From Acidobacteriota bacterium (GTDB lineage Bacteria; Acidobacteriota; Vicinamibacteria; Vicinamibacterales; 2-12-FULL-66-21): a stretch of 64,000 nt of DNA. The translations under genes were made by a program, and so were the position numbers. Positions 1 to 64,000 of the stretch are shown here, piece after piece; positions within the stretch are counted from its first letter, which is position 1; each line of letters opens with the position of its first letter. The stretch is from contig JBKPNQ010000138.1 in the NCBI GenBank assembly GCA_046732715.1, forward strand, positions 4,397 to 68,396, given 5' to 3'. The notes under the pieces are model-generated. The model saw only the letters and a program-made list of their open reading frames with translations, was not told the DNA's origin and did no database searches.

Positions 1-417
1 GAGGAGATTGTCCATCTTGACGACTTCCTCGAGTTGCTCGTCGATGAACCATTGGAGGAAGTTGCCAGCGAGGTAGTCGTTCTCCTTGACCGCGAGATCC
101 ATCAACCCCTTGATCTGGCTGGTCACTTCGTGTTCCCACTTGAGCGCGGCGTCGACCGCTGCTTCCGCCGACGTAAACGTCGGCGTCGGCGCCGGAATCG
201 ACGGAATCTGCAGGCTTCCTTTGGTGTCGAGCACGTACTTTACGAACTTCATTGCGTGCTGCTTCTCTTCCTCGGCCTGTTCGAAGAACAGCTTGGAGAG
301 CAGCTTCAGCTGTCGCTGCTGAAAGTGCCCGGCGATGCTCAGGTACTGCATGCTGGCGCCGAATTCATGCCCAATCTGCTGATTGAACGCTTTGACAAGT
401 GCTTTGCTGATCAACAA
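1..417 (-). CDS. Ferritin (non-haem, Ftn-like); 3' end lies beyond the window start
   Basis: Absent from the ORF track because it runs off the edge. Manual minus-strand translation from TTG 417: LLISKALVKAFNQQIGHEFGASMQYLSIAGHF...FFEQAEEEKQHAMKFVKYVLD...WEHEVTSQIKGLMDLAVKENDYLAGNFLQWFIDEQLEEVVKMDNLL, with ferritin-like diiron helices. GGAGAGAG lies just upstream. Confidence 0.75.
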   Translation of the reverse strand, partial: MLISKALVKAFNQQIGHEFGASMQYLSIAGHFQQRQLKLLSKLFFEQAEEEKQHAMKFVKYVLDTKGSLQIPSIPAPTPTFTSAEAAVDAALKWEHEVTSQIKGLMDLAVKENDYLAGNFLQWFIDEQLEEVVKMDNLL

Positions 418-436
418 TCCGCTCTCTCCATTCGCT

Positions 437-489
437 AATCGCTCCGAGGCGCTTCGCCCCTCGGACTTCCCAACACGCTCGTTCGCCGC
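437..489 (-). repeat. 5'-leader hairpin element, copy F (ferritin leader)
   Basis: mRNA sense: GGCGAACGAGCGTGTTGGGAAGTCCGAGGGGCGAAGCGCCTCGGAGCGATT, 20 nt upstream of the ferritin TTG. Confidence 0.8.
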
Positions 490-717
490 GGTCGTACCGG
501 CGTTCAAACCGCCGCTCACAAGTGGAGTGCGACGCCTGGCCCGGATCCCGGATTACCGACGGACTCCCTCGTAGTATGACGTGTTCTCGCATGCGACGCA
601 CGTGACTGACAGTTTCCGCCTGAAGAAGGAAGGCTCGAGAGTAACCGTAACGCTCATCTTGACACCCTAAATGAGACGTGGCACCATGCACTCATCTTGG
701 TCTCCTAAGGGAGCGCT

Positions 718-1044
718 GTGGAGAAGCTGGACATTCCCCAAGGCACGCTCGACTTGATGATTCTGACGATCCTGGCGCGCGAGCCGCTGCATGGCTACGG
801 GATCTCACAGCGGCTGGCAGTGCTCAGCCACGATCAGTTCCACGTCAATCCGGGATCGCTGTTCCCGTCGCTGTACCGTCTGGAGCAGGACGGAAAACTG
901 AAAGCCGAATGGCGGGCCACCGAGAACAATCGGCGCGCCAAGTACTACCGTCTCACCGCCTCCGGCCGGCGACAACTCGAGCAGCATCGCGAACGCTGGA
1001 ACCGGGTCTCGTTCGCCGTCACAAGTGTGCTGGAGGGCGCATGA
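718..1044 (+). CDS. PadR family transcriptional regulator
   Basis: 108 aa. GTLDLMILTILAREPLHGYGISQRL...GSLFPSLYRLEQDGKL...NRRAKYYRLTASG is a canonical PadR winged helix. GTG start after AGGGAG. The stop overlaps the next gene (ATGA). Confidence 0.9.
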   Translation: MEKLDIPQGTLDLMILTILAREPLHGYGISQRLAVLSHDQFHVNPGSLFPSLYRLEQDGKLKAEWRATENNRRAKYYRLTASGRRQLEQHRERWNRVSFAVTSVLEGA

Positions 1045-3692
1045 CGCTCCTCCACCGCTTCGCGTCCATCGTGCGGTGGATCGTTCGTCGCGATCGGGCC
1101 GAACGCGACCTGAACGACGAGCTGCAAGCGTTTGTCGACATGGCGGCCGCCGACAAGATGCGCGATGGTGTCGCGCCGGACGAGGCGCACCGTCTGGCTG
1201 TTCTCGAAGTCGGCGGAGTGGAACAGACGAAAGAACGAGTCCGTACCGGTCGTCGCGGCGCATGGCTCGACGCGGCCGCGCGCGATGTGCGGTACGCGCT
1301 TCGAATGTGCGTCCGGAACCCGGGCTTCAGCACCGTCGTCCTGGTGACGCTGGCGTTGGGGATTGGCGCGAACACTGCGGTGTTCAGTGTGATCGACGCC
1401 GTCCTGCTGCGGCCGATGACCTACGCGGAGCCCGAGCGGCTGGTTATCGTGCATGAAACGCTTGCCGGCAGAGGGAGGGTCCCGGTTGGCGCGGCCGAAT
1501 TCGAGGAGTGGCGGCGAGCCGCCACGTCCTTCGAGCAGATGGCGCTATTGGCGGTCGCACCCGTCATCCTCACGGGCAGCGGCGATCCCGTCAGGCTCGA
1601 GGCCGCGCGCGTTTCACCCAGTCTGTTTCCGATGCTCGGGATCGACGCGGCGCTCGGGCGTACGTTCACTCCCGACGAAGAGGTGCCGGGTCGACATCGG
1701 GTCGTTGTGCTGGGCGATGCCGTGTGGCGAACGCGCTTCGGCGCGGATCCGTCGATCGTCGGGCGGATCGTCACCCTCAACGACGAACCCTATGTCGTGA
1801 GCGGCGTGTTGCCCGAGCGATTCCGCTTCCCACGCATGGAGCAGGTTTTTGTGATGGGCATCTCAGGCAACCGGCCACAATTGTGGATGCCATTTGCTAT
1901 CACCGCTGCAGAACGCGGCGAGAACAGTTTCGCCGCCATCGCGAAGCTCAAGCGCGGCATTTCGATGGATCAGGGCCGGGATGAAGTGAGCGCCGTTCTC
2001 AATCGGCTCGCACAGCAAGCCCCCAACGCACCTCGGCTTGGCGCCGAAATCATTCCACTCCAAGAGCAGGTCGTGGGTTCGTCTCGAGAAGTGCTGATGC
2101 TCGTCTGGGCCGCAATCACTGCCGTGCTGCTGGTGGCCTGTGCAAACATTGCGAACCTGTTCCTGGTACGGTCGGCCGCGCGCAGTCACGAACTTGCGAT
2201 TCGGGGCGCCCTCGGTGCGAGTCGGGGAACCCTCATTCGCCATTCGTTGCTCGACACGATGACGCTCGCCGTGATCGGCGGACTTGGCGGAGTGTTGCTG
2301 GCGAGATGGTCGATTCCGTTTCTCGTCCGGCTGGCTCCGGCGAGCGTGCCGCGACTCGATGAAGTCGCCGTGGACCAACGGGCGATCCTGTTCACGACCC
2401 TCATCACGACCACCACCGGCCTTGTCGTAGGCTTGCTTCCCGCTCGCCGAGCCGCCGCCACTAATGTCATCGATGGTCTCAGAGTTACGGCACGGTCGAG
2501 CACACTGAGTCGTCACGACCGCACTGCCCGGAGCCTCATGGTGACCACGCAGATTGCCCTCACAGTTGCGTGCCTCGGTGCGGCTGGTCTCCTGATCCAG
2601 AGTCTCCTCAACACTCTCCGTGTTGATGCCGGCTTCGCGTCCGATCGAACCCTGGCGGTAGATGTCAGCCTGTCCCCCGGGCGTTACGGCACTCTCGATG
2701 CCAAAGCTGCCTTCGTCCGAAAGACGTTGGAGCGCATGGAAGCGGTCCCCGGGGTGACCTCGGTGGGATTCGTGAACAAGCCTCCGCTGAGCGGCATCAG
2801 CCTGAACAGCGTGCTCGTGCTGGAAGGCAGCGAGCGGGCAGCCATTTCGATGGTGGACCGTCCTCTAGCCGACGTCCGCTCCGTTGATGCCGAGTACTTC
2901 CGGACGTTAGGCATTCAGCTTCTTGACGGCCACTTGTTCGATGCGACGGAGACCCGACCGGTAGCCGTTATTTCGGAGGCACTCGCGGACCGCGCGTGGC
3001 CCGGGGAACGCGCGATCGGTAAGCGCTTTCGATTGACGGCGCGGCCCGGCAGTCTGGTCGAAGTCATTGGCGTCGTCCGGGACGTGCGCAACATGCGCCT
3101 TGATTCCGGTCCATCTCCGACACTCTACCTGCCTTACTGGCAAGGATTCATCAACGCGGCCTCGTTCACTGTGAAGACCGCCCTGGATCCGTCCGCGGCA
3201 ACCGCTGCCATCCGTGCTGCGATATCTGACATCGATCGGGCCGTGCCGATTGGCTCCGTGAGGACGATGCAAGGAATTGTGAGCGAGTCCCTGGCCACCC
3301 GCACGTTCCAAGCAACGCTCCTGACAGTGTTCGGTGCAGTTGCGCTGGCATTGTCGGCTATCGGTGTCTTCGGCGTCATGTCGTACGCGGTAGGTCAAAG
3401 AGCAAAGGAACTCGGCATTCGCCTTGCGCTCGGCGCGACGCCGCGGTCGCTTCAGAAAATGATGATCTCGGACGTGCTCAGACTTGTCGGCGGTGGTGTG
3501 GCGCTTGGAATACCTCTCGCAGTCGCAGCCGGCGTGGTCTTACGCGACCAACTCTTCGGTGTCGGCCCGCAAGACCTCCGCGCGCTCGCTGCGTCGTCGG
3601 CAGCGATCTTTCTGGTTGCGATGATCGCAGGGTGGGTACCGGCACTTCGTGCCACTCGGATCGATCCCGTCGCGACCCTGCGGGTCGAATGA
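1041..3692 (+). CDS. ADOP-type duplicated FtsX/MacB-like permease
   Basis: In-frame ATG 1041 within ORF 678..3692 (MTLLHRFASIVRWIV...). Two MacB-like periplasmic plus FtsX TM modules. Pairing with PadR is typical of Acidobacteria. The upstream 121 codons of the track ORF overlap padR in another frame. Confidence 0.85.
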   Translation: MTLLHRFASIVRWIVRRDRAERDLNDELQAFVDMAAADKMRDGVAPDEAHRLAVLEVGGVEQTKERVRTGRRGAWLDAAARDVRYALRMCVRNPGFSTVVLVTLALGIGANTAVFSVIDAVLLRPMTYAEPERLVIVHETLAGRGRVPVGAAEFEEWRRAATSFEQMALLAVAPVILTGSGDPVRLEAARVSPSLFPMLGIDAALGRTFTPDEEVPGRHRVVVLGDAVWRTRFGADPSIVGRIVTLNDEPYVVSGVLPERFRFPRMEQVFVMGISGNRPQLWMPFAITAAERGENSFAAIAKLKRGISMDQGRDEVSAVLNRLAQQAPNAPRLGAEIIPLQEQVVGSSREVLMLVWAAITAVLLVACANIANLFLVRSAARSHELAIRGALGASRGTLIRHSLLDTMTLAVIGGLGGVLLARWSIPFLVRLAPASVPRLDEVAVDQRAILFTTLITTTTGLVVGLLPARRAAATNVIDGLRVTARSSTLSRHDRTARSLMVTTQIALTVACLGAAGLLIQSLLNTLRVDAGFASDRTLAVDVSLSPGRYGTLDAKAAFVRKTLERMEAVPGVTSVGFVNKPPLSGISLNSVLVLEGSERAAISMVDRPLADVRSVDAEYFRTLGIQLLDGHLFDATETRPVAVISEALADRAWPGERAIGKRFRLTARPGSLVEVIGVVRDVRNMRLDSGPSPTLYLPYWQGFINAASFTVKTALDPSAATAAIRAAISDIDRAVPIGSVRTMQGIVSESLATRTFQATLLTVFGAVALALSAIGVFGVMSYAVGQRAKELGIRLALGATPRSLQKMMISDVLRLVGGGVALGIPLAVAAGVVLRDQLFGVGPQDLRALAASSAAIFLVAMIAGWVPALRATRIDPVATLRVE

Positions 3693-3753
3693 GCCGTCGG
3701 CCGGGCGTGTCGAGCCGGCAACACCGCCGGCGATGGCTCACGAAAGGGGAGTT

Positions 3754-4428
3754 ATGAACAGGCGTGAGTTCGTCATCTCTACTTCTGGCGTGGCTGTTGG
3801 TCTCTTCGCTCCTTTCAGGGTTGGCGGACAGCAGAAAACGATCGAGCCCGATCTGGGGTTGCTTGCCGACGGGAAAGGCTTGAACGGTTCCAACCGGACC
3901 ATCAGCCGAATCAGCGACGGCGCCCGAAAGGGTGTTCGTCTGAGCGAAGCTCAAGGCGAAGGGCCGGCGTACCTGCCGGGGATCGAATTCGCCAACGGCA
4001 CCATCGAATTGGATATGAAGGGCAAAGACGTTCAAGGCGCAAGCTTCATCGGCGTCGCGTTTGATGGCGTCGATGCCACGACCTACGACGCGATTTATTT
4101 CCGTCCGTTCAACTTCAAGACCGAAGACCAGGCACGGGTCCTTCGCGCCGTGCAATACATCTCCCATCCCGCGCATCCGTGGGAGAAGCTGCGAGCAGAG
4201 CACCCGGGCCAGTACGAAAAGCCTGTCAAACCGGTGCCAGATCCGAACAGCTGGTTTCATGCACGGGTGGTTGTCGCGAGCCCCAAGGTGAGCGTCTTTG
4301 TCGGCGATGGCAAAGAACCGTGCCTGACCGTCACCCAGCTGAGCGATCGCAAGAAGGGCCTGGTCGGAATCTGGGTGGGCAATACCTCTGGCGGAGATTT
4401 CGCCAACTTCAAAATCGTTCCCGCCTAG
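3754..4428 (+). CDS. Secreted hypothetical protein, concanavalin A/LamG-like jelly-roll (DUF1080-like)
   Basis: Internal ATG 3754 preceded by AAGGGGA. MNRREFVISTSGVAVGLFAP looks like a Tat-type signal. The fold call rests on weak similarity only. Confidence 0.55.
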   Translation: MNRREFVISTSGVAVGLFAPFRVGGQQKTIEPDLGLLADGKGLNGSNRTISRISDGARKGVRLSEAQGEGPAYLPGIEFANGTIELDMKGKDVQGASFIGVAFDGVDATTYDAIYFRPFNFKTEDQARVLRAVQYISHPAHPWEKLRAEHPGQYEKPVKPVPDPNSWFHARVVVASPKVSVFVGDGKEPCLTVTQLSDRKKGLVGIWVGNTSGGDFANFKIVPA

Positions 4429-4467
4429 TCGGTCCGCACAGAATTGGGTCGCGCACGATTCTGTGAC

Positions 4468-5094
4468 TCATTGTCTGATGAAGCGCAGCACCTCGAAAGC
4501 CTTCCCTGATGGCAGCAGTTCCGTGCGGCGGAGCATGACGGTCAGTCCCTCATTCTCAGCCGCTTCGGTCAGGGCACCTGGATCGACAAAATGGAAAAGC
4601 GATTCGAGCGACTGCAGGATCGTGAATGGCGTCGGTGTCACTGCCGGACTCGAGGTCGAGGGGCGTTGGAGAACGACGCTGAGCACGCCGCCGCGCGTCA
4701 GCGTTCGCGCAACACGCCGGATCAGCGGCTGCCACGTGACGTATTCGAATACCAGCGCGGCATGGACGAGGTCGAATGCGTTCGCTTCAAGCCCCGTGTC
4801 GTTGACGTCCGCGCAACGAATCTTCAACTCGAATCCTGGATCCGGAAACGCATCGGCAAGTCGCTGAAGGTATGAGGCGTTGATGTCGATCACCGTCACG
4901 TGCTCCGTGACCGCGCGATCGACGTGCTCCAGACCGTTACCGGAGGAACAACCAAGCACCAGGAAGGTGCGCGGCCGCAGCTCGTCAAGCGCCTCGCGCA
5001 TCAACCGATTGAGCACGGCCCGCTGGTTGACCGACGGATGGCTCATATGACCGACATAGTCGGCCTCCGGGATGGCGAGCCAAGGATTGGTCAT
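4468..5094 (-). CDS. Class I SAM-dependent methyltransferase
   Basis: 208 aa. FLVLGCSSGNGLEH (motif I) and VTVIDIN. ATG start. Confidence 0.8.
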   Translation of the reverse strand: MTNPWLAIPEADYVGHMSHPSVNQRAVLNRLMREALDELRPRTFLVLGCSSGNGLEHVDRAVTEHVTVIDINASYLQRLADAFPDPGFELKIRCADVNDTGLEANAFDLVHAALVFEYVTWQPLIRRVARTLTRGGVLSVVLQRPSTSSPAVTPTPFTILQSLESLFHFVDPGALTEAAENEGLTVMLRRTELLPSGKAFEVLRFIRQ

Positions 5095-5165
5095 GAATCA
5101 CACGCGCTCGTTCGCCATTGGTGATCTCATTGGAGCGCCTCCTGTCGGCGCCGGTCCACGCCGCA

Positions 5166-5711
5166 TCAATCCGAACGTCCGTCTGGGTGATTCAGTTCCT
5201 TATAGAAGATCTCCGTGGCGTGAGGAGTTGTTCCGTCGGTATCAAGGGCATACCTCGGGATCGTGCCCGCGTGAGCCCAGCCAATCCGGCGATACAGGCG
5301 CTCGGCAACGCCACCGCGCTTGGCATCCAGCGTCAGCAGTCGAAACCCGGCCTCGCCCGCCGCCGCCTCAATCGTTCGCATCAGCTCGGTGCCAAGTCCA
5401 GCGCCCCGCCCGCGCCGATGCACGATCAACTTCGCGACGTCACCGCGATGCGGCTGATTCGGCGCCCACGCGGGATGAAGCTGCACCGTCCCAACGATCC
5501 CTTCGTCGTCGCGAGCAACGAGAAAGATTGCGCGGGGATCGGCAGTGGCGATCACCTGTCGCCACCACTCCCGCGCGCGCTCGAGCGGGAGCGGGGGCAG
5601 AAAACTCACCGCTGCACCTGAGTCGACGGCATCAATCAGGAGATGCGCAAGGGACTCGAGGTCCGTCTCTGCCACCGGACCCGTCAATCGCTCGATCGTG
5701 TACACCGTCAC
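5166..5711 (-). CDS. GNAT family N-acetyltransferase
   Basis: C-terminal part of track ORF 5166..6254. GTG 5711 overlaps the upstream stop (GTGA). LIVHRRGRGAGLGTELM...AERLYRRIGW is the acetyl-CoA binding motif. Confidence 0.8.
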   Translation of the reverse strand: MTVYTIERLTGPVAETDLESLAHLLIDAVDSGAAVSFLPPLPLERAREWWRQVIATADPRAIFLVARDDEGIVGTVQLHPAWAPNQPHRGDVAKLIVHRRGRGAGLGTELMRTIEAAAGEAGFRLLTLDAKRGGVAERLYRRIGWAHAGTIPRYALDTDGTTPHATEIFYKELNHPDGRSD

Positions 5712-6106
5712 CGCTGATTCCGCGGGTTCCGAAGGACGAGCGTCGTTCCGATGACCGTCGCCCCCTGGAACAGAAAGAGAAGCCAAAATGGCTCTCGTCC
5801 GCTGTAGAGATAACAGGCGATACCCGTCGCCGTGTAGAAGACGCCGATGATGAACGCGGCACCCGATCGCGTCGTCGAGCCAGTCTTGAGCGCCGGCCAC
5901 GCCCAGAACAATATCGCTCCACACACCAGCATGGCCCCGCTGACGAAATACCAGACAATCCAAATCACCCCGACGATGTCGGCATGAAGAGTCGACGCCG
6001 CGACCGCGGCTTCCACCGGCTTGATGCCGAGGAAGCCATGCCCGAAGGCGCCGAGCGTGATGGTGACAGCCGCCAGCCAGTAGAGCACGGTCGCGATGGT
6101 TCGCAA
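5708..6106 (-). CDS. Hypothetical integral membrane protein (4 TM)
   Basis: 132 aa, four hydrophobic helices. TTG start 4 nt after GGAGG. Coupled to the downstream GNAT. Confidence 0.6.
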   Translation of the reverse strand: MRTIATVLYWLAAVTITLGAFGHGFLGIKPVEAAVAASTLHADIVGVIWIVWYFVSGAMLVCGAILFWAWPALKTGSTTRSGAAFIIGVFYTATGIACYLYSGREPFWLLFLFQGATVIGTTLVLRNPRNQR

Positions 6107-6441
6107 GAAGCCTCCGCAGCACGTTCAACGGGTGCAGTGCAGCGCTGCCCCGATGAACCGCCACACTGTTACCGGCAGATACTCCACCACGAACGCAGCC
6201 GCCATCAACAGAACCTTGATGTAGTCCCCTCGCCGCGTGCTGCGAAACGCGCACCGCGGAGGAACGAGCGAATCCGCGGATTCACGATCCCGGCCAGGGT
6301 TGACCAGTCACGAATGATGCGGTGGTGTGGGCCGGCGCCTTGGACGAGAAGGAACATGGCGCGCAGGCGCAGGCACAGCCGCAGCGGAGGGCCGGCAAAT
6401 CGAATGCGAAATGCTTCCAGCGCGCCCAGCAAACCGTCCCC

Positions 6442-7212
6442 CTAGTGCGTCAAGCCGTAAATCACGTAGTTGACGCCGAGCTTGTAGGCCTCGTTCGACG
6501 CGTCGAATGGAAAGAGGCCCTCGCCCGACCATTCCCAGTATTCCGGCACGTCGTTATCGAAGTTGGCGACCACCATCAGTCGCTTCGACGGGTCGTTGTC
6601 TTCGAAAATCCCGTAGTAGTTCGGACGAATGCCTGACATCGGATGAACAATCGCGTCGATGTCCTTGATGCGAAAGAATGAATCGAAGATGCGATGGGTG
6701 TTGTCGAGTTTGACGAACGTCGCGTCAGGAAGCACGCGCCGCATCTGAGCTTCGAAGTTGCTCCACTGTTGAACGCCGTCGAAGTCCTCGAATACGGCAA
6801 AGCCGCCCTTCATCAGGTAGGCGCGGAAGAATCCGGCCTCGCGATCGGTCAGGTTCCAGAAACCAGGCTCCCACATGAACGCGATCGGATAGTTGAATAG
6901 CTCCGGATCGTCGAGCGTGAGAATCAGGCTGTCCTCGGTATGAGGATCGACCAGCGTCAGCTCCTTGAGGATCATCGCGAGGTGACGCTCGGCGCGCGGA
7001 TAGTCGTGGTTCCAGGCTGAGCTGAAGCCACGGCGGGAAAATCCGAAGTCCGATCGCCACCGCAGCCGCACGAATGTGAAGCGGCCATCGTAGGTCAGCT
7101 CGGATTGTCTTGGGTATTGGGCGACGACGTGGACGTCAGCAGCCGCGGAGACACTGGAGATGACCGCGAATGCGATGAGCAGGCCTCGACGCACAAGGGC
7201 ATTATGACGCAA
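6442..7212 (-). CDS. DUF4159 domain-containing protein
   Basis: 256 aa with a signal peptide. WNHDYPRAE...YPIAFMWEPGFW...GGFAVFEDF is typical of DUF4159. TTG 7212, or alternatively GTG 7194. Confidence 0.8.
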   Translation of the reverse strand: MRHNALVRRGLLIAFAVISSVSAAADVHVVAQYPRQSELTYDGRFTFVRLRWRSDFGFSRRGFSSAWNHDYPRAERHLAMILKELTLVDPHTEDSLILTLDDPELFNYPIAFMWEPGFWNLTDREAGFFRAYLMKGGFAVFEDFDGVQQWSNFEAQMRRVLPDATFVKLDNTHRIFDSFFRIKDIDAIVHPMSGIRPNYYGIFEDNDPSKRLMVVANFDNDVPEYWEWSGEGLFPFDASNEAYKLGVNYVIYGLTH

Positions 7213-7214
7213 GT

Positions 7215-7277
7215 GGATTGCGGACTTCGGATTGCGGATTGTCGATTGAGACTGCGAATTGGCGATTGCCGATTCTC
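7215..7277. repeat. Heptamer tandem array, 9 units (GGATTGC type), filling the whole intergenic region
   Basis: ggattgc ggacttc ggattgc ggattgt cgattga gactgcg aattggc gattgcc gattctc. Runs from the DUF4159 start to the GNAT stop. Confidence 0.85.
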
Positions 7278-7860
7278 AGGCTCTCGCAAAAACGTCCTCG
7301 CGCGTGATTTCCCAGATCATGCTGTCGCGCGCCGCGCCAGAGGGCTTGATCGTCGCATTCGGGATCGTGCGCAGGTGGCGGTAGCCGAGCCGCTTTGGAA
7401 CTCCGGCGCTCGCGACGTTCTCCGGATCGCATCGGATTTGAACCCGCTCGATTCCTGGTTGCTTGAGCGCCAGCCTCGTGAGCGCGTCGGCCGCTTCCGA
7501 CATGAAGCCCTGGCCTGTCGCCGATGCCTGCAACCAGTAGCCCATTTCGAGGCAGTCCTCGCCGATGCGTGGATGAAGCCCGGCGCCGCCAAGCAGCGCA
7601 TCGGCGGACCGAGACCAGATGGCGAAGAGCCACTGCTCACCGGCATCGAACTGATTGGCAAACAGATCGAGGCGCTCCTCGAGAGCGCCGATCGGGGAAG
7701 GCTCGGACATCGCCCAGGGCAACCAGGCCTGAAGGTGCTCGAGGTTCCCATCGAGCACCACTTTCAATGCCAGCGCATCAGCTCGTCGCCACGAACGCAG
7801 CAGCAGACGCGGTGTCGGCCATTCAGATGGCAGCGAGAGCTTCAATAGCCTATGTCGCAA
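7276..7860 (-). CDS. GNAT family N-acetyltransferase (RimJ/RimL-like)
   Basis: 194 aa. LLLRSWRRADALAL...GYWLQASATGQGFMSEA...RLGY. TTG start; the exact start is uncertain. Confidence 0.8.
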   Translation of the reverse strand: MRHRLLKLSLPSEWPTPRLLLRSWRRADALALKVVLDGNLEHLQAWLPWAMSEPSPIGALEERLDLFANQFDAGEQWLFAIWSRSADALLGGAGLHPRIGEDCLEMGYWLQASATGQGFMSEAADALTRLALKQPGIERVQIRCDPENVASAGVPKRLGYRHLRTIPNATIKPSGAARDSMIWEITREDVFARA

Positions 7861-7888
7861 TTCGCGGTTCGCGGCTCGCCAGTCGCGT
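7854..7888. repeat. Heptamer tandem array, 5 units (TTCGCGG type)
   Basis: gtcgcaa ttcgcgg ttcgcgg ctcgcca gtcgcgt. Lies between the 7906 stop and the 7860 start. Confidence 0.75.
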
Positions 7889-7905
7889 GATTAGGACGCG
7901 TCCAC

Positions 7906-8376
7906 TCACTTGGGCGCCCCTGGCATCTCGGCGATCCGCACGATCCACTTGAACGCTTTGTCGACCCCATCTTTGGCCGCTTTATTCCAGTAGCCCGAGG
8001 CAACTCCTTTGATGTCCGTCTCGTGCTCGCCGTATCTGAGGTGCAGACGCACCATCGTGTCCCCCAGAGGTGTGACTGACGCTCCCCCGAATCCGCCTCC
8101 CGCATCGCGTCTCTCTCGAGCGATCACCTCGACAACCACGTTCGCGTCCTCAGCGCTCTGGACGATAGCAATCCCTGCCTTCTTACTGAGCGCCTCACGG
8201 ACGTCGCGGACCGAATCGAGACGGCCCTGCTCCTCTTCCGTCGGCGGCGTGGACTTCGCTTCGGCGGTGAAGACGAACACTCGCGGCGCCGGCGAGTCAG
8301 ACGATGTTTTACGGCTGGGCTGTTGGGACGTGCCGGCCAGAGCCAGCGCCAGCAGAAATACGCTGGACTTGAACAT
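7906..8376 (-). CDS. Secreted hypothetical protein
   Basis: Internal ATG 8376 preceded by GGGGAG. MFKSSVFLLALALAGTSQQ is a signal peptide. The upstream 59 codons of the track ORF cover a repeat element. Confidence 0.6.
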   Translation of the reverse strand: MFKSSVFLLALALAGTSQQPSRKTSSDSPAPRVFVFTAEAKSTPPTEEEQGRLDSVRDVREALSKKAGIAIVQSAEDANVVVEVIARERRDAGGGFGGASVTPLGDTMVRLHLRYGEHETDIKGVASGYWNKAAKDGVDKAFKWIVRIAEMPGAPK

Positions 8377-8380
8377 GACT

Positions 8381-8462
8381 ATCACTCCCCGCGATCGGCA
8401 GCGCTCGGCAATACTGATTTTAACCGAGGATCTTCGTCCCTCGGACTCCCGACACGCGCTCC
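8381..8462 (-). repeat. 5'-leader hairpin element, copy S (split by an insert of about 33 nt)
   Basis: mRNA sense: GCGTGTCGGGAGTCCGAGGGACGAAGATCCTCGG-[insert]-GGGAGTGATAGTC-ATG(8376). Confidence 0.7.
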
Positions 8463-8659
8463 GATCGCGTGGCTCGCACCACTCGCTCGCACCCTCGAAC
8501 CAGCGTTCGGGTTGTGTGAGACTGCTTCTATTGTCGCTGACCGAGCGTGACATTGATCCGCACGAAACTCTCCTCGCGGATCAACGCGACCAAGCACACG
8601 AGGACGACTCACTCTTCGGCGGCGACCGCTGGATGGGATTGACCGCGGGACCGGTGGAA

Positions 8660-8896
8660 CTATCGCCGCTGCCAGCGGATTTCGATGCCGTCGCTCGACC
8701 CGAGCGCCGTACGCAGGATGCCAAGCAGATGATCGCTCGGCCTACCGTCCGCGAGCATATCGATGGTTGCCTGATCGATGTAGTAATCCTGGTCCTCGGA
8801 CGACTCCTCTTCCAACCCATCGATCAGCACCTGCAGGTCAGCCTCGGTGATGCTGCCGAGCAGTTGGTTTGTGGCGGTGTTATACAAATCAATCAT
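8660..8896 (-). CDS. Small acidic hypothetical protein (78 aa)
   Basis: ATG 8896 overlaps the stop of the upstream GNAT (ATGA). Contains the acidic run EEESSEDQDYYID. No family recognised. Confidence 0.55.
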   Translation of the reverse strand: MIDLYNTATNQLLGSITEADLQVLIDGLEEESSEDQDYYIDQATIDMLADGRPSDHLLGILRTALGSSDGIEIRWQRR

Positions 8897-9489
8897 CGGA
8901 ACGCTCTCCTCGAATCGGTCTTGCCAACCTCATGCCGTTGCACGCGCTTGGCCAGGAAGATGTCGGGCTTGCCTGGACCGTTTGCGTCAGGCATGACGCC
9001 AACAATCGTAAATCCGAGTCGCTGATAGAACTCGTAGGGGTGGCCGCCCAGATTGCGTACGCCTCGAATCGCGCCCGCCACGTCGGCATACAGGTCCACT
9101 TCGCTCAGCGTCGTCTCGTGATTCTCGTCGTCGCTGCCCACCCACAGGGTGACGCCACCCAGTTGCCGCACTGTGCCCTCGAGATCGAGTACGAGCGCGC
9201 GGCCAACGCCGCGTCGCCGCGACGGGGCCGCGACCACGAGCGGATGAATCTCCCAGACGTTGCCGTCGTACTCGGGCATGGCACCGATCCATCCGAGGAC
9301 GGCATCTGAGTCATCAACGGCGACGCGGCTGATTCTTCCGTCCGTCAGCGAGTCGAGCGCCTCCTGTCGAGCCGATGCGAGGTCTGGCCAGTCCTTCGCG
9401 CGGCCCAGGAAGCCGTCATAAAGCAACCTCGCGGCCTGATCGACGAGGTCGATGCGATCCGCCGTCAGGTCGAGGATGCGCAGACTCAC
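8893..9489 (-). CDS. GNAT family N-acetyltransferase (possibly AAC(6')-like)
   Basis: HPLVVAAPSRRRGVGRALV...GHPYEFYQRLGFTIVGVMPDANGPGKPDIFLAKRV. GTG 9489 avoids overlap. The track start 9534 (GTG) would overlap the upstream gene by 32 nt. Confidence 0.7.
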   Translation of the reverse strand: MSLRILDLTADRIDLVDQAARLLYDGFLGRAKDWPDLASARQEALDSLTDGRISRVAVDDSDAVLGWIGAMPEYDGNVWEIHPLVVAAPSRRRGVGRALVLDLEGTVRQLGGVTLWVGSDDENHETTLSEVDLYADVAGAIRGVRNLGGHPYEFYQRLGFTIVGVMPDANGPGKPDIFLAKRVQRHEVGKTDSRRAFR

Positions 9490-9502
9490 CAGTGTTGACC
9501 GA

Positions 9503-11008
9503 TCAGGGCTCCTGACTGCTCCCGCGTCCTCCACGCCCGGTTAGTCCTTGTACCGGAACGTCAAGATCGATCGGCCAGCCCGCCACGAACACGTGCCGAA
9601 TTCGTGAGCTCTCGAGCAGATTCCCTTCCGTGACGACAACGTTGGCGATCTTCCCCTTCTCAATCGTACCGAGGCGATCGCCGGCGCCCGCGAGCTTTGC
9701 CGCATTCGCCGTCAGTGCTTTGATCGCCGCATCTTCACTGAGACCGCCTTCCTTTACCGTGCGCGCCACGTTACGCGTGAAGTCTGCAGGATTCTGAAGA
9801 CCGCCGATCGTAAACGCGAATGGTATTCCCGCTTTCTCGAGCGCCGCTGGCACCTTGGCGGCGTTCTGACGCATCCGCGTGACTCGAATCGGCGTATCAG
9901 CCTCGCCACTGCCTCGCCCGCCGCCACCGAGTCGCCCCCCGCCGCCACCGGCGGCCTGGAAGTTCGCCGACACAATCACACGCGCCTTGGCGGCTTTCAA
10001 GTCGTCGATCACGTTGGCGGCCTCGGCGCCGCCGACAATGATCGGATCGAGATTAAACTCCTTCGCGAACGCAAGAGCGCGCACGATCTCGCGCTCCTCG
10101 CTGGCATCAAACGCGACCGGCATGCGCCGATCCAGTGTGGGAGCAAGCGCATCGAGCGCCGGCTCGAAGCTGCCCACCGCCGCGTCCTTGTGACGCTCCG
10201 CAAACGCTTTTGCGTCCCTCTGCCATAGCGCGTCGAGGAACGACTGTCGCGCGAACGCAATGACGCCGAGCAACGCGCCCGGATATCCACCTCCGCCACC
10301 GCCGCCTTCCCCGGCACCGCGACCGGTCGTGAACACGACGTGCTGAGCAACACCGGATCGCACGATCACGCTGCCGCGACGATAGGTCGCCAACGCGCTG
10401 GTCTCGGCCGGATCGGGCGGCGCCGTGATGTTCACGAGCGCGCTCTGTCCGCGGATGATGCCCTGCGCGGGAACAGCGAGCGCCGACGTGATGCCCGCGG
10501 CGGCAAGGCGCCGCAAGCTGTCCCCTTCGATCTCGACGATCTTCGCGGCCTCAACGTCGGGATGCAGGTACCGCGTCCGCGCTTCGCGCTCCTGGTCGGC
10601 CCAGGTGATGTTGTCGGGCGTCGCGACGTTGGCCCCGCGTCCCCTGCCGGCCTGAGTCGTTGGCGCGGCGGCGCCAGCAGTGGTCGCGGCCGGTGGCGCT
10701 CCACCCTCGACAATGCTGTTGTTCGACATGTCGATGAGGCCGGGATACACGACCAGGCCGGCGCCGTCGACCACGAGCGCGTCCGACGGCGCGGCGACCG
10801 ACGCGCCGACATCCTCGATGACGCCGTCCCGCATCACCAGCGTGCCCTTCTCGATCGGCGCGCCGGCTGCGGTGACAATGCGTGCGTTGGTGATGGCATA
10901 CCGAGGCGCGCGCGCCGGCATCTGCCCGCTGACGTTGAAGCCGGGAAAAAACATCGCAGTGAAGGCGACAGTCGAAACCGCAAGAACTCGAAAGACTCGG
11001 CTGCTCAT
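9503..11008 (-). CDS. Amidohydrolase-family protein lacking the HxH metal motif
   Basis: 501 aa with a signal peptide. YPGLIDMSNNS stands where HxH is expected. Paralogous to the C-terminal half of the upstream 882-aa protein. Contains Gly-rich loops. Confidence 0.8.
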   Translation of the reverse strand: MSSRVFRVLAVSTVAFTAMFFPGFNVSGQMPARAPRYAITNARIVTAAGAPIEKGTLVMRDGVIEDVGASVAAPSDALVVDGAGLVVYPGLIDMSNNSIVEGGAPPAATTAGAAAPTTQAGRGRGANVATPDNITWADQEREARTRYLHPDVEAAKIVEIEGDSLRRLAAAGITSALAVPAQGIIRGQSALVNITAPPDPAETSALATYRRGSVIVRSGVAQHVVFTTGRGAGEGGGGGGGYPGALLGVIAFARQSFLDALWQRDAKAFAERHKDAAVGSFEPALDALAPTLDRRMPVAFDASEEREIVRALAFAKEFNLDPIIVGGAEAANVIDDLKAAKARVIVSANFQAAGGGGGRLGGGGRGSGEADTPIRVTRMRQNAAKVPAALEKAGIPFAFTIGGLQNPADFTRNVARTVKEGGLSEDAAIKALTANAAKLAGAGDRLGTIEKGKIANVVVTEGNLLESSRIRHVFVAGWPIDLDVPVQGLTGRGGRGSSQEP

Positions 11009-11019
11009 GATCCATCTCC

Positions 11020-13668
11020 TCAGCGCGCCATGTACTTCTTGAACAACTCGAGCTGCGAGTTGTCGAGGGGCACGTCGCGGCCGGCGATGATCACGTGCCG
11101 GATCTGCGATCGAATCTCCAGCGGATCACCGGTGAGGACGACGAGGTTCGCCACCTTGCCGGAATCGATGCTCCCGACTTGGCCGTCGATGCCCAGCACC
11201 CGGGCCGCATCAAGCGTCAAGGCCTTGATCGCATCGTCGTGGGAGAGGCCCCAGGCGACCGCGCGTCCCGCCTGGAATGGCACATCGCGCGAGAACTGGA
11301 AGCCGCCGCTCGAGAACGCGAACGTCACCCCGGCTTTCGCGAGCACGCCCGGCGCCTGGTAGGGATACGCGTGGAACTCGTCCTCGCGAGGCGGCAGCGA
11401 CAGGATGCTCGAGAGGATGACGGGAACGTCGTGCTGTTTCAGGAGTCCGGCAACCTGCTGTGCGTCGGCGCCGGTTTGAAGCACGATGCGAACGTTCTGC
11501 TTATCAGCCCAGGCAACGGCGTCACGGATGTTCTGCTCCGTGGTCGCGGTCACATACATCGCCTGACGGCGATCGAGGACGGGGAGAAACGGCTCGAGCG
11601 TCCAGTCAACCTGCCGCGTCGCGGGTTGCTTCGCGTAAGCGCGTGCGCGTTCGAGGAGCTGGTTCAGCGTTTTGATCGGGTCGGGCCCCGTCGGTTGAGG
11701 CGCGCCGCCGCGTCCGCCGCCGCCACCGCCGCCGCGACCTCCGCCAGGCCCCGGATAATTGAACGCGAGACCGGCGCTCGGGCGAAGCGTCGCTTCTTCC
11801 CACGTCCAGCCGTCGAGATCCATCACCGGGATCTCGCCGCTGATGGTACCGCCGCCCGGGCGGACGCCAATCGTCGTAATCCCTTCGCTACGGGTCACCG
11901 GAATCGCGATGCTGTCTGACTTATACGCAACGCGCGTGCGCAACATTTGATCGAATGGCAGGATGTCGCTCACATCGTCGTAATTGCGGACGCCGGGCTC
12001 GTTCAGCCCGATGTCGGTGCTCGCGTCGATCATTCCCGGGATCACGGTGGAGCCCTGGACGTCCACGGGCTTCACCCCTGCCGGCACCGACACGTTCGCG
12101 CCGACCGCGTCGATGCGGTTTCCCTTGATGACGATCGTGCCCTTCGGAATGACCGGACCGGACACCGTGACGATGCGTGCGTTCGTGATCGCCCAGGTCG
12201 GGCCGTCGGCGTTGCCCTTCACGTCGAACTTTTCAGCCGGAGGCGCGGGCCGGGACGCCGGTTGCGATCCATTCGTGCCGACCTGTGAACCATTCGACTG
12301 GCTGCCGTTCGTGCCGGTTGATGACCCATCCGTCGTCGACCGCGTGCCTTTCTCCTTCTGAATCTCGGTAATGCGCTGCAGATCCTTCTCCCGGTCGTAG
12401 TAGGCGATCCCGTCGATGTAACTGCGCTCGACGATCGCGGCGGTCGAGAGCGGGTGATGATTCCAGATGACGAGGTCCGCGTCCTTGCCGACTTCGATCG
12501 ACCCGACGCGATTCTCGATCTTGAGCTGCTTCGCGGGATTGATCGTCACCATCGCGAACGCCTGATCGTCGGTGACGTCGCCGTACCGCACGGTTTTCGC
12601 CGCTTCCATGTTCAGCCGACGTGCCTGCTCGGCGTCATCTGAATTGATCGATACCAGAACACCTTTGTGCGTCATCAGCGCGGCGTTGTGCGGAATCGCG
12701 TCGGCCGCTTCCATCTTGTAGCCCCACCAGTCGGAAAACGTCGACGCGCCGGCGTTGTGAGCGGCGATCTCTTTCGCCACTTTGTAGCCCTCGAGGACGT
12801 GCTGGAAAGTCGTCACCTTGAAGCCCATCTCGTCGGCGACCCGAATCAACATCAGGATTTCGTCAGCACGATAGCTGTGGGCGTGGACCAGCCGTTTCCC
12901 TTCGAGGACTTCGACCAGCGCGTCGAGCTGCAAGTCGCGGCGCGGCGCCAGGGCGTCCTGGCCGGCCTTCTTCTTCGTCTCGTAGTCCTGCCATTCGTTG
13001 CGATAGGCCTTCGCACGTGTAAAGGCGTCGCGGATCACGTACTCGACGCCCTGTCGAGTCGTCGGAAACCGCTGGGGGTTGGTTGGCGCCTGACCTCGCT
13101 TCCGGGTCACGTTCTCGCCAAGCGCGAATTTGATCCCGGGCAGGGCGCCCTGAAAAACCAGATCGCTCGCCCTCGACTTGCCGTAGCGCAGTTTGATGAC
13201 GACGGTCTTGCCGCCGATCGCGTTGGCGCTGCCGTGCAGGATGTTTGCGGTCGTCGTGCCGCCAGCCAGATCGCGATAGATGTTGATGTCGGTGGGATCG
13301 AGCACGTCCTCCATCCCGGTCATCGAGCTGACCGAGACGCTACCTTCGTTGATAGCATCGTTCGCGATATGCGAATGCGCGTCGATGAGCCCGGGAGAGA
13401 CGAACTTTCCGGTCGCGTCGTAGACGTCGGCGCCGCCGGGAATCGACACGTTCGTACCGACGGCGGCAATCTTGCCGTCGCGTATCAGCACGGTGCCATT
13501 GGCAATCGTGCCGCGAGTGGCGGTGATGATCGTGCCGTTGCGAATGGCGACAACGGCCGGCGCAATCCCCTGGGCTAAGACGGGTAGCGTCGCCGTTGTG
13601 CGTCCATCGAGGACGATGGCGGCGAGCGCACCAAAAGCGAGACAACCCGACAACCAACGGCCAATCAC
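11020..13668 (-). CDS. Secreted two-module amidohydrolase (imidazolonepropionase-like, COG1228-like)
   Basis: 882 aa. The N-terminal module has SPGLIDAHSHIAND (HxH). The C-terminal module has PGMIDASTDIG (no HxH). GTG start 6 nt after GGAGG. Confidence 0.85.
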   Translation of the reverse strand: MIGRWLSGCLAFGALAAIVLDGRTTATLPVLAQGIAPAVVAIRNGTIITATRGTIANGTVLIRDGKIAAVGTNVSIPGGADVYDATGKFVSPGLIDAHSHIANDAINEGSVSVSSMTGMEDVLDPTDINIYRDLAGGTTTANILHGSANAIGGKTVVIKLRYGKSRASDLVFQGALPGIKFALGENVTRKRGQAPTNPQRFPTTRQGVEYVIRDAFTRAKAYRNEWQDYETKKKAGQDALAPRRDLQLDALVEVLEGKRLVHAHSYRADEILMLIRVADEMGFKVTTFQHVLEGYKVAKEIAAHNAGASTFSDWWGYKMEAADAIPHNAALMTHKGVLVSINSDDAEQARRLNMEAAKTVRYGDVTDDQAFAMVTINPAKQLKIENRVGSIEVGKDADLVIWNHHPLSTAAIVERSYIDGIAYYDREKDLQRITEIQKEKGTRSTTDGSSTGTNGSQSNGSQVGTNGSQPASRPAPPAEKFDVKGNADGPTWAITNARIVTVSGPVIPKGTIVIKGNRIDAVGANVSVPAGVKPVDVQGSTVIPGMIDASTDIGLNEPGVRNYDDVSDILPFDQMLRTRVAYKSDSIAIPVTRSEGITTIGVRPGGGTISGEIPVMDLDGWTWEEATLRPSAGLAFNYPGPGGGRGGGGGGGRGGAPQPTGPDPIKTLNQLLERARAYAKQPATRQVDWTLEPFLPVLDRRQAMYVTATTEQNIRDAVAWADKQNVRIVLQTGADAQQVAGLLKQHDVPVILSSILSLPPREDEFHAYPYQAPGVLAKAGVTFAFSSGGFQFSRDVPFQAGRAVAWGLSHDDAIKALTLDAARVLGIDGQVGSIDSGKVANLVVLTGDPLEIRSQIRHVIIAGRDVPLDNSQLELFKKYMAR

Positions 13669-13687
13669 GGCGGACCTCCGGGAAGGA

Positions 13688-13714
13688 TAAAAAATGGCGC
13701 CCGGAACGCGGGCG
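13688..13714 (-). terminator. Putative intrinsic terminator/attenuator hairpin with a T-run
   Basis: Minus strand: CGCCCG-CGTTC-CGGGCG followed by CCATTTTTTAT. About 100 nt after the MmcQ stop and 20 nt before the SD and GTG of the amidohydrolase. Confidence 0.5.
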
Positions 13715-13810
13715 TGGCGGTAACTCTACCGTACGGACGAGTGGTGTGACGAACGGAGCACGGTCGAGATTGGGGCCAGACGAATCGCGTGATCCGACCG
13801 GCAGACGGCG

Positions 13811-14176
13811 TCAACGGGACTTCGAACGTGCGCTGCGACCCCCCTTGGTCTTCTTCGCTGAAAGAGCCTTCGCCGCAGTGTTTCGCCACGCGAGTGTCAT
13901 CGCCTCGCCGAGCATCTCTTCATCGACACGATCCAGGCGCACGGCAGTGCATCCCTGAACCCCCCACGCCCCATTCTCAGGTTTGAAGACGCCCGGAGCG
14001 TCCTTCACGAACCGCGCCTGCTCCTCCGGCATCAGCTTGACCATCCCCCACTGCATGTCCGCATGCAGGGTCGCGAAGATCCGGCCGTTGATGCGAAAGT
14101 CGGGATGGTCCATGTGCGACGACTCGATGGCATCCTTCATTCCCAATGCAATTCGACGAAAGTCGTCAGCGGTCAT
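13811..14176 (-). CDS. MmcQ/YjbR family DNA-binding protein
   Basis: 121 aa. HMDHPDFRINGRIFATL...MVKLMPEEQ is typical of MmcQ/YjbR. Basic C-terminal tail KKTKGGRSARSKSR. Confidence 0.8.
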   Translation of the reverse strand: MTADDFRRIALGMKDAIESSHMDHPDFRINGRIFATLHADMQWGMVKLMPEEQARFVKDAPGVFKPENGAWGVQGCTAVRLDRVDEEMLGEAMTLAWRNTAAKALSAKKTKGGRSARSKSR

Positions 14177-14178
14177 TA

Positions 14179-14229
14179 ATCACTCCGAGCGGCTTCGCCC
14201 CTCGGACTCCCGTACACGCTCACTCGCGG
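14179..14229 (-). repeat. 5'-leader hairpin element, copy M
   Basis: mRNA sense: GAGCGTGTACGGGAGTCCGAGGGGCGAAGCCGCTCGGAGTGATTA-ATG(14176). Confidence 0.8.
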
Positions 14230-14246
14230 AGCCCCCAAGCCCACTC

Positions 14247-14301
14247 TGCCCTTCGACGATGCTCAGGGCGTCCCGAGCGAAGTCGGCGGACGCTCACGTG
14301 G
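14247..14301 (+). repeat. REP/MITE-like imperfect palindrome, copy a, flanked by an 8-bp direct repeat
   Basis: CCCTTCGACGATGCTCAGGGCGTCCCGAGCGAAGTCGGCGG. GCCCACTC occurs at 14239-14246 and again at 14302-14309. Confidence 0.7.
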
Positions 14302-14370
14302 GCCCACTCGCGCGCTCGTTCGCCACTGTGGTACTCAGTTCGAAGCCAGTTGCATAGACTCGATCACTTA

Positions 14371-15891
14371 CTACTGCGCGCGGCACCCAAAGCTGGCCGC
14401 ATCGTCGATGCTTCCGGTCCCGTTGTACGCCGCGATCTGCGGGTACGGACACAACGGACGCGTGCGGTCCGGCTTGCCGTTCGTCGTGTGCGTCGCGATG
14501 ATCTGATCCGGCGCGGTGCCGTTCTCGACCCATCGCTCGAGCGCAGCAATCATATCGAACGTGTTCGGCCCTTCTCCTCCGCCGCAGTGCGCCATGCCGG
14601 GCACCATGAACAGGCGATAGGAGACATCGACCTTGCCCTTGTCGCCAAGCTTCTCCACGACACGACCGTAGTACTGCGTGCTGTTGCCGGGCGAGATCTG
14701 CGGATCGCTCCACCCGTGATACTGAATCAGCTTGCCGCCACGATCGAGAAACGGCTTCAGGTCGGGATCGAGGGCATTGATGATGTCGGCGTCGGTCTCC
14801 TCGGCGCGGACGATGTCGGAATCAAAATTGAAGTCCGCCACCTCCCACTTCGGGTTGCGAAACACGATGAAGCGAAACTGATCGAGCCCGGTCGCCCGTG
14901 CCGAGGCCGTCCAGCCGGCGTCGGTCCAACCGAGCTCGCTGCCGCGCGCAAGCCCTGTAATTGGGCGCGCGGTTTTTGGATTCTTTGGCGATGCGTAGAT
15001 GAATCGCGCCGTGTCGACCTGCGCCGGCGTCAAACAATTGCTGCTCTCGGACGCCTTGCACTGAAGGACTGATGGATCGAAGGGGCAACGGTCAGGGTCC
15101 GCGATGAGACCGTCCTTGACGCCATCGATGGCGTCGCAGGCATCGAGCACGGCTCTGTGAAGCAATTCGCGTTGCGGCCGAAGAAGGCGCGACGCTTCGC
15201 TGTTTTGCAGCCGCTTCTCGACCCGGACAGCCTGCGCGGCGCGCGAGGTCCAGTCGAGCGCGGGAGCACCGGCGATGATGCCGTCGAAGTCCGCCGGGAA
15301 GCGTTGCGCCTCCTTCATCGCCTGGCGCCCGCCGGCCGAGCAGCCATTCCAGTAGGAGAATTTCGGAGTATCGTCGTAGTAGGCGGTGACAATCTTTTTC
15401 GACGCCGCGCTCATCTCGTGAACGGCACGCCAGCCAAAATCAATCAGCTTCGCCGGGTGCTCGAAGGCGAAGCTGGCGCTACCGCCTTCATGACCGGTGT
15501 CGGTGGAACTGACAGCGTAGCCTCGCGCAAGGCTTGCCGCCATTGCGGTGTAGCCGATCGCCCCGCTGAATGCCCCGTTGCCGACAGCCACGAACTTCCC
15601 ATTCCAGCCCGACGTCGGCATCCACACTTCCATCCTGATGTCGGAGTCCTGGGTTGGCGTCAACGTGGCGGCGACGCGACAGAAAGCTGGCAGCGGACGA
15701 AAGGTGTCAGCCCGCACGGCTGCTGGCGGCGAAAACGCGCCCGCATCAACAGTCGTGGCCTGCGTAATGGTGGTATATGGCCACGCAAGCTTCGCGAGAG
15801 TCTCGCATGACGGAGCGGCGGTGAGAGAACGCCCGGACATCAGCGCCGCCGCAAGGCCGACGCACAGGGATGCGGCGGCGAGCATTCTCAT
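14371..15891 (-). CDS. Tannase/feruloyl esterase family alpha/beta hydrolase
   Basis: ATG 15891 overlaps the upstream stop (ATGA). MRMLAAASLCVGLAAAL is a signal peptide. NGCSAGGRQAM nucleophile motif, then DGIIAGAPALDW. Confidence 0.85.
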   Translation of the reverse strand: MRMLAAASLCVGLAAALMSGRSLTAAPSCETLAKLAWPYTTITQATTVDAGAFSPPAAVRADTFRPLPAFCRVAATLTPTQDSDIRMEVWMPTSGWNGKFVAVGNGAFSGAIGYTAMAASLARGYAVSSTDTGHEGGSASFAFEHPAKLIDFGWRAVHEMSAASKKIVTAYYDDTPKFSYWNGCSAGGRQAMKEAQRFPADFDGIIAGAPALDWTSRAAQAVRVEKRLQNSEASRLLRPQRELLHRAVLDACDAIDGVKDGLIADPDRCPFDPSVLQCKASESSNCLTPAQVDTARFIYASPKNPKTARPITGLARGSELGWTDAGWTASARATGLDQFRFIVFRNPKWEVADFNFDSDIVRAEETDADIINALDPDLKPFLDRGGKLIQYHGWSDPQISPGNSTQYYGRVVEKLGDKGKVDVSYRLFMVPGMAHCGGGEGPNTFDMIAALERWVENGTAPDQIIATHTTNGKPDRTRPLCPYPQIAAYNGTGSIDDAASFGCRAQ

Positions 15892-16826
15892 ATGATCTCC
15901 ATCAGATCTCTGCCGACAACGATGCGTCCGTGGAAGTGCTTGCTCGCGGCATCGATCCACATTTGATCGGTGATGCTAGCATCGCCGCCAGGCACGAGAT
16001 GCGAGAGAACCAGGGTCTTGACCCCTGCCGCCGCCGCAACCTTGCCGCAATCCTCGACAGCTGTGTGGCTGTCCACCAGGTGCTTCCTTAAACCCGACGC
16101 GTTGGGATTTCGCGCGAGGATCTGATCGATGGCAGGGAGCCACATGGCTTCGTGGACGAGCACGTCCGCGCCGCGAGCCAACGCCACCAGATTGTCGGAC
16201 CGGGCCGTGTCGCCGGACATCACAATCGATCGATCGGCCGCATCGAAGCGATAAGCGAACGCCGGAGATACGAGCGGGTGATCGACCAGCGTCGACGTCA
16301 CCTTCACGTTCTCATCGCTCATGACCAATCCGCCGCGAGTGAACTCGTGTGGATGCACGAGCGGCGCCAGCGGCATGCGCCCTTCATCGCTGATCCGAGT
16401 TCGGATGTCGTAGGCGTTCATTTCAAAAAACAGCTTCGTCATCTTCACTAACGGCGGCGGTCCCCAGGCGTCGACCCTCGTCGCCAGTCCGGTGGCCCAC
16501 GCCAGCAGGATCAGGTTGCCGTAGTCGGCATTGTGATCCGAGTGCTGATGGGTGATGAAGATGTGGCGCAGCTTCAGTAGCGGTACGTCGGCCAGGACCC
16601 ACTGCCGCGCGACACCGTCGCCGCAGTCGATCACATAGGGTGTGTCATTGACGATAAGCAGCGTCGCCGGCGCCGACACGGTCTGCTTTGGCGTCGGTCC
16701 GCCGCCCGTACCGAGGAGAATGAGCCGAGTGCGCGATCGCTGAGCGCGGGTACGACGCCGCACGACCGGCGCGAGGTACGCGCCCATCGCACCACGCAGC
16801 AGCTCGCGCCGGGTGACAGCAGTCAT
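15888..16826 (-). CDS. MBL-fold metallo-hydrolase (Tat-type signal)
   Basis: 312 aa. RRELLRGAMGAY at the N-terminus. THQHSDHNADYG is the HxHxDH motif. Confidence 0.85.
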   Translation of the reverse strand: MTAVTRRELLRGAMGAYLAPVVRRRTRAQRSRTRLILLGTGGGPTPKQTVSAPATLLIVNDTPYVIDCGDGVARQWVLADVPLLKLRHIFITHQHSDHNADYGNLILLAWATGLATRVDAWGPPPLVKMTKLFFEMNAYDIRTRISDEGRMPLAPLVHPHEFTRGGLVMSDENVKVTSTLVDHPLVSPAFAYRFDAADRSIVMSGDTARSDNLVALARGADVLVHEAMWLPAIDQILARNPNASGLRKHLVDSHTAVEDCGKVAAAAGVKTLVLSHLVPGGDASITDQMWIDAASKHFHGRIVVGRDLMEII

Positions 16827-17434
16827 ACACGCGGCCGTTTCTTGCGCGCAATCGGTTGACCCACGGCCTCATACCGGAAGCAGTCGGTCGTGTGATCGTT
16901 CACCATCCCGACCGCCTGCATGAACGCGTAGCAGATCGTCGAGCCGACGAACTTGAATCCACGCTTCAGCAGGTCACGGCTCAACGCGTCCGATTCGGCC
17001 GTCTTCGGCGGCACTTGCTTCGGCGATCGCCACCGGTTGACGCGCGGGGTTCCCCCAACAAACCGCCAGACGTACGCGTCGAAGCTGCCACATTCCTGCT
17101 GAACTGCGAGGAATGCCTTCGCGTTGCTAACCGCACTGCCGATCTTGAGCCGGTTGCGAACGATGCCAGGATCCGTCAGCAGGCGTTCCACCTGCTTCAC
17201 CGTAAACTGGGCCACCACCTGCGGATCGAAACCGGCGAAGGCGCGGCGATAGGCATCCCGCTTGTTCAAAATCGTTTCCCAGCTCAGACCGGCCTGGGCA
17301 CCCTCGAGCGTGAGGAACTCGAAGAAGACGCGGTCATCATGGACTGGCACGCCCCACTCGAGATCGTGATACGCGATGCCGAGCGGAGTGCGTGCCCAGG
17401 AACAACGAACCGGTTCAGGTGCGGCCGAGGGCAT
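16823..17434 (-). CDS. tag: DNA-3-methyladenine glycosylase I
   Basis: YHDLEWGVPVHDDRVFFEFLTLEGAQAGLSWETILNKR. ATGA overlap with the downstream gene. Confidence 0.9.
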   Translation of the reverse strand: MPSAAPEPVRCSWARTPLGIAYHDLEWGVPVHDDRVFFEFLTLEGAQAGLSWETILNKRDAYRRAFAGFDPQVVAQFTVKQVERLLTDPGIVRNRLKIGSAVSNAKAFLAVQQECGSFDAYVWRFVGGTPRVNRWRSPKQVPPKTAESDALSRDLLKRGFKFVGSTICYAFMQAVGMVNDHTTDCFRYEAVGQPIARKKRPRV

Positions 17435-17454
17435 GTGCAGTGCGTCTTGAGCCG

Positions 17455-18033
17455 TTACTTGCGATTGGCGCTGACGACTTCGGCGAACTTTGCCAGCCGT
17501 TCTTCGCGGCTCATGGCCATCGCCCAGTTCCAGGCCGCCTCGTAGTCGTACAGGCCCTTGAGCGTCTTGCCGAACGCGACCTGCTTGTCGGCGAACTCTT
17601 TGCCATAGAGATCGACGTAGAGGTCGTAGAGGTAGAGGAACAGCAGACGATGTTCATCGAGTTCCTGCGGCCGGATCGTCAATTGGGCGTTCATCCGGTG
17701 ACCCAGTTCGTGAACCAATGTCCCCTTCTTCTCATCCGATTTATAGCTTGCACGGAGTCTCATCGGGGCGCCGCCCCGGCCGGAGAAACTGGGCCCTTCG
17801 TAGATTTGGGCCTTGACGCCCTTTTCAGGGAACTTCAGCCTCGAGATTTGCTCCATGCCGTCGATGATCCGGTGTCCCTCCGCGGACCAGATCGCTCGAT
17901 ATTCATCGACTGCCGTATTGAACGCCGCCGTCTTCTCCTGCGGGCTGAACGTCATCGTCATCCGGCGGCTCTGAGCCAGAACAAGGGTCGACGTCACCAC
18001 AAAGATCGGGACAACGAGCGCAAGCCTCTTCAC
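17455..18033 (-). CDS. Secreted hypothetical protein with an HExxH motif (putative metallopeptidase)
   Basis: 192 aa. GTG start after AGAGAGG. Signal peptide. LVHELGHRM. Confidence 0.55.
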   Translation of the reverse strand: MKRLALVVPIFVVTSTLVLAQSRRMTMTFSPQEKTAAFNTAVDEYRAIWSAEGHRIIDGMEQISRLKFPEKGVKAQIYEGPSFSGRGGAPMRLRASYKSDEKKGTLVHELGHRMNAQLTIRPQELDEHRLLFLYLYDLYVDLYGKEFADKQVAFGKTLKGLYDYEAAWNWAMAMSREERLAKFAEVVSANRK

Positions 18034-18063
18034 CGTCGTGACCTCTCTTCGGAGACGCGGTCG

Positions 18064-18558
18064 CTATCTGTTTAATCCGCCAACCCAACCCACCCCGCGG
18101 CCCGTCACTTGCCGAATCCGCTCGGCGAGCTGGCCAGTATGGTGCTGGATGTGCCGCAGACTGACAAGCTGATGCTCGAGTTTGGACATTTTGTACCACG
18201 GGAAGCCGCTATCGGGCGAGGTGAGATCCAGGCGATCGACTGCCGCGTCGATGGTCGCCTCGCAACGCGCGCCGTAGGCTCTGACCTCGTCAATTGAATA
18301 CGGAGTGAGCGCACGCGCGGCTTCTGGACCTGAGGGAAAGAAGTTGGATTTCGGACGATGGTGCTCCCATGCGACGAATGTCGACTCGGACGGCTCGAGA
18401 TACAGGTGGGTGTAGAAAAGCGTGTGGTACGCGACCTGCCAGAACTGGTTGACGTATGAACCGTCGGTCCACAGCTCCGCCGGGCACGCATCGATGGCTT
18501 CGCGCAGCATCGCCAGCGACGCGTGATACTGGCTTTTGAGCGCATCGTGAAGACTCAT
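18064..18558 (-). CDS. DinB family protein
   Basis: Internal ATG 18558 (MSLHDALKSQYHASLAML...). HQLVSLRHIQHHTGQL is a typical DinB His triad region. Confidence 0.8.
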   Translation of the reverse strand: MSLHDALKSQYHASLAMLREAIDACPAELWTDGSYVNQFWQVAYHTLFYTHLYLEPSESTFVAWEHHRPKSNFFPSGPEAARALTPYSIDEVRAYGARCEATIDAAVDRLDLTSPDSGFPWYKMSKLEHQLVSLRHIQHHTGQLAERIRQVTGRGVGWVGGLNR

Positions 18559-18635
18559 GGTGTTCCGGCTCCTTGTTGGTGGCGAATTCCGGGAGCGATC
18601 GGCCTGATTCGTGTTGCCTTTCCGTGTGGCGGCGA

Positions 18636-19037
18636 CTACAACTCGATGTAGACGAAGCGGGCAAGCGCCATGCCGAACGCGAAAATCGCTCCCGCGCCGA
18701 ACGAGAACAAGACCGGTCTGCGTCGTCGGCGTTGCTCCCATGCATCACCCACGCGGTTCATGACGAGTCCTGTTGCGATCGGTGCCACGATCAAGCTCAC
18801 ACCGGGCAATAGGGAGTGTGGCGTCAATCGGTGCCCGATAATCAGTATGCTGACCGCGCCAGCGAAAGCCCCTATGAAAAAGCAGGCTCCGTACGTCCAT
18901 GCCTGGCTTTCAGGACCGACTGACTTTCCTGCCTCGAACAGCCACTCCCAGCCAAGGCTAATGAAGAATTCGAAGACGACTTCACCGATGACCTGGGCGA
19001 CGATCTGCAAGAGTAGTTCGAGAAGCGATTCGATCAT
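18636..19037 (-). CDS. Hypothetical membrane protein
   Basis: 133 aa, 3-4 TM helices, ATG start. No family recognised. Confidence 0.5.
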   Translation of the reverse strand: MIESLLELLLQIVAQVIGEVVFEFFISLGWEWLFEAGKSVGPESQAWTYGACFFIGAFAGAVSILIIGHRLTPHSLLPGVSLIVAPIATGLVMNRVGDAWEQRRRRRPVLFSFGAGAIFAFGMALARFVYIEL

Positions 19038-19066
19038 GAGGAACCGGCACAGTTACTGAGCGCCAT

Positions 19067-20380
19067 TCAAAACGACGACGGCGGCTGGCATCCTGCCCGT
19101 GTCGTTTGACGAACGATCTCGACCCGTCGATTTGCCGCCCGATGCTCCTCTACATCGTCGCTCCAGAGCGGCCGCGTAGCGCCACACCCAAGCGCTTGCA
19201 CTCGCTCTCTGGCTACGCCGCGAGAAGCAAGCCAATCCCTCACGACTTCTGCTCTATCGATACCGAGCTCCGTCGGATTCGGCTCTCGATCGTCCGCGAA
19301 CCCCTTGATCAACACCTGCAGGTCAGCATGTCGTCTCAGCTCCGACAAGACCTCTGACAAGGGTGCCATCGATCCACTCGTCAAGAACGGGACCGAAGCG
19401 TCGAACCGGATTTTTGCGCCCCGGAACGCGAGCGTCGCCTCGGCAAGCGAACGCCGTCGCACCATCTCATCGCGACGCCGGGATGGATCACTCAAGGATG
19501 GCGCAGGTTGGAATGTCAGCGGCGCAGGGCTCAGATACGCGAGGGCGTCGACGTCGTCCTCGACGTGACCGCGAGAGAAGTGCCAGCCGAGTTGACTGAC
19601 ATCGAGACGTCCCAGCCACGTTCCTCTGATCGAGGCGGCCGATGGAGTCGGCCATGACCCAAGCCGCAACGCAATCGAGGGCTCCATCGTGCCGACATCG
19701 ACCACCGAAACGACGTGGGTCTGCCCTGGCCATCTGGCATCGAGAAGATGGATCAGGCTGTTTGGAAACACGACCCGCCGCGCGATATGTGCACCACCAA
19801 CAAACACCAGCGCCTTCCGTCCCGCAGCGCGCACACGCTTCTCGACAACCCAGGCAAAATGGGCGTCGCGCCAATCGTTCATATCGTCGTCGGCCGGGCT
19901 CGTCACTCTGGCCCAATCAATCGGGGGGTCGCCGAGCAAGACTCGAAATCGCTTCGCCGCCGGCAATGTCGCGTTGACAGCACGAATGTCGGTGAGCATT
20001 TCCTCGTACATCGGCAGCGACCAGATACCATTGATCTGCGTCGTCTCCTCCCACGTTCCGCGCAACAGGTCACGCTGAACAGCGTCGCCGGCGACGTACC
20101 GGTCCACGACGCTCTGGTAGCGAGCGTTTCCGAACTCGATGACGATGTCGTTGACCTTGCCCGCGAAGCCGGGCTGACGAATCACCCGGGCGAGAAGGTT
20201 CTTCGACTCGGTGTTGCCGTGCATCTCGCTGAGCGCCACGATCGGATAGCGATCAAACGCGCGCGTGATGTACTCGGCCGCGGGCTGCGGGCTCGGGCCG
20301 CGCTCCGGACGTTCCAATCGCGGGGATGTCGTGCATCCGGCAAGACAGCAGATGCTCAGCAGGACGGAGGATCGAATCAT
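19067..20380 (-). CDS. Lipoprotein: ChaN/Tiki-like N-terminal domain fused to an OmpA-like C-terminal domain
   Basis: ATG 20380. MIRSSVLLSICCLAGC carries a lipobox. PIVALSEMHGN...FVGGAHI is ChaN/Tiki-like. The C-terminus NRRVEIV is an OmpA_C-type peptidoglycan-binding motif. Confidence 0.7.
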   Translation of the reverse strand: MIRSSVLLSICCLAGCTTSPRLERPERGPSPQPAAEYITRAFDRYPIVALSEMHGNTESKNLLARVIRQPGFAGKVNDIVIEFGNARYQSVVDRYVAGDAVQRDLLRGTWEETTQINGIWSLPMYEEMLTDIRAVNATLPAAKRFRVLLGDPPIDWARVTSPADDDMNDWRDAHFAWVVEKRVRAAGRKALVFVGGAHIARRVVFPNSLIHLLDARWPGQTHVVSVVDVGTMEPSIALRLGSWPTPSAASIRGTWLGRLDVSQLGWHFSRGHVEDDVDALAYLSPAPLTFQPAPSLSDPSRRRDEMVRRRSLAEATLAFRGAKIRFDASVPFLTSGSMAPLSEVLSELRRHADLQVLIKGFADDREPNPTELGIDRAEVVRDWLASRGVARERVQALGCGATRPLWSDDVEEHRAANRRVEIVRQTTRAGCQPPSSF

Positions 20381-20532
20381 CCGGCGCGTCCGGAACGGAA
20401 CTGCTGCCGACACTCGCTCGTTCGCTCGCGTCGTTGGAAGCATGCCATCAATGCTCGATAGCGCCAGCCGAGGCGGCCCGTGATCGCACTTGCCTCCCCG
20501 GCTGACAACGGCATCCTAATAGATGTCGAGCG

Positions 20533-20904
20533 TCACTTTGTCGCGAGGGCGAAGTGGGGATTCTCGATCAACCCGATTGGGTTATCGAATGGATCGGTCA
20601 CCGTCGCGACCTTGATGCCGTCGCCGACGTCATGTATCGGCGACACCACGGACGCGCCCGACGCCGTAAAGTGTTGGACGGCGCGCTCGATGTCGTCGAC
20701 GCGCCAGTACGCCACGGATCCGCCACGACCAGCCGGATTCACGCGCGTATTCGGATCGAGTCCCAGCTCATAACCAGCGATGCTGAACCCGACATAGAAC
20801 GGTTGGTCGAAGTACGGTTGCTGTTGAAACGCGGCGGAGTACCACGCCTTTGCCCGATCCAAATCCGGAACGTGATAGATGGCCGTGCCCAATCCCTTCA
20901 CCAT
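20533..20904 (-). CDS. VOC (glyoxalase/bleomycin resistance/dioxygenase) family protein
   Basis: 123 aa. AIYHVPDLDRAKAWYSAAF...VTDPFDNPIGLIENP. Confidence 0.85.
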   Translation of the reverse strand: MVKGLGTAIYHVPDLDRAKAWYSAAFQQQPYFDQPFYVGFSIAGYELGLDPNTRVNPAGRGGSVAYWRVDDIERAVQHFTASGASVVSPIHDVGDGIKVATVTDPFDNPIGLIENPHFALATK

Positions 20905-20931
20905 GACAAACCTCCGGCTACCGGCGAACGG

Positions 20932-21156
20932 TCAGGCGTGCCCAGACCGCAGACGGATCCTGCGAACGCGCTGTGCGAGTGAACGGGTCGAGGAATTCGA
21001 TCGTTCGTGGGGCATCGCACACACCTTCACCGTGTGCTCGCTGATGCCTACATCCACGAACTCGGCGAGAGCGAATCGCAGGTAGGGGCCCGGCTGAAAA
21101 CGATGGACCCCGCTAGGTACGCAGCCGAGAATATCACGTTCACGTGGGCCGCACAT
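20932..21156 (-). CDS. Possible small GerE/LuxR-type HTH protein, or a decayed remnant of one
   Basis: 74 aa. PRERDILGCV...GISEHTVKV resembles LuxR C-terminal HTH signatures, but with an atypical insertion. It sits alone in a 525-nt gap. Confidence 0.3.
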   Translation of the reverse strand: MCGPRERDILGCVPSGVHRFQPGPYLRFALAEFVDVGISEHTVKVCAMPHERSNSSTRSLAQRVRRIRLRSGHA

Positions 21157-21391
21157 CCGCCTTAGCGCGCTTGCTCGCCGGCGCCGTTATCGGTGCCGAG
21201 ACTTTTGGCGATGGGTTCTAGCCAGACGAATCGGCCGCCGCGTACACGCTGCACCGTGCGGTAACAAGAAAAGGGAGCGGCATGCCGGAAGCTTAAACCA
21301 GCCGCCGTCCTCCGAGGACACCGCGCACTCTGCTGATGACAGCGACCGCCAAAAACAACGCCCGGATCGTGTGAGTCGCGTGGTACTTCAA

Positions 21392-21420
21392 TTGCACGGC
21401 CTTTCGCGATCCTCTATCTG
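21392..21420 (+). promoter_or_regulatory. Candidate sigma70-type promoter (TTGCAC-17-TATCTG) 9 nt before ATG 21430
   Basis: Hexamers and spacing read directly from the sequence. Implies a very short or absent leader. Confidence 0.25.
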
Positions 21421-21429
21421 GAGAACCCG

Positions 21430-22335
21430 ATGCTCCCCGACGCCGTGTCCGTTCGCCTCGCACTCTGCTTGCTTTCGCTCAGCCTGATTGTCCCCGTTGC
21501 CGCAGCACAGCAACGCACTGATTTCGGTACGCTTTCCATACAGGTTCGTCCGCCTGACGCAGAAGTTTTTATCGACGGAGAACGTTGGACCGGATCAGGA
21601 GAGAAGGGTCCTCTTCAGGTGCAGTTATCGCCCGGCACTCACCGGGTGGAGATCCGTTCTCCCGGCCGTCAAACGTTTAGTCGCGATATCACCATCCGCT
21701 CGGAGGAAACAACGCCGCTGAACGTCGCACTGACTCAAGGGGACGCGTCAGACGCACCGCCCTCACCGCCGCCCTTCGAACATCGGCCTCCCACCGCCCA
21801 ATCACCGAGTTCGTCGCCCAGCGGCATCGTCAGAACCGCCGATGAAGATGGATTCGTAATAGCGCCCGATTATCGCGTCACGGAAATCAATCACCACACG
21901 GCTCAGATGGTCGGGGCCTATGGCGGATATGTGTTCGCGAAGCAACTTCTGATTGGAGCGGGCGGATATTGGCAGGCCGACTCGACCGACGGTGCGCGCA
22001 TGTTCTACACCGGTCCCGTGGTCGAGTGGCGGCTGTTCCCCGACCGCACGGTTGGTTTGAACCTGCACGGCCTCGTCGGAGGAGGCTGGCGCTACCTCGA
22101 TGACGACTTCTACTATTGGCAGACCAGAAGCAACCGCTTCCTGCCGCCGCCCGGTACGCGTCCGCTGCCGCACGGATGGTACAACGACGGCTTCTTCGTC
22201 GCCGAGCCCGAGGCACAAGTTGTCGTGCGACTTGGATCATGGGCCCGCGTGCAAGGCGGCGCCGGATATCGCGCAACGTCGACCGATGGCTTGAGCGGCG
22301 CGAGCGGCAGCGTCAGCGTACAGTTCGGGCGCTGA
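21430..22335 (+). CDS. PEGA domain-containing secreted protein
   Basis: 301 aa with a signal peptide. LSIQVRPPDAEVFIDGERWTG...LSPGTHRVEIRSPGRQTF is a PEGA-type domain. The C-terminal half is Gly/Tyr-rich and looks like beta strands. Confidence 0.7.
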   Translation: MLPDAVSVRLALCLLSLSLIVPVAAAQQRTDFGTLSIQVRPPDAEVFIDGERWTGSGEKGPLQVQLSPGTHRVEIRSPGRQTFSRDITIRSEETTPLNVALTQGDASDAPPSPPPFEHRPPTAQSPSSSPSGIVRTADEDGFVIAPDYRVTEINHHTAQMVGAYGGYVFAKQLLIGAGGYWQADSTDGARMFYTGPVVEWRLFPDRTVGLNLHGLVGGGWRYLDDDFYYWQTRSNRFLPPPGTRPLPHGWYNDGFFVAEPEAQVVVRLGSWARVQGGAGYRATSTDGLSGASGSVSVQFGR

Positions 22336-22361
22336 ACTGCCGCCGGCAATCGTATCGAATC

Positions 22362-22685
22362 CTATGATCGAACGTTCCTCTGCTGCCTCTTTGGCGTGTC
22401 CCACCCGCCGGGAGGCAGATAGTGGAACCGGATCAAGTAAATGTTCTCCCCGCGGCCGTGGCGCGCGATTGCCAGCAAGTCATCGACGCTCTCGAAACCT
22501 GATTCACGCGCTAGATCGTAGGTAATGTCCTTCAGGCTGATCTCGTCGATTGAGTCGACGATGATCTGGCCGTCGTCCATTTGATAACGATTCCCGACCT
22601 TGACGTGGGGACGCGTCCAGACTCGAACGCTGCACCTGATTCTTCCCCGCCGGATTCCTTCACGAAGCCGCTTGGTGAAGACCAT
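22362..22685 (-). CDS. ASCH domain-containing protein
   Basis: Internal ATG 22685, 14 nt after the upstream stop. MVFTKRLREGIRRGRIRCSVRVW... Confidence 0.65.
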   Translation of the reverse strand: MVFTKRLREGIRRGRIRCSVRVWTRPHVKVGNRYQMDDGQIIVDSIDEISLKDITYDLARESGFESVDDLLAIARHGRGENIYLIRFHYLPPGGWDTPKRQQRNVRS

Positions 22686-22699
22686 CAACGAGCCAATGT

Positions 22700-23161
22700 C
22701 TAGGACGAAGCCACCAGGTAGAACACATCGGTGCGAATCTGGGATGGGTCGCTGTCCCACTCGCTCTTCCAGTGGCCGTAGATTTCCCATTTGGGCCCGG
22801 CAAGGCGGTGGTTCCGAGCGTTGCACCAATCGTGAACCGCCTGGTGCGCCGCGCCAAGGCCGGCGTACGGGCCGAGGTGCGTCACGGACGCAATCAGGCC
22901 GGCGGGCGTTGCCGAGCGGACGAGATCATCCTGTTCCGCGAAGGAACCGCTCAGTTCAACGCCAACCTCGAGGCGAATCGACTGGTCCCAGTAGATCGCC
23001 ACGTGACGGCCGCCTCTCAGCTGTTGTGCCTTGAGCGCGTTCCAAACCAGGCCGCAGCATTGAGGGACGAGCCGTGACAATTCGTCAGCACGTGCCTGGC
23101 GCCGGACAACCGCTACTGGAATGCTGTCGCGTTGCTGAAACTGCACTACGTAGTCCGACAT
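22700..23161 (-). CDS. GyrI-like small-molecule-binding domain protein
   Basis: 153 aa. VTHLGPYAGLGAAHQAVHDWC...GPKWEIY is typical of the GyrI-like/AraC effector-binding fold. Confidence 0.8.
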   Translation of the reverse strand: MSDYVVQFQQRDSIPVAVVRRQARADELSRLVPQCCGLVWNALKAQQLRGGRHVAIYWDQSIRLEVGVELSGSFAEQDDLVRSATPAGLIASVTHLGPYAGLGAAHQAVHDWCNARNHRLAGPKWEIYGHWKSEWDSDPSQIRTDVFYLVASS

Positions 23162-23191
23162 GCTTCTCTCCGGGAAGAACGCTCCGTTGAT

Positions 23192-23695
23192 TCAGCGTGG
23201 GCTCAGCCGCATCTCGTTCGTTGCCACGAACCCGAGACGCTCGTACAGGCGTCGGCCGTCGGCGGAGGCGTGGAGCACGACGCGACGGATGCCACGCTCG
23301 TCAAGCGAGTCCATAAGCGCACGCATCAGCGCTTCCGCGACACCGCGTCGTCGCCAGGCTGGCTCTACGTAGACATTCAGGACGATCGCTTCTGGACCGA
23401 GCTCTAATCCGTCACTGCCGGTGCGCGGCCGCGGCAGAATCGGCCGGAGCTGCACGCCAGCTCCGCCGATGACCGAAGGCGGCGTCCCCTCATGCGGCTC
23501 CGCGACCCAAGCCAGATACTCGCCGCGTGGCAGCGCGTCGCACAGGTACGACGCGGTCGCGCGTGCCAGCGCCTCCTCCTGGTGAGATGCCAGCTGACCC
23601 ATGTCGCGAAACATCGCGGCACGATGCCGTGCGATCGCGTCGATGTCGGACGTATCGGCCTTTCGCACCGCGAAGCGTGACTGCTGACGTGTCAT
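23192..23695 (-). CDS. GNAT family N-acetyltransferase
   Basis: Internal ATG 23695 (MTRQQSRFAVRKADTSDIDAI...). VYVEPAWRRRGVAEALM...LYERLGF. Confidence 0.8.
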   Translation of the reverse strand: MTRQQSRFAVRKADTSDIDAIARHRAAMFRDMGQLASHQEEALARATASYLCDALPRGEYLAWVAEPHEGTPPSVIGGAGVQLRPILPRPRTGSDGLELGPEAIVLNVYVEPAWRRRGVAEALMRALMDSLDERGIRRVVLHASADGRRLYERLGFVATNEMRLSPR

Positions 23696-23720
23696 TGTTG
23701 AAACGACGCGGACTGGGCCA

Positions 23721-24110
23721 CTATTCCTGCTGCCGCTCGCCGAACCAGTAGCACAGGCCGTCAGGCGCGACGACGTAGAACACTCTCCACCTCGCACCAC
23801 CATGCTCTTCGACCGTGAAGTCGGAGAGTTCTTTCTGGAGCCCATTGGCCTTGAACTCGGCGAACAATGACTCCAGCCCCTTCACATGAAACGCACAACC
23901 ATCCTGTGACGAGTCGCCGCCATTCTCCGCCAGTCTCATCTGCACCTGGTCACGGGCCAGGACAGCCGACGGCGGCGGCGTCGCGCCGCGTGATTCGATC
24001 CGGAAACCCAGCACCTTTTCGTAGAAAGGCAGCGCCGCGGCGACGTCGGCGACGGGAAGATTCATGTTGTCGCCCTGATAGCCAAACGCCTTCTCGAGCG
24101 TTCCCTTCAT
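23721..24110 (-). CDS. VOC family protein (bleomycin-resistance-like)
   Basis: 129 aa. LPVADVAAALPFYEKVLGF...FYVVAPDGLCYWF. Confidence 0.8.
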   Translation of the reverse strand: MKGTLEKAFGYQGDNMNLPVADVAAALPFYEKVLGFRIESRGATPPPSAVLARDQVQMRLAENGGDSSQDGCAFHVKGLESLFAEFKANGLQKELSDFTVEEHGGARWRVFYVVAPDGLCYWFGERQQE

Positions 24111-24125
24111 CGCCCCTCCGTTTTC

Positions 24126-24602
24126 TCACGCCTCGGCATGTCGGCGCGAAATGACGGTGATCGCACCGTTGTTCTCCAGGATCGCGCTCTGCACTTCGTC
24201 GACGCACGCGTGACCGCTCTGTCGAAGCGCAGCATCGAGCTCGTGATGCGTGACCATCGCGTCGGCCAAGACATCCTTCAGCACGTGGCCGTTATGGATG
24301 ATCAAAAGCGGTCTGCCCTCGATTAGAGCCTCGATGCGCTTGCTTTTGAAGGTCGCGTAGCCGACCAGGTAGTTGAGCGTCACGAGCGTGACCGCCGAGA
24401 TCAGACCGCCGGGGAGCGAGTTGTCGCCGCCATTCATTGAGTTCTGGACGGCATTGGATAACACCAGAAGAAGGACGAGATCGAACGGCGCAAGCTGGCC
24501 GACCTGACGCTTGCCAGTCACGCGAAGGATGACGATGAGCGCCGAGTACACGACGGCGCTGCGGAGAACGAGCTCCAACCAGTGCACGGACATATTTAGC
24601 AT
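24126..24602 (-). CDS. DUF421 (YetF-like) membrane protein
   Basis: 158 aa. RVTGKRQVGQLAPFDLVLLLVLSNAVQN is the DUF421 signature. Confidence 0.85.
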   Translation of the reverse strand: MLNMSVHWLELVLRSAVVYSALIVILRVTGKRQVGQLAPFDLVLLLVLSNAVQNSMNGGDNSLPGGLISAVTLVTLNYLVGYATFKSKRIEALIEGRPLLIIHNGHVLKDVLADAMVTHHELDAALRQSGHACVDEVQSAILENNGAITVISRRHAEA

Positions 24603-24652
24603 GAGTCACCTATCGGAATGAACCATCGCGTAGGTATAACTGCCCCGACTCC

Positions 24653-24687
24653 GATCAATCAGCAATCAGCAATCAACATCAGCATTG
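24653..24687. repeat. Heptamer tandem array, about 5 units (AGCAATC type)
   Basis: gatcaatc agcaatc agcaatc aacatc agcattg, directly after the pcm stop. Confidence 0.75.
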
Positions 24688-25410
24688 CTACGACCGCTTG
24701 CCGGTCATCGGCACGAACCGCACGGGCAGCGTCGTGATCGTCTCCAAGCCTGTCGGCAGCCGCCGCAAGATTCGCAGCTGCTGATCGTCAACGCCGACCG
24801 GGATCGCCATCAAGCCGCCGATTTTCAGTTGCTCGATGAGCGCGGGAGGCACCTCGTCGGGAGCCGCGGTCACGATGATGCGATCGTAGGGCGCATGCTC
24901 CGGCCAACCGAGATAGCCATTCCCGGCGCGCACCTGGATATTTCGATAGCCGAGGTCGGTCAGCGTCGCGCGGGCCCGGTCGGCCAGCGGCTCGATGATC
25001 TCGATCGAAAATACCTCTTTCGCCAAGACGCTCAGCACGGCGGCCTGGTACCCCGACCCCGTGCCGATCTCCAGCACGCGATCGCCTGGTCCCACATCCA
25101 ATGCCTGGGTCATGAACGCCACGATGTAGGGCTGGGAGATCGTTTGCCCGTTGCCGATGGGCACGGGGAAGTCCCCGTAGGCACCGCCGCGCGCGGATTC
25201 GGGAATGAACAGGTGCCGCGGGACTTTCAGCATCGCGTCAAGGACGCGCTCGCTCCGAATGTCCCGGGCCCTGAGCTGTTCGTTGACCATGCGCGTGCGG
25301 TCCTCTTGCCAGTCGCGCACGTCGGTCTGAGCCGCGCAGGTGACCGCAAGCGACGTCAACGCCAAGACGAGAAGAGCCGCGAACGAATGCCACTCGCGAC
25401 ACATGGTCAT
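24688..25410 (-). CDS. pcm: Protein-L-isoaspartate O-methyltransferase (with an N-terminal signal-like segment)
   Basis: QTISQPYIVAFMTQAL...VLEIGTGSGYQAAVLS. ATG 25410 lies 5 nt after GGAG. The track start GTG 25416 falls inside the leader element. Confidence 0.85.
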   Translation of the reverse strand: MTMCREWHSFAALLVLALTSLAVTCAAQTDVRDWQEDRTRMVNEQLRARDIRSERVLDAMLKVPRHLFIPESARGGAYGDFPVPIGNGQTISQPYIVAFMTQALDVGPGDRVLEIGTGSGYQAAVLSVLAKEVFSIEIIEPLADRARATLTDLGYRNIQVRAGNGYLGWPEHAPYDRIIVTAAPDEVPPALIEQLKIGGLMAIPVGVDDQQLRILRRLPTGLETITTLPVRFVPMTGKRS

Positions 25411-25457
25411 GATCACTCCGAGGGGCTTCGCGGCTCGGACTCCGCGACACGCCTCTA
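25411..25457 (-). repeat. 5'-leader hairpin element, copy P
   Basis: mRNA sense: GGCGTGTCGCGGAGTCCGAGCCGCGAAGCCCCTCGGAGTGATC-ATG(25410). Confidence 0.8.
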
Positions 25458-25461
25458 GTTT

Positions 25462-25998
25462 CTAGGTCGCTCCAGGAGCAGTGACCCGCGCATCGAAGAG
25501 TGGGCTCGCGATCAAGTCATGAAATCCCGGCTTGTAGCCCGCCTGCCGCACGAAGGCGGCGACGTGAGCCCAGTGCCGCAACTCGTGCGTCACGGCCTGA
25601 AGGATCATCTTGCGAGCGGTCACTATGCGGCTGTGGGTGCCAAACGACATCTCGCGCGGTGCCTCCCATTCCGAATCCGGGAACGACGCCAGCAGATCCC
25701 GCAGCGCGCGGCGGCTCTCGATCCCGAACGCAAACAGGGCCTCGACGTCGTCGGCAGCAATCGACGAGGTATCGGTTAGCGGTACCTGCAGGCAGCGCTC
25801 AACGTAACGCCTCTCTGCAGAGAATATGTGCCGAACCAGCTCGCCGACATTCCGGATGCGACCGCTGTTGTTGGGACCAAGATCGACGGACAGGGCACCC
25901 GGTCCGCTTTCGCGGAACCATCGGTGCCACTCCTCCCGTTCCCAATCAGAGTACGCCAGAAGATCGTCGAGCGTAAATGCAATCGCCATGATGGACAT
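25462..25998 (-). CDS. DinB family protein
   Basis: 178 aa. LVRHIFSAERRY...AVTHELRHWAHV. Confidence 0.8.
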   Translation of the reverse strand: MSIMAIAFTLDDLLAYSDWEREEWHRWFRESGPGALSVDLGPNNSGRIRNVGELVRHIFSAERRYVERCLQVPLTDTSSIAADDVEALFAFGIESRRALRDLLASFPDSEWEAPREMSFGTHSRIVTARKMILQAVTHELRHWAHVAAFVRQAGYKPGFHDLIASPLFDARVTAPGAT

Positions 25999-26005
25999 CG
26001 CCTCG

Positions 26006-26665
26006 TTATTTTCGCTTCGCTCTGGTTCGCTTTGCCGGCGGGCGCTTTTTTGAGAGTCCGCGCTTCTGGGCTGGTTGACTCTTCGCCGCTTGGCGAGACT
26101 TCTTCGCCGGTTCGACGTAGCGAATGCCGGCCGCCGACAGAGCGGCGCCGGCTACGGAATACGACAGCATCAGAATACCGCTGGCCGGCAGGAGCTTGTG
26201 GTCGGTCAGAACGAGCTTGGTCGTGCCGCCAGGGGGAAGAAGCGGGATGCCGGCTCCGAGCAGCACGGGCATCACCGCGATTTCCACCGAATCGACCACG
26301 CCCGCGTCGAGCAACGAACGGAAAAGCGATCCCCCTCCGAACAGCCAGATGTCCCGCCCCGGCTTCTCCTTGAGGGTCTTCACCACTCCACCGGGATCGT
26401 CGTTGAGGATCCGCACACCCTTGTGGGTGGTGGGTGGAAGCGATCGCGAGAAGACCACAACCTCGAGACCGGGCATCGCACCGCTCCCGCCCTGCGCGGC
26501 CGCGACCTCGTAGGTCTTGCGCCCCATTACGACGGTGTCAAATTCCTTGTAGAGCGCATTGAAGTCGATCGACGGATCCGTCACGATCCAGTCGTATTCA
26601 CCGTTCGGGCCAGCGATGAACCCGTCGAGGCTCGCGGCAACCTGGTAGCGCAGGCGTCTGGACAT
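26006..26665 (-). CDS. Dihydrofolate reductase-like (RibD C-terminal domain) protein with a Lys/Arg-rich tail
   Basis: ATG 26665. MSRRLRYQVAASLDGFIAGPNGEYDW...VMGRKTYE...WLFGGGSLF. The tail is PAKKSRQAAKSQPAQKRGLSKKRPPAKRTRAKRK. Confidence 0.8.
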   Translation of the reverse strand: MSRRLRYQVAASLDGFIAGPNGEYDWIVTDPSIDFNALYKEFDTVVMGRKTYEVAAAQGGSGAMPGLEVVVFSRSLPPTTHKGVRILNDDPGGVVKTLKEKPGRDIWLFGGGSLFRSLLDAGVVDSVEIAVMPVLLGAGIPLLPPGGTTKLVLTDHKLLPASGILMLSYSVAGAALSAAGIRYVEPAKKSRQAAKSQPAQKRGLSKKRPPAKRTRAKRK

Positions 26666-26761
26666 AAGTGTCTCTTTCTCGCCCATGATCGCACCCGCTG
26701 TCCCTGACCGCAATGCAGTTCAGTGCAGTCGCCTTGTCGCCGCAATCGGTCGCCGACCTCC

Positions 26762-26790
26762 TTGACAAAGACTCTGCCCGACTCTATCGT
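26762..26790 (+). promoter_or_regulatory. Candidate sigma70-type promoter (TTGACA-17-TATCGT)
   Basis: The -10 hexamer ends 17 nt before ATG 26808. GAGGG lies in the short leader. Confidence 0.35.
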
Positions 26791-26807
26791 CCGATCCGAG
26801 GGCCCAA

Positions 26808-27413
26808 ATGCTGGACAGCTGGCGGCTGAACGGACGAGTGCTCGTTTCCTGCAACTGCGACTGGGGCTGCCCGTGCAACTTCAACGCACGGCCGACGACC
26901 GGCAAGTGCGAAGGCGGCTGGACGTGGCACGTCGATCAGGGTTCGGCCGGCAACGTCAAGCTCGATGACCTGAACTTTTCCGTCTACGTCAATTGGCCCG
27001 CCGCGATCCACGAGGGGAACGGCGAAGGGGTCATTCTGATCGATGACCGGGCTGATGCGTCGCAGCGATCGGCCATCGAGGTCCTGCTCGGGGGCAAAGT
27101 CGGCGGTCCGTGGGGCGTGCTTGCGTGGACGTGGCCAAAGATCCACGGTCCGCATGCCGCCTCGTACGATCTGGTGCTCGACGGCGTCAAGTCCCGTCTG
27201 AAGTGCGGTGACCACGTCGAAGTCGAAGGGACGCCGATCAAGAATCCTGTCAACGGTGCTGAGGCCTATCCGGGCGTGGTGTTGCCTCAGGGCATCATCT
27301 TCAAGAAAGCCGATTTCGGAGCGACGTCACACTTTCGCGTATCTAGCGGAATCGAGTACGACCATTCAGGCAAATACCTGGCGGTCGCGCAATTCGACTA
27401 CGCGTGGCCGTAG
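26808..27413 (+). CDS. DUF1326 domain-containing protein
   Basis: 201 aa. The N-terminal Cys cluster SCNCDWGCPCNF is characteristic of DUF1326. Confidence 0.8.
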   Translation: MLDSWRLNGRVLVSCNCDWGCPCNFNARPTTGKCEGGWTWHVDQGSAGNVKLDDLNFSVYVNWPAAIHEGNGEGVILIDDRADASQRSAIEVLLGGKVGGPWGVLAWTWPKIHGPHAASYDLVLDGVKSRLKCGDHVEVEGTPIKNPVNGAEAYPGVVLPQGIIFKKADFGATSHFRVSSGIEYDHSGKYLAVAQFDYAWP

Positions 27414-27418
27414 AGACG

Positions 27419-28048
27419 TCAGCTCGGCCTCTTTCGTCCCACAAGCAGTGCCAGCTCGCGCCACTTCCAGTAGCAGTCGACGTCCACGAATCCGATCTCT
27501 CGAAGCCAGACCAGCTGTGTCTGGACATCCAGCAGCTTGTTGGATGGATCCTCATCGTCTGCCGTCATTCCCATCGCGTCGAGAAATCGCGCGTGGCCGT
27601 ACTCAGACGCCGAAGCGATGTGTTCAAGGTTGCAGAACATGCCGCCAGGCGACAGTGCATTCCACACTTCCTGATAGAGCTGCCGCTTTCGCTCGTGCTC
27701 CACGTGGTGGATGGCGAAACTCGAGACGACGACGTCGAAGATGCCCAGCGGCGGCAGCGGTTGCTGAAGGTCGTGCGCCACGGCTTGCACTCGTCCGGTC
27801 GAGTCGAACCGCTGCCGCAGCCGTTCGAGCATGGGAGGCGAGAAATCCAGCGCGACCCCGATCGCCTCTGGTCGGGCACGAAGCACGAGATCCAGCAGTC
27901 GTCCGTCACCGGCTCCGAGATCGAGAACACGATGAACCGCCTCGGGCAATTCCTCGAGCAACACCGCCTCACCCGCCGTGCGATGTGGAACGCGGTCGGC
28001 CTTCTCGAGGTAATTCAGCACATGCTGGACGGTCTGCCACTCGCTCAT
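27419..28048 (-). CDS. Class I SAM-dependent methyltransferase
   Basis: VLDLGAGDGRLLDL (motif I). ATG 28048 (MSEWQTVQHVLNYLEK) is preferred over the track start TTG 28066. Confidence 0.8.
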   Translation of the reverse strand: MSEWQTVQHVLNYLEKADRVPHRTAGEAVLLEELPEAVHRVLDLGAGDGRLLDLVLRARPEAIGVALDFSPPMLERLRQRFDSTGRVQAVAHDLQQPLPPLGIFDVVVSSFAIHHVEHERKRQLYQEVWNALSPGGMFCNLEHIASASEYGHARFLDAMGMTADDEDPSNKLLDVQTQLVWLREIGFVDVDCYWKWRELALLVGRKRPS

Positions 28049-28137
28049 GGTTTTATCAGGGGACAATCGGTTCGATAGCGCGATTCGATGATGTCTGGTG
28101 AATCAACGTTCAGCACTCACCGTCAGCATTTTCACCG

Positions 28138-29931
28138 TTAGATCCGCTGGAAGTTCTTCTCAATTTCCCGCCTGGTGATCCGCAGGACGACGGGGCGCCC
28201 ATGCGGGCACACGCTGGAATACGCAGTCCGGCGCAACTCTTCGAGGATGTACCGCATCTTCTCCATCGTCAGCGGGTAATTCGCCTTCACCGCGGCGTGG
28301 CACGCCATGGTTGCGGCGATCCGCCGCAGCGCCTCTTCGACCCGTGACCCGCGATCGAGCCCTTCGAGATCGCTGGCAAGCGCGCGGACGGCGGCTTCGC
28401 ACTCCGACGGCTCCAGCGCAGCGGGCACGGCTGACAGTCTGACGCTGTCACCCCCGAACTCCTCGATCTCCAGGCCGAACTTTTCGAGCGTCGCCGCGTG
28501 TGGGATGAGCGCCTGGCGCTCGCCAGGGGACATCTCGATCAGCAACGGCGTGAGCAGACGCTGACTCTCGAGCGTCCCTGACGTCAACCGTTCCATCACC
28601 TGCTCGAACAACACGCGCTCGTGCGCGACGTGCTGGTCGATGATCGCAATCCCCTCGTCGTCGATCGCAATGATGAACGTATCCCTGAACTGGCCGAGCG
28701 GGATCATCGGTCTAATCCCGGGTTCCACCGGGTTCTGCTGGGTGCCGCCGGGTTCTACAAGGCTCTGCAGGGTTCGTTCAAGTTCTGCGGGGTTCGCGGT
28801 CGCCGGCTCCATGAGATTGCGCCACGGACCCAGCGGCTCAGAACTCCACCGGTTCCCGACGGTGGCACCCGCCAGCACGCCGGGGATCGTCATCGGTCTC
28901 GGCTCCAACGGTGCCGGCGCGAACGGGGTGAACTGAAGCTCGGGGGATCGGCCCTGTCCGAGTGCCTCGCCGAGTGCCCGCCGCAGCACTTCGTGCACCA
29001 GCGACTGCTCGAGAAAGCGGACTTCCGCCTTCGTCGGGTGGACGTTGACGTCGACGCGGTCCGCCGGAATCTTGATGAACAGGTGGACCTCGGGGCTGCG
29101 TTCCTTGATCGTGGCGACGCTGTAAGCTTCCGAGATCGCATGCGCGATGGTGCGATCCTTGACGATGCGGCGATTGACGAAGATGTTCTGGGCACCGCGG
29201 ACCGGACCCTGGTCACCGAGGGCTGCAACGTAGCCGTGGATCTGCAGCCCGGCCGCTTCCTTGCGTAGTTCGATGAGATCGAGGCGTTCACCGAACAACT
29301 GAAAGAACCGTTCGCCGAGCCCGTTCGCTGGCGGGCATTCGAGCGACTTGCGACCAGCGCTCGTCAGCGAGAATCCGACCTCGGGATATCCGAGCGCCAT
29401 CTGCGTGACGAGACGCGAGATCTGCGCCGACTCCGCGGTGTCGGACTTCAGAAACTTCCGCCGGGCCGGCAGGTTGTAGAAGAGATCGCTGACTTCGATC
29501 GACGTCCCTTCCGGGGCGCCGACTTCTCGCTCCGACGCGACCGTGCCGCCGTTGACACGAATCTCGGTGCCGCACTCAGTGCCGCGCGCGCGTGTGCGCA
29601 GCACGAAATGCGAAACCGATGCAATGCTCGGGAGGGCCTCGCCGCGAAACCCGAGCGTTCGAATCGCTCCCAGATCCTCGGGACTCGCAATCTTGCTCGT
29701 CGCGTGACGCTCGATCGCAAGCCGGGCGTCTTCCGGCTCCATCCCTTCCCCATCGTCTTCGACACGGAGCAGCTTCTTCCCGCCCAGCTCGATCGTGATG
29801 GCGATGCGCGTCGCGCACGCATCGAGCGAGTTCTCGATCAGTTCCTTGACGACGGAGGCGGGGCGTTCGACGACTTCGCCAGCGGCGATTTGATTCGCAA
29901 GGTGAAGAGGAAGTCTGTGGATGCGAGGCAT
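28138..29931 (-). CDS. mutL: DNA mismatch repair endonuclease MutL
   Basis: ATG 29931. MPRIHRLPLHLANQIAAGEVVERPASVVKELIENSLDA. The C-terminal domain has CPHGRP. Confidence 0.95.
   Translation of the reverse strand: MPRIHRLPLHLANQIAAGEVVERPASVVKELIENSLDACATRIAITIELGGKKLLRVEDDGEGMEPEDARLAIERHATSKIASPEDLGAIRTLGFRGEALPSIASVSHFVLRTRARGTECGTEIRVNGGTVASEREVGAPEGTSIEVSDLFYNLPARRKFLKSDTAESAQISRLVTQMALGYPEVGFSLTSAGRKSLECPPANGLGERFFQLFGERLDLIELRKEAAGLQIHGYVAALGDQGPVRGAQNIFVNRRIVKDRTIAHAISEAYSVATIKERSPEVHLFIKIPADRVDVNVHPTKAEVRFLEQSLVHEVLRRALGEALGQGRSPELQFTPFAPAPLEPRPMTIPGVLAGATVGNRWSSEPLGPWRNLMEPATANPAELERTLQSLVEPGGTQQNPVEPGIRPMIPLGQFRDTFIIAIDDEGIAIIDQHVAHERVLFEQVMERLTSGTLESQRLLTPLLIEMSPGERQALIPHAATLEKFGLEIEEFGGDSVRLSAVPAALEPSECEAAVRALASDLEGLDRGSRVEEALRRIAATMACHAAVKANYPLTMEKMRYILEELRRTAYSSVCPHGRPVVLRITRREIEKNFQRI
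28721..28800. repeat. Period-10 DNA tandem repeat (8 units, GGTTCNNCNG) inside the mutL linker
   Basis: ggttccaccg ggttctgctg ggtgccgccg ggttctacaa ggctctgcag ggttcgttca agttctgcgg ggttcgcggt. Encodes ATANPAELERTLQSLVEPGGTQQNPVEPG. Confidence 0.8.
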
Positions 29932-29941
29932 GGTGGTAATG

Positions 29942-30907
29942 TCAGATCCACCTTCTTCGCCGAAAATACGCCAGCATCGCTCCCGACATCGCAAACATGA
30001 TGCCCAGTATCCACCAGAATTGTGCGTGCTCGCCGCCGGGGAAGTGCGGGAGCGGCACGTTCATCCCGTACATTCCGGTGAAGACCGTCAAGGGCATGAA
30101 CAGTGTTGCGATGATCGTCAGCACCTTCATCACCTGGTTGAGCTGATTCGAGACGGCTGACAGGTGGGCGTCGAGGATGCTCGTGATCCGATCCTGGAAG
30201 AACATTGCCTCGTCCGAGAGCCGGACGAGATGGTCGTAGATGTCACGGAAGCCGTAGGCGAGCTGCTCCGTAATCAACGGGAACTCACGCCGAGCCAGCC
30301 GTCCAATCACATCGCGCTGCGGCAGCACAATCTGACGCAGCGACGAAATATCCCGCTTGAAATTGAGAATCCGCCTGGCGAGTTGCGTGTTCGGTTTCTC
30401 GAACACTTCCTCTTCGAGTTCGTCGAGCCGTTCCGAGAGCTTGTCGACTTCGGGGCGGTAGTTGTCCACCATCGTGTCGACAATGCGGTAGAACAACATC
30501 CCCGGCCCCTCGCCAAGAACGCGCGAGTCGCGGGTGCAGAACGTGCCGACCTTGCCGATCGAACGCGATACCCCCGGATGAATGGTCACGAGATATTGCG
30601 CGCCGAGGAAGAAGTCGATGTCCTTGGTCGTGAAACAGTGTTCGGAGGCCTGGAAATCGATGCCGTGCAGGATGATATAGAGGTAATCGCCGTAGGATTC
30701 GATCTTCGGATGGTGCAGCTCGCTGAGGGCGTCTTCGATCGCCAGCTCGTGAAAGTGGAAGACGTCAGTGAGGATCTTTCCTTCCTCCGGGGTTGGCTGA
30801 TCCAGATCCACCCAGACCGACACGCCGCTTCCAGGTTTGATCCAGGCAGGGTCCACCCGATCGACCGTCTGAGTGGACCCGCCTTCGTGCTTGAAGATCC
30901 TGATCAA
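29942..30907 (-). CDS. corA: Magnesium/cobalt transporter CorA
   Basis: 321 aa. FTGMYGMNV (GMN motif) and two C-terminal TM helices. TTG start overlaps the ppdK stop (TTGA). Confidence 0.9.
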
Positions 30908-33765
30908 TCCTCGACCTTGGCCGCGAGCGCCGCCTGCGCGGCAGCCAGCCGTGCGACCGGCACCCGGTACGGCGAGCAGCTGACGTAGTCGAGCCCGACC
31001 TTCTCGAAGAAGTGAATCGACGACGGATCGCCGCCGTGCTCGCCGCAGATCCCGAGCTTCAAATTGGCGCGGGCGCCGCGCCCCTTCTTCACGGCAATCT
31101 CGACCAGCTGACCGACGCCGGTCGCGTCGATCGATGCGAACGGGTTCTTCTTCACGATCTCGAGCTCCTGATAGTGCGGCAGGAACGAGCCCGAGTCGTC
31201 GCGCGACATGCCGAGGCCGGTCTGCGTTAGGTCGTTCGTGCCGAAGCTGAAGAACTCGGCCGTCTGGGCGATCTCGTCAGCGGTCAAAGCGCCGCGCGGG
31301 ATCTCGATCATGGTGCCGACCATGTAGGACAGCTTCACCTTCTTCTCGGCCTCGACTTCACGCGCCGCCTGGTGGACGACGTCAATCTGCAGGTCGAATT
31401 CCTTCTTGAATCCCACCAGCGGGATCATGATCTCCGGCCGAACCTTGATGCCTTCCTTCTGGACGATCGCCGCGGCTTCGAACACAGCACGCGCCTGCAT
31501 CGCCGAGATCTCGGGGTAGCCGATGCCGAGACGGCATCCGCGGAAGCCGAGCATCGGGTTGAACTCGTGCAATTGCTCGACGCGCTGATGGATCCGCGCC
31601 GCCGGCACGCCGATCTTCTTGCCCAGCTCTTCCTGCTGCTCCTTGGTATGTGGCAGGAACTCGTGAAGCGGCGGATCGAGGAAACGAATCGTCGCCGGGT
31701 AGCCCTTCAGCGCGCGGAAGATGCCCGCGAAGTCCTCGCGCTGATACGGCAGCAGCTTGGCAAGCGCAGCCTTCCGCTCCTCGACCGTCTCGGCGAGGAT
31801 CATCTCGCGCATCGCGTCGATGCGGTCCCCCTCGAAGAACATGTGTTCCGTGCGCGTCAGGCCGATGCCGACCGCGCCGAACGCGACCGCATTGGCCGCC
31901 TGCTCTGGCGTGTCGGCATTCGTCCGGACGTTCATCCGCGTCGCGTCCGAACACCACTTCATCAACTGCTGGAAGCTCTTGAACTTCTCGGTCTTCTTGG
32001 CGGCTTCATTGCCGTCGATCAGGCCGGCGACAATTTCCGATGGCGCCGTCTTGACCTGGCCGGCGAAGACCTTGCCAACGGTGCCATCGATCGACATCCA
32101 GTCGCCTTCCTTGAACGTCTGCTTGTCGACCTTCACCGTGCGCGCCTGGTAGTCGACTTCGACGGCCGCCGCACCGCAGACGCACACCTTGCCCATCTGC
32201 CGCGCAACCAGTGCGGCGTGTGACGAGACGCCCCCGCGTGCGGTCAGGATGCCTTCGGCCGCAATCATGCCGCGCAGATCTTCGGGAGACGTTTCGATGC
32301 GGACCAGGAGCACCTTCTCGCCCTTTTCCGCCGCGGTGACTGCGCGCTCGGCATTCAAGTAGATCTTGCCGGACGCGGCGCCCGGGCCCGCTGGGAGCCC
32401 TGTCGCGATCGCTTTCGCCTTGGCGACTTCGGCCGCGTCGAACACCGGCGCCAGCAACTGCTCGAGCTGGTCGGCCGGATTGCGCTGGATTGCCACCTTC
32501 CAGTCGATCAACTTTTCCTTCTGCATGTCGATCGAGATCTTCAGCGCCGCCATCGCCGTTCGCTTGCCGTTGCGCGTCTGCAGCATGTAGACGACGCCGT
32601 CCTCGATGGTGAACTCGAAGTCCTGCATGTCCTTGAAATGCTTTTCGAGCGTCTGGCGGATGCGCTCGAGCTCGGCGTACGCCTTCGGCATTTCCTTCTT
32701 CAGCTGCGCTACCGGCTCCGGCGTCCGGACGCCGGCGACGACATCCTCACCCTGCGCGTTGATCAGGAACTCGCCGTAGAACTCCTTCACGCCGTTCGCC
32801 GGGTTGCGCGTGAACGCGACGCCCGATCCCGATTCGTCGCCGGTGTTCCCGTAAACCATCGCCTGCACGTTGACGGCGGTGCCCCACTCCGATGGGATGT
32901 TGTACTTGCGCCGATACACGATCGCGCGGTCGTTCATCCACGAGCCGAACACCGCACCCACGGCACCCAGCAGCTGGTCCCACGGCGAATCCGGAAACTG
33001 TTTGCCGGCGCGCTCCTTGACGAGCTTCTTGAAGCGCACAACCAGCTCTTTCAGGTCGTCCACGGTCAGCTTCGTGTCCTCGATGTCCTGGTGGTGACGC
33101 TCGTGCTTGAGGCCCTCGATCACCACCTCGAATGGCTCGTGGTCCTCTCCCGCAGCCTTCTGCACGCCGAGGACGACGTCGCCGTACATCTGGACGAAGC
33201 GGCGATAGCAGTCCCACGCGAATCGCGGGTTGCTGGTCTTTGCCGCCAGCGCTTCGACGGTTTGATCGTTCAGGCCGAGATTGAGGATGGTGTCCATCAT
33301 GCCCGGCATCGAGTCGCGTGCACCCGAGCGCACGGAGACGAGCAACGGGTTCTTCAAGTCGCCGAACTTCTTGCCGGTCTGCTGTTCAATCGAAGCGACG
33401 CCGGCCTCCATCTGCCCGCGCAGTGCCGGCGGGTACGACCGCTTGTTGTCATAGTAGTAGGTGCAAACCTCGGTCGTAATCGTGAACCCTGGCGGGACGG
33501 GCAACCCGATGCGGCACATCTCGGCGAGGTTCGCGCCCTTGCCGCCAAGCAACGGCTTCATCGATCCGTTGCCGTCGGTCTTGCGGCCGAACAAGTACAC
33601 GTACTTCGCGTTCTTCGCAGTTCGCGATTCGTCCCTCGACTTCGCTCGGGACGGCCCTGAGCTTGTCGAAGCGTCGCGGTTCGCGGTTCGCGCTTTACTT
33701 ACAGTCCGCAGCGCCGCGGCCCTGTTCGTCTTCGGTGTCGATTTGCGTCCGAGCTTCTTCGCCAT
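30904..33765 (-). CDS. ppdK: Pyruvate, phosphate dikinase
   Basis: [28 protein letters not shown]...[16 protein letters not shown]...[10 protein letters not shown]. The first 55 codons are basic and encoded by repeat elements. Alternative GTG start at 33600. Confidence 0.9.
33604..33693. repeat. Composite element: TTCGCGN heptamers, REP-like palindrome (copy b), TTCGCGG heptamers
   Basis: cttcgcg..ttcgcag ttcgcga ttcgtcc | ccctcgacttcgctcgggacggccctgagcttgtcgaagc | gtcgcgg ttcgcgg ttcgcgc. Lies inside the 5' end of the ppdK ORF. Confidence 0.75.
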
Positions 33766-33774
33766 TTCGATTAC

Positions 33775-35973
33775 CTACTCCGTTTGCGGAACGATTTCTG
33801 AAATGTCCGCGAGGTTCAGAATGAGGTCGCGCAGATCCGCCATGAGCGTCAGCCGCGCGTTTCTCACCCGCACGTCGTCTGCCATCACGAACACCTCGGT
33901 AAAGAACCGGTCGACGGCCGCGCGAAGGCCGGCGATTTCAACAAAGGCGCCCCGATAGTCGCTGCGTGTGGCGGCGGCTTCGATCCGAGGGCGCCGGGCA
34001 TCGAGCTCCTCGAGCAGCGCGCGTTCCGCGGGTTCGGTGATCGCGCTCCGATCCAGCGGCGCCTCGCCACGAAGTTCCCTGGCGATGTTTTTGACGCGCT
34101 TGAACAGCACGGCGAGCGCCTGGAAGTCGTCCGACCCGCGCATCCCCTGGATAGCCTCGGCGATCCGGCGAGCGCGAAGTGGACTGACGTCACCGCCCGG
34201 CGTCGCCGCCCGCACGACCTCGACGCCAAATCCCCGCTGTTCCAGCGCGAAGCGAACGCGTTCGGTCGCAAAGGCGAGCGCCGCGTCTGCAGCCTGTCCG
34301 GTCCAGCCATCGTTGGAGCCGGCCTGTGAGGCCGCGCGGCCGAGGATCTCGCCGAGCCGGACTTCGCGATCGATCCCGGTCAGCTGAGGCAGATCCATGA
34401 GAATTCGGACCACGCCCTGCATCTGACGGCGAAGGCCGAACGGATCACGCGATCCGGTTGCCCGCTCTCCCGCCTTCGAAAGCGCCACGAACGTGTCGGC
34501 CTTGTCAGCCAGCGAAACCGCCGCCCACGCCACCGCCGCTGCGCCCAGCTGCTCGCGCGAGGGCGGCGCGTCGGCCTCGACCCCAATCGGCAGGTACTGG
34601 TAATAGATGGCCTTCCACACCTGCTCCGGCAGTCCCTCCTGCCGGGCGTAGATCCCACCGATCGTACCCTGAAGTTCGGTGAATTCGAAAACCATGTCGG
34701 TCGTCAAATCCGCCTTGGCGAGGCGACCGGCAGTCGCCGCATGAGAGGCTTGGGCCGGGCTTCCGAGCGGCTCGCTGGCAATCCACTCCGCCAGCGACGA
34801 AATCCGCTCCGCCTTGTCGCGATAGCTCCCGGCTTTCTTGTGGAAGAGCAGCGTGTGCAGCCGATCGAGCCTCGATTCGAGGCGCGCCTCGCGATCCGAT
34901 TCCCAGAAAAACTTCGCGTCGCGCAGCCGCGCCGTAACCACCCGCTCCGCGTTCTTCGCGATCAGCCGTTCGTCGGACGGCTGAGTGTTGACGACCGCGA
35001 GAAACGCTTCCTTCAGCTCGCCCGTCGCCGTCACGACCGGAAAGTAATGCTGATGATGCACGAGCGTCGTCGTCAGCACTTCTTGGGGGAGGTCGAGAAA
35101 CGTGCGGTCGTAGAATCCCGCCACGACGCCCGGATACTCGACAAGATCGGCAACCTCCTCGATCAGCACCGCGTGTTCCTTCAGGTGGACGCGGCCGCCA
35201 AGACGACGAGCGTGCGATTCGAGCTCCCGCGCGATACGATCGCGGCGCTCGTCGTGGCTGAGCACGACGAAGTGTTCGGAAAGCCGGGCCTCGTACTCGT
35301 CGAAGCTGCGAACCTTGATCGACCGGCCCGCCCGGCCGCTGGTTGCGAGAAATCGATGACCGTAGGTCAGCGCGCCGGACTCGACATCGAGCACCTGCGA
35401 GCCCGCCGCGTTCGCGGCCCGACCAATCGTGAACGGTACGACCCGTCCGCCATACAGAAACAACAGCCAGCGGATCGGGCGGCCGAACAACAGCTCGCCG
35501 CGGCCGTCATCGAGCTTCGCATCCCAGTGCATCTGCTTGGGGAACGACAGATCCCTCAGCACGCCACTCAGAAGCTCGGGCAACGCGTCAACGGCGCTCT
35601 TCCCGCGCTGCCGCCGGTGGTAGGCGAGGTACTCGCCTTTTGGCGTGGTGACGCGGGACAATTCCTCGAAAGGCACGCCCTGCTTCCTGGCAAAGCCGAG
35701 CGCCGCGGGTGTCGGCTGGCCATCCGGTCCGAACGCCGCTGTCACCGGCGGACCGCTGACCGTTTCCTCGAGATCCTCCTGACGCTCGGCAATCTTCGCA
35801 ACACGAACCGTCAGCCGCCGCGGCGTGCTGAAGCTCTCGACCGGCGCCATCGGCGCGATCCGGAGTTCATTCAGCCGCGCCGTCAGCCGCTCGCCAAGCT
35901 GCCGCGTCAACGGCGGCATCCAGGCCGCCGGAAGTTCCTCGACACCGATTTCAATCAGGAGTTCTCTGTCCAT
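33775..35973 (-). CDS. glyS: Glycine--tRNA ligase beta subunit
   Basis: ATG 35973. MDRELLIEIGVEELPAAWMPPL. The upstream 18 codons of the track ORF are repeat-derived. Confidence 0.95.
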   Translation of the reverse strand: MDRELLIEIGVEELPAAWMPPLTRQLGERLTARLNELRIAPMAPVESFSTPRRLTVRVAKIAERQEDLEETVSGPPVTAAFGPDGQPTPAALGFARKQGVPFEELSRVTTPKGEYLAYHRRQRGKSAVDALPELLSGVLRDLSFPKQMHWDAKLDDGRGELLFGRPIRWLLFLYGGRVVPFTIGRAANAAGSQVLDVESGALTYGHRFLATSGRAGRSIKVRSFDEYEARLSEHFVVLSHDERRDRIARELESHARRLGGRVHLKEHAVLIEEVADLVEYPGVVAGFYDRTFLDLPQEVLTTTLVHHQHYFPVVTATGELKEAFLAVVNTQPSDERLIAKNAERVVTARLRDAKFFWESDREARLESRLDRLHTLLFHKKAGSYRDKAERISSLAEWIASEPLGSPAQASHAATAGRLAKADLTTDMVFEFTELQGTIGGIYARQEGLPEQVWKAIYYQYLPIGVEADAPPSREQLGAAAVAWAAVSLADKADTFVALSKAGERATGSRDPFGLRRQMQGVVRILMDLPQLTGIDREVRLGEILGRAASQAGSNDGWTGQAADAALAFATERVRFALEQRGFGVEVVRAATPGGDVSPLRARRIAEAIQGMRGSDDFQALAVLFKRVKNIARELRGEAPLDRSAITEPAERALLEELDARRPRIEAAATRSDYRGAFVEIAGLRAAVDRFFTEVFVMADDVRVRNARLTLMADLRDLILNLADISEIVPQTE

Positions 35974-35978
35974 CAGTC

Positions 35979-36104
35979 CAATTGGTGAATTGGTGAATTT
36001 GGTGAGCTGGTGAAGTGGGCTTCGCATGCGCTACCGCGCGTGCTGTTAGAGCGCGGCGGTAGCCGCGTAATGCAGAATTCACCAATTCACCAATTCACCA
36101 ACTG
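35979..36104. repeat. Intercistronic inverted octamer arrays (GGTGAATT)n around a structured core
   Basis: Left arm: ccaattggtgaattggtgaatttggtgagctggtgaag. Right arm: gaattcaccaattcaccaattcaccaactg. The core carries a second GC-rich imperfect palindrome. Confidence 0.85.
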
Positions 36105-36110
36105 CCCGCC

Positions 36111-36989
36111 TCACGCCTCCGCCTTCTCCCCCACCCAGTGTTTGGCGATCGCAATGGCAAGTTGCCGGACACGAAGGATATACGCCGTGCGTTCGGTCAC
36201 CCCGATCCCACCGCTTGCATCGAGCAGGTTGAACATGTGCGAGCATTTCAGGCAGTAGTCGAGCGCCGGAAGCACCAGATCGCTGCGGAGCAGGATCTGC
36301 GCGAGCCCGTAATACTTGTCGAACAAATCCCGGTGCAGCGCGTGGAACTCCGCGGCGGGCATGTCCACCTGGCCAAAGGCGTACTTCGATTGCTCGACTT
36401 CGTCTCTATGCCGCACGTCGCGGTATTTCACCCCCGACGCCCACTCGACGTCGAACACGTTGTCAACGTCCTGAAGCGCCATCGTGAGTCGTTCGATTCC
36501 GTAGGTCAGTTCGACGGAAATCGGAGAGAGATCAATGCCGCCTGCCTGTTGAAAGTACGTGAACTGGGTAATCTCCTGACCGTCGAACAGCACTTGCCAG
36601 CCGATGCCCCAGGCCCCCAGGGTCGGTGATTCCCAGTTGTCCTCTTCGAACCTGACGTCGTGCGCCCGCAGATCGATCCCGCACGCCTCCAGGCTCTGCA
36701 GGTACAGCTGCTGCACGTCGTCAGGGGCTGGCTTGAGGATGACTTGAAACTGCTGGTGCTTGAACAACCGGTTTGGATTCTCGCCGAACCGACCGTCGGC
36801 CGGACGACGCGAGGGCTGGACGTAGGCGACACTCCAGGGCGACGGCCCGAGCACGCGTAGAAACGTCTCGGGATGCATCGTGCCGGCGCCCATTTCGATG
36901 TCGAGCGGCTGCTGAAGCAGGCAGCCCCGGGAGGCCCAGAATTCCGAGAGTTTGAAGATGAGCTGCTGAAGAGTGACCATTCGATTCAC
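36111..36989 (-). CDS. glyQ: Glycine--tRNA ligase alpha subunit
   Basis: [39 protein letters not shown] 36989 overlaps the recO stop (GTGA). Alternative ATG at 36980. Confidence 0.95.
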
Positions 36990-37732
36990 CGGACGTGGCG
37001 CAGTTCGCGCAGCACCCGGGCTGATTTCAATTCCTTTTCAAGATGAAGGTTCAGCAGTCGCCGATGCGCTGTTTCGAGCTCACGCGACGCGCGCGGCTCG
37101 AGCGGCAGCGTTTCCAGGCGATCCGGGGCGATCGCCCCGGCCGCTTTCAGAAATCTCAATGCGTCCACACCCACTCGAGTTCCGCCCGCCGGCGCGCAGG
37201 CCGTGCAGACGAACAGATCGTCGCGCGGCGGCATCACCGCGCCCGCCAGCAGAGGCTCTCCGCATCCCGGACACGAAACCAGTGACGGATAGACTCCTTG
37301 CAGCCGCAGCAGCCAGAACTCGAAATACCGCGCGAGCGGATCGACCGGCGCACCAGCCGCAATGGCCTCGGTAACGGCAGCTCCGAGTCGGAAGAGCCGT
37401 TCGTCTGCGTGCGCTTCCGGAGCCCACTCGTCAATGAGCTCGGCAAAATACCCGACATGCCCGAGCGCTTCTGTGCTCGACCCTGAAAGCGGCGAACGCG
37501 TCGGCTCCACATAGTTGATGCGGACCAGCTCCCGCTGCTCGCGCTCGTAGTACGCCACCCCCGCACACGTCATCGGTTCCAGCGCGCCCATAAACCGCGA
37601 CCGCACCCGGCGCGCACCCTTGGCCACCCCACGCTTCTTTCCCCGGTCGCGGGTCAGAAAGACGACGATGCGATCCACCTCGCCCAGCTTGTAGGTGCGC
37701 AGAATCAGCGCTTCGGAGGTGAAAACCGGCAT
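36986..37732 (-). CDS. recO: DNA repair protein RecO
   Basis: 248 aa. [32 protein letters not shown] and the zinc motif CPGCGE...CTAC. Confidence 0.9.
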
Positions 37733-37814
37733 GCAAAATCAGCAATCGTCAGATCGTCCATCGACAATCCGCAATCAAAAATCCCCAATCCGCAGTCCCA
37801 AATCCGCAATCATT
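37733..37814. repeat. Heptamer tandem array, about 11 units (CGCAATC type), filling the mgtE-recO intergenic region
   Basis: gcaaaatc agcaatc gtcagatc gtccatc gacaatc cgcaatc aaaaatc cccaatc cgcagtc ccaaatc cgcaatc att. Confidence 0.85.
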
Positions 37815-39188
37815 CTACCCCGACTGATGCAGGTATCTGAGGAACACCTGGGCAAGGCCCAGGAACGACAGGAAGCCAAACACATCGGTCAGTGTCGTGA
37901 TGAAAACCGACGACGCGAGCGCGGGATCGACCTTCAGGGCCCGCAGCATCAGCGGAATCAGCGTGCCGGCGGTGGCGGCGACGAACATGTTGATGATCAT
38001 CGCCATGGCGAGAATTCCGCCGAGCATGGGGTCGCTGCTGAAGAGCCAGGCGACGAGGGCACCGATCACCCCGCACGCGACGCCATTGCCGACGCCAACG
38101 GCGGCTTCTTTCAACAGGGCCTTGCGGCTGTTGCTCCATGTGAGTTCGCCCAATGCGATGCCACGGACGATTACGGTGAGTGTCTGGGTTGCTGCGTTGC
38201 CGCCCATTCCGGCCACGACCGGCATATAGATGGCGAGCGCGACCACGCGGTCAATCGTGCCCTTGAACAATCCGACGACCGACGCTGCGAGAAACGCGGT
38301 CGCGAGATTGACCATCAACCACGGCAGGCGCTTGCGCAGCGACTCGCTTGCCCGCGAGAAGACACGGTCGTCGCTGGCCACGCCCGCGAGGCGGTAGACG
38401 TCCTCGGTCGCTTCGTCCTTGATGACGTCGATGACGTCGTCCACGGTAATCACACCGACGAGCTTGTTTTCCTCGTCAACGACCGGGATCGCCAGCAGGT
38501 TGTACGAGGCGACAAGCCTGGCGACCTCCTCTTGGTCCATGTCGGCGCGGACGCTGATGAGATCGGTCGTCATGATGCGCTTGAGCGGCGTCTCGGGCGA
38601 GACGAGCAGCAGCCGCCGCAACGACACGACGCCGACAAGATGGCGGCGCGCATCGATCACGTAGAGGTAGAACACGACCTCGACGTCCCGTGAACCCTGC
38701 AATGCGGTGATCGCTTCGCTCGCGGTCATGTCTTCCGCAAGCGCGAACACCTTCGGGTTCATGATGCGGCCGGCGGTCTGCTCGGCGTACTCGAGGAGAT
38801 CGCCGACGTCGCCTCCGGCCGGACGCTTCTGCAGGAGCTCGAGGACGGTGGTCGACAGCTCGTCCGGCAGGTAATCGATCAGCGCGGCGGCATCATCAGA
38901 CGGCAGCTCCTGCGTGAGCTTGACGATCTCTTCCGCCGATCGGTCGCGCAGAAGCGCAGCGCCGGCTTCGGGGCCGAGTTCGCTCAAGGCTTCCATTGCC
39001 AGCCTGCTGTTGCGCTCGGCGAGAAGCGTGAATGCCGATTGCCGTTCCTTGTCGGGAAGCTCGGAAAAGACCTGGGCGAGGTCGGCAGGATACTGTTTCT
39101 GCAGGAGATTGACGAGGTTGGCCGTGGCCCCCATGCGCATGAGGCGCTTCACGGAGTCGAGCACGACATCGAGCTTGCGCTGGGGCAT
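37815..39188 (-). CDS. mgtE: Magnesium transporter MgtE
   Basis: 457 aa. MgtE N-domain, CBS pair, and a TM domain with PVVAGMGGNAATQT. Confidence 0.95.
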   Translation of the reverse strand: MPQRKLDVVLDSVKRLMRMGATANLVNLLQKQYPADLAQVFSELPDKERQSAFTLLAERNSRLAMEALSELGPEAGAALLRDRSAEEIVKLTQELPSDDAAALIDYLPDELSTTVLELLQKRPAGGDVGDLLEYAEQTAGRIMNPKVFALAEDMTASEAITALQGSRDVEVVFYLYVIDARRHLVGVVSLRRLLLVSPETPLKRIMTTDLISVRADMDQEEVARLVASYNLLAIPVVDEENKLVGVITVDDVIDVIKDEATEDVYRLAGVASDDRVFSRASESLRKRLPWLMVNLATAFLAASVVGLFKGTIDRVVALAIYMPVVAGMGGNAATQTLTVIVRGIALGELTWSNSRKALLKEAAVGVGNGVACGVIGALVAWLFSSDPMLGGILAMAMIINMFVAATAGTLIPLMLRALKVDPALASSVFITTLTDVFGFLSFLGLAQVFLRYLHQSG

Positions 39189-39250
39189 AAGTCCGGTCCA
39201 AACCTATGAGTGAGAACCACTCAATCTATCAGTTTCTCGGCCGGGGCTGT

Positions 39251-39291
39251 ACAAAAAACGGCCACGATGGCAGGAGCACGCCATCGTGGCC
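39251..39291 (-). terminator. Rho-independent terminator
   Basis: Minus strand: GGCCACGATGGC-GTGCTCCT-GCCATCGTGGCC (perfect 12-bp stem), then G TTTTTT GT. Downstream of the sigma/anti-sigma/secreted-protein operon. Confidence 0.85.
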
Positions 39292-39293
39292 AA

Positions 39294-39322
39294 ACTCGCG
39301 ATTCGCGGTTCGCCATTCGCGA
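39294..39322. repeat. Heptamer tandem array, 4 units (TTCGCGN type)
   Basis: actcgcg attcgcg gttcgcc attcgcg, lying between two hairpins. Confidence 0.7.
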
Positions 39323-39332
39323 GGGGGCTGGA

Positions 39333-39353
39333 ACGGCCCTGTGGCAGGGCCGT
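39333..39353 (-). other. Perfect 9-bp hairpin (ACGGCCCTG-tgg-CAGGGCCGT) without a U-tract
   Basis: Read directly from the sequence, 27 nt after the 39380 stop. Confidence 0.5.
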
Positions 39354-39379
39354 CGGCACTCTCGCGGAACGATCGGAAC

Positions 39380-40333
39380 CTACTGTTCCTTCATCTGCGG
39401 CCGAATGCCGGACTCCTTCAACGTGTAGTCCGGCGGAACGGTGAAGAGCGACCGATCTGGCTCAGCCCGCACGATCGACTGGAGCCGATAGACCGTCTCG
39501 CCAACTCGCGGGTCACTATGTTTCGTCATCACGAGCACACCCAGATCGGATGAGAACCACTGCTCGACAACCGCCTTAATCGGCTGCAGGTTGCCGATCG
39601 CGCCCGCGGGAATCGTCGTCGTCGTCCGCGAGCCGGTTGCCGGGACGCCTTCGATGTTCTGGGTCCCGAGTTCCTCGCGCGACGTCGAGCCTGCCGCGGT
39701 CCGTTCGACGGCTATCTTCTCTGCCACTCGCTCCGCAGTTGGTGCTGGAGGCGGTGGAGGTGGCGGGTCGGGTAGTACTTCCCTCACCCTGGCCACTGCC
39801 TCGATCTTCTCCTTCGTCTGTGCTTCGACTGTCGTCGCACCGGCTGCCCCTTGAGGGACCCGCTCCCTCATCACGTCCGCACCCGTTCCTCGGCCGTCCG
39901 GCATCACGATGCGGACCCCGTCGCGGTAGGCCGTTCGTGACGCCGGATTCAGCACGTAAGTCAGATGCGCGACCGGATCGACGATCGACACGCTCACGAC
40001 TGTGCCCGCGTCGTTCATCTCTTCGCGACGTGTGCGTCCCTCGCCATCGCGATACACACGGGTCACCGACTTTCGATTGATCCGGTTGCCATCGGCAAGG
40101 AGCTGCGTCGATTCGGTGACCGCCTCGGCAGAGTAAGGAGCGTTCGCTGTGATTCTTCCTTCGACCGCCGTCCGCGCGCGGACGTCGCCGACTATCTTCT
40201 GCTGGATCGCCTCCGCCAGCAGTTTCTGTCGAACCAGCCCGGCGGCTTCCGAGTCCGGCCCCACAGTGCCTGTCTGAGCCGCCGCCGGCGCTGCGACGAT
40301 CAGCACGAACAAAACCGTCCACACTCTATTCAT
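39380..40333 (-). CDS. Secreted hypothetical protein (Pro-rich linker)
   Basis: 317 aa. Signal peptide MNRVWTVLFVLIVAAPAAAQ. ATGA overlap with the upstream anti-sigma gene. Confidence 0.6.
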   Translation of the reverse strand: MNRVWTVLFVLIVAAPAAAQTGTVGPDSEAAGLVRQKLLAEAIQQKIVGDVRARTAVEGRITANAPYSAEAVTESTQLLADGNRINRKSVTRVYRDGEGRTRREEMNDAGTVVSVSIVDPVAHLTYVLNPASRTAYRDGVRIVMPDGRGTGADVMRERVPQGAAGATTVEAQTKEKIEAVARVREVLPDPPPPPPPAPTAERVAEKIAVERTAAGSTSREELGTQNIEGVPATGSRTTTTIPAGAIGNLQPIKAVVEQWFSSDLGVLVMTKHSDPRVGETVYRLQSIVRAEPDRSLFTVPPDYTLKESGIRPQMKEQ

Positions 40334-40986
40334 TGCGTACTCCTTGAACTCGCGGCCACGAGACGGATCGCGCGGGCGAAACCATCCTGGCCGATCAGGA
40401 CATCAGCTTCGACAGGTCCCATCCCTGGTCCAGCCGAGATGTCGATTCCGTAAGTCGGCAGCGACGCAACCGGGATATCCATCCTGACGATCTCGCCGCT
40501 CTCGAACGCCGGGAGCCCGGCGCTCCATGGCAGGTCGACAAAACCGGAAGGCGTCACGACGTTGGTCTTCGGCCGTCTCCTGGTTGGACTCGCCGAATGA
40601 GCGGTGGCCATTTCGACTGAAGATGACCGATCGATCGGTGGGCCCACCGTTGGCGGCACCGCCGGAGATTCAGCGGCCGTCGGCGGGGTCGCCTGGTGTC
40701 CGACATTCACCCGCGGTTGACCCGTCCACCGCAGATACGCGACGCACGCAACCAGGAGAATTGCCGCCGCTGCCGACACCCATGGACGCCAGCTCGCGAT
40801 GATTGGCTTTCTGGTGGCGCGCAGATGCCAACCAGCGGTCTTCATCGGAGCCGACGGAATCACCGCGGCGTCGTGAGCGGCAAACGCATCGAGCAGCTGC
40901 CGCTCGATCCTTGCCGCGCTCTCGGGAGGCATCATGGTCTCCCGCGCCAGCGTGTCCATCGCTCGCCGGTATTCTTCGCCGTTCAT
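40330..40986 (-). CDS. Putative anti-sigma factor (single-pass membrane protein)
   Basis: ATG 40986 overlaps the ECF sigma stop (ATGA). One TM helix (WVSAAAAILLVACVAYL). The call rests on position and topology. Confidence 0.6.
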   Translation of the reverse strand: MNGEEYRRAMDTLARETMMPPESAARIERQLLDAFAAHDAAVIPSAPMKTAGWHLRATRKPIIASWRPWVSAAAAILLVACVAYLRWTGQPRVNVGHQATPPTAAESPAVPPTVGPPIDRSSSVEMATAHSASPTRRRPKTNVVTPSGFVDLPWSAGLPAFESGEIVRMDIPVASLPTYGIDISAGPGMGPVEADVLIGQDGFARAIRLVAASSRSTQ

Positions 40987-41600
40987 GCGAGACACCTCGT
41001 TCCCCTCTTTGTGACCGGCTGACCGCGTGTCAATCGCGCACGCATCTTGGCTTCGAGCAACGCGCGCCCCCGATGCAACCTCGATCGAACCGTGCCCACC
41101 GCGCACTCGAGCACCGACGCCGCTTCGTCATAACTCAGATCCTGCAGGTCGCACAGGACCACGACCTCTCGATACCGGAGCGGCAGGCTCAGCACGGCTT
41201 GGCGAAGCGCCTCGATCTGCTCTGCGTTCGACAGATCGCCAAGCGGATCCGGACGAACGACTGCGGCCGGCTCTGTCCGATCGGGGTGATCAGACAGTTG
41301 AACCGTGCGCCGATCGCGATCGCGCTTTCGGCGTGCATGGTTGCGCGCGATCCCGCAGAGCCAAGCCGTGACCGTCGCGCGCCCGGACTCGAATCGGGCT
41401 GCATCACGCATGACCGCCAGAAACACGTCCTGCGTCACATCCTCGGCCGCCGTGGCCGACCCCGTCATCAGCAAGGCGATGCGATAGACGTCGCCGTGGC
41501 GCCGGCGAAACAGCGCGGCAAACGCGAGGGCGTCACCGCCGGCCACTCGCGCGACCAGCTCGTCGTCCGACGCGCCGTCCGGCAGAGGCTCGTTGCTCAT
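40983..41600 (-). CDS. ECF (sigma-70 family) RNA polymerase sigma factor
   Basis: 205 aa. Region 2 is DVTQDVFLAV, and the region 4 HTH is LSYDEAASVLECAVGTVRSRLHRGR. Confidence 0.9.
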   Translation of the reverse strand: MSNEPLPDGASDDELVARVAGGDALAFAALFRRRHGDVYRIALLMTGSATAAEDVTQDVFLAVMRDAARFESGRATVTAWLCGIARNHARRKRDRDRRTVQLSDHPDRTEPAAVVRPDPLGDLSNAEQIEALRQAVLSLPLRYREVVVLCDLQDLSYDEAASVLECAVGTVRSRLHRGRALLEAKMRARLTRGQPVTKRGTRCLA

Positions 41601-41672
41601 GCGAAGGCGTTGCCGCTCACATTGTGTATTCAGCTGGAGGGGGCAGAAAGTTCCAGGAAGGTGGATGGTCCG

Positions 41673-44072
41673 TTAGCGATTGTTGGTCGAGAATCCGACC
41701 AGATATTCGTTCCCACCGCGAAGTGTCGCCCGAACGGTGCCATCGGCGTTGAGTCGGAGGGGTATGGCTTCTCCACGAAGCCTTATCGTCGCCACCTGCT
41801 GCCCTGTGGGCGGCCGGATCACTTGCTCGCCGTCGACATCCGGTCGTAATCGAACCTCGATTGCCTTCCCTCCATCCCACCGGATATCAACACCAACGGC
41901 CCCGCGAGCGCGAAGGCCCCCGACGAAGCCCGACGGCCACGCCGACGGGAGGGATGGCAGGATGGCGATCTCTCCCGCGTGGGACTGCAGCAGCATCTCG
42001 ACAATGCCAGCCGTCCCGCCGAAGTTCCCGTCAATCTGAAACGGCGGATGGCTGTCGAGCATGTTGGGCTGGGTCGAATTGCCCAGGAGCGTGACGAAGT
42101 TCTGGTGCGCCTTGTCCCCCTCCTCGAGGCGTGCCCAGAAGTTCACGATCCAGGCACGGCTCCAGCCGGTACCGCCACCTCCGGCGGCTAATCGACGCTC
42201 CAGGGTGATCCGAGCCGCATGTGCGAGTTCGGGCGTGCCGCGCGGCGTGATCTGGTTGCCCGGGTGCAAGGCGAACAGATGCGAGATGTGACGATGACCA
42301 GGGTCCCGCTCGTCGTAATCCTCGCGCCACTCCTGCAACTGTCCAAACCGTCCAATCTTTAGCGGCGGCAGCTTGCTCCGCGCCTCTTGCACGCGCGATC
42401 GGAATTCTGAATCGACGTCAAGAATCTCGCTGGCCTGAATCGTCCGGCCGAAAAGCGCGTCAGCGATTTCGGTGTCCATGTACGGCCCCATCGCCAGCGA
42501 CGCTGCGGTGCCGTCAGGTAGCTTGTATTGGTTCTCCGGAGAGATAGATGGGCCGGTCACGAGCTTGCCATCGCGATCGGGAACCATGTAGTCGAGAAGG
42601 AACTCCGTAGCTTCCTTCAGCACCGGGTAGGCGCGCGCACGCAGGAACTCGCGATCGCGGGTGAAATCGTAGTGATCCCAGAAGTGCAACGACAGCCATG
42701 CGCCGCCCATTGGCCAGATGCCGGACCTGACGCCATCGATCGGAGCGGCGTGCCCCCAGCCGTCCGTATTGTGATGGATGACGAAACCACGGGCGCCGTA
42801 CATCGTCTTTGCCACCTGCCGTCCGGCCTGGCGCGAGTTGTCGACGAGATCGAAGAGCGGGCCCTGGAGATCCGACAGGCTCGTGGTCTCGGCCGGCCAG
42901 TAGTTCATCTCGGTGTTGATGTTGATCGTGTACTTGCTGTCCCACGACGGCGCGAGCGAGTCATTCCATTTCCCCTGGAGGTTCGCCGCCAGGCTCCCGG
43001 GACGGCTGCTCGAGATCAGCAAGTACCGGCCGAACTGAAAGTAGAGTGCTTCCAGCGCGAAGTCGGTTCCGCCTGCCTTGACGCGCGCGAGTCGTTCGTT
43101 GGTAGGCAAATCCGGGGCGCTGGCGTTCAACTGAAACTCGGCGCGTTTCGAGAAGCGCTGATAGTCCGCCACGTGGGCGGCACGGATCTGTTCGTAGTGC
43201 CGATCGGCGGCCACCGCCAGCGCGCGCTTTGCCGCCTGCAAGGGCTCGCGTTCGCGCATCGTTGTTGCCGCAGCCAATACCAGCGTGGCGGAGTTAGCTG
43301 CGTCCACGATCACTGATGCGCCGTCCGTGCGTGTGCGTCCGCCCTCGGCAGAAACCTGTGTCACACCGGCAAAGCGCACGCCGGTCTTCGGCTCGTCTGC
43401 ATGACGCTCCGAAGCCGGAAGTGCCTGTCCCTCGACAATCGCAAAGTTGGGGTCTTCGGCGCGACCGGTCGCATCGCGTTCTCTCGACATCGAAGCCGTC
43501 AACCCGATTGAGCCGGGCCGATCGGCACTGACTCGAATAACGATGACGTGATCGACAGCAGTCGCGAACACTTCCCGGGTGTAGAGAACGCCTCCGGCAC
43601 GAAATCGTACGCGCGCGATGGCGTCATCGAGGCTCAACTCGCGGCGGTACTCGGATGGCTCCCCGTCAATTTGAAAGTGGATCGAGAGATCGCCCAGCGT
43701 CTGGTACGGCGGCATCCGGCGCGGAACCGAGATGATCGTCTTGTCGGCGATGGCTTCGGCTTCGGCAGGCTTTCCGGCAAACAGCAGCCGCCGGATCTCC
43801 GGGATCGACGCCGCCGCGCTCGGGTTGACGCGATCGAGTTTTTGCCCGGCCCAGACGGTATCCTCGTTGAGTTGCAGCCGCTCGTCGCGTACGCCGCCAA
43901 ATACCATGGCGGCAAGCCGACCGTTGCCGACCGGCAGCGCCTCATTCCAATTCGCGGCCGGCGTGCGATACCACAGAACATTTGGCGACGGCACGTCCTG
44001 CGCACGCGGTTCAGCCGACCCGCCCAGCGCCAAGCCTGCGATCGCGGTTATTGCCAGGAGAGTCCTGCGCAT
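41673..44072 (-). CDS. Glycoside hydrolase family 95 (alpha-L-fucosidase-like), secreted
   Basis: WNEALPVGNGRLAAMVFGG...LQLNEDTVWAG is a GH95 N-terminal signature. ATG 44072 (MRRTLLAITAIAG) lies 5 nt after the era stop. The track TTG 44081 would overlap era by 4 nt. Confidence 0.85.
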   Translation of the reverse strand: MRRTLLAITAIAGLALGGSAEPRAQDVPSPNVLWYRTPAANWNEALPVGNGRLAAMVFGGVRDERLQLNEDTVWAGQKLDRVNPSAAASIPEIRRLLFAGKPAEAEAIADKTIISVPRRMPPYQTLGDLSIHFQIDGEPSEYRRELSLDDAIARVRFRAGGVLYTREVFATAVDHVIVIRVSADRPGSIGLTASMSRERDATGRAEDPNFAIVEGQALPASERHADEPKTGVRFAGVTQVSAEGGRTRTDGASVIVDAANSATLVLAAATTMREREPLQAAKRALAVAADRHYEQIRAAHVADYQRFSKRAEFQLNASAPDLPTNERLARVKAGGTDFALEALYFQFGRYLLISSSRPGSLAANLQGKWNDSLAPSWDSKYTININTEMNYWPAETTSLSDLQGPLFDLVDNSRQAGRQVAKTMYGARGFVIHHNTDGWGHAAPIDGVRSGIWPMGGAWLSLHFWDHYDFTRDREFLRARAYPVLKEATEFLLDYMVPDRDGKLVTGPSISPENQYKLPDGTAASLAMGPYMDTEIADALFGRTIQASEILDVDSEFRSRVQEARSKLPPLKIGRFGQLQEWREDYDERDPGHRHISHLFALHPGNQITPRGTPELAHAARITLERRLAAGGGGTGWSRAWIVNFWARLEEGDKAHQNFVTLLGNSTQPNMLDSHPPFQIDGNFGGTAGIVEMLLQSHAGEIAILPSLPSAWPSGFVGGLRARGAVGVDIRWDGGKAIEVRLRPDVDGEQVIRPPTGQQVATIRLRGEAIPLRLNADGTVRATLRGGNEYLVGFSTNNR

Positions 44073-44077
44073 GGCGC

Positions 44078-45079
44078 TCAACGCTTTCGTGACTTCGTTT
44101 TCGCCGGGCCGAAGCGATGCGGCACCGACGATGGTCGACGTGGCTTGCCTTTCGCGCCGCTGAAGCGGCGCGCGACGGAAGTCTTCGTCACTGTCTTCGG
44201 TACACCAATCTCATCGAGAACGCGGTCGTTGTCGCGCCACTGCGAATTGACCTTTACGCGCAGATCGAGAAACACGCGGGTGCCGAAGAACGACTCGAGA
44301 TCGTGACGCGCTTCCGTCCCGATTCTCTTGATCATCGCTCCGCCGCGCCCAATGACGATCGGCTTCTGGGATTCTGTCTCGACGAAGATCGTGCAGAACA
44401 GCCGCAGCAGTCGGTCGCGATCCTCTTCGTTGAACTCGTCGACGACGACGGCGGTCGAGAAAGGCAGCTCGTCGCGGGTGTGCTGCAGGACCTTCTCGCG
44501 AACGGTCTCCGCCACCAGCACCCGCTCCGGCTGGTCGGTCAGGTAGTCGTCTGGATATCCCGGCTCCCCTTCCGGCAACTGATCGAGCAGCACCCGCTCG
44601 AGCCGATCGACACCATCACCGGTGGTGGCCGATACCGGCACGATTGCGGCGAAGTCGTGCCACTGACGGGCACGATCGATCAGCGGCAGCAGCTTCGCCT
44701 TGCCAATGAGATCGATCTTGTTGAGCACGAGCACGGCTGGCGTGCGCACGTCCTTCAGCAGTCCGGACACGTATTCGTCCCCGTGACCCGGCCTCGTCGA
44801 CGCGTCGAAGACGAGCGCGATCACGTCGACCTCGCGAAACGTGTCGACCGCCGCATCGACCATCCGCACGTTGAGGCGATGGAGCGGCCGATGAATTCCC
44901 GGGGTATCGACGAACGCGATTTGTCCGTCTGGATAGTTCTTCACCGCCACGATCCGGTTCCGCGTGGTCTGTGGCTTGTCAGAGACGATTGCGATCTTCT
45001 CGCCGATCATCCGGTTGAGGAGAGTCGATTTGCCGGCGTTGGGCCGACCGACGAGCGATGCGTAACCGGCCTTCGGCAT
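44078..45079 (-). CDS. era: GTPase Era with a basic C-terminal extension of about 40 aa
   Basis: ATG 45079. GYASLVGRPNAGKSTLLN...DTPG...NKID plus a KH domain. The tail is PKTVTKTSVARRFSGAKGKPRRPSSVPHRFGPAKTKSRKR. Confidence 0.95.
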   Translation of the reverse strand: MPKAGYASLVGRPNAGKSTLLNRMIGEKIAIVSDKPQTTRNRIVAVKNYPDGQIAFVDTPGIHRPLHRLNVRMVDAAVDTFREVDVIALVFDASTRPGHGDEYVSGLLKDVRTPAVLVLNKIDLIGKAKLLPLIDRARQWHDFAAIVPVSATTGDGVDRLERVLLDQLPEGEPGYPDDYLTDQPERVLVAETVREKVLQHTRDELPFSTAVVVDEFNEEDRDRLLRLFCTIFVETESQKPIVIGRGGAMIKRIGTEARHDLESFFGTRVFLDLRVKVNSQWRDNDRVLDEIGVPKTVTKTSVARRFSGAKGKPRRPSSVPHRFGPAKTKSRKR

Positions 45080-45089
45080 GATCGGCGCG

Positions 45090-46358
45090 CTACGCTTCGG
45101 GCTGTGCCTGCGGCGCCAGCCGCATGCGGACCTTGTGAATGCGGCGGCGCTCCGCTTCCAGCACTTCGACCTCCAGGCCGTCGAAATCGAACGTTTCGCC
45201 GACGGCAGGCACACGGCCGACCCGCGTCAACAGGTATCCGCCCACGGTTTCAAACCCTTCCGGCTCGATCTCGACTCCGAGCCGATCGCGCACCTCGGCG
45301 ATGTTGACCTTCGCGCTGAAGACGAACGAGCCCTGGCCAACGTCCACGACCGGTTCGGTCTCGACATCGTACTCGTCGCGGATCTCCCCGACGATCTCTT
45401 CCAACAGATCCTCGATCGTCACCAGCCCCGCCGTCCCGCCGTACTCATCGACCACGATGGCGATCTGAACCTGCTTGCTCTGGAATTCCCTGAGCATCTC
45501 CGCTACCCGTTTCGTCTCCGGCACGAACGTCGCCGGCCGGATGAAGCGAACCAGATCCGGCTGCAGCGGCAGCTTGCCCGACGGTGGAGCGTCGAGCCTG
45601 AGCAGATCCTTGATGAACACGAACCCGACGATGTTGTCGAGATTCTCCTTGTAGACCGGGATCCGTGAGTATTCCTGCTCACGGAAAAACGCCCTGACCT
45701 CATCGAAGGTCGCGTCGGCGCGAATCGCCATCATGTCGGGGCGCGGTGTCATCACCTCGCGCACCAGCGTGTCGCCGAAATCCACGATCGACTGCAGCAG
45801 TCTGCGCTCATCTCCCTCGATCAGCCCCTGTTCCTCCGCCGTCTCGGAATACGCCTGGGTCGCCGCTGTCCCGTCGGCTTGAACCGGATCGGCGGCTCCA
45901 TTGCTGGCGTCGGCTCGCTCGGCGCGAGGCACCGCGGCAATCAATCGCAGCAGCCCACCGGTCAGCGGCTGCAGGAACCGCGCGACGACATCGAATGGCG
46001 GCAGCAGGATCTCGAGAACGCGCTCCGGATTCTGGCGGACGATGAGGAGCGGGACGACGTGCTCGCAGACGAGGATGAAGACGGCCACGAACACGAGCAG
46101 CATCCCGATCGACTGAAAACCGGTGCGGCCGGTCAGGATCGCGATGAACATCGTCGCCAGCGAAAAGATCAGGCCAAGGAGCAGACGCGCCGGGACCAAC
46201 AGCTGCGGCGGCTCCTCGAGGTAAAAGCCGAGTCGATCGGCTCGTCCGCGCTCAGCCATCAGTCGCAGCGAGAAGCGCATGAGCGCGCTGAACGCCGCTT
46301 CGATCGTACCGACGTAGACCGCGGCGAGCGCGAGCAGGAACAGCAGCAGCGGAATCAT
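45090..46358 (-). CDS. HlyC/CorC (CNNM) family transporter: DUF21, CBS pair, CorC_HlyC
   Basis: ATG 46358 overlaps the ybeY stop (ATGA). [16 protein letters not shown]. Contains a CBS pair and a C-terminal transporter-associated domain. Confidence 0.9.
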   Translation of the reverse strand: MIPLLLFLLALAAVYVGTIEAAFSALMRFSLRLMAERGRADRLGFYLEEPPQLLVPARLLLGLIFSLATMFIAILTGRTGFQSIGMLLVFVAVFILVCEHVVPLLIVRQNPERVLEILLPPFDVVARFLQPLTGGLLRLIAAVPRAERADASNGAADPVQADGTAATQAYSETAEEQGLIEGDERRLLQSIVDFGDTLVREVMTPRPDMMAIRADATFDEVRAFFREQEYSRIPVYKENLDNIVGFVFIKDLLRLDAPPSGKLPLQPDLVRFIRPATFVPETKRVAEMLREFQSKQVQIAIVVDEYGGTAGLVTIEDLLEEIVGEIRDEYDVETEPVVDVGQGSFVFSAKVNIAEVRDRLGVEIEPEGFETVGGYLLTRVGRVPAVGETFDFDGLEVEVLEAERRRIHKVRMRLAPQAQPEA

Positions 46359-46879
46359 GAACGCTCGATCAATCCTGCCTGGAGGCCGCCGCGGCGGCGC
46401 CACCGTCGTTCGACGCGGGCCATCCGTCCGCGGTCATCGGCGGAGTCGTGATCGTAACCGAGCAGGTGCAGAAGTCCATGGAGTGCGAGGACCCGCAGCT
46501 CAGCCTGATACGAATGCCCGGCCTCGCGGCCCTGCCGGCGCGCGACACCGGTGGCGATGACGATGTCTCCGAGGAACTTCGCGCCCCCGAATCCGCTCGT
46601 CGACAGGCTCGCCGAAGCCCGGGATCCGTCCGCCGGAAACGACAGGACGTCCGTTGCGGAGCTCTTGTGCCGGTAGCGTGAATTGAGTTTGTGAATATGC
46701 GCATCGGTGACGAGCGCGACGGCCACGTCGCCGCGAACGCGCGCCGGGCAGACGTCCGACAACCATCGCGCCAGCCCGCCGTCCCGCAGCGCGCGGCCGC
46801 ACCCGTCCGACACGGTCACGTGGAGACCGCGAGTCGCGCTGCCGCCGGATCGCCGCAGGCGTCTACTGTCGTGATCCAC
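46355..46879 (-). CDS. ybeY: rRNA maturation RNase YbeY
   Basis: TDVLSFP...[14 protein letters not shown] 46879 overlaps phoH by 17 nt. Alternative GTG at 46819. Confidence 0.9.
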
Positions 46880-47813
46880 CGTAGGCTTCGTAGGCCTTGA
46901 CGATCTGCTGCACGAGCGGGTGACGCACGACGTCCTTTTCGTCGAAGTGAATGAACGAGATGCCCTCGACGTCGCCGACGACCTTCATCGCTTCAACCAG
47001 CCCGGACTGGCGAGCCGTCGGCAGATCGATTTGCGTCACGTCCCCGGTAATGACCGCCTTCGATCCGAACCCCAATCGCGTCAGGAACATCTTCATTTGC
47101 TCGGACGTCGTGTTCTGCGCTTCGTCCAGAATCACGAATGCATCGTTCAATGTGCGGCCGCGCATGAAGGCGATCGGCGCCACCTCGATGGTGCCGCGCT
47201 CGAGCATCCGATCCGCGCGCTCGATTTCCATCATGTCGTAGAGCGCGTCATAAAGCGGCCGCAGGTACGGATTGACCTTCTCCTGTAAATCGCCGGGGAG
47301 GAATCCCAGCTTCTCTCCCGCCTCGACGGCAGGCCTGGCCAGGATGATCCGGCTGACCCGCTTGGACAGCAGGAACGAGACCGCCTGCGCCATCGCCAGG
47401 TAGGTCTTCCCCGTCCCGGCCGGTCCGATCCCAAACACGATGTCATGCCGCTCGATGGCATCCAGGTAGCGTCGCTGGTTGACGCTCTTGGGCATCACCT
47501 GACGCTTGCCGGTCGGGCGCGCCGAGCCACGGAGGAAGTAATCCGCGAGCTCGACGTGCTCGTCCTGGGCGACGAGCTGTGACGCCGTTTTTACGTCGCC
47601 CTTGCCGAGCCGGTAGCCGCCGCGCACGAGCGCCGATAACTGCTCCAGTACATTCTCAGTACGGCTGACGTCGGCCGGTTCCCCCTCGACAATCAGTTCG
47701 TGCCCATTCGTGCGAATCCGCACGTTGAACAGCGATTCCAGATGTTTGAGGTTCTCGTCGAGGGGACCGTACAGTGACTCGGCCCCTTCGTCCGGGACCG
47801 AAATCTTGCGCAT
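46863..47813 (-). CDS. phoH: PhoH family ATPase
   Basis: 316 aa. [13 protein letters not shown] (Walker A)...FVILDEAQN...[11 protein letters not shown]. Confidence 0.9.
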
Positions 47814-47876
47814 GACTGTGGCAGGAGGGATAGGGAATCTCCTTCAGAACACGCAGGCTCTCTGCGATGGTATCAC

Positions 47877-47918
47877 GAGCCTTGAGCCTTGAGCCGTGAG
47901 CCCTGAGCCCTGAGCCCT
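47877..47918. repeat. Heptamer tandem array, 6 units (GAGCCYT), abutting the aspS stop
   Basis: gagcctt gagcctt gagccgt gagccct gagccct gagccct. Confidence 0.85.
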
Positions 47919-49681
47919 CATTTCAGCCTCAACTCTTTCAATTGCTTGTCGCTCACCGTGGACGGCGCCCCGGCCATCAAATCGACGGCCTGGGCCGTCT
48001 TTGGAAACGCAATGACATCGCGGATCGACGGCTCGGCGCACAGGATCGCGGCGATGCGATCCAGGCCAAGGGCGATGCCGCCATGCGGCGGCGTGCCGTA
48101 TTCCAGCGCATCGACGAAGAAGCCGAATCGCAATCGCGCTTCCTCGTCCGAGATGCCAAGCAGCTTGAAGATCAGCCGTTGCAGCTCCTGATCGTGAATT
48201 CTGATGCTGCCGCCGCCGATCTCGCTGCCGTTCAGCACGAGATCGTAGGCCCGCGCGCGGGCGCGGCCCTGATCGCTCTCGAGCAGGTGGCGATCGCTTT
48301 CGAGCGGCGCCGTGAACGGATGATGCATGAACTCGTACCGTTTCTCGTCCTCGAGCCACTCGAACATCGGAAAGTCGACAACCCACAGAAAGGAGAACGT
48401 GTTGGGATCGAGCAGACCTTGCTTTTTGGCAATCGCCAGTCGCAACTGACCGAGCATCCTCGAGGTGGGCTCGTGAGCGCCGGCAGCCATGACGGCCAGA
48501 TCCGCCGGCCCGGCACCGGACAGTTCGATCGCGCGCCGGACCGCCTGCTCACCCGCCGCCTTCAGCACCGGACTCTGAACCCCCGCGTCGGCATGGCGCG
48601 CCCACACCAGCCCGCTGGCGCCCAGCTGCTTCGCTTGCTCGACCACCTCGTCCAGTTCGCGGCGCGAGTACTTTGCCGCGCCAGGGACGGCGAACCCGCG
48701 CACCTCGCCGCCGGCCGCGATGGCGTCGCGGAAGACCGAGAACTCGGATCCCTCGAACGCCGCCGAGAGATTCGCGATCGCCATTCCGCAGCGCAAATCC
48801 GGCTTGTCCGATCCGTACCTGGCAATCGCATCGGCGTACCGGAGCCGCAGGAAGGGCCTTGGCGCGTCGTGTCCAATCAGCGCCATCAGCCGCTCCATCA
48901 GCGGCTCGAGCATCGCGAAGACGAGCTCCTCGGTCGCAAACGAGATCTCGAGGTCGACCTGCGTGAACTCCGGTTGGCGATCGGCGCGCAGGTCTTCGTC
49001 GCGGAAGCACTTGACGATCTGAAAGTAGCGATCGAGGCCGGCGATCATCAGGATCTGCTTGAAGAGCTGCGGCGACTGCGGCAGCGCATAGAACTCGCCC
49101 GGATGCACCCGGCTCGGCACCAGGTAGTCGCGGGCACCTTCGGGTGTGGACTTCGTCAGCATCGGGGTTTCGACTTCGAGAAATCCCTGCTCATCGAAGT
49201 ACTTTCGAATCGCCATCGTCGCCCGGTGGCGCATGATCATGTTGCGCTGCATCCGTGGGCGCCGCAGATCGATGTACCGGTACTTCAGCCTCGCTTCCTC
49301 CGTCACTTCGACGTCGTCACTGATCATGAACGGCGGAGTTTTCGCCTCATTGAGCAGACGAATCTCGCGCGCCGCGACTTCAATCTCGCCGGTCGCGATC
49401 TTGCTGTTCACGGTCTCCGCGGCCCGATGCTCGACGTGTCCATTCACGGCGATTACGAACTCCAGCCGCAGCCGCTTAGCCTCGGCGACGAGCTGCTCGT
49501 GATCACGGACGATGACCTGCGTCATGCCGTGACGATCGCGGATGTCGATGAAGACCAGCGAGCCGAGGTCCCTGACGCGATGCACCCAGCCGAGCAAGAT
49601 CGCGTCCTTGCCAACATCTTCAGCGCGAAGGGCGCCACACGTGTGAGTTCGGGCGAGCGTTCCTAACGGTTCAATTTCCAT
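47918..49681 (-). CDS. aspS: Aspartate--tRNA ligase
   Basis: 587 aa. FIDIRDRHG...FRDEDLRADRQPEFTQ...GGGSIRIH...PPHGGIALGLDR. Confidence 0.95.
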   Translation of the reverse strand: MEIEPLGTLARTHTCGALRAEDVGKDAILLGWVHRVRDLGSLVFIDIRDRHGMTQVIVRDHEQLVAEAKRLRLEFVIAVNGHVEHRAAETVNSKIATGEIEVAAREIRLLNEAKTPPFMISDDVEVTEEARLKYRYIDLRRPRMQRNMIMRHRATMAIRKYFDEQGFLEVETPMLTKSTPEGARDYLVPSRVHPGEFYALPQSPQLFKQILMIAGLDRYFQIVKCFRDEDLRADRQPEFTQVDLEISFATEELVFAMLEPLMERLMALIGHDAPRPFLRLRYADAIARYGSDKPDLRCGMAIANLSAAFEGSEFSVFRDAIAAGGEVRGFAVPGAAKYSRRELDEVVEQAKQLGASGLVWARHADAGVQSPVLKAAGEQAVRRAIELSGAGPADLAVMAAGAHEPTSRMLGQLRLAIAKKQGLLDPNTFSFLWVVDFPMFEWLEDEKRYEFMHHPFTAPLESDRHLLESDQGRARARAYDLVLNGSEIGGGSIRIHDQELQRLIFKLLGISDEEARLRFGFFVDALEYGTPPHGGIALGLDRIAAILCAEPSIRDVIAFPKTAQAVDLMAGAPSTVSDKQLKELRLK

Positions 49682-49777
49682 AATCCGAACACGTCTCTTC
49701 TATCGGGGCTTTCTTGAATGCTGATCAACATCAACGACTTTCACCGTCCCACTGCCAATGCATCGCTCGAGACACAC

Positions 49778-49844
49778 AGGAGAAAGGAGAAAGGAGACAC
49801 TTGGTATTCTGTGAAACGGCAACATTTCTCCTTTCTCCCTTCCT
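49778..49844. repeat. Inverted heptamer arms, (AGGAGAA)3 and (TTCTCCT)3, around a 27-nt core
   Basis: aggagaaaggagaaaggaga - cacttggtattctgtgaaacggcaaca - tttctcctttctcccttcct. Lies in the hisS-aspS intergenic region. Confidence 0.85.
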
Positions 49845-49906
49845 GTTATCTCTTGATCTAATCGCAGCGTGACTCTGGCTGTCGTCGATTGAGGTCTGAC
49901 TCAATT

Positions 49907-51208
49907 TTACGTTGACGTTCTCACCAACGAGGCCACCGCAGCTCGTGGCACGGACTGCTGTTCTCCCGTGTCGAGGTTCTTGATCGTCACTTCTCCGCGC
50001 GCGATTTCGTCGCCGCCCAGAATCGCGGCCAAACAAATGGCCTTGCTGGACGCGTACTTCATCTGCTTGCCGAGCTTGTCCGGCTCGGGGTAGACCTCGA
50101 CCCGAATCCCCGCCGCCCGCAGTTCACGCGCGAGCTTCAGCACCTCGGGGGTCGTCGGCGCATCAAAAACCGTGAGCAGGATGTCCGCCGACGACTGCGC
50201 GACTTTCGGCGGGAACATCTTCCGCTCGGACATGACCACCAGGATGCGCTCGAGGCCCAGCGAAAAGCCGCACGCTGGCACGTTCTCGCCGAGAAACATC
50301 CCGATGAGTCCGTCGTACCGTCCACCGCCACCGAGGCTGCCGGCTAAATCAGGGACCGCGACTTCCATGATGGCGCCGGTGTAATACGACAGGCCCCGCG
50401 CCAGGAACGGCGCGAACTTGACGTGACCTGCAGCGGCGGTTGATTCACACAGGGTCATGATCTCACCCAGGTTCGCCCCAGCAGCCGCCCCTTCCCCGTT
50501 CGGGAAGGATGTGATTACTCCAGAACCAACGTTGTCGAGCAGGGCGGTTGCGACCTCACGAGACACACCTCGCGAAACCATCTCCTCTGCGACACCATCG
50601 ACGCCGATTTTGTCGAGTTTGTCGAGAGCGATCAGCGCGGCCGTGTGCAACGCCGGTTCGACTCCAGCCCGATTCAGCGTCGCCGTCAGCAACTGCCGGT
50701 GGTTCAACTGAATCGTAAAGTCGTTGAATCCGAGCCGCTGGAGCACCTCACTCACTGCCGCCAGCATCTCGGTTTCGACAAGCGGCGATCGCGAACCGAT
50801 TGCATCGACGTCGCACTGATAGAACTCCCGAAAGCGTCCCCGCGCGGGCCGGTCGGCCCGCCACACCGGCTGGATCTGGTAGCGCTTGAAGTATTTCGGC
50901 AGCTTGCCGCGATACTCGGCAACCACGCGCGCGAGCGGGACGGTCAGATCGTACCGAAGCGCGAGATCGGTCTCGCCCGACGACTCGTGCTCACCGCGGC
51001 GGAGCACTTTGAAAATCAGTTTGTTCCCCTCTTCGCCGTACTTGCCAGTGAGCGTCTCGATGTTCTCGAGTGCCGGCGTTTCGAGCGGCTCAAAGCCGTA
51101 GCGCTGATAGACCGCCGATACAATCCCGATCACGTATTCCCGCCGGCGGACGTCCTCCGGCAGGAAATCGCGCATGCCACGAGCCGGCCGGGTCTGCTGC
51201 GACGCCAT
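49907..51208 (-). CDS. hisS: Histidine--tRNA ligase
   Basis: 433 aa. RGMRDFLPED...FRYERPQ-like WRADRPARGRFREFYQCD...GGGRYDGL. Confidence 0.95.
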   Translation of the reverse strand: MASQQTRPARGMRDFLPEDVRRREYVIGIVSAVYQRYGFEPLETPALENIETLTGKYGEEGNKLIFKVLRRGEHESSGETDLALRYDLTVPLARVVAEYRGKLPKYFKRYQIQPVWRADRPARGRFREFYQCDVDAIGSRSPLVETEMLAAVSEVLQRLGFNDFTIQLNHRQLLTATLNRAGVEPALHTAALIALDKLDKIGVDGVAEEMVSRGVSREVATALLDNVGSGVITSFPNGEGAAAGANLGEIMTLCESTAAAGHVKFAPFLARGLSYYTGAIMEVAVPDLAGSLGGGGRYDGLIGMFLGENVPACGFSLGLERILVVMSERKMFPPKVAQSSADILLTVFDAPTTPEVLKLARELRAAGIRVEVYPEPDKLGKQMKYASSKAICLAAILGGDEIARGEVTIKNLDTGEQQSVPRAAVASLVRTST

Positions 51209-51738
51209 CAGCGGGCAGATCCCGCGCCCGCGGCGTCCATGTAGTCGAGCCGGTATTCGACATAGCGCTCAGCGTAGACACGGATCGAGCGAACGTCGTC
51301 GTCGGTCAGCACACGGCGCACTGTGCCGGGACTTCCCATGATCAACGAACGCGGCGGCACGCGCGTGCCTTCGGTCAGCAACGTCCCGGCCGCGACAATC
51401 GAGTCCTCGCCGACGACCACGCCGTTCAGAATGACCGCTCCCATGCCGATGAGAATCCGGTCTCGCAAGGTGCACCCGTGGACGACGGCTCCGTGGCCGA
51501 TCGTCACGTCGTTGCCAATCGTCGTCGGATGGGTGCCGTTCATCACGTGCACCGTCGTGTTGTCCTGCACGTTCGAACGCGCCCCGATCCGAATCCAATG
51601 CACGTCCCCACGCACGACCGCATTCATCCAGATGCTGCTGGCCTCGCCAATCTCGACATCGCCGATGACTTGTGCGGTGGTGTCCACGTAGGCGGTCGGA
51701 TGCACACGTGGAAGTGTGCCTTTGTAGGGGCGGAGCAT
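51208..51738 (-). CDS. Gamma carbonic anhydrase family (hexapeptide repeat) protein
   Basis: 176 aa. IWMNAVVRGDV..IRIGARSNVQDN..VH..IGNDVTIGHGAVVHGC. One-nt overlap with hisS (TGATG). Confidence 0.9.
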   Translation of the reverse strand: MLRPYKGTLPRVHPTAYVDTTAQVIGDVEIGEASSIWMNAVVRGDVHWIRIGARSNVQDNTTVHVMNGTHPTTIGNDVTIGHGAVVHGCTLRDRILIGMGAVILNGVVVGEDSIVAAGTLLTEGTRVPPRSLIMGSPGTVRRVLTDDDVRSIRVYAERYVEYRLDYMDAAGAGSAR

Positions 51739-51754
51739 CTAATAATGATACAGG

Positions 51755-51892
51755 ACTCGCGGTTCGCAATTCGCGGTTCGCGATTCGCGTTACCGGATGC
51801 GTAGTGCCCGATCCAGGGCCCCACTGTTCCCACTCAGTGATCACCAAACAGCGAATTGCGATCTGCGAATTGCGAATTGCGAATTGCGATTA
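51755..51892. repeat. Inverted heptamer arms, (TTCGCNN)5 and (GCGAATT)6, around a core of about 60 nt
   Basis: Left arm: actcgcg gttcgca attcgcg gttcgcg attcgcg. Right arm: gcgaatt gcgatct gcgaatt gcgaatt gcgaatt gcgatta. At least 12 bp pair perfectly. Confidence 0.85.
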
Positions 51893-53530
51893 CTTCTTTA
51901 CCGTCGGATAGGTAATCCCCAACTGTTCCAGATAGGTCTTGTACTTCGTGGGATCGTAGTAGTACTTCTTCATCTCGGCGCGGTACTTGTCCATCGTTCC
52001 TTTGTTCAATTCGATCGCGGGCTTGTCGTCAGGACGGATCAGCGGTTCGTACTTGGTTTCCTTCGTTTGCACGTTCCGGAAGTAATCCCAGGCGGCCTGC
52101 ACAAGCGCCGGCTTTGTGAGCAGATCGATCATCGTCATGGCCTGTACCTTCGCACCGGCGGTCACCCCTTTGTGCGCGATCGGCGTGGCCATGGAGATCG
52201 CGTTGGCCCAGTTGTGGCCGGGCAGCCCCGGGATGTTGGAGGGATACCGCAGCGTGATGGTCGGTACGCTCCAGGAAATATCGCCGATGTCGTCGGAGCC
52301 GCCGCCCGTATTGGTCTGCGCCGGCCACGCCAGCGTGGCGATAGGCTTGGTCGTCAGCCCGGTCTCGCGGGATCCAAGTTCCTTCTGCAGCGCTTTGGCG
52401 AGCGTCTGATCGTCGTCGCTCCATTGCGGCAGGCCAACGCGATTGATGTTGGCGAACGCCGCTTCGGCGACCGCCTTGTTGAAATGCTGCGGCCACGCTG
52501 ATCCCAGCACGCGCGTCGGCAGCAGCTCGGTGCCGGTCATGAGCGCGGCGCCCTTCGCGATCGCGTCGCCGGTCGCCCAGAGATCCTTGATCTTCTGGTA
52601 GGTGGTCTGGCGGAAGTAGTACCAGACCGACGCGGTTTGCGGAACGACGTTCGGCTGATCGCCACCGTTGGTGATGACGTAGTGCGATCGCTGCTCGAGC
52701 GGCAGGTGCTCGCGCCGGAAGTTCCAGCCGATATCCATCAATTCCACGGCGTCGAGCGCGCTGCGCCCCCGCCAGGGAGCACCGGCGGCGTGCGCGCTCT
52801 CTCCCTTGAAGGAATAGAGCACCGAGACGAGACCGGTCATGTTTCCCCGATCGCCCCACGACACGCCCATGTCGTCGCCGACGTGGACGAACATGGCGAC
52901 GTCAACGTCCTTGAACAATCCGGCGCGAATGAAATACGCCTTCGTCCCGACCAGCTCCTCGGCCGTGCCGGACCAGATTCGGATGGTACCCGGGAGCTTT
53001 TCGCGCTGCATGATCTTCTTCACGGCGATGGCGGCGGTGATGTTCAGCGGCTCGCCGGAGTTATGTCCTTCGCCGTGACCCGGAGCGCCCTCGATGATCG
53101 GATCGTGGTACGCGACGCCCGGTTTCTGGGAGGCCTGCGGAATCCCGTCGATGTCGGAGCCCAGCGCGAGCACCGGCTTGCCCGATCCCCAGGTCGCCAT
53201 GAAGGCGGTCGGAATCCCGGCGATGCCTTCCTCTACCGTGAATCCGTTCTTCTCCAGGACGTCGATCAGGTATCGGTTCGTCTCGAACTCTTGAAAGCCA
53301 AGCTCGCCGAAGCTGAAGACCGAGTCGACCATCTGCTGTGAAAACACTTTCATCGAATCGATATCCGCAGCCGCCTCGCTCTTCAGGCGGGCGATCCGGG
53401 GCTCGTCGGCGGGCGGAGTGGGCGGGGTTCCCCGCGGCTGGTCACCGCCTGCCTGGGCCAGAACGGTTGCGGCCGCGACCACGGCCATGCCAATCGCCAT
53501 CAGTCTCGAGCGTGTCTGTCTGTCGGTCAC
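51890..53530 (-). CDS. M20 family amidohydrolase/peptidase (AbgB-like), secreted
   Basis: 546 aa. FGELGFQEFET...ALGSDIDGIPQ...GHGEGHNSG. GTG 53530, or alternatively ATG 53500. Confidence 0.85.
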   Translation of the reverse strand: MTDRQTRSRLMAIGMAVVAAATVLAQAGGDQPRGTPPTPPADEPRIARLKSEAAADIDSMKVFSQQMVDSVFSFGELGFQEFETNRYLIDVLEKNGFTVEEGIAGIPTAFMATWGSGKPVLALGSDIDGIPQASQKPGVAYHDPIIEGAPGHGEGHNSGEPLNITAAIAVKKIMQREKLPGTIRIWSGTAEELVGTKAYFIRAGLFKDVDVAMFVHVGDDMGVSWGDRGNMTGLVSVLYSFKGESAHAAGAPWRGRSALDAVELMDIGWNFRREHLPLEQRSHYVITNGGDQPNVVPQTASVWYYFRQTTYQKIKDLWATGDAIAKGAALMTGTELLPTRVLGSAWPQHFNKAVAEAAFANINRVGLPQWSDDDQTLAKALQKELGSRETGLTTKPIATLAWPAQTNTGGGSDDIGDISWSVPTITLRYPSNIPGLPGHNWANAISMATPIAHKGVTAGAKVQAMTMIDLLTKPALVQAAWDYFRNVQTKETKYEPLIRPDDKPAIELNKGTMDKYRAEMKKYYYDPTKYKTYLEQLGITYPTVKK

Positions 53531-53578
53531 GTTGGCTGCCCTCGCTGTTCAGGTGATGTCGGGGAAGGATAGCAAACG

Positions 53579-54622
53579 ATGTCATACTTAGGCGATTCAA
53601 TGCCTCTTCTCGATCGTTTCGCGCGGCCGCTGCGCAGCCTGCGCATTTCAGTCACCGATCGATGCAACCTGCGCTGCCAGTACTGCATGCCGGAGCCGGA
53701 TTACGTCTGGCTGCCGCGCGAGAACCTGCTGTCGTTCGAGGAGACCGGGGCCATCGTAGACGCGTTCACGCCTCTCGGCGTGGACCGGGTGCGGATTACG
53801 GGCGGCGAACCGCTGCTGCGGCGCGACCTGCCGGTGCTCATCGAGGCGCTCGCCGCGAGGCCGTCCATCGACGACCTCGCCCTCACAACCAATGGCGTGC
53901 TGCTCGCATCCCATGCCTCGGCGTTGAGGATGGCGGGCCTTCATCGAATCACCGTCAGCCTGGACACACTCAATCGTGCACGCTTCGAGGCGCTGACGCG
54001 CATGGACGATCTGCGGCGCGTCCTCGAAGGGATCGAGGCGGCTGCCGCCGCCGGATTCGACCGGCTCAAGCTCGACACGGTCGTCATCCGCGGCGTCAAC
54101 GACGACGAGCTTGTGCCGCTGCTCGAGTACGCGCGAACGGTCGCCGCAGAGCTCCGGTTCATCGAATATATGGATGTCGGCGGCGCCACCCGCTGGACGC
54201 CATCGTCGGTCGTGCCGCGACGCGAGATTCTGTCGCGTCTTGCCGCCCATTATGGCGCAATCCTCCCAGTCGATGAGGTGTCGTCAGCCCCAGCGGATCG
54301 TTTCGCCCTGCCCGACGGCACGACCTTCGGCATCATTTCTTCGACGACCGAGCCCTTCTGCGCCTCGTGCGATCGCAGTCGTCTGACCGCCGATGGTGTG
54401 TGGCTGTTATGCCTCTATGCATCAACCGGCACCGATCTCCGCCGTCCGCTCCGCGCCCGCGCGACACGCGAGGAACTCCAGCGACTGATCCAGGCGGTCT
54501 GGTCGGTGCGCGCCGATCGGGGAGCTGAAGAACGCCTCGGCATGGATCGCGAGACGACGCTCATCCCCGTACGATCGCTCAAGAAGGACGCTCACCTCGA
54601 GATGCATACTCGCGGCGGGTAG
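53579..54622 (+). CDS. moaA: GTP 3',8-cyclase MoaA (radical SAM)
   Basis: LRISVTDRCNLRCQYCMP...ITGGEPLLR. C-terminal Cys cluster CASCDRSRL. AGGA lies 9 nt upstream of the ATG. Confidence 0.9.
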   Translation: MSYLGDSMPLLDRFARPLRSLRISVTDRCNLRCQYCMPEPDYVWLPRENLLSFEETGAIVDAFTPLGVDRVRITGGEPLLRRDLPVLIEALAARPSIDDLALTTNGVLLASHASALRMAGLHRITVSLDTLNRARFEALTRMDDLRRVLEGIEAAAAAGFDRLKLDTVVIRGVNDDELVPLLEYARTVAAELRFIEYMDVGGATRWTPSSVVPRREILSRLAAHYGAILPVDEVSSAPADRFALPDGTTFGIISSTTEPFCASCDRSRLTADGVWLLCLYASTGTDLRRPLRARATREELQRLIQAVWSVRADRGAEERLGMDRETTLIPVRSLKKDAHLEMHTRGG

Positions 54623-54670
54623 GGTCCAAGTCAGCAACCTTCACAGTCGAGCTGCACGCACCGACGGTGA

Positions 54671-54876
54671 CGTCGAAGATCCGAAGAATCGAAGATCCGA
54701 AGGAAGAGAGTCACGCCGCGGCTGCAGAACGCCGGCCCCGAGGGCCGGCGTGCGAGTGAGGCAACGCGCGATGCGCGGTCCAGCAGCCCAAATCCTCTAG
54801 AGGCGGGCCCTTGGGGCGAACAACGAGAGCCATCTCCTTCGGATCTTCGGATCTTCGGATCTTCGGATCTTCGACG
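54671..54876. repeat. Inverted octamer arms of about 38 bp, (GAAGATCC)n and (CTTCGGAT)n, flanking a 125-nt core
   Basis: Left arm: cgtcgaagatccgaagaatcgaagatccgaaggaag. Right arm: ctccttcggatcttcggatcttcggatcttcggatcttcgacg. Confidence 0.9.
54729..54751 (+). terminator. Perfect 10-bp GC hairpin (ACGCCGGCCC-cga-GGGCCGGCGT), no T-run
   Basis: About 105 nt downstream of the moaA stop, inside the core of the octamer element. Terminator function is uncertain. Confidence 0.3.
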
Positions 54877-54917
54877 CTGCCGATGTAGCGTGGCAGTGAA
54901 CCAAGCTTCACTCTTAG

Positions 54918-55499
54918 GTGTCACAAAGCACCCTGTCCCCGCGTTGTATTAGAGTGAGCGCATCAGGGCTGGTGGCGACGTATCCCTCGACCGGATCGGT
55001 CAAAGAAGTCGCTGTCGAGACCGAGGTCCCGACAGTCTCGTCGCTGTTCGATCTGCACGCCAACGGAGTGTATCGGCTGGCGCTTGCGATGTTGCGCGAG
55101 CCGGAGGCGGCGCAGGATGTCGTGCAGGACACCTTCGCGCGGCTCATCGAGCAACTTCGTGCACACGGACCGCTGACCAATCCCCGTGGCTGGCTGTATA
55201 CCGTCGCGGCGCACGCCTGTCGCGACCGGCAACGGCGGCTGCATCGCTGGGTTCCCTGGTTCAACGAACGCGACACCCGTCGCGCATCCGAGACACCGGA
55301 TCGCTTCGATGGCGCGCACGTCGTCCTCGACGCGATTCGACGGCTCCCGTCGCGAGACCGTCTGCTCATCGCGCTTCGCGCGCAGGGATTGTCGTACCGG
55401 GAGATCGGCGACGCCGCCGGCATCCGCGCCACGTCCGTCGGCCAGCTTCTGACGCGCGCGCTCAATCGGTTGCAACAGGAATTGGATCGCCGGGGCTGA
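54918..55499 (+). CDS. ECF (sigma-70 family) RNA polymerase sigma factor
   Basis: AAQDVVQDTFARL (region 2)...LSYREIGDAAGIRATSVGQLLTRA (region 4). The start is uncertain (GTG 54918, 54954 or 54972). Confidence 0.85.
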   Translation: MSQSTLSPRCIRVSASGLVATYPSTGSVKEVAVETEVPTVSSLFDLHANGVYRLALAMLREPEAAQDVVQDTFARLIEQLRAHGPLTNPRGWLYTVAAHACRDRQRRLHRWVPWFNERDTRRASETPDRFDGAHVVLDAIRRLPSRDRLLIALRAQGLSYREIGDAAGIRATSVGQLLTRALNRLQQELDRRG

Positions 55500-56638
55500 T
55501 GTCTCCGGCTGGAGATACTCACATGTCACGCTGTCTGACCGACGAAGAGCTCCAGGCGATTGCGGATCGTGAGGCGCGCCCGGAGATGGCGGCGCACGTT
55601 GAAGAATGCCGTCGGTGTGCCGACCGGCTCGCCGTCCGGACCCGACTGATCGGCCGGGCGATCGACGCGGCCGGCGTGGGCGAAATCTCGCCTGACGCTC
55701 GCCGGACAATTCGCGCGCGGCTCGATCGGGCCGCCGCCGATGGCGCGACCACCCTGCGCCCGGTGCGTCCCGCCGGCAGGTGGAGGTGGGCGCTCCCGCT
55801 GGCCGCGGCGGCGGCGATGCTGCTCGTCGTCTACGTGCTTCCCGGAATCGATCGGCGGACGACGGTGTCGGCCGCCGAGATTCTGGGCCGTTCGCGATCC
55901 GTGCTTGCCGCACCTGTGTCTGGCGTCGAGGTTCTGACCTACGACCTCGAGGTCGCCGGAGTGCTCGCGGATCTCATCCCTGAAGAGCAGGCGGGGCGAT
56001 TCACCGTGCAGGAACTCGTCGACCACGATCACAACGGCCGGTATCGGATCGTCAAGCTGACCAGCGGCGGCCAGGTCGTTGGCGGCGCCGCAGACGATCC
56101 CCTGCGCGGTACACGAGTGCGATACATGCGGGTGAATGGCCGGGGGTATCTGTTGAGATTCCAGGGAGCCGAACCGACCGCGTTCTCGATTCCTGCGTTG
56201 AAGCGCACCGCACTTCAGACGTTCATCGGCTTCATGCAGGCCAGCAGCACGCAGACACTGCGTGAAGTTCAGCGCGGCGCTGACGCCTGCTATCAAATCG
56301 ACATTCCCGGCGGTGCGATGGCAGGCGGCACCTTTGTCGCCCTCGACAGCGCGCGCGCGATCGTGACCATCGCAGATTCGCGGCTCGTCGAGTTTTCGGC
56401 CGCCGGCCGCCTCGCCGATCGACCGTTCACGATTGAATTCTCGCTGTTGACGCAGGACTTTCGTCCCAGCGAGTCGACGAAGGACAGCGATTTCGACATC
56501 GCACCAGAGCCGGGAGACGTGATCCTGCAAGGCAATGCGTCCCAGAATCCCGTCTGGGACGTCGTCACGCGCGCCCTCGGCGCAATCCCGGCGAACGCTG
56601 CCGCCCACTCAGAAGGCGTGTCGCGCCAGGGGCAGTGA
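55499..56638 (+). CDS. Anti-sigma factor (zf-HC2-like) with a large extracytoplasmic domain
   Basis: TGATG overlap with the sigma gene. HVEECRRCADRL motif. TM helix WALPLAAAAAMLLVVYVL. The roughly 260-aa outer domain has no recognised family. Confidence 0.65.
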   Translation: MSPAGDTHMSRCLTDEELQAIADREARPEMAAHVEECRRCADRLAVRTRLIGRAIDAAGVGEISPDARRTIRARLDRAAADGATTLRPVRPAGRWRWALPLAAAAAMLLVVYVLPGIDRRTTVSAAEILGRSRSVLAAPVSGVEVLTYDLEVAGVLADLIPEEQAGRFTVQELVDHDHNGRYRIVKLTSGGQVVGGAADDPLRGTRVRYMRVNGRGYLLRFQGAEPTAFSIPALKRTALQTFIGFMQASSTQTLREVQRGADACYQIDIPGGAMAGGTFVALDSARAIVTIADSRLVEFSAAGRLADRPFTIEFSLLTQDFRPSESTKDSDFDIAPEPGDVILQGNASQNPVWDVVTRALGAIPANAAAHSEGVSRQGQ

Positions 56639-57552
56639 CAGTGCCGGACGCGATTCGCACCGAGTCGCTCACCAAATACTACGGGCCGGTGGTGGCCCTC
56701 GAGTCTCTGGATCTCACCGTCGCGACTGGTGAGATTTACGGTTTCCTCGGACCGAATGGGGCCGGCAAGACAACGACGATCCGAATCCTGCTCGATCTGG
56801 TACGGGCCACGAGCGGACGCGCCCGTGTCGACGGCCTTGATTGTCGGGCCGCGAGCGTGGACGTGCGACGGCGGATCGGATACTTGCCGGCCGAGATGCC
56901 TCTCTATCGCGAAATGACCGGGGTCGCGTATCTGCAGTTTCTGGCCGCGCTTGAATCGCGGCGAGTGGACGAATCGTATCGCCGGAAGCTGTTTGCCCGA
57001 TTCGATGTCAGCGACATCGACCTCCGGCGGCGGCTCGACCACCTGTCGCACGGCATGAAGCGCAAGTTCGGCATCATCCAGGCGCTCATGGGACAGCCGC
57101 CATTGTTGATCCTCGATGAACCGACATCCGGCCTCGACCCGTTGATGATTGAAGCGTTCGCTGAGACCGTTCATGAGTTGAAGACGGAAGGGCGCACGAC
57201 GATCTTCCTGTCGTCGCACGTTCTGTCGGAAGTGGAACGCCTCTGCGACCGCGTCGGCATCATCCGGCGCGGAAAGCTCGTGAGACAAACGTCGATCGCG
57301 GATCTGCGCCGTGACACACCGCGGCGGCTGCGCGTATTTTTTGACGGTGCCGCCCCACGTCCGCCCTCGTCACTCGCTGCTGCCGTGCGCCGCAGCGACA
57401 CCCGGCACTGGGAGCTGGAGTGGCCCGGCCCGCTCGGGGGCGTACTCGACGCACTGCAAGGGCTCGCGGTTTCGGACATCGAGATCGAGCCGTTCAAGCT
57501 CGAGGACTACGTGCTCAAGATCTATTCCGGCACGCCAGGAGCGGGCGCGTGA
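56635..57552 (+). CDS. ABC transporter ATP-binding protein
   Basis: GTGA overlap with the upstream gene. GPNGAGKTTT (Walker A), LSHGMKRK (signature), LLILDEPTSGLD (Walker B). Confidence 0.9.
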   Translation: MTVPDAIRTESLTKYYGPVVALESLDLTVATGEIYGFLGPNGAGKTTTIRILLDLVRATSGRARVDGLDCRAASVDVRRRIGYLPAEMPLYREMTGVAYLQFLAALESRRVDESYRRKLFARFDVSDIDLRRRLDHLSHGMKRKFGIIQALMGQPPLLILDEPTSGLDPLMIEAFAETVHELKTEGRTTIFLSSHVLSEVERLCDRVGIIRRGKLVRQTSIADLRRDTPRRLRVFFDGAAPRPPSSLAAAVRRSDTRHWELEWPGPLGGVLDALQGLAVSDIEIEPFKLEDYVLKIYSGTPGAGA

Positions 57553-58352
57553 TGTTCGTCGCGCTCGTGCGTCGTTCCTTCGCGCGTCATCGTGCCCTGA
57601 TCGGGGCGCTGACTGCGCTGCTCTCGGCTTTTCAGATCCTCGACATTGTCGTCGCCTACAAGCTTCAGCAGAATGCGGCCTACTCGCAATTCGCCGCGAT
57701 GGTACCGGCGTTCATCCAGGAAGCCATGGGCGGAGCGCTGGTCGGGACGTTTCTTGGCGCGATTGCAGTGGGCTTCGTCCACCCACTCGTCATGCTGTCG
57801 CTGTCCTGTGCGGCAATCTATCTCGCCAGCGAACCCGCGGGTGAGGTCGAGGAAGGGCTGGTGGACCTCGTCGTCGCCCGACCGGTGCCGAGGCACGTGA
57901 TCGTTTCACGGTCGATGGTGGTGTACGTGACCGGGACGTTCGTGGTCGTGGCTGCGATGTTCGCAACGAGCCGCGCGACCGTGCATTGGCTGATGCCGGG
58001 GCAGGCGCACGTGGTCGCGGCGTCGCGCCTTGCCTGGCTGGCTTTCAACCTGCTCGCCATCGTCTGGTCGCTCGGCGCTGCCGCTCTGGCCTTCGCGTCG
58101 CACGTCCGCGAACGCGCGCGCGCGGCCGGGACTATCGCGCTGCTCGCAGTGTTTCTGTATCTGCTGCAGTTCGGTGCCGCCGCCTGGGAGCCGTTACGAC
58201 CGTTCGCGCGGGTGTCGCCGTTCCACTACTACGCAACGATGCAAACGCTGATGGGCCAGGTGACGCCAGCGACACACATTGCGGGACTGCTGACTGCAGC
58301 GGTGATATTGCTTGGGGTTGCGTATGTTCTGTACGAACGCCGTGACCTGTAA
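57552..58352 (+). CDS. ABC-2 type transporter permease
   Basis: ATG 57552 overlaps the ATPase stop by 1 nt. 266 aa, about 6 TM helices. Confidence 0.7.
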   Translation: MFVALVRRSFARHRALIGALTALLSAFQILDIVVAYKLQQNAAYSQFAAMVPAFIQEAMGGALVGTFLGAIAVGFVHPLVMLSLSCAAIYLASEPAGEVEEGLVDLVVARPVPRHVIVSRSMVVYVTGTFVVVAAMFATSRATVHWLMPGQAHVVAASRLAWLAFNLLAIVWSLGAAALAFASHVRERARAAGTIALLAVFLYLLQFGAAAWEPLRPFARVSPFHYYATMQTLMGQVTPATHIAGLLTAAVILLGVAYVLYERRDL

Positions 58353-58418
58353 ATCAACAATCAACCCCTCGATGTTGCTCGGGGCTGACCCTGAGCGAAG
58401 TCGAAGGGTCGGCAATCA
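58352..58418. repeat. Composite element: (AATCAAC)2, REP-like palindrome (copy c), CAATCA
   Basis: aatcaac aatcaac CCCCTCGATGTTGCTCGGGGCTGACCCTGAGCGAAGTCGAAGGG tcgg caatca. Lies between convergent genes. Confidence 0.75.
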
Positions 58419-58419
58419 T

Positions 58420-59832
58420 TCACGGCTTTTCCACCCGGAAGGCGATATACATCAACGTGCTCTCGCGCTCGATCAGCAGGACCGCAGCGCCGCCTGGCTT
58501 TAACTGCGCCGCGAAGGCTTTCAAATCCTCGGCGCTGCGCACGACTTGTCCATTGAGCGCGTAGATGACATCTCCGGGCTGAAGCCGTCCTTGCTGCGAA
58601 AACGGCGTCTCCGGCGTCACGCGCGCGACGACCGCCCCTTTCTGACGACGGACCGACGGCAGCAATCCCGCCACCGTGGGGTTGAGATCGAGCAGCACCA
58701 CGCCCAGCGGCCGGATCGCTTGCTGGGATCCGAGGAGGGCTTCCAGCTCACCGGTGTCGTTGGATCGTTCAACCACCGGTACTTTTACGGTGCGCGTGCG
58801 CTCGCCGCGGCGGATCTCCAGACTGACCTGCTCGCCAACTCCTCGCGTGTAGACGTTGATGCGGAACTGTCTCCCGTTTTCCATCGGCTTACCGTCCAGC
58901 GTCAGCACGATGTCCCCGGGCTCGAGTCCCGCCTTCTCGGCAGGCCCACCCGGCGTCACGTCGGCAAGGATCACGCCCGCGTCGTACGACAAACCAAGCG
59001 CTTCGGCCATCAGCGGCGTGATCGTCTGCGAGTTGACGCCGATCTCGCCCCGGCGCACCCGGCCCTGCTTTCGGATCTGCGTAAACACGTTTCGGACAAT
59101 GTTGCTGGGCGCGGCGAACCCGATGCCTTCGCTGCCACCGGATTGCGAATAGATCAAGGTGTTGACACCAACCAGCCGTCCGGCCGTATCGACCAGCGCG
59201 CCGCCGCTGTTGCCCGGATTGATGGTCGCGTCGGTCTGGATGTAGATCATCGGGTCATCGGGCGTGAGCTGACGCGCGACCGCGCTGACCACACCCATCG
59301 AGACCGAGGACTCGAGCCCGAGCGGGCTGCCAAATGCCAGGACGATCTGCCCCGAGCGAAGCGCATCCGAATCGCCGAACTGGAGCGGCGGAAGTCCCTG
59401 GGCCTCGACCCTGATCACGGCAATGTCCGTCTCGTGATCAATCGCGATGACCCGGGCCCCGACGGTCCGCCCTCTCCGTTTGAGAATGGACCGTCCAGGC
59501 GTCCCTTCAACCGGCAACTCGACCTCGACCCTCGTCGCGTTTTCGACGACGTGCGCGTTGGTCACGATGTAGCCGTCGGCATCGACGATGACGCCCGATC
59601 CGCTGCTGCGCTCGAGTTGCGGCTCCGACGTCGCGCTCTGGTCCTCTTCATCTGGGGTGGGATATCCGGTCACGAAGATCTGGACAACGCTCGGGCTGAC
59701 CCTGGCCGCCAGTTCCTGGAGGGAGCGAGAGAGGTCCGCCAGCGGCGGGGCGGTGGTTGCGGTCTGCGCCGACGCAACTGGCGCCGAACACAGACACAGC
59801 AGGATCAGTGAGAGACGACGAAGCCAGATCAT
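58420..59832 (-). CDS. htrA: Do/HtrA family serine endoprotease (two PDZ domains)
   Basis: ATG 59832. MIWLRRLSLILLCLCSAPVASAQ is a signal peptide. TNAHVV...DIAVI...GNSGGAL is the catalytic triad context. Confidence 0.9.
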   Translation of the reverse strand: MIWLRRLSLILLCLCSAPVASAQTATTAPPLADLSRSLQELAARVSPSVVQIFVTGYPTPDEEDQSATSEPQLERSSGSGVIVDADGYIVTNAHVVENATRVEVELPVEGTPGRSILKRRGRTVGARVIAIDHETDIAVIRVEAQGLPPLQFGDSDALRSGQIVLAFGSPLGLESSVSMGVVSAVARQLTPDDPMIYIQTDATINPGNSGGALVDTAGRLVGVNTLIYSQSGGSEGIGFAAPSNIVRNVFTQIRKQGRVRRGEIGVNSQTITPLMAEALGLSYDAGVILADVTPGGPAEKAGLEPGDIVLTLDGKPMENGRQFRINVYTRGVGEQVSLEIRRGERTRTVKVPVVERSNDTGELEALLGSQQAIRPLGVVLLDLNPTVAGLLPSVRRQKGAVVARVTPETPFSQQGRLQPGDVIYALNGQVVRSAEDLKAFAAQLKPGGAAVLLIERESTLMYIAFRVEKP

Positions 59833-59973
59833 GCGGGCTCGATCGTAGCACGCTGACGCGGAGCTACCAGCCTCCGCCAAGGCTACGGCGGTCGGCAGAC
59901 GCGTCAGCGAAGGCGGCAAGCTCCGCGCGACGGGTGTCGCGGCTCGAAGCCGGATCCCCGATCCCGGCTCTCC

Positions 59974-60002
59974 TTGACACAGCCCTGAAGATCCGGTGCA
60001 AT
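59974..60002 (+). promoter_or_regulatory. Candidate sigma70-type promoter (TTGACA-17-TGCAAT), possibly giving a leaderless mRNA
   Basis: The -10 hexamer ends 7 nt before ATG 60010, and there is no SD in between. Confidence 0.35.
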
Positions 60003-60009
60003 CCGCCCC

Positions 60010-61026
60010 ATGCGCCTCGCACTGACTCTCGCGCTGGGCCTGGCACTTGCGCCGGCTGGCCCGCAGGGAACAAAAACCACCGGCAGTCCTGAAGAGAATT
60101 TGCCGAAAACGATCAGGCGGCTGACGCATTTCGGCGAACGCGCGTCATGGTCGCCCGACGGCAAGCGGATCGCGTTCATGGAGAAGAGCTTCGGGGACGC
60201 GTACGAGGTTGACGTCGCCTCTGGCACCATCCGTCTGCTGACCCACTACGCGCATCCCGGATTCCTGCGCGTTCAGTTCCTGCCCAACGGCGATTACTTC
60301 CTGATTGGCGCCCGAACGTTCACCGACATCAGCGCGACACGGTCGCGCGATCAAGAGATGTGGATCCTCAAGGCCGACTTCAAGCCTGGGGACCACGCGG
60401 TCTCCCTCGACCACAAGATCTCAGAGGGCGTGGCCATCTCTCGGACGGCCATGAAGATCGCGTGGTCGAACACGCGCGGTCAATACCCGGATCGATTCAA
60501 GGACGGTGAGTCGGCGATCTACACGGCCGACATCGTCTACGACGGCGGACACGCGAAACTGACGAACGAGCAAGAACTCCTTCGCGCGAACGCTCCCGAC
60601 TGCACACTGGAGGCGCAGGACTTCCGCAAGAACGACAGCGAGCTCATCTACACCTGCTATCGTTCGCCGTTCGCCGATGTGTTCGGCATCGATCTCACCA
60701 CCAAGAAGACGACGGTGTATCGCAAGATCGCTGGCGAATACAACGAGGTCGAGGGCATCTTCCCGGATGGAGAGTACACCCTGGTCGAGTCGAGCCGCGA
60801 GCAGCTCGAACACAACTCGAACTATATCGACATCTGGAAACTGAAGCTCGAACCCAATAGTACGGACTTCACGCGGGTGACGCACTGGGGCGAATATCGC
60901 GGCTACAAGGCTTCGAATCCGGTCGTCAGCCCCGACGGCAAGCGGATGGCGTTTCAGTCGGCGCGGAGCAAGGATCCCGCCGGCGTCGGCTACGGCATCT
61001 TCGTGATGGAAGTGAGAGAGAAATAG
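60010..61026 (+). CDS. TolB-like/PD40 beta-propeller protein, secreted
   Basis: 338 aa. WSPDGKRIAF and VSPDGKRMAF are PD40-type repeats. Signal peptide present. Confidence 0.7.
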   Translation: MRLALTLALGLALAPAGPQGTKTTGSPEENLPKTIRRLTHFGERASWSPDGKRIAFMEKSFGDAYEVDVASGTIRLLTHYAHPGFLRVQFLPNGDYFLIGARTFTDISATRSRDQEMWILKADFKPGDHAVSLDHKISEGVAISRTAMKIAWSNTRGQYPDRFKDGESAIYTADIVYDGGHAKLTNEQELLRANAPDCTLEAQDFRKNDSELIYTCYRSPFADVFGIDLTTKKTTVYRKIAGEYNEVEGIFPDGEYTLVESSREQLEHNSNYIDIWKLKLEPNSTDFTRVTHWGEYRGYKASNPVVSPDGKRMAFQSARSKDPAGVGYGIFVMEVREK

Positions 61027-61063
61027 GGCCGGGCTGAGCCCGCCTTGGCCACAAGGAGTCCCA

Positions 61064-62179
61064 ATGACCGCACACCGCCATCTGCTGTTTGTCGTCGCGA
61101 CTGTCGCAGGCATTGCCCTGTCCACTGCCGCCGCATCGTCGCCCAACGGCGAACACCATTACCTGTACGTGGCCGAGCCCGGCATCCGCAACTACGTCGA
61201 GTACGGCGGGGTCGGCGTGATCGTCTACGACATGGACAACGGCCACAAGTTCGTCAAGCGCATCCCGACCTTCGCGGAAGTCGCCGGGCAGGAAGCCGAG
61301 AACGTCAAGGGGGTGGCGGCCAACGCGAAGACCGGGCGGCTGTACGTGTCGACGATCAAGCGAGTCGCCGCGATCGATCTGCAGACGGAGAAGGTCGTCT
61401 GGAACAAGGAATACGAGGGCGGCGCGGATCGGCTCGCCGTGTCGCCTGACGGGAAGACGCTGTACATCCCCTCGCTTGAAGGACCGCACTGGCACGCGGT
61501 TGACGCGGCCTCCGGCGACGTCATCGCGAAGGTCATCACGAATTCCGGCGCGCACAATACGATTTATGGAGCGAACGGAAAGCGGGTTTACCTCGCCGGT
61601 CTGAAGATGCCCAAGCTGCTCATCGCCGATCCGAGCACGAACACAGTCGTGCAGGAGGTCGGCCCGTTCAGCAACGTCGTGCGCCCCTTCACCGTCAACG
61701 CCGCCGAGACGCTCTGCTTCGTCAACGTGAACGATCTGCTCGGCTTCGAGATCGGCGACATGAAGACCGGCAAGGTGCTTCACAAGGTCGAAGTCACCGG
61801 TTTCGAAAAAGGGCCGGTCAAGCGGCACGGCTGCCCAAGCCACGGAGTGGGGCTGACGCCGGATGAAAAAGAATTGTGGCTGGCGGACGGGCACAACGAA
61901 CGGATGCACATCTTCAACGCGACGGTCATGCCGCCAACGCAAGTCGCTTCGATCAAGCTGCGCGATCAGCCGGGCTGGGTGACGTTCAGCCTTGACGGAC
62001 GGTACGGCTATCCGTCGACCGGCGAAGTGATCGACACCAAGACGCGAAAGATCGTCGTCGCGCTCTCAGACGAGGCGAACCGCGTCGTGCAGAGCGAAAA
62101 GGTCGTGGAGATTGTGAAGGATGCCGGAGGTCGGGTTATTCGAACTGGTGATCAGTTTGGCGTCGGTCGCAAAAAGTAA
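61064..62179 (+). CDS. YncE/YVTN-like beta-propeller protein, secreted
   Basis: 371 aa. AAGGAG lies 5 nt upstream. LAVSPDGKTLYIP and GVGLTPDEKELWLA repeats. Confidence 0.7.
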   Translation: MTAHRHLLFVVATVAGIALSTAAASSPNGEHHYLYVAEPGIRNYVEYGGVGVIVYDMDNGHKFVKRIPTFAEVAGQEAENVKGVAANAKTGRLYVSTIKRVAAIDLQTEKVVWNKEYEGGADRLAVSPDGKTLYIPSLEGPHWHAVDAASGDVIAKVITNSGAHNTIYGANGKRVYLAGLKMPKLLIADPSTNTVVQEVGPFSNVVRPFTVNAAETLCFVNVNDLLGFEIGDMKTGKVLHKVEVTGFEKGPVKRHGCPSHGVGLTPDEKELWLADGHNERMHIFNATVMPPTQVASIKLRDQPGWVTFSLDGRYGYPSTGEVIDTKTRKIVVALSDEANRVVQSEKVVEIVKDAGGRVIRTGDQFGVGRKK

Positions 62180-62197
62180 AAACTGGCTTCAAGACCC

Positions 62198-62446
62198 GTG
62201 TCAGGCGCGGGTCCTGTCCGCGGCCAGCGACAGGTCCTTACGACTGAGAATGCGCTCGTCGCCACTTTGACGCCAGACTCTGCGGGCCGGGTCACGCAGG
62301 AGTTGAGGGAGGGCGTCTACGTGGTACGCGTCAGCCACCCGCGCTATGCGGCCGACGTCCGTCGCATGCAGGTACAGCCCCGACAGACAATTGAGATCAA
62401 GACGACCCTGCGCGCAGGTTCGTCCACGCCGATCGAGCGCCCGTGA
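62198..62446 (+). CDS. Stand-alone carboxypeptidase-regulatory-like domain fragment (possibly a relic)
   Basis: 82 aa, GTG start. DSAGRVTQELREGVYVVRVSHPRYA fits the CarboxypepD_reg pattern. No signal peptide. Confidence 0.35.
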   Translation: MSGAGPVRGQRQVLTTENALVATLTPDSAGRVTQELREGVYVVRVSHPRYAADVRRMQVQPRQTIEIKTTLRAGSSTPIERP

Positions 62447-62528
62447 GCAAGGGAGCGAAATCCATTCGAACGGCGCTTGGCTTTTGACGGCTCGTGCGGG
62501 TGCGGCGCCATGTTAGGCGGCGCGTGCA

Positions 62529-63050
62529 TTAGTCCATTCGAATGCTAGAAGGCGTTTCGCGCGCGAGCAAGTGTAATCCGATGCCACGGATGCGAAGCAC
62601 AACGCACGTCACGACAATGCATGGAGCAAGCACGAACCAGAACTCAACAAATCTTGAGTCAATCGGCTGCCAGAACGACACGTAGCGCTCGCTGGATATG
62701 GGGCTGAAAAATGCCACGCCCATTTCATGGGTCGTCAAGGCATCGAGAATGCCGTGTGACGCGGTCGCAAGCGCGAGGTACAGCGCCAATCTTCTCGTGC
62801 AGTTGCCTGACATCAGACGCTTCACCGATATGGCGGCGACGGCGCCCACGACGACCGCAAAGAGCAGCGAATGTGTAACCGTCCGATGAAACTCCCGGCC
62901 CTCTGCCCACAGCAGTGGTGCAAGCAAATCAACGTCGGGTACCACAGCACAGACTGCCCCCGCAATTAGGAACACCCACAGCGCGGACTTTGGGGCCCAT
63001 GCCGACCCGACGGCCACGGCCAGCATCGCGTGAGTCGGCGAAAATGCCAT
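62529..63050 (-). CDS. Membrane-bound metal-dependent hydrolase (YdjM/DUF457 family)
   Basis: 173 aa. PDVDLL...HRTVTHSLLF...ASHGILDALT. Confidence 0.75.
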   Translation of the reverse strand: MAFSPTHAMLAVAVGSAWAPKSALWVFLIAGAVCAVVPDVDLLAPLLWAEGREFHRTVTHSLLFAVVVGAVAAISVKRLMSGNCTRRLALYLALATASHGILDALTTHEMGVAFFSPISSERYVSFWQPIDSRFVEFWFVLAPCIVVTCVVLRIRGIGLHLLARETPSSIRMD

Positions 63051-63162
63051 TTCGATTGTGCGACTTTGTGTCCGCCTAACGACCGTGTTTCAGCCGCAAT
63101 GATTCCATCAACCGACGACTGCAAGCGAGGTCGGCCACGCTGGCCAAGACGAGAGCGCCTGC

Positions 63163-64000
63163 CTAGCGAACGGTGACCGACATCGCCTGGAAATCAATCA
63201 TCACTTCGGCTGCTTGACTGAGTACGTCCAGGCCAAGATTCCCGTGCTGACGATCGTTGCCGATCGGTGGCGAAAACACGTTCGCTGGCCGCAGCACGCC
63301 ATCCCACTCACCAACCCGTAGACGAAGCTCCGCGATCGCAACAATCTGTTGTTCGGCAGAGCCGCCGATCTGGTGGACCCGCGCGGTACTCTTGCGCCCT
63401 GCCCGCACCACGTCCGGGAAGTCGCGCGCGAAGCGCTCCCACAGTTGCGTGCCGGCCTGGTTGCCGGTGTCGAGCACAAACTCGAGCGGCCTGTCCGAAT
63501 ACTGCACGCGGATCAATAGACCCGCGCCGTCGAACGCGAGGTTGCCGTCAGGATCTCCGGTGCGAATCGGATTGGAACCCAGCTGACAGGTCCCGTCTCT
63601 CGCCCATCGGATCGACGGAAGAGCCGAGATGACTGGAAGGCCGATCGTTCCTCGTTTACCGGGTGGTTGTTCATTCCAGGGGGGTTGCGAATCGGGGAAC
63701 ACCAGCACCGGCACGTTGCGCAACTCAGCCTCGCCTATCACGACGCGTTCGGCGACCGCTGTTCGCATCGGCGCCGTCCCACCTGCGAAGTCTCCCGCCG
63801 CCGCGCTCGCGCCCTGCACGGATATCCCGAGCATGCGAGCTTCGCTTTCGGACATCGCCGTATGACTGAACGCGCTGTCAAAGAGCCAGTGCACGGCCTT
63901 GCCGTTGATCACGGCTGGCAGCACGATGCCCTGGGCGCTCGCTTCGCACCGAAAGCGTTGATGGTGGCCCGGTCGCGCGGACTGATTCGGGAGACGTCGG
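63163..64000 (-). CDS. Retropepsin-like (clan AA) aspartic protease, two lobes; 5' end probably beyond the window
   Basis: FVLDTGNQAG and WLFDSAFSHT are lobe motifs. The reading frame stays open from 63924 to the window end. Confidence 0.55.
   Translation of the reverse strand, partial: RRLPNQSARPGHHQRFRCEASAQGIVLPAVINGKAVHWLFDSAFSHTAMSESEARMLGISVQGASAAAGDFAGGTAPMRTAVAERVVIGEAELRNVPVLVFPDSQPPWNEQPPGKRGTIGLPVISALPSIRWARDGTCQLGSNPIRTGDPDGNLAFDGAGLLIRVQYSDRPLEFVLDTGNQAGTQLWERFARDFPDVVRAGRKSTARVHQIGGSAEQQIVAIAELRLRVGEWDGVLRPANVFSPPIGNDRQHGNLGLDVLSQAAEVMIDFQAMSVTVR

Follow-up and report, generated by a model that had tools for sequence, protein, structure and literature searches.

Tandem heptamers in bacterial intergenic DNA are not a new class of repeat; they are known from cyanobacteria and Xanthomonas, without a known function. 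In the survey of long simple-sequence repeats (LSSRs) by Mrazek, Guo and Shah (2007), as summarized in PMC4679880 and PMC4692102, these are tandem units of 5–11 nt, mostly intergenic and longer than chance would produce, with 7 nt as the most abundant size, and heptanucleotides are the commonest long simple-sequence repeat of repeat-rich bacterial genomes. According to the same summaries, LSSRs belong to free-living bacteria with large genomes, their function is unknown, polymerase slippage has been proposed, and an idea based on the footprint of the polymerase to explain the 7-nt preference is attributed to Mrazek et al. (2007). The arrays described here are alike in 7-nt dominance and in intergenic location. 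However, the survey defines a statistical class, not an anatomy, no acidobacterium is named in the two summaries, and neither of them mentions anchoring to stop codons, hairpins with mirror arms or a turnover of units between orthologous sites, all found here. The GGGAATC repeats of Xanthomonas (Rehm et al., 2015, PMC4692102) lie between co-directional ORFs and are depleted between divergent ones, are found at most 50 bp from a stop codon or overlapping it, form 70–75 inverted “convergent” pairs per genome, and occupy positions shared between species despite extensive variation in length and sequence. Our arrays share this location bias and the handedness of the pairs, with G-rich 5' arms. Nevertheless, GGGAATC and the GGGGAYT of Nostoc are each one dominant, G-rich and G-quadruplex-capable unit, whereas here there are dozens, mostly without G-tracts, and octamers and variable cores between the arms (4 to about 480 nt) are features that set our arrays apart from both.

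The tandem heptamers of cyanobacteria have reportedly been named STRR sequences. In Calothrix PCC 7601 there are three tandemly repeated heptanucleotides (cited in PMC4692102), and the cyanobacterial repeats resemble ours in having several units per genome, tandem amplification and a location in spacers, including those within operons; they differ in phylum and units, and few inverted pairs are reported for Nostoc (PMC4692102). The TAACTGA repeats of marine Beggiatoaceae are intergenic direct heptamer repeats of unknown function that occupy hundreds of spacers (MacGregor, 2015, PMC4679880), but they consist of one unit, lie mostly directly upstream of start codons and include one inverted set in 170, while the arrays here are anchored to stop codons and have variable units. 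Geobacter metallireducens possesses intergenic sites of three to five tandem 7–9-nt units, many in opposite-strand pairs at variable distance (PMC2700814); these are genome-wide one-consensus families, read as regulator-binding, whereas the sequences here are largely locus-specific. REP/BIME elements and MITEs are also intergenic and palindromic, often lie between co-transcribed genes and form stable stem-loops (PMC3184786, PMC10969869). The intergenic stem-loop folds found here, and one two-copy element, are reminiscent of them, but REPs and MITEs are dispersed with a conserved consensus (MITEs with target-site duplications), and here we find tandem-heptamer arms, mostly single-copy in the sequence searched, with no target duplication seen. 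The initial annotation was aware of no described family with this arrangement, but such novelty is not supported, as heptanucleotide LSSRs, cyanobacterial heptamers and the Xanthomonas GGGAATC repeats all match.

The host of the arrays is a Vicinamibacterales-like soil acidobacterium, and the window, i.e., the whole stretch of 64,000 nt that was analysed, contains the loci of Table 1. At scores of 40 or higher, TRF detected 12 arrays of period 7 or 8, where dinucleotide shuffles predict 0.04 (eight of period 7 and four of period 8, each against 0.02 in 50 shuffles of the window), confirming that they exceed chance. All 12 fall within the 9.0% of the window that is intergenic, as had been claimed; the array at 35980 looks coding merely through over-extension of the glyS ORF, whose true start is the ATG at 35976. 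The autocorrelation of intergenic DNA has its maxima at lags 7, 14 and 21, that of coding DNA has the lag-3 series alone, and 50 kb of E. coli used as control gave zero period-7/8 TRF rows. In some arrays, super-periods of 14, 21 or 27 nt outscore the 7-nt period in match quality. Eleven of the 12 loci initially listed have period-7/8 TRF arrays; the remaining one (58352–58418) is a palindrome plus 2+1 units, and a weaker case at 28095–28137 could not be sustained (no TRF row, z -0.3). The units had been considered locus-specific. They are not strictly so: two related families, CAATCCG-like and TCGCGRT-like, cover eight to nine of the window loci, and some families recur at several loci of the genome.

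Table 1. Heptamer and octamer arrays and associated elements in the window, with TRF support, surroundings and folding relative to shuffled sequence.
Feature	Position	Strand	Evidence	Units, arms and surroundings	Fold against shuffles
Direct heptamer array, ~8.7 units	7213–7275	-	TRF 7215–7274, period 7, period-27 super-period; intergenic	GCAATCC on sense strand, GGATTGC on + strand; from stop codon of GNAT gene (7276–7860) to ~20 nt upstream of DUF4159 gene	z -1.0, no excess
Weak short heptamer array, TTCGCGG family, 3–5 units	7854–7888	-	TRF 7861–7879, period 7, 2.7 copies, score 31		z -0.1, no excess
Direct heptamer array	24653–24687	-	TRF 24656–24684, period 7, 4.3 copies, score 44	CAATCAG on + strand, CTGATTG on sense strand; stop codon of PCMT gene (24688–25416) 1–2 nt before array start	z -0.5, no excess
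TTCGCGR units, same orientation, flanking 40-nt REP-like palindrome (33633–33672)	33600–33693	-	TRF 33600–33623, 33674–33692; pattern match	Between glyS stop codon and PPDK start codon	whole spacer z +0.2, no excess
Octamer hairpin element between glyQ and glyS	35977–36110	-	TRF period 8; fold	Arms 35980–36018 (AATTGGTG) and 36076–36101 (AATTCACC); core 57 nt, stem-loop in itself; helix base 9 nt past glyQ stop codon, ~5 nt ahead of glyS ATG	MFE -67.7 vs -39.6 in shuffles, z -7.9
Direct heptamer array, GGATTGC-like on sense strand	37733–37814	-	TRF 37765–37811, period 7, 6.7 copies, period-21 super-period	Fills entire gap from mgtE stop codon to recO ATG	z -4.3, from small local stems, not arms
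Short heptamer array, TCGCGAT family, 3.9 units	39294–39322	-	TRF 39296–39322; terminator scan; fold	Flanked by stem-loop and canonical intrinsic terminator 39259–39292 (minus strand)	
Direct heptamer array, 6 units	47877–47918	-	TRF period 7, 94% matches, score 63	GAGCCCT on + strand, TCAGGGC on sense strand; begins on stop codon of aspartyl-tRNA synthetase gene (TGAGGGC TCAGGGC...)	z +0.6, no excess
Short inverted arms between hisS and aspS genes	49778–49839	-	TRF 49778–49797; arm coordinates; fold	Arms AGGAGAA x2.9 (49778–49797) and TTTCTCCTTTCTCCC (49825–49839); loop 27 nt	whole spacer 49682–49906 z -3.9, arms paired
Heptamer hairpin element	51755–51892	-	TRF 51757–51789, 51851–51889; fold; orthologous spacers	Sense-strand arm units AATTCGC (51851–51889) and GCGAAYC (51757–51789); core ~60 nt; begins at M20 peptidase gene stop codon, ends ~18 nt ahead of next gene's ATG	51739–51889 z -4.2
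Octamer hairpin element downstream of moaA	54671–54876	+	TRF; fold	Arms 54674–54702 (CGAAGATC) and 54837–54873 (CTTCGGAT); structured core 134 nt	54623–54917 MFE -142.7, z -6.3
REP-like palindrome (58366–58407) flanked by 2+1 CAATCAA-type units	58353–58419	.	no TRF row	Between convergent genes; two units on one side, one on the other	z -4.6

The four loci initially described as hairpins all fold far better than shuffles (z -3.9 to -7.9). Direct arrays behaved differently: in five of the six purely direct-array spacers of the window (7213, 7849, 24603, 33601 and 47814; the exception is 37733–37814) folding was no better than in shuffles. Relatives have near-perfect helices of up to ~100 pairs. 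Two arrays in one spacer are, with few exceptions, collinear inverted copies of one another and form a long hairpin: the pair is inverted in 24 of 26 such spacers (23, plus that of L002 by inspection), the others being one direct and one unrelated pair. Among the 15 hairpins in which the register of the arms could be tested, the natural mirror one aligned better than every unit-rotated one in 10. The L002 hairpin even has one 8-mer and one 6-mer unit at corresponding positions of both arms. Of 25 hairpins, 23 have a G-rich 5' arm, on both strands, and the element typically starts 0–7 nt past the stop codon and ends 9–35 nt before the next start codon. No RNA-strand signature was found, as nine hairpins are more stable as sense RNA and 10 as antisense RNA and there is no G-U asymmetry, and no U-tract follows the hairpins in the sequences inspected. 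The strand comparison therefore gives no support to selection at the RNA level, and the equal stability on both strands counts in favour of a DNA-symmetric process.

The census of related sequences comprised 108 contigs (1.14 Mb, 8.7% intergenic) covering regions around two marker genes; a smaller, earlier one had 58 loci. Across the lineage, period 7 dominates the intergenic repeats, with 98 arrays of which 78 are intergenic. Period 8 follows with 21 arrays (19 intergenic), and other periods have at most 16 intergenic arrays each (the maximum at period 9). Period-7 arrays are also present at lower-GC Blastocatellia loci. The units found are dozens of unrelated heptamers. Mirror-image pairs folding into long hairpins account for about a quarter of the arrays, and ~70% of the array-bearing spacers have a single direct array; such single arrays favour neither strand with respect to transcription (G>C 31 vs 26, A>T 31 vs 24). 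Arrays are placed directly past stop codons, in spacers whose flanking genes are co-directional or convergent, and are rare in divergent ones, which contain only promoters: 81 array-bearing spacers were co-directional, eight convergent and three divergent, against a background of 460, 52 and 113 (depletion in divergent spacers, Fisher p 7.5e-6). The median distance from stop codon to array was 7 nt (≤10 nt in 52 of 81), versus 33 nt between the array and the following start codon (Wilcoxon p 1e-4), the latter being approximate since gene starts come from a crude in-house caller.

The array at a given spacer persists across a clade, but its units, the number of copies and their layout do not stay the same. 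At M20 identities of at least 83%, an array directly past the M20 stop codon was present in 10 of 10 loci; among more distant M20 loci it was found in just 13 of 68. The units at this spacer differ (AATTCGC, TCGCTAG, GCGACTG, GCGGTTG, CGGGATC, AGCCGAG), shifting gradually via related variants. In L081, with flanking DNA 96.5% identical to the window, the 5' arm and core of the 51755–51892 hairpin are missing and a short direct array is all that remains. The octamer arms of the moaA spacer are also present in L081 and L082, and copy number varies there, as the 3' arm in L082 has one unit fewer than in the window (besides an extra nested hairpin in the core); L001 and L002 have heptamer GATTGCG arms instead. 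The hisS–aspS spacer measures 225 nt in the window versus 21 nt in L001.

We take these loci to be simple-sequence arrays of the known class, intergenic and made of heptanucleotides or, less often, octanucleotides, driven by slippage and tolerated past stop codons, and we give this reading a probability of about 60%. Slipped-strand mispairing, strongly biased toward 7-nt steps throughout the lineage, would create them and drive their turnover, as we infer from the super-periods, the one-unit difference between the window and L082, the unit turnover and the collinear mirror arms. Units within one arm would be homogenised by concerted evolution, so that period and position would be kept while the sequence drifts, and arrays would accumulate in otherwise unconstrained DNA between the stop codon and the expression signals of the next gene. 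Hairpin versions may be born by inverted duplication, their symmetry being kept by hairpin-templated (quasi-palindrome) correction and/or by selection for a compact fold that would hold the stop codon and the next start codon near each other. The transcribed hairpins probably behave like REP/BIME-type intercistronic stem-loops, and the direct arrays are probably filler that is nearly neutral. Slippage-driven arm growth with selection for structure is the best supported of the three mechanisms initially offered, although the strand comparison gives no support to selection at the level of RNA. Counted against our reading is that the 7-nt preference is not accounted for by these data.

It could be argued instead that selection maintains the arrays, and the hairpins in particular, as RNA elements for which slippage only provides the raw material. 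As stem-loops between cistrons or at 3' ends they might stabilise the upstream message; they might also be cleaved by RNase III or processed otherwise, act as terminators free of a U-tract, or bring the stop codon near the next start codon and so couple translation. The strong folds, the location right past stop codons with depletion in divergent spacers, the tight fit of hairpins between stop and start codons (one of them within the glyQ–glyS pair) and the arm complementarity retained despite differing units at orthologous sites all speak for this, as does the finding of a sole convincing canonical intrinsic terminator (39259–39292) in a 20-kb stretch of same-strand genes. However, most array-bearing spacers have one direct array, of a kind that mostly folds like shuffles in the window, the hairpins lack a sense-strand advantage, G-U asymmetry and U-tracts, the elements are dispensable, by the examples of L081 and of the hisS–aspS spacer of L001, and the whole window had no Rfam match even at E up to 1. 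We regard such a role as rather unlikely. An origin in mobile DNA, either as insertion and excision footprints with 7–8 bp target duplications or as MITE-like hairpins with heptamer terminal inverted repeats, seems to us improbable, even if there are signs of mobility. In L041 one hairpin element occurs twice, 5 kb apart and oppositely oriented; the arms of the two copies are the same and their cores are 78% identical, showing that at least some elements spread between loci, which is beyond slippage alone. A few unit families recur within one genome, foreign DNA is found within arrays (the L001 hairpin has at its tip a gene for a four-helix-bundle protein of the 23S-rRNA-IVS type, and the L082 core has the nested hairpin), and REP-like palindromes adjoin heptamer arrays in all four copies. 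The palindromes 33633–33672 and 58366–58407 are genuine and share homology with each other and with copies in L086 and L096 (pattern match), but the second locus does not amount to an array. On the other hand, target duplications are direct repeats and the paired arrays are overwhelmingly inverted, no flanking direct repeats were seen at the L041 copies or the window hairpins, which leaves the footprints initially suggested unsupported, no second copy of the other hairpin cores was found in the 1.9 Mb searched, and no transposase gene was among the ~20 genes checked flanking window arrays. The gradual unit change at an orthologous site fits evolution in place, not replacement by insertion.

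Still more doubtful is that the arrays serve to bind a protein whose monomers each cover 7 nt. This could be a cold-shock/OB-fold protein bound to a single strand of RNA or DNA, an idea voiced for the TAACTGA repeats (PMC4679880), or a nucleoid-associated protein bound to duplex DNA. A run of three heptamers spans 21 bp, i.e., two helical turns, and 21-nt super-periods exist in some arrays; the period is constant at 7 across loci and two acidobacterial classes, and the arrays lie in probably transcribed regions downstream of genes. Yet the extreme diversity of units, differing even at one orthologous site, excludes a sequence-specific binder and argues against the protein-binding arrays initially proposed, and a non-specific binder would not need repeated sequence. 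Besides, single arrays have no strand bias and octamer arrays share the same architecture. Finally, short-read assemblers can collapse or expand tandem repeats, making exact copy numbers from metagenomes uncertain, but the chance that the arrays stem from errors of assembly or sequencing, or are noise private to one strain, is negligible, given that the same array type appears in the same places in independent assemblies from many projects and that L086 and L087, from different samples, are identical over the displayed 242-nt stretch.

Slippage-driven arrays of a known class remain our preferred reading. The clade-wide persistence, the anchoring to stop codons and the G-rich 5' arms exceed the order that simple neutral slippage predicts, and could indicate function. 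Our analysis documents this repeat type in a new phylum, in an acidobacterium.

The tandem repeats of 7 nt, less often 8 nt, that lie between genes of the window (the arrays) are real and highly non-random. TRF returned 14 period-7 and six period-8 rows in these 64 kb, with period-7 arrays of 2.7-8.7 copies at nine loci and period 8 at two. At a score of at least 40 we found eight arrays of period 7 and four of period 8, against 0.02 expected in each case from 50 dinucleotide shuffles of the window. Perfect period-7 runs of at least three copies in the pooled spacers numbered 18 vs. none in shuffles; for perfect two-copy duplications the excess was greatest at a unit length of 7 nt, in a count contaminated by fragments of longer imperfect arrays. 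Every array falls in intergenic DNA, which makes up 9.0% of the window according to our own codon-bias gene caller. Autocorrelation gave intergenic peaks at lags 7, 14 and 21 and, in coding DNA, the triplet series only, and the same tool found no period-7 or period-8 rows in 50 kb of E. coli K-12. Eleven of the 12 loci originally listed were supported, the other (58352-58418) being not an array but a palindrome that a few units flank, while a weaker case at 28095 found support in neither TRF nor folding. The units had also been described as locus-specific, which is not strictly so, as CAATCCG-like and TCGCGRT-like units recur at several loci (see the table). There are at least six unrelated units in the window and dozens in its relatives, and runs of three or more G are missing from most. 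The genes around the flagged loci are housekeeping ones (GNAT, DUF4159, PCMT, PPDK, glyS, glyQ, recO, mgtE, phoH, aspS, hisS, M20 peptidase, moaA, ECF sigma factor and htrA).

With a G+C of 62-63%, the window encodes a histidyl-tRNA synthetase (HisRS) that shares 83% identity with its counterparts in metagenome-assembled genomes of Vicinamibacterales. The best 80 genomic relatives all look acidobacterial, mostly Vicinamibacterales or Pyrinomonadaceae, although two of them bear "Bifidobacteriaceae" titles, apparently by mislabeling; the window probably comes from an acidobacterium of the class Vicinamibacteria. The metagenome-assembled genomes L006 and L011, titled "uncultured Bifidobacteriaceae bacterium", have HisRS 62-65% identical to that of the window, a G+C of 66-70% and a gene order that is in part that of Vicinamibacterales; their labels look wrong. 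We pooled 108 related contigs with G+C >0.58 (1.14 Mb, 8.7% intergenic) and counted non-redundant arrays scoring at least 40. Period 7 accounted for 98 arrays (78 intergenic), period 8 for 21 (19), period 9 for 40 (16), period 10 for 14 (10), period 12 for 57 (3) and period 14 for 26 (13), so that the excess of period 7 over other periods, for which such a census had been suggested as a check, holds in the relatives (78 intergenic arrays vs. 19, 16 and 10 for periods 8, 9 and 10). Array density was ca. 100-190 per Mb in the sampled regions, and the unit sequences were very diverse. Period-7 arrays were also found on lower-GC Pyrinomonadaceae contigs, and the phenomenon now extends to two classes of Acidobacteriota. 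Our literature search found no paper on heptamer repeats in Acidobacteria.

The initial annotation knew of no described repeat family with this arrangement, and the novelty so claimed does not stand. Heptanucleotides are the most abundant long simple sequence repeats (SSRs), for which a polymerase-footprint explanation was proposed (Mrazek et al. 2007, as reported in PMC4679880 and PMC4692102). The arrays share with long SSRs and cyanobacterial-type heptamers the tandem 7-nt units in at least three copies, the excess over composition, the mainly intergenic location and the dominance of period 7. The repeats of Xanthomonas show a spacer-class bias, stop-codon proximity, inverted pairs and a kept position with variable sequence (PMC4692102). 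Co-directional preference, depletion in divergent spacers and proximity to stop codons (median 7 nt) were all found here as well, and the "convergent" G-rich pairs of that work are the same arrangement as the G-first hairpins discussed below. However, the Xanthomonas repeats are built genome-wide from a single G-rich unit, GGGAATC, that could form G-quadruplexes, whereas here there are many units. Paired tandem 7-9-mer sites are also listed for Geobacter (PMC2700814). We conclude that the window loci are heptanucleotide simple-sequence arrays of an already described kind. They are set apart from the known ones by their phylum, by the coexistence of many units, by the occurrence of octamers and by cores that vary. 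CRISPRs consist of repeats of 24-47 nt with unique spacers of similar length, and the units here are of 7-8 nt and contiguous. REP/BIME elements have a dispersed, conserved palindromic unit of ca. 20-40 nt, and the arrays have no common consensus. REP-like behavior was seen only in a separate 40-nt palindrome (CCYTCGA..GCTCRGG..CCYGAGC..TCGAAGG), with four copies in 1.9 Mb, all abutting heptamer arrays whose units are unlike between copies. The unit GAGCCCT of the array at 47877 repeats the inner stem of this palindrome, CCCTGAGC.

Location, folding and sequence of arrays, hairpins and associated elements (z, MFE of the spacer against 100 shuffles; L numbers, related contigs)
Feature	Location	z	Description
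glyQ-glyS spacer hairpin	window 35977-36110	-7.9	arms paired over full length
moaA spacer hairpin	window 54623-54917	-6.3	arms paired over full length
M20 spacer hairpin	window 51739-51889	-4.2	arms paired over full length; AATTCGC / GCGAAYC hairpin past stop codon; M20 protein identity 100%
Hairpin spacer	window 49682-49906	-3.9	arms paired over full length
Direct arrays	window 7213, 7849, 24603, 33601, 47814	about 0	no fold
Spacer with terminator	window 39189-39379	-5.0	mainly due to canonical terminator beside array
Intrinsic terminator	window 39292-39259 (-)
CAATCCG-like units	window 7215, 24656, 37765; also flanking 58366
TCGCGRT-like units	window 7861, 33600/33674, 39296, 51757/51851
40-nt palindrome	window 33633-33672, 58366-58407; L086 9852-9891; L096 2423-2462
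M20 spacer	L081		TCGCTAG x3.3, direct only; M20 identity 99%
M20 spacer	L082		GCGACTG / CGCGAGT hairpin with a single mismatch in each unit; M20 identity 93%
M20 spacer	L083		GCGGTTG / ACCGCTA, 14-nt super-period; M20 identity 87%
M20 spacer	L084-L087		GGGATSC; M20 identity 83-85%
M20 spacer	L002		GGGATCC then CGCGAAT; M20 identity 87%
M20 spacer	L001		AGCCGAG; M20 identity 87%
Nested hairpin in moaA spacer	L082 1083-1274		GGCGGTGATCCCCAAACACAAACACCC...GGGTGCTTGTGTTTGGGGATCACCGCC
Two copies of one hairpin element	L041 4218-4343 (+), 9311-9436 (-)		AGTAGAC/ACTGTCT arms in both; cores 78% identical
IVS-type protein gene	L001 6206-6508 (+ strand of locus); L092 8-202		at moaA hairpin tip
GTATCAT	window 51739-51756; L001, L002, L081-L084		6-9 nt upstream of hexapeptide-transferase ATG

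The arrays are not placed at random with respect to genes. The 92 array-bearing spacers comprise 81 co-directional, eight convergent and three divergent ones (background 460, 52 and 113), and divergent spacers are thus depleted (Fisher p 7.5e-6). In the co-directional class the gap between the upstream stop codon and the array has a median of 7 nt (10 nt or less in 52 of 81), and that between the array and the following start codon a median of 33 nt (Wilcoxon p 1e-4); in these distances stop codons are exact and start-codon calls approximate. For example, an array TGAGGGC TCAGGGC... is found directly 3' of aspS, and TAATCGCAATTCGC... directly 3' of the M20 gene. Just past the variable arrays in the M20 spacer, a conserved GTATCAT precedes the hexapeptide-transferase gene and could be the -10 box of a leaderless or near-leaderless transcript; several other genes that follow arrays (glyS, recO, the sigma factor) have no obvious Shine-Dalgarno sequence. 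The glyS ORF itself was over-extended by gene calling, its first 17 codons being the translated octamer array (window 35977-36027, MRSPLHQLTKFTNSPIGL...). Its true start codon is the one at 35976 (ATG; MDRELLIEIGVEELP), which lies five residues ahead of the Pfam match, so the array at 35980 is only seemingly coding. Arrays abutting start codons are likely to produce similar errors in automatic annotation: such spacers will confuse ORF callers, as the 17 extra codons of glyS exemplify, programs that predict operons or terminators will probably misinterpret them, and they may also be troublesome for short-read assemblers.

A single array was found in 66 spacers. Where arrays are paired they are reverse complementary in 23 spacers, and in L002 by inspection, with one further pair direct and one unrelated. 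The resulting hairpins (two inverted arrays and a core) are long and near-perfect, with 27 uninterrupted pairs in L132 and ca. 77 pairs in L154, and usually begin 0-7 nt past the stop codon and finish 9-35 nt short of the next start codon. Their arms are collinear mirror copies: the natural register beats every whole-unit rotation in 10 of the 15 testable hairpins, and in L002 the two arms match even in their irregular units, each having an 8-mer at position 5 and a 6-mer at position 8. The 5' arm has more G than C in 23 of 25 hairpins of the window and its relatives (L001-L157), on both strands (arm-versus-arm skew 21 vs. 3, p ca. 3e-4). We rejected the reading that the direction of transcription determines which arm is G-rich; because a palindrome reads alike on both strands, G-first is a strand-independent handedness of the element and not a matter of gene orientation. 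Long hairpins had been predicted at four window loci, and folding against shuffles sustained this for all four (z -3.9 to -7.9), whereas five direct arrays do not fold.

It is plausible that the hairpins, when transcribed, would have a REP/BIME-like role. No T-runs follow the arms in the hairpin sequences of the window or its relatives, and they do not have the form of intrinsic terminators. The only strong terminator in a scan of 33000-52900, 20 kb of same-strand genes, stands beside an array and outside it. No Rfam match, tRNAs included, was obtained in the 64-kb window at the gathering score or at E up to 1, and the spacers are explained by no known RNA family. The hairpins had no stability advantage as sense RNA, which would be a sign of selection at the RNA level (nine vs. 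10 more stable as antisense), and single arrays had no strand bias relative to transcription.

Comparison of orthologous spacers reveals sites that persist while the units are replaced. The M20 stop codon is followed within 30 nt by an array at each of the 10 loci whose M20 protein is at least 83% identical, and at 13 of 68 more distant ones. L081 lacks the 5' arm and the core at this spacer although its flanking DNA is 96.5% identical to the window. In the moaA spacer the 8-mer arms are common to the window, L081 and L082, the 3' arm being one unit shorter in L082. The core of the L082 hairpin contains an additional near-perfect nested hairpin, absent from the window, which seems to have been inserted into a hairpin already present, at its tip or close to it. 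L001 and L002 have instead GATTGCG/CGCAATC arms that begin inside the moaA stop codon, enclosing a loop of 4 nt in L002 and an insert of ca. 480 nt in L001. Within arrays, super-periods of 14, 21 and 27 nt match better than the 7-nt period, a pattern expected from multi-unit slippage.

At least some hairpins have spread between loci, as L041 contains two copies of one element in opposite orientations, 5 kb apart. MITEs combine terminal inverted repeats with flanking target-site duplications; the arms here are inverted, but no flanking direct repeat was seen at these copies or at the window hairpins. Second copies of hairpin cores were found only in L041, and no dispersed whole-element copies of other elements appeared in the 20 kb or less searched per genome. 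The Chunjie MITE of Geobacter, which we had presumed to have tandem-repeat arms, was dropped as a likeness, as reviews give it 21-bp inverted repeats and 9-bp target duplications. The L001 insert contains a gene for a four-helix-bundle protein of the 23S-rRNA-IVS type (PF05635, E 1.1e-7, 32.5 bits, just below the 33.8-bit cut-off), which turns the L002-style loop into the insert. This position echoes the 23S rRNA intervening sequences, where such genes are found at helix tips. A general link of these genes with heptamer hairpins was rejected, the tblastn matches being restricted to one orthologous site (L001, L092).

We propose that slipped-strand mispairing, strongly biased toward 7 nt, would generate and homogenize the arrays, and that they would persist in places free of other constrained signals. 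The hairpin versions may derive from inverted duplication, with their symmetry kept by hairpin-templated correction, a process established in E. coli for quasi-palindromes. An alternative or additional cause of the symmetry could be that selection favors a compact fold. Persistence of the sites, anchoring to stop codons and handedness could also have a functional or enzymatic explanation. We consider it unlikely that, instead of being products of passive slippage, the hairpins are made and kept by a dedicated process that spans the lineage, and that they serve as insulators or landing pads anchored to stop codons. Such a process would fit the 7-nt step, the mirror copying of arm onto arm and the fixed handedness, and the idea of landing pads comes from the IVS-type genes, REP-like palindromes and nested hairpins that sit inside arrays.

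Intergenic heptamers have been reported before in cyanobacteria, Xanthomonas, Burkholderia, Geobacter and Beggiatoa. Anchoring to stop codons, persistence of the site with replacement of the unit, mirror arms and G-first handedness are constraints on any explanation, and the absence of an RNA-strand signature is a further one. These quantitative constraints may help work on why the period is 7. If a dedicated process did turn out to be at work, the preference of bacteria for 7-nt repeats would gain a concrete and testable enzymatic answer.

Follow-up and report, generated by a model that had tools for sequence, protein, structure and literature searches.

The window, the whole 64,000-nt stretch of acidobacterial DNA analysed here, carries four related leaders upstream of genes that are functionally unrelated, as had been proposed from the letters alone, and that encode ferritin, an unassigned 156-aa protein, YjbR/MmcQ and PCMT. 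A pattern search for the core TCCGAG-N3-CGAAG-N3-CTCGG returned exactly four matches, all on the minus strand (444-465, 8424-8445, 14185-14206 and 25418-25439), with a chance expectation from shuffles of 0.20 and the observed count reached in 0/100 shuffles. A fifth match, with two mismatches, lies at 46569; it falls inside coding sequence, its flanks are absent, and it was rejected as a further copy and attributed to chance. No copies beyond the four were detected in the window by pattern search, nhmmer or a covariance model run with its filters off, the training sequences of which included the four window copies. The four-copy, minus-strand observation of the sequence-only reading is thus real, and the covariance-model search that it had recommended finds, on the window, these four copies and nothing else. 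The GCGTGT-N-GGGAG flank and the outer stem are likewise common to all four, which bears out the shared flank and stem first noted.

The limits originally drawn around these leaders were too short, each leader being the hairpin module at the 3' end of a longer repeat, mosaic in build, that reaches well past them (~14177-14351, 436-516, 8414-8530 and 25411-25464). Copies measure about 54-175 nt in the window, compared with 88-320 nt in relatives. All four window copies (4/4) are in sense orientation toward the downstream start codon; this one-sidedness is somewhat greater than that seen in relatives, n=4 being too few to interpret.

The four copies and their genes

The copy at mmcQ (14177..14351, minus strand) is a full-length member of subfamily A, as indicated by nhmmer (14176-14333, E 5e-20), the covariance model (63 bits) and alignment with the subfamily A copies of relatives. 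It lies between the tannase stop TAG (14373-14371) and the mmcQ ATG (14176-14174), its parts running from the left end AACTGGCTTCGAAC through GGCGAACGAGCGCGCGAGTGGGCC, a nested insert and GCGAGTGAGCGTGT to the terminal hairpin and the tail AGTGATTA. The terminal hairpin, UCCGAG-GGGC-GAA-GCCG-CUCGGA (14184..14207, minus strand; sequence, pattern and fold), has a single G-G mismatch interrupting the consensus 9-10 bp stem, and a 68-nt construct containing it folds at -25.4 kcal/mol (z -1.0). The Shine-Dalgarno (SD)-like tail GGAGTGAT (14179..14186, minus strand) ends 2 nt before the ATG, and its first GG is formed by the final two bases of the hairpin 3' arm. The nested insert of 43 nt (14248..14290, minus strand) is a different palindromic repeat (..GCCCTGAGCATCGTCGAAGGGC); the same module recurs elsewhere in the window (58389-58408) and in loci L024, L068, L085 and L093.

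Comparison of orthologous loci shows the mmcQ site filled in the window and L246, and empty in L243, L244 and L245. The empty site consists of a TAG, a 24-nt spacer with GGGAG and the ATG in L243 and L244, while L245 has a stop TAA that overlaps the ATG. In the window, a spacer remnant of 19-20 nt is followed by the ~175-nt element and then by the ATG. These alignments show the mmcQ copy to be an insertion, whose tail GGAGTGAT appears to have replaced the native ribosome-binding arrangement.

A mini copy, in which the left terminus is joined directly to the right module, occupies the entire dinB-pcm spacer (25411..25464, minus strand; nhmmer E 2.3e-8; covariance model 54 bits), the flanking genes being assigned by Pfam (DinB, PCMT). 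In the window, dinB stops at the left TAG of this copy (25464-25462), and a single nucleotide separates the tail GGAGTGAT (25419-25412, minus strand) from the pcm ATG (25410-25408). The site is filled in the window, L247, L248 and L237, and empty in L238, L249 and L239. In L238 and L249 dinB and pcm overlap as ATGA, and in L239 the junction reads TGA-ggagcttt-ATG. In the window and in L247, whose pcm is 98% identical, the element is present, and a shortened dinB stops at the TAG of the element. The filled orthologues all retain an invariant CCTCGGAGT[G/A]ATC-ATG, with the 5' arm and the inner stem diverging in an uncompensated manner, including a 1-nt deletion in L247. The pcm copy, too, is shown by this to be an insertion, the tail GGAGTGAT of which appears to have taken the native ribosome-binding position. 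At the empty sites of both genes, a native SD or a stop-start overlap does this service.

A different arrangement is found at the other two genes. A short subfamily A copy with an internal deletion lies upstream of the ferritin gene (436..516, minus strand; nhmmer E 9.5e-12; covariance model 58 bits; Pfam Ferritin), and its right end reads AGCGATTA(G) (436/435). The gene has its own SD, GGAGAGAG, at 429-422, and a TTG start at 414-412; this SD, 3' of the element, is the one in use. The copy upstream of the 156-aa secreted-protein gene (8414..8530, minus strand; nhmmer E 2.9e-9; covariance model 47 bits) is of the canonical type, with a left end TAGAAGCAGTCTCACA and a right end TTAAAATCAG (8414), the family's usual right end. 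This gene also has its own SD, GGGGAGTGAT, at 8390-8381, followed by an ATG at 8376-8374 (not 8375). The insert of ~33 nt once read into this copy does not exist: the element stops at TTAAAATCAG (8414), and GGGGAGTGAT is the SD of the gene.

The SD spacing that had been claimed for three copies therefore holds at mmcQ and pcm, the only two of the four genes with a hairpin-linked GGAG at SD distance from the start; elsewhere, the genes use their own SD. From sequence and spacing, the tail would now act as the ribosome-binding site at mmcQ and pcm, and the ferritin and secreted-protein copies are probably mere passengers in the 5' region.

A mosaic repeat family in Vicinamibacterales

The repeat is abundant in Vicinamibacterales genomes and soil metagenomes, with exact matches to the motif in at least 116 genome stretches and at least 120 metagenome stretches. 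The element is a series of G+C-rich hairpins, each with a GCGAAGC tip, between a short left terminus that starts with TAG and a right terminus composed of the hairpin CCGAGGGGC-GAA-GCCCCTCGG and a tail of 6-10 nt. The commonest type has the tail ATAAGAC-TAG; in the subfamily of the window the tail is AGTGAT-TA and, together with the final GG of the hairpin, gives GGAGTGAT. The SD-like tail is confined to one subfamily of the repeat; 111 distinct metagenome copies of subfamily A have GGAGTGAT as their consensus right end. The terminal module is a multicopy, extragenic palindrome of 21-23 nt, with more than 200 copies among the matches listed, and both tandem and mosaic arrangements occur (L008, L064, L217 and L234).

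With high probability, then, each of the four leaders is the right-end hairpin module of an old and partly decayed copy of an interspersed repeat that is non-coding and mosaic, has a REP/BIME- and MITE-like character and is specific to Vicinamibacterales (Acidobacteriota). One of the options offered by the sequence-only reading, a REP-type element carrying its own SD, is supported by this interspersed family and by the empty-site comparisons at mmcQ and pcm. Several other identities were considered and dropped: an integron attC site, the neighbours being housekeeping genes and not cassettes; a terminator, there being no T-run after the stem; and an sRNA gene, the inner modules of the element varying from copy to copy. 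The viral contigs scanned contained no copies, and a phage origin is therefore not indicated. No description of this repeat family was found in the literature on Vicinamibacter, Luteitalea and Acidobacteria.

The family shares several traits with REP and BIME elements, being composed of short G+C-rich palindromic units that form mosaics and tandem clusters and lying between unidirectional and convergent genes, very near ORF ends. REP termini, described in GTAG- and CGTC-tagged forms, often supply the TAG stop of a flanking ORF (Di Nocera et al. 2013, PMC3733652), just as the present element gives dinB its TAG. Unlike REPs, however, it has no conserved GTAG or CGTC tag beside the stem, but a GT-N-G 4-5 nt upstream whose third base may be A, C, G or T. 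Furthermore, a variable distance to the downstream ORF is reported for REPs, whereas a large class of the present repeat is fixed 7 nt from the start. No RAYT association was seen in a limited test of two inverted pairs (L191 and L167), which, examined as candidate REPtrons, flank ordinary genes and no transposase.

Intergenic repeats that carry expression signals are known from other phyla. Neisseria REP2 and Borrelia IR-A/IR-B are ~120-150 bp long, lack terminal inverted repeats and contain internal stem-loops, and REP2 carries a ribosome-binding site and is described as also carrying a promoter and an ATG upstream of genes (Delihas 2011, PMC3184786). Like these repeats (in the case of REP2, by description), the present element lies directly upstream of unrelated genes, where it would bring a ribosome-binding site and form the 5' UTR. 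REP2-type supply of that site is seen in part of the family, with GGAGTGAT separated from the ATG of mmcQ and pcm by 1-2 nt, a position from which its role there is predicted. Unlike REP2, the present family is found about as often against convergent stops and also at tRNA genes, has an SD-like tail in only one of its subfamilies and belongs to a different phylum. As regards the REP2 promoter, a simple scan found no promoter-like, sigma-70-type site around the two window copies at the ferritin and secreted-protein genes, where host promoters may differ, and a terminator scan of the same surroundings gave nothing useful.

Gene borders, hairpin decay and the question of regulation

Among the ~200 copies listed, the right end sits at two kinds of border, a co-directional start or a convergent stop, with a sharp mode 7 nt past the hairpin for the former and 5-6 nt past it for the latter. 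On gene calls that were made in relatives' loci by a crude ORF and GC3 heuristic, with errors (L132 was miscalled), the starts in the genome set (n=98) peak at +7 (8 copies), with 15 at +5 to +10 and a further class of 23 at +14 to +36, and the convergent stops peak at +6 (15 copies), with 25 at +5 to +7. In the metagenome set selected by the AGTGA tail (n=103), starts accumulate at +7 (14) and +8 (6), with 26/103 at +4 to +10; 16 convergent stops lie at +5, and about 17/103 copies abut convergent stops. Additional copies adjoin tRNA genes (L019, L027, L073 and L075), and tRNA-Trp genes are found some 10 nt downstream of the element. The genes downstream of the copies in relatives, read by eye, are again unrelated, including def, ftsY, argB and others. 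A positional preference for start codons, on which the sequence-only reading had staked its case, is accordingly present and sharp, but it concerns both kinds of border and not starts only.

The preference for starts is not simply a matter of SD supply. In the unbiased genome set, AGT-type tails showed no significant enrichment at start-adjacent sites (4/13 vs 12/85, Fisher p=0.22), so no enrichment of SD tails at start codons is claimed. Moreover, several start-adjacent copies have tails without a good SD, such as ATAAGAT-ATG, and SD function alone therefore cannot account for the +7 mode.

The relatives' consensus hairpin is a perfect 9-bp stem, GAGGGGC-GAA-GCCCCTC, closed by GCGAAGC. What had been taken for a variable loop is the inner portion of this stem, perfect in relatives and mismatched in the window copies, with no covariation. 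A 50-nt consensus construct forms the perfect stem at -22.7 kcal/mol. The folds of the window copies are no better than those of shuffles (z -1.0 to -1.8); each stem has decayed differently, and the pcm copy takes another fold, in which the proposed stem is not formed. Across subfamilies, 92% of cells in the hairpin are paired, both-side changes occur in 4/10 pairs, and the covariation score was reached by 0/500 shuffles. This retention of the hairpin with covariation fits a role in the element itself. The 3' arm does reach into the SD, as first suggested, with its last two or three bases contained in the GGAG at mmcQ and pcm, although only GG(A) is paired.

These data bear on the reading of the leaders as dedicated cis-regulatory RNAs, either thermometers or protein- or ligand-bound elements, which would keep the SD hidden, release it on a signal and join the four genes in a regulon. 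The GGAG overlap at mmcQ and pcm would suit such an element, as would the retention of the hairpin across subfamilies with some compensatory changes and the sense orientation of the four window copies upstream of genes. At mmcQ and pcm the arrangement also recalls ROSE and fourU thermometers, in which the 3' arm of a hairpin overlaps the SD right before the start. Thermometers, however, rely on a weak, mismatched helix, whereas the present consensus helix is perfect, G+C-rich and far too stable, being randomly decayed in the window, and it pairs only GG(A) of the SD. Unlike thermometers, moreover, the repeat occurs in both orientations relative to genes, at unrelated genes, and is absent from close orthologous loci, where closer relatives have these genes without it.

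The same end abuts convergent stops in ~1/4 of the copies (25/98 in the genome set) and tRNA genes in others, and the downstream genes are unrelated both in the window and in relatives. The window folds stand at the level of shuffles, with the pcm copy lacking the proposed stem, and the orthologous copies drop complementarity while retaining the SD tail. The suggested check against Rfam gave no support: the window had no match at gathering thresholds, and permissive E-values around the mmcQ copy returned only a chance miRNA match (E=5.7), so that no family matches the window or the mmcQ copy. The cis-regulatory reading, a very remote prospect on this evidence, is largely refuted by the orientation and context data. 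Neither of its two versions, thermometer or protein-responsive switch, finds support, given the stable consensus stem, its differing decay in the window copies, the convergent-stop and tRNA contexts and the uncompensated stem changes beside an invariant SD tail. The leader is not a dedicated translational switch. The hairpin probably belongs to the biology of the interspersed repeat itself, perhaps through single-stranded DNA recognition during mobilisation or as a REP-like stabiliser of mRNA ends, and would not be a switch tuned for four genes.

A REP-like function at the RNA level has been considered, by which the stable hairpin, whichever way it is transcribed, would punctuate transcripts at cistron borders, through a block to 3'-5' exonucleases, differential operon stability or ribosome stalling at termination, and for this reason would be retained by the host. 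The location of copies right at the ends of cistrons, whether the neighbouring genes are unidirectional or convergent, is in line with it, as is the conservation of the hairpin with compensatory changes; REPs lying <20 bp from ORF 3' ends have been proposed as post-transcriptional control sequences (PMC3733652). On the other hand, the decay of stems in the window genome argues against strong selection for the hairpin here, and GCGAAGC is best known as an extremely stable DNA mini-hairpin (PMC13037366), so that a role in single-stranded DNA fits at least equally well. Such a function is conceivable, with the chances rather against it. It concerns the role of the hairpin after insertion and is compatible with the interspersed-repeat explanation.

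Ends, mobilisation and significance

The ends of the element give a mixed picture of how it might move. No convincing terminal inverted repeats were found, the left GAACTGGTTTCAAAACC and the right ..CTCGGAGTGAT of subfamily A sharing none, nor was there a consistent target-site duplication, most copies having TA or CTAG at both of their ends. In the short loci around the copies, neither a transposase nor any further mobilising gene was found linked to the family. The repeat resembles bacterial MITEs such as the Correia elements in being non-coding, 50-300 nt long, multicopy, intergenic and polymorphic for presence or absence between related genomes. Correia elements of Neisseria carry promoters (PMC3184786), and the present repeat may similarly donate expression signals to neighbouring genes. 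Unlike MITEs, the window's subfamily is without convincing terminal inverted repeats or a consistent target-site duplication, and the interior of the repeat is a hairpin mosaic with variable nested modules.

A classical MITE moved by a TA-targeting DDE transposase, as with IS630/Tc1 or IS5, would account for the placement at borders through the rarity of TA in G+C-rich genomes and its concentration at stops and next to starts. A TA stands directly before the left end in ~32/51 copies and after the tail in most, elements of the canonical type have CTAG at either side and contain a 7-bp inverted repeat (GTCTCAT/ATGAGAC), and the mmcQ and pcm sites are polymorphic for presence or absence. Nevertheless, subfamily A has no terminal inverted repeats, the left repeat arm of the canonical type lies 8 nt inside the end, and flanks other than TA are mostly mismatched between the two ends. 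In addition, the junctions of the empty sites lack TA in both L243 (ccaatc|ATG) and L238 (aagcg|ATG), and subterminal hairpins together with absent inverted repeats are more like the elements moved by HUH/Y1 transposases. Movement by a DDE transposase is consequently judged improbable.

IS200/IS605-type elements, moved by HUH/Y1 transposases, have no inverted repeats, possess subterminal hairpins and insert, without duplication, on the 3' side of a fixed tetra- or pentanucleotide. The present repeat is similar in that 6-10 nt separate its right hairpin from the terminus and that subfamily A has a small GGTTTCAAAACC hairpin close to its left end. GCGAAGC tips are exceptionally stable in single-stranded DNA (PMC13037366), and Y1 transposases belonging to the TIRYT group are encoded by Acidobacteria (PMC3733652). 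Compared with IS200/IS605-type elements, however, the left-flank TA/TAG target is present in only ~63% of copies (about 32/51), and the right flank, too, is not random (ATG or a reversed stop), a feature not expected from such a mechanism.

Copies either integrate or persist precisely at the borders of genes. There the left TAG can become the stop codon of the upstream gene, and a right TTA or CTA that of a convergent gene. An AGTGAT-type element abutting an ATG brings GGAGTGAT to 5-8 nt upstream, the position of an SD. Independent insertions before the same mmcQ ATG in two lineages, together with the sharp +7 and +5/+6 modes, point to border targeting. It may tentatively be suggested, as a possibility to be held with some doubt, that the repeat is a selfish element adapted or targeted to gene borders, which integrates exactly at start or stop codons and has 'self-healing' ends, with stops for inward-reading genes on both sides and a ready SD on one.

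Vicinamibacterales rank among the most abundant soil bacteria and also among the least studied. Recurrent 'conserved leaders' and spurious ORFs in their genomes are accounted for by the repeat, and the covariance model is ready for masking and annotation. It also offers a clean natural example, with empty-site support, of a repeat overwriting a native ribosome-binding arrangement and supplying the stop of a neighbour. Precedents are known both for stop-supplying REP termini (PMC3733652) and for repeats that carry a ribosome-binding site (Neisseria REP2, PMC3184786), while the family itself, as far as Rfam and the literature search indicate, seems to be without an earlier description. If border targeting is true, tight operon junctions would tolerate the element, even where translational coupling is replaced, without polar damage, and many ribosome-binding sites and stop codons of Vicinamibacterales would have been rewritten by the repeat. 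Should the precision at borders stem from targeting and not from survivorship, an integration mechanism not yet described, able to recognise the contexts of start and stop codons, would be indicated.

Distribution and architecture of the repeat family

Four minus-strand genes of the window, encoding a ferritin, a secreted protein of 156 aa, MmcQ and Pcm, share a leader that is the terminal module of a hitherto undescribed interspersed repeat of Vicinamibacterales and not an element dedicated to translational control. The block common to the four sites was read as GAGCGTGT-N-GGGAGTCCGAG, 3 nt, CGAAG, 3 nt, CTCGG. Its core, TCCGAG-N3-CGAAG-N3-CTCGG, has exactly four matches in the window (444-465, 8424-8445, 14185-14206 and 25418-25439, all on the minus strand) against a chance expectation of 0.20 in dinucleotide-preserving shuffles, which bears out the four copies of the sequence-only reading. 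A candidate fifth copy at 46569, with two mismatches, inside coding sequence and devoid of the flanks, was rejected. No further window copies were found by nhmmer with a profile built from relatives. The covariance-model search proposed in that reading, run on the window with all filters off, recovered the same four copies, all of them members of its training set, and no others; the next-ranked match (E=0.15) corresponds to these hairpins read in antisense. By Pfam, the downstream genes belong to the ferritin, YjbR/MmcQ and PCMT families, the 156-aa protein having no family, while a tannase gene precedes mmcQ and a DinB-family gene precedes pcm.

A search of 185,579 species genomes for GTCCGAG-N3-CGAAG-N3-CTCGG gave at least 116 matching stretches, and about 100 among the 116 matches listed are Vicinamibacterales or other Acidobacteriota MAGs. 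In relatives, the variable triplets are nearly always GGG and CCC, which gives CCGAGGGGC-GAA-GCCCCTCGG, a perfect hairpin, as the consensus. It follows that the stretch described as a variable G/C-rich loop forms the stem's inner half, decayed differently in each window copy (GGGGC/GCCGC, GGGGC/GCGCC, GGGAC/GATCC and GCCGC/GCCCC). The suggested comparison with Rfam returned no matching family, and no paper describing this repeat family was found in the literature.

Inspection of 160 nt upstream revealed a far longer element, of which this terminal hairpin forms no more than the right-end module. Its commonest (canonical) type reads (C)TAG-AAGCTATCTCATAAACC..GCGAGCGAGC..GCGAGCGAGCCACGCGA-CCGGAGCGCGCCGGCGAAGCGGCGCGCGAGAGAGCGTGT-N-GGGGAGTCCGAGGGGCGAAGCCCCTCGG-ATAAGAC-TAG, and a second type, subfamily A, reads TAG-AACTGGTTTCAAAACCGAGTAC..GGCGAACGAGCGCGCGAGTGAGCCCACGCGAGCGGAGTGGGGC-N4-GGGGCCCCGCGAGCGAGCGTGT-N-GGGGAGTCC..CTCGG-AGTGAT-TA. 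Copies vary through internal deletions and through other palindromic modules nested within them, range from 88 to about 320 nt in relatives, and occur singly, in tandem or as inverted pairs. Head-to-tail tandems are found in the relatives' loci L064 (7673-7896), L008 (3341-3580), L217 (51-211), L234 (816-1008), L112, L019 and L088; where two copies meet in L064, ATGAGAC at the right end of one and GTCTCAT of the next create an extra palindrome around TGGAAGCC. Both the middle and the terminal hairpins are tipped by GCGAAGC (e.g., window 14192-14198), an extraordinarily stable DNA mini-hairpin (PMC13037366). The middle hairpin GCGAGCCG-GCGAAG-CGGCTCGC is seen in loci L114 and L125, and compensatory variants occur between subfamilies (GCGAGCCG/CGGCTCGC versus GCGCGCCG/CGGCGCGC).

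Window copies, and empty and filled sites at pcm and mmcQ

The mmcQ copy (about 14177-14351, minus strand) is a full subfamily A element that harbours a 43-nt nested insert (14248-14290, minus), a different palindromic repeat (..GACCCTGAGCGAAGTCGAAGGGTC..). This module is also present in loci L024, L068, L085 and L093 of relatives and, in the window, at 58362-58412 (plus strand), in the 67-nt gap between convergent ORFs ending at 58352 and 58420. Since it differs from the GCGAAGC-hairpin element, this genome holds at least two REP-like families.

The ferritin copy (about 436-516, minus) is a short subfamily A element ending in AGCGATTA(G), beyond which come a GGAGAGAG belonging to the gene itself and, 22 nt downstream, a TTG start. 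The secreted-protein copy (8414-8530, minus) is of the canonical type, from TAGAAGCAGTCTCACA to TTAAAATCAG. The supposed 33-nt insert in this copy is instead native 5´ UTR, in which GGGGAGTGAT at 8390-8381 (minus), from sequence reading, is the gene's own Shine-Dalgarno (SD) sequence. A mechanical ORF list runs this ORF through the repeat (7906-8553, minus; 215 aa from an ATG at 8553), and members of this family will probably mislead automated annotation into calling spurious N-terminal extensions or hypothetical ORFs. The pcm copy is a mini element of 54 nt (25411-25464, minus), with the left terminus joined to the right module, that occupies the entire spacer from the dinB stop codon to the pcm ATG. 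A hairpin-linked GGAG at SD distance from the start thus holds for mmcQ and pcm, but not for the ferritin and secreted-protein genes, whose own SDs lie downstream.

Orthologues of pcm and mmcQ were gathered at graded identity and their contigs compared. At pcm, the element is absent from loci L238 and L249 (88% identical protein), where dinB and pcm overlap as ..gcgATGAcc, and the junction in L239 (84%) is TGA-ggagcttt-ATG. The window and L247 (98%) carry the mini element at this junction, with dinB a few codons shorter and ending at the element's left TAG, while L248 and L237 (89-90%) have a longer, decayed copy at the same place before the pcm ATG and no dinB. In these two loci (upstream of pcm, at about 1380-1500 in L237 and about 580-700 in L248), the element-bearing pcm adjoins a divergent DUF1326 gene, and the loss of the upstream dinB may be a repeat-associated rearrangement. 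The pcm pattern fits one insertion in a common ancestor of the group formed by the window, L247 and L237. CCTCGGAGT[G/A]ATC-ATG is invariant across the filled orthologues; changes in the 5´ arm and inner stem are uncompensated, and in L247 the 3´ arm has lost 1 nt.

At mmcQ, L243 and L244 (89%) show the tannase TAG, a 24-nt spacer with GGGAG and the mmcQ ATG, and in L245 (88%) the stop TAA overlaps the mmcQ ATG. The window has the TAG, a spacer remnant of 19 to 20 nt, the roughly 175-nt element and the ATG. In L246 (1-53; DASTVZ010000055.1, another Vicinamibacterales MAG, 80%), the mmcQ ATG is directly abutted by a pristine copy whose stem is perfect and whose tail reads AGTGATT. This filled site, set against the empty L243, L244 and L245, suggests either recurrent insertion at the same start codon, the L246 copy being a second independent event, or an old insertion later lost from the window's closer relatives.

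The empty and filled sites at both loci show that the element is an insertion and that it displaced a native SD or start-stop overlap. The SD position is now taken by the end of the element, which at pcm provides the neighbouring dinB with its stop codon as well. Most likely, judging from these alignments, the element has become the ribosome-binding site at mmcQ and pcm.

Placement at gene borders and conservation of the hairpin

Sequence downstream of the hairpin was classed by an ORF and GC3 heuristic, which is crude and makes some miscalls. In the unbiased genome set (n=98), co-directional start codons show a sharp mode at 7 nt after the terminal hairpin (+7, eight copies; 15 at +5 to +10) and a second, broad group at +14 to +36 (23 copies), several of which, read by eye, precede a gene with its own SD. 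For stop codons of convergent genes the mode, at +6, is just as sharp (15 copies; 25 at +5 to +7), with CTA in the terminal CTAG as the reversed stop codon. A scan of metagenomes for AGTGA-tailed copies only gave at least 120 stretches, with 111 distinct copies among those listed and 103 usable. In these 103, starts lie at +7 (14) and +8 (6), with 26 at +4 to +10, and 16 convergent stop codons lie at +5, supplied in reverse by TTA or TCA in AGTGAT-TA. These modes indicate a strong preference for gene borders of both kinds, in both orientations to genes. The preference for start codons expected by the sequence-only reading is thus real, but equally sharp at convergent stops.

SD-like tails were not significantly enriched at start-adjacent sites of the unbiased genome set (Fisher p=0.22), and in several start-adjacent copies the tail (e.g., ATAAGAT-ATG) offers no good SD. 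Further copies are located about 10 nt from tRNA genes: those in L073 (about 539-600) and L075 (about 4975-5040) end there before a tRNA identified by eye as tRNA-Trp, and L019 and L027 are among the copies ending about 10 nt before a tRNA or adjoining a tRNA reverse complement. At such sites, the element could be either part of the tRNA precursor or a promoter carrier.

For a 50-nt consensus construct, the folding energy is -22.7 kcal/mol (z = -3.5). Folds of the window copies are no better than those of shuffles (z of -1.0, -1.3 and -1.8), with -3.0 for a longer construct of the secreted-protein copy; the minimum-energy fold of the pcm copy leaves the proposed stem unused, and the whole mmcQ element has z = -0.75. 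Among 48 distinct variants, aligned by MAFFT with no fitting to structure, 92% of the cells of the 10-pair helix are paired and four of the ten pairs show two-sided changes (e.g., A-U to G-C, and G-C to A-U in CCGGGGGAC..GUCCCCCGG variants), a covariation score reached by none of 500 shuffles. Taken with the poor window folds, this covariation indicates that the hairpin matters to the element family and is not maintained in this genome. An RNA thermometer is not supported: a perfect G+C-rich stem of 9 to 10 bp, which pairs no more of the SD than GG(A), does not resemble one. Of the three readings proposed earlier (RNA thermometer-like, protein-responsive, or REP-type carrying its own SD), the REP-type element is the one supported, while dedicated translational control is disfavoured by this stem and by the placement at gene borders in both orientations.

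Mobilisation and relation to known repeats

TA or CTAG frames most copies, and non-TA flanks are mostly mismatched between ends. Subfamily A has no terminal inverted repeats, and all that the canonical type offers is a 7-bp pair, GTCTCAT/ATGAGAC, whose left arm lies 8 nt inside the end. No transposase was found near the two inverted pairs checked, both of which flank ordinary genes, and the viral contigs scanned contained no copies. Acidobacteria encode Y1 transposases of the TIRYT group (PMC3733652). Subterminal hairpins, DNA-stable GCGAAGC tips and the lack of inverted repeats would fit single-strand mobilisation by an HUH/Y1 transposase, which is offered only as a lead. That the element, with ends that would be 'self-healing', is genuinely targeted to start and stop codons is possible but less likely than not.

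REPs carry a GTAG or CGTC tag and lie at variable distance from the downstream ORF (PMC3733652), whereas this family lacks such a tag and has a sharp start-codon mode at +7. In function, the nearest precedent for a repeat with an SD of its own is provided by Neisseria REP2 and Borrelia IR-A/B, which have internal stem-loops and no inverted repeats, are found directly upstream of genes, and bring a promoter, RBS and ATG (PMC3184786). REP- or MITE-like repeats that donate expression signals are a category already known. Within it, the present family is a distinct variant by its combination of a GCGAAGC-tipped hairpin mosaic, a stop codon at either end, an SD tail in a single subfamily and nucleotide-precise placement at starts and stops.
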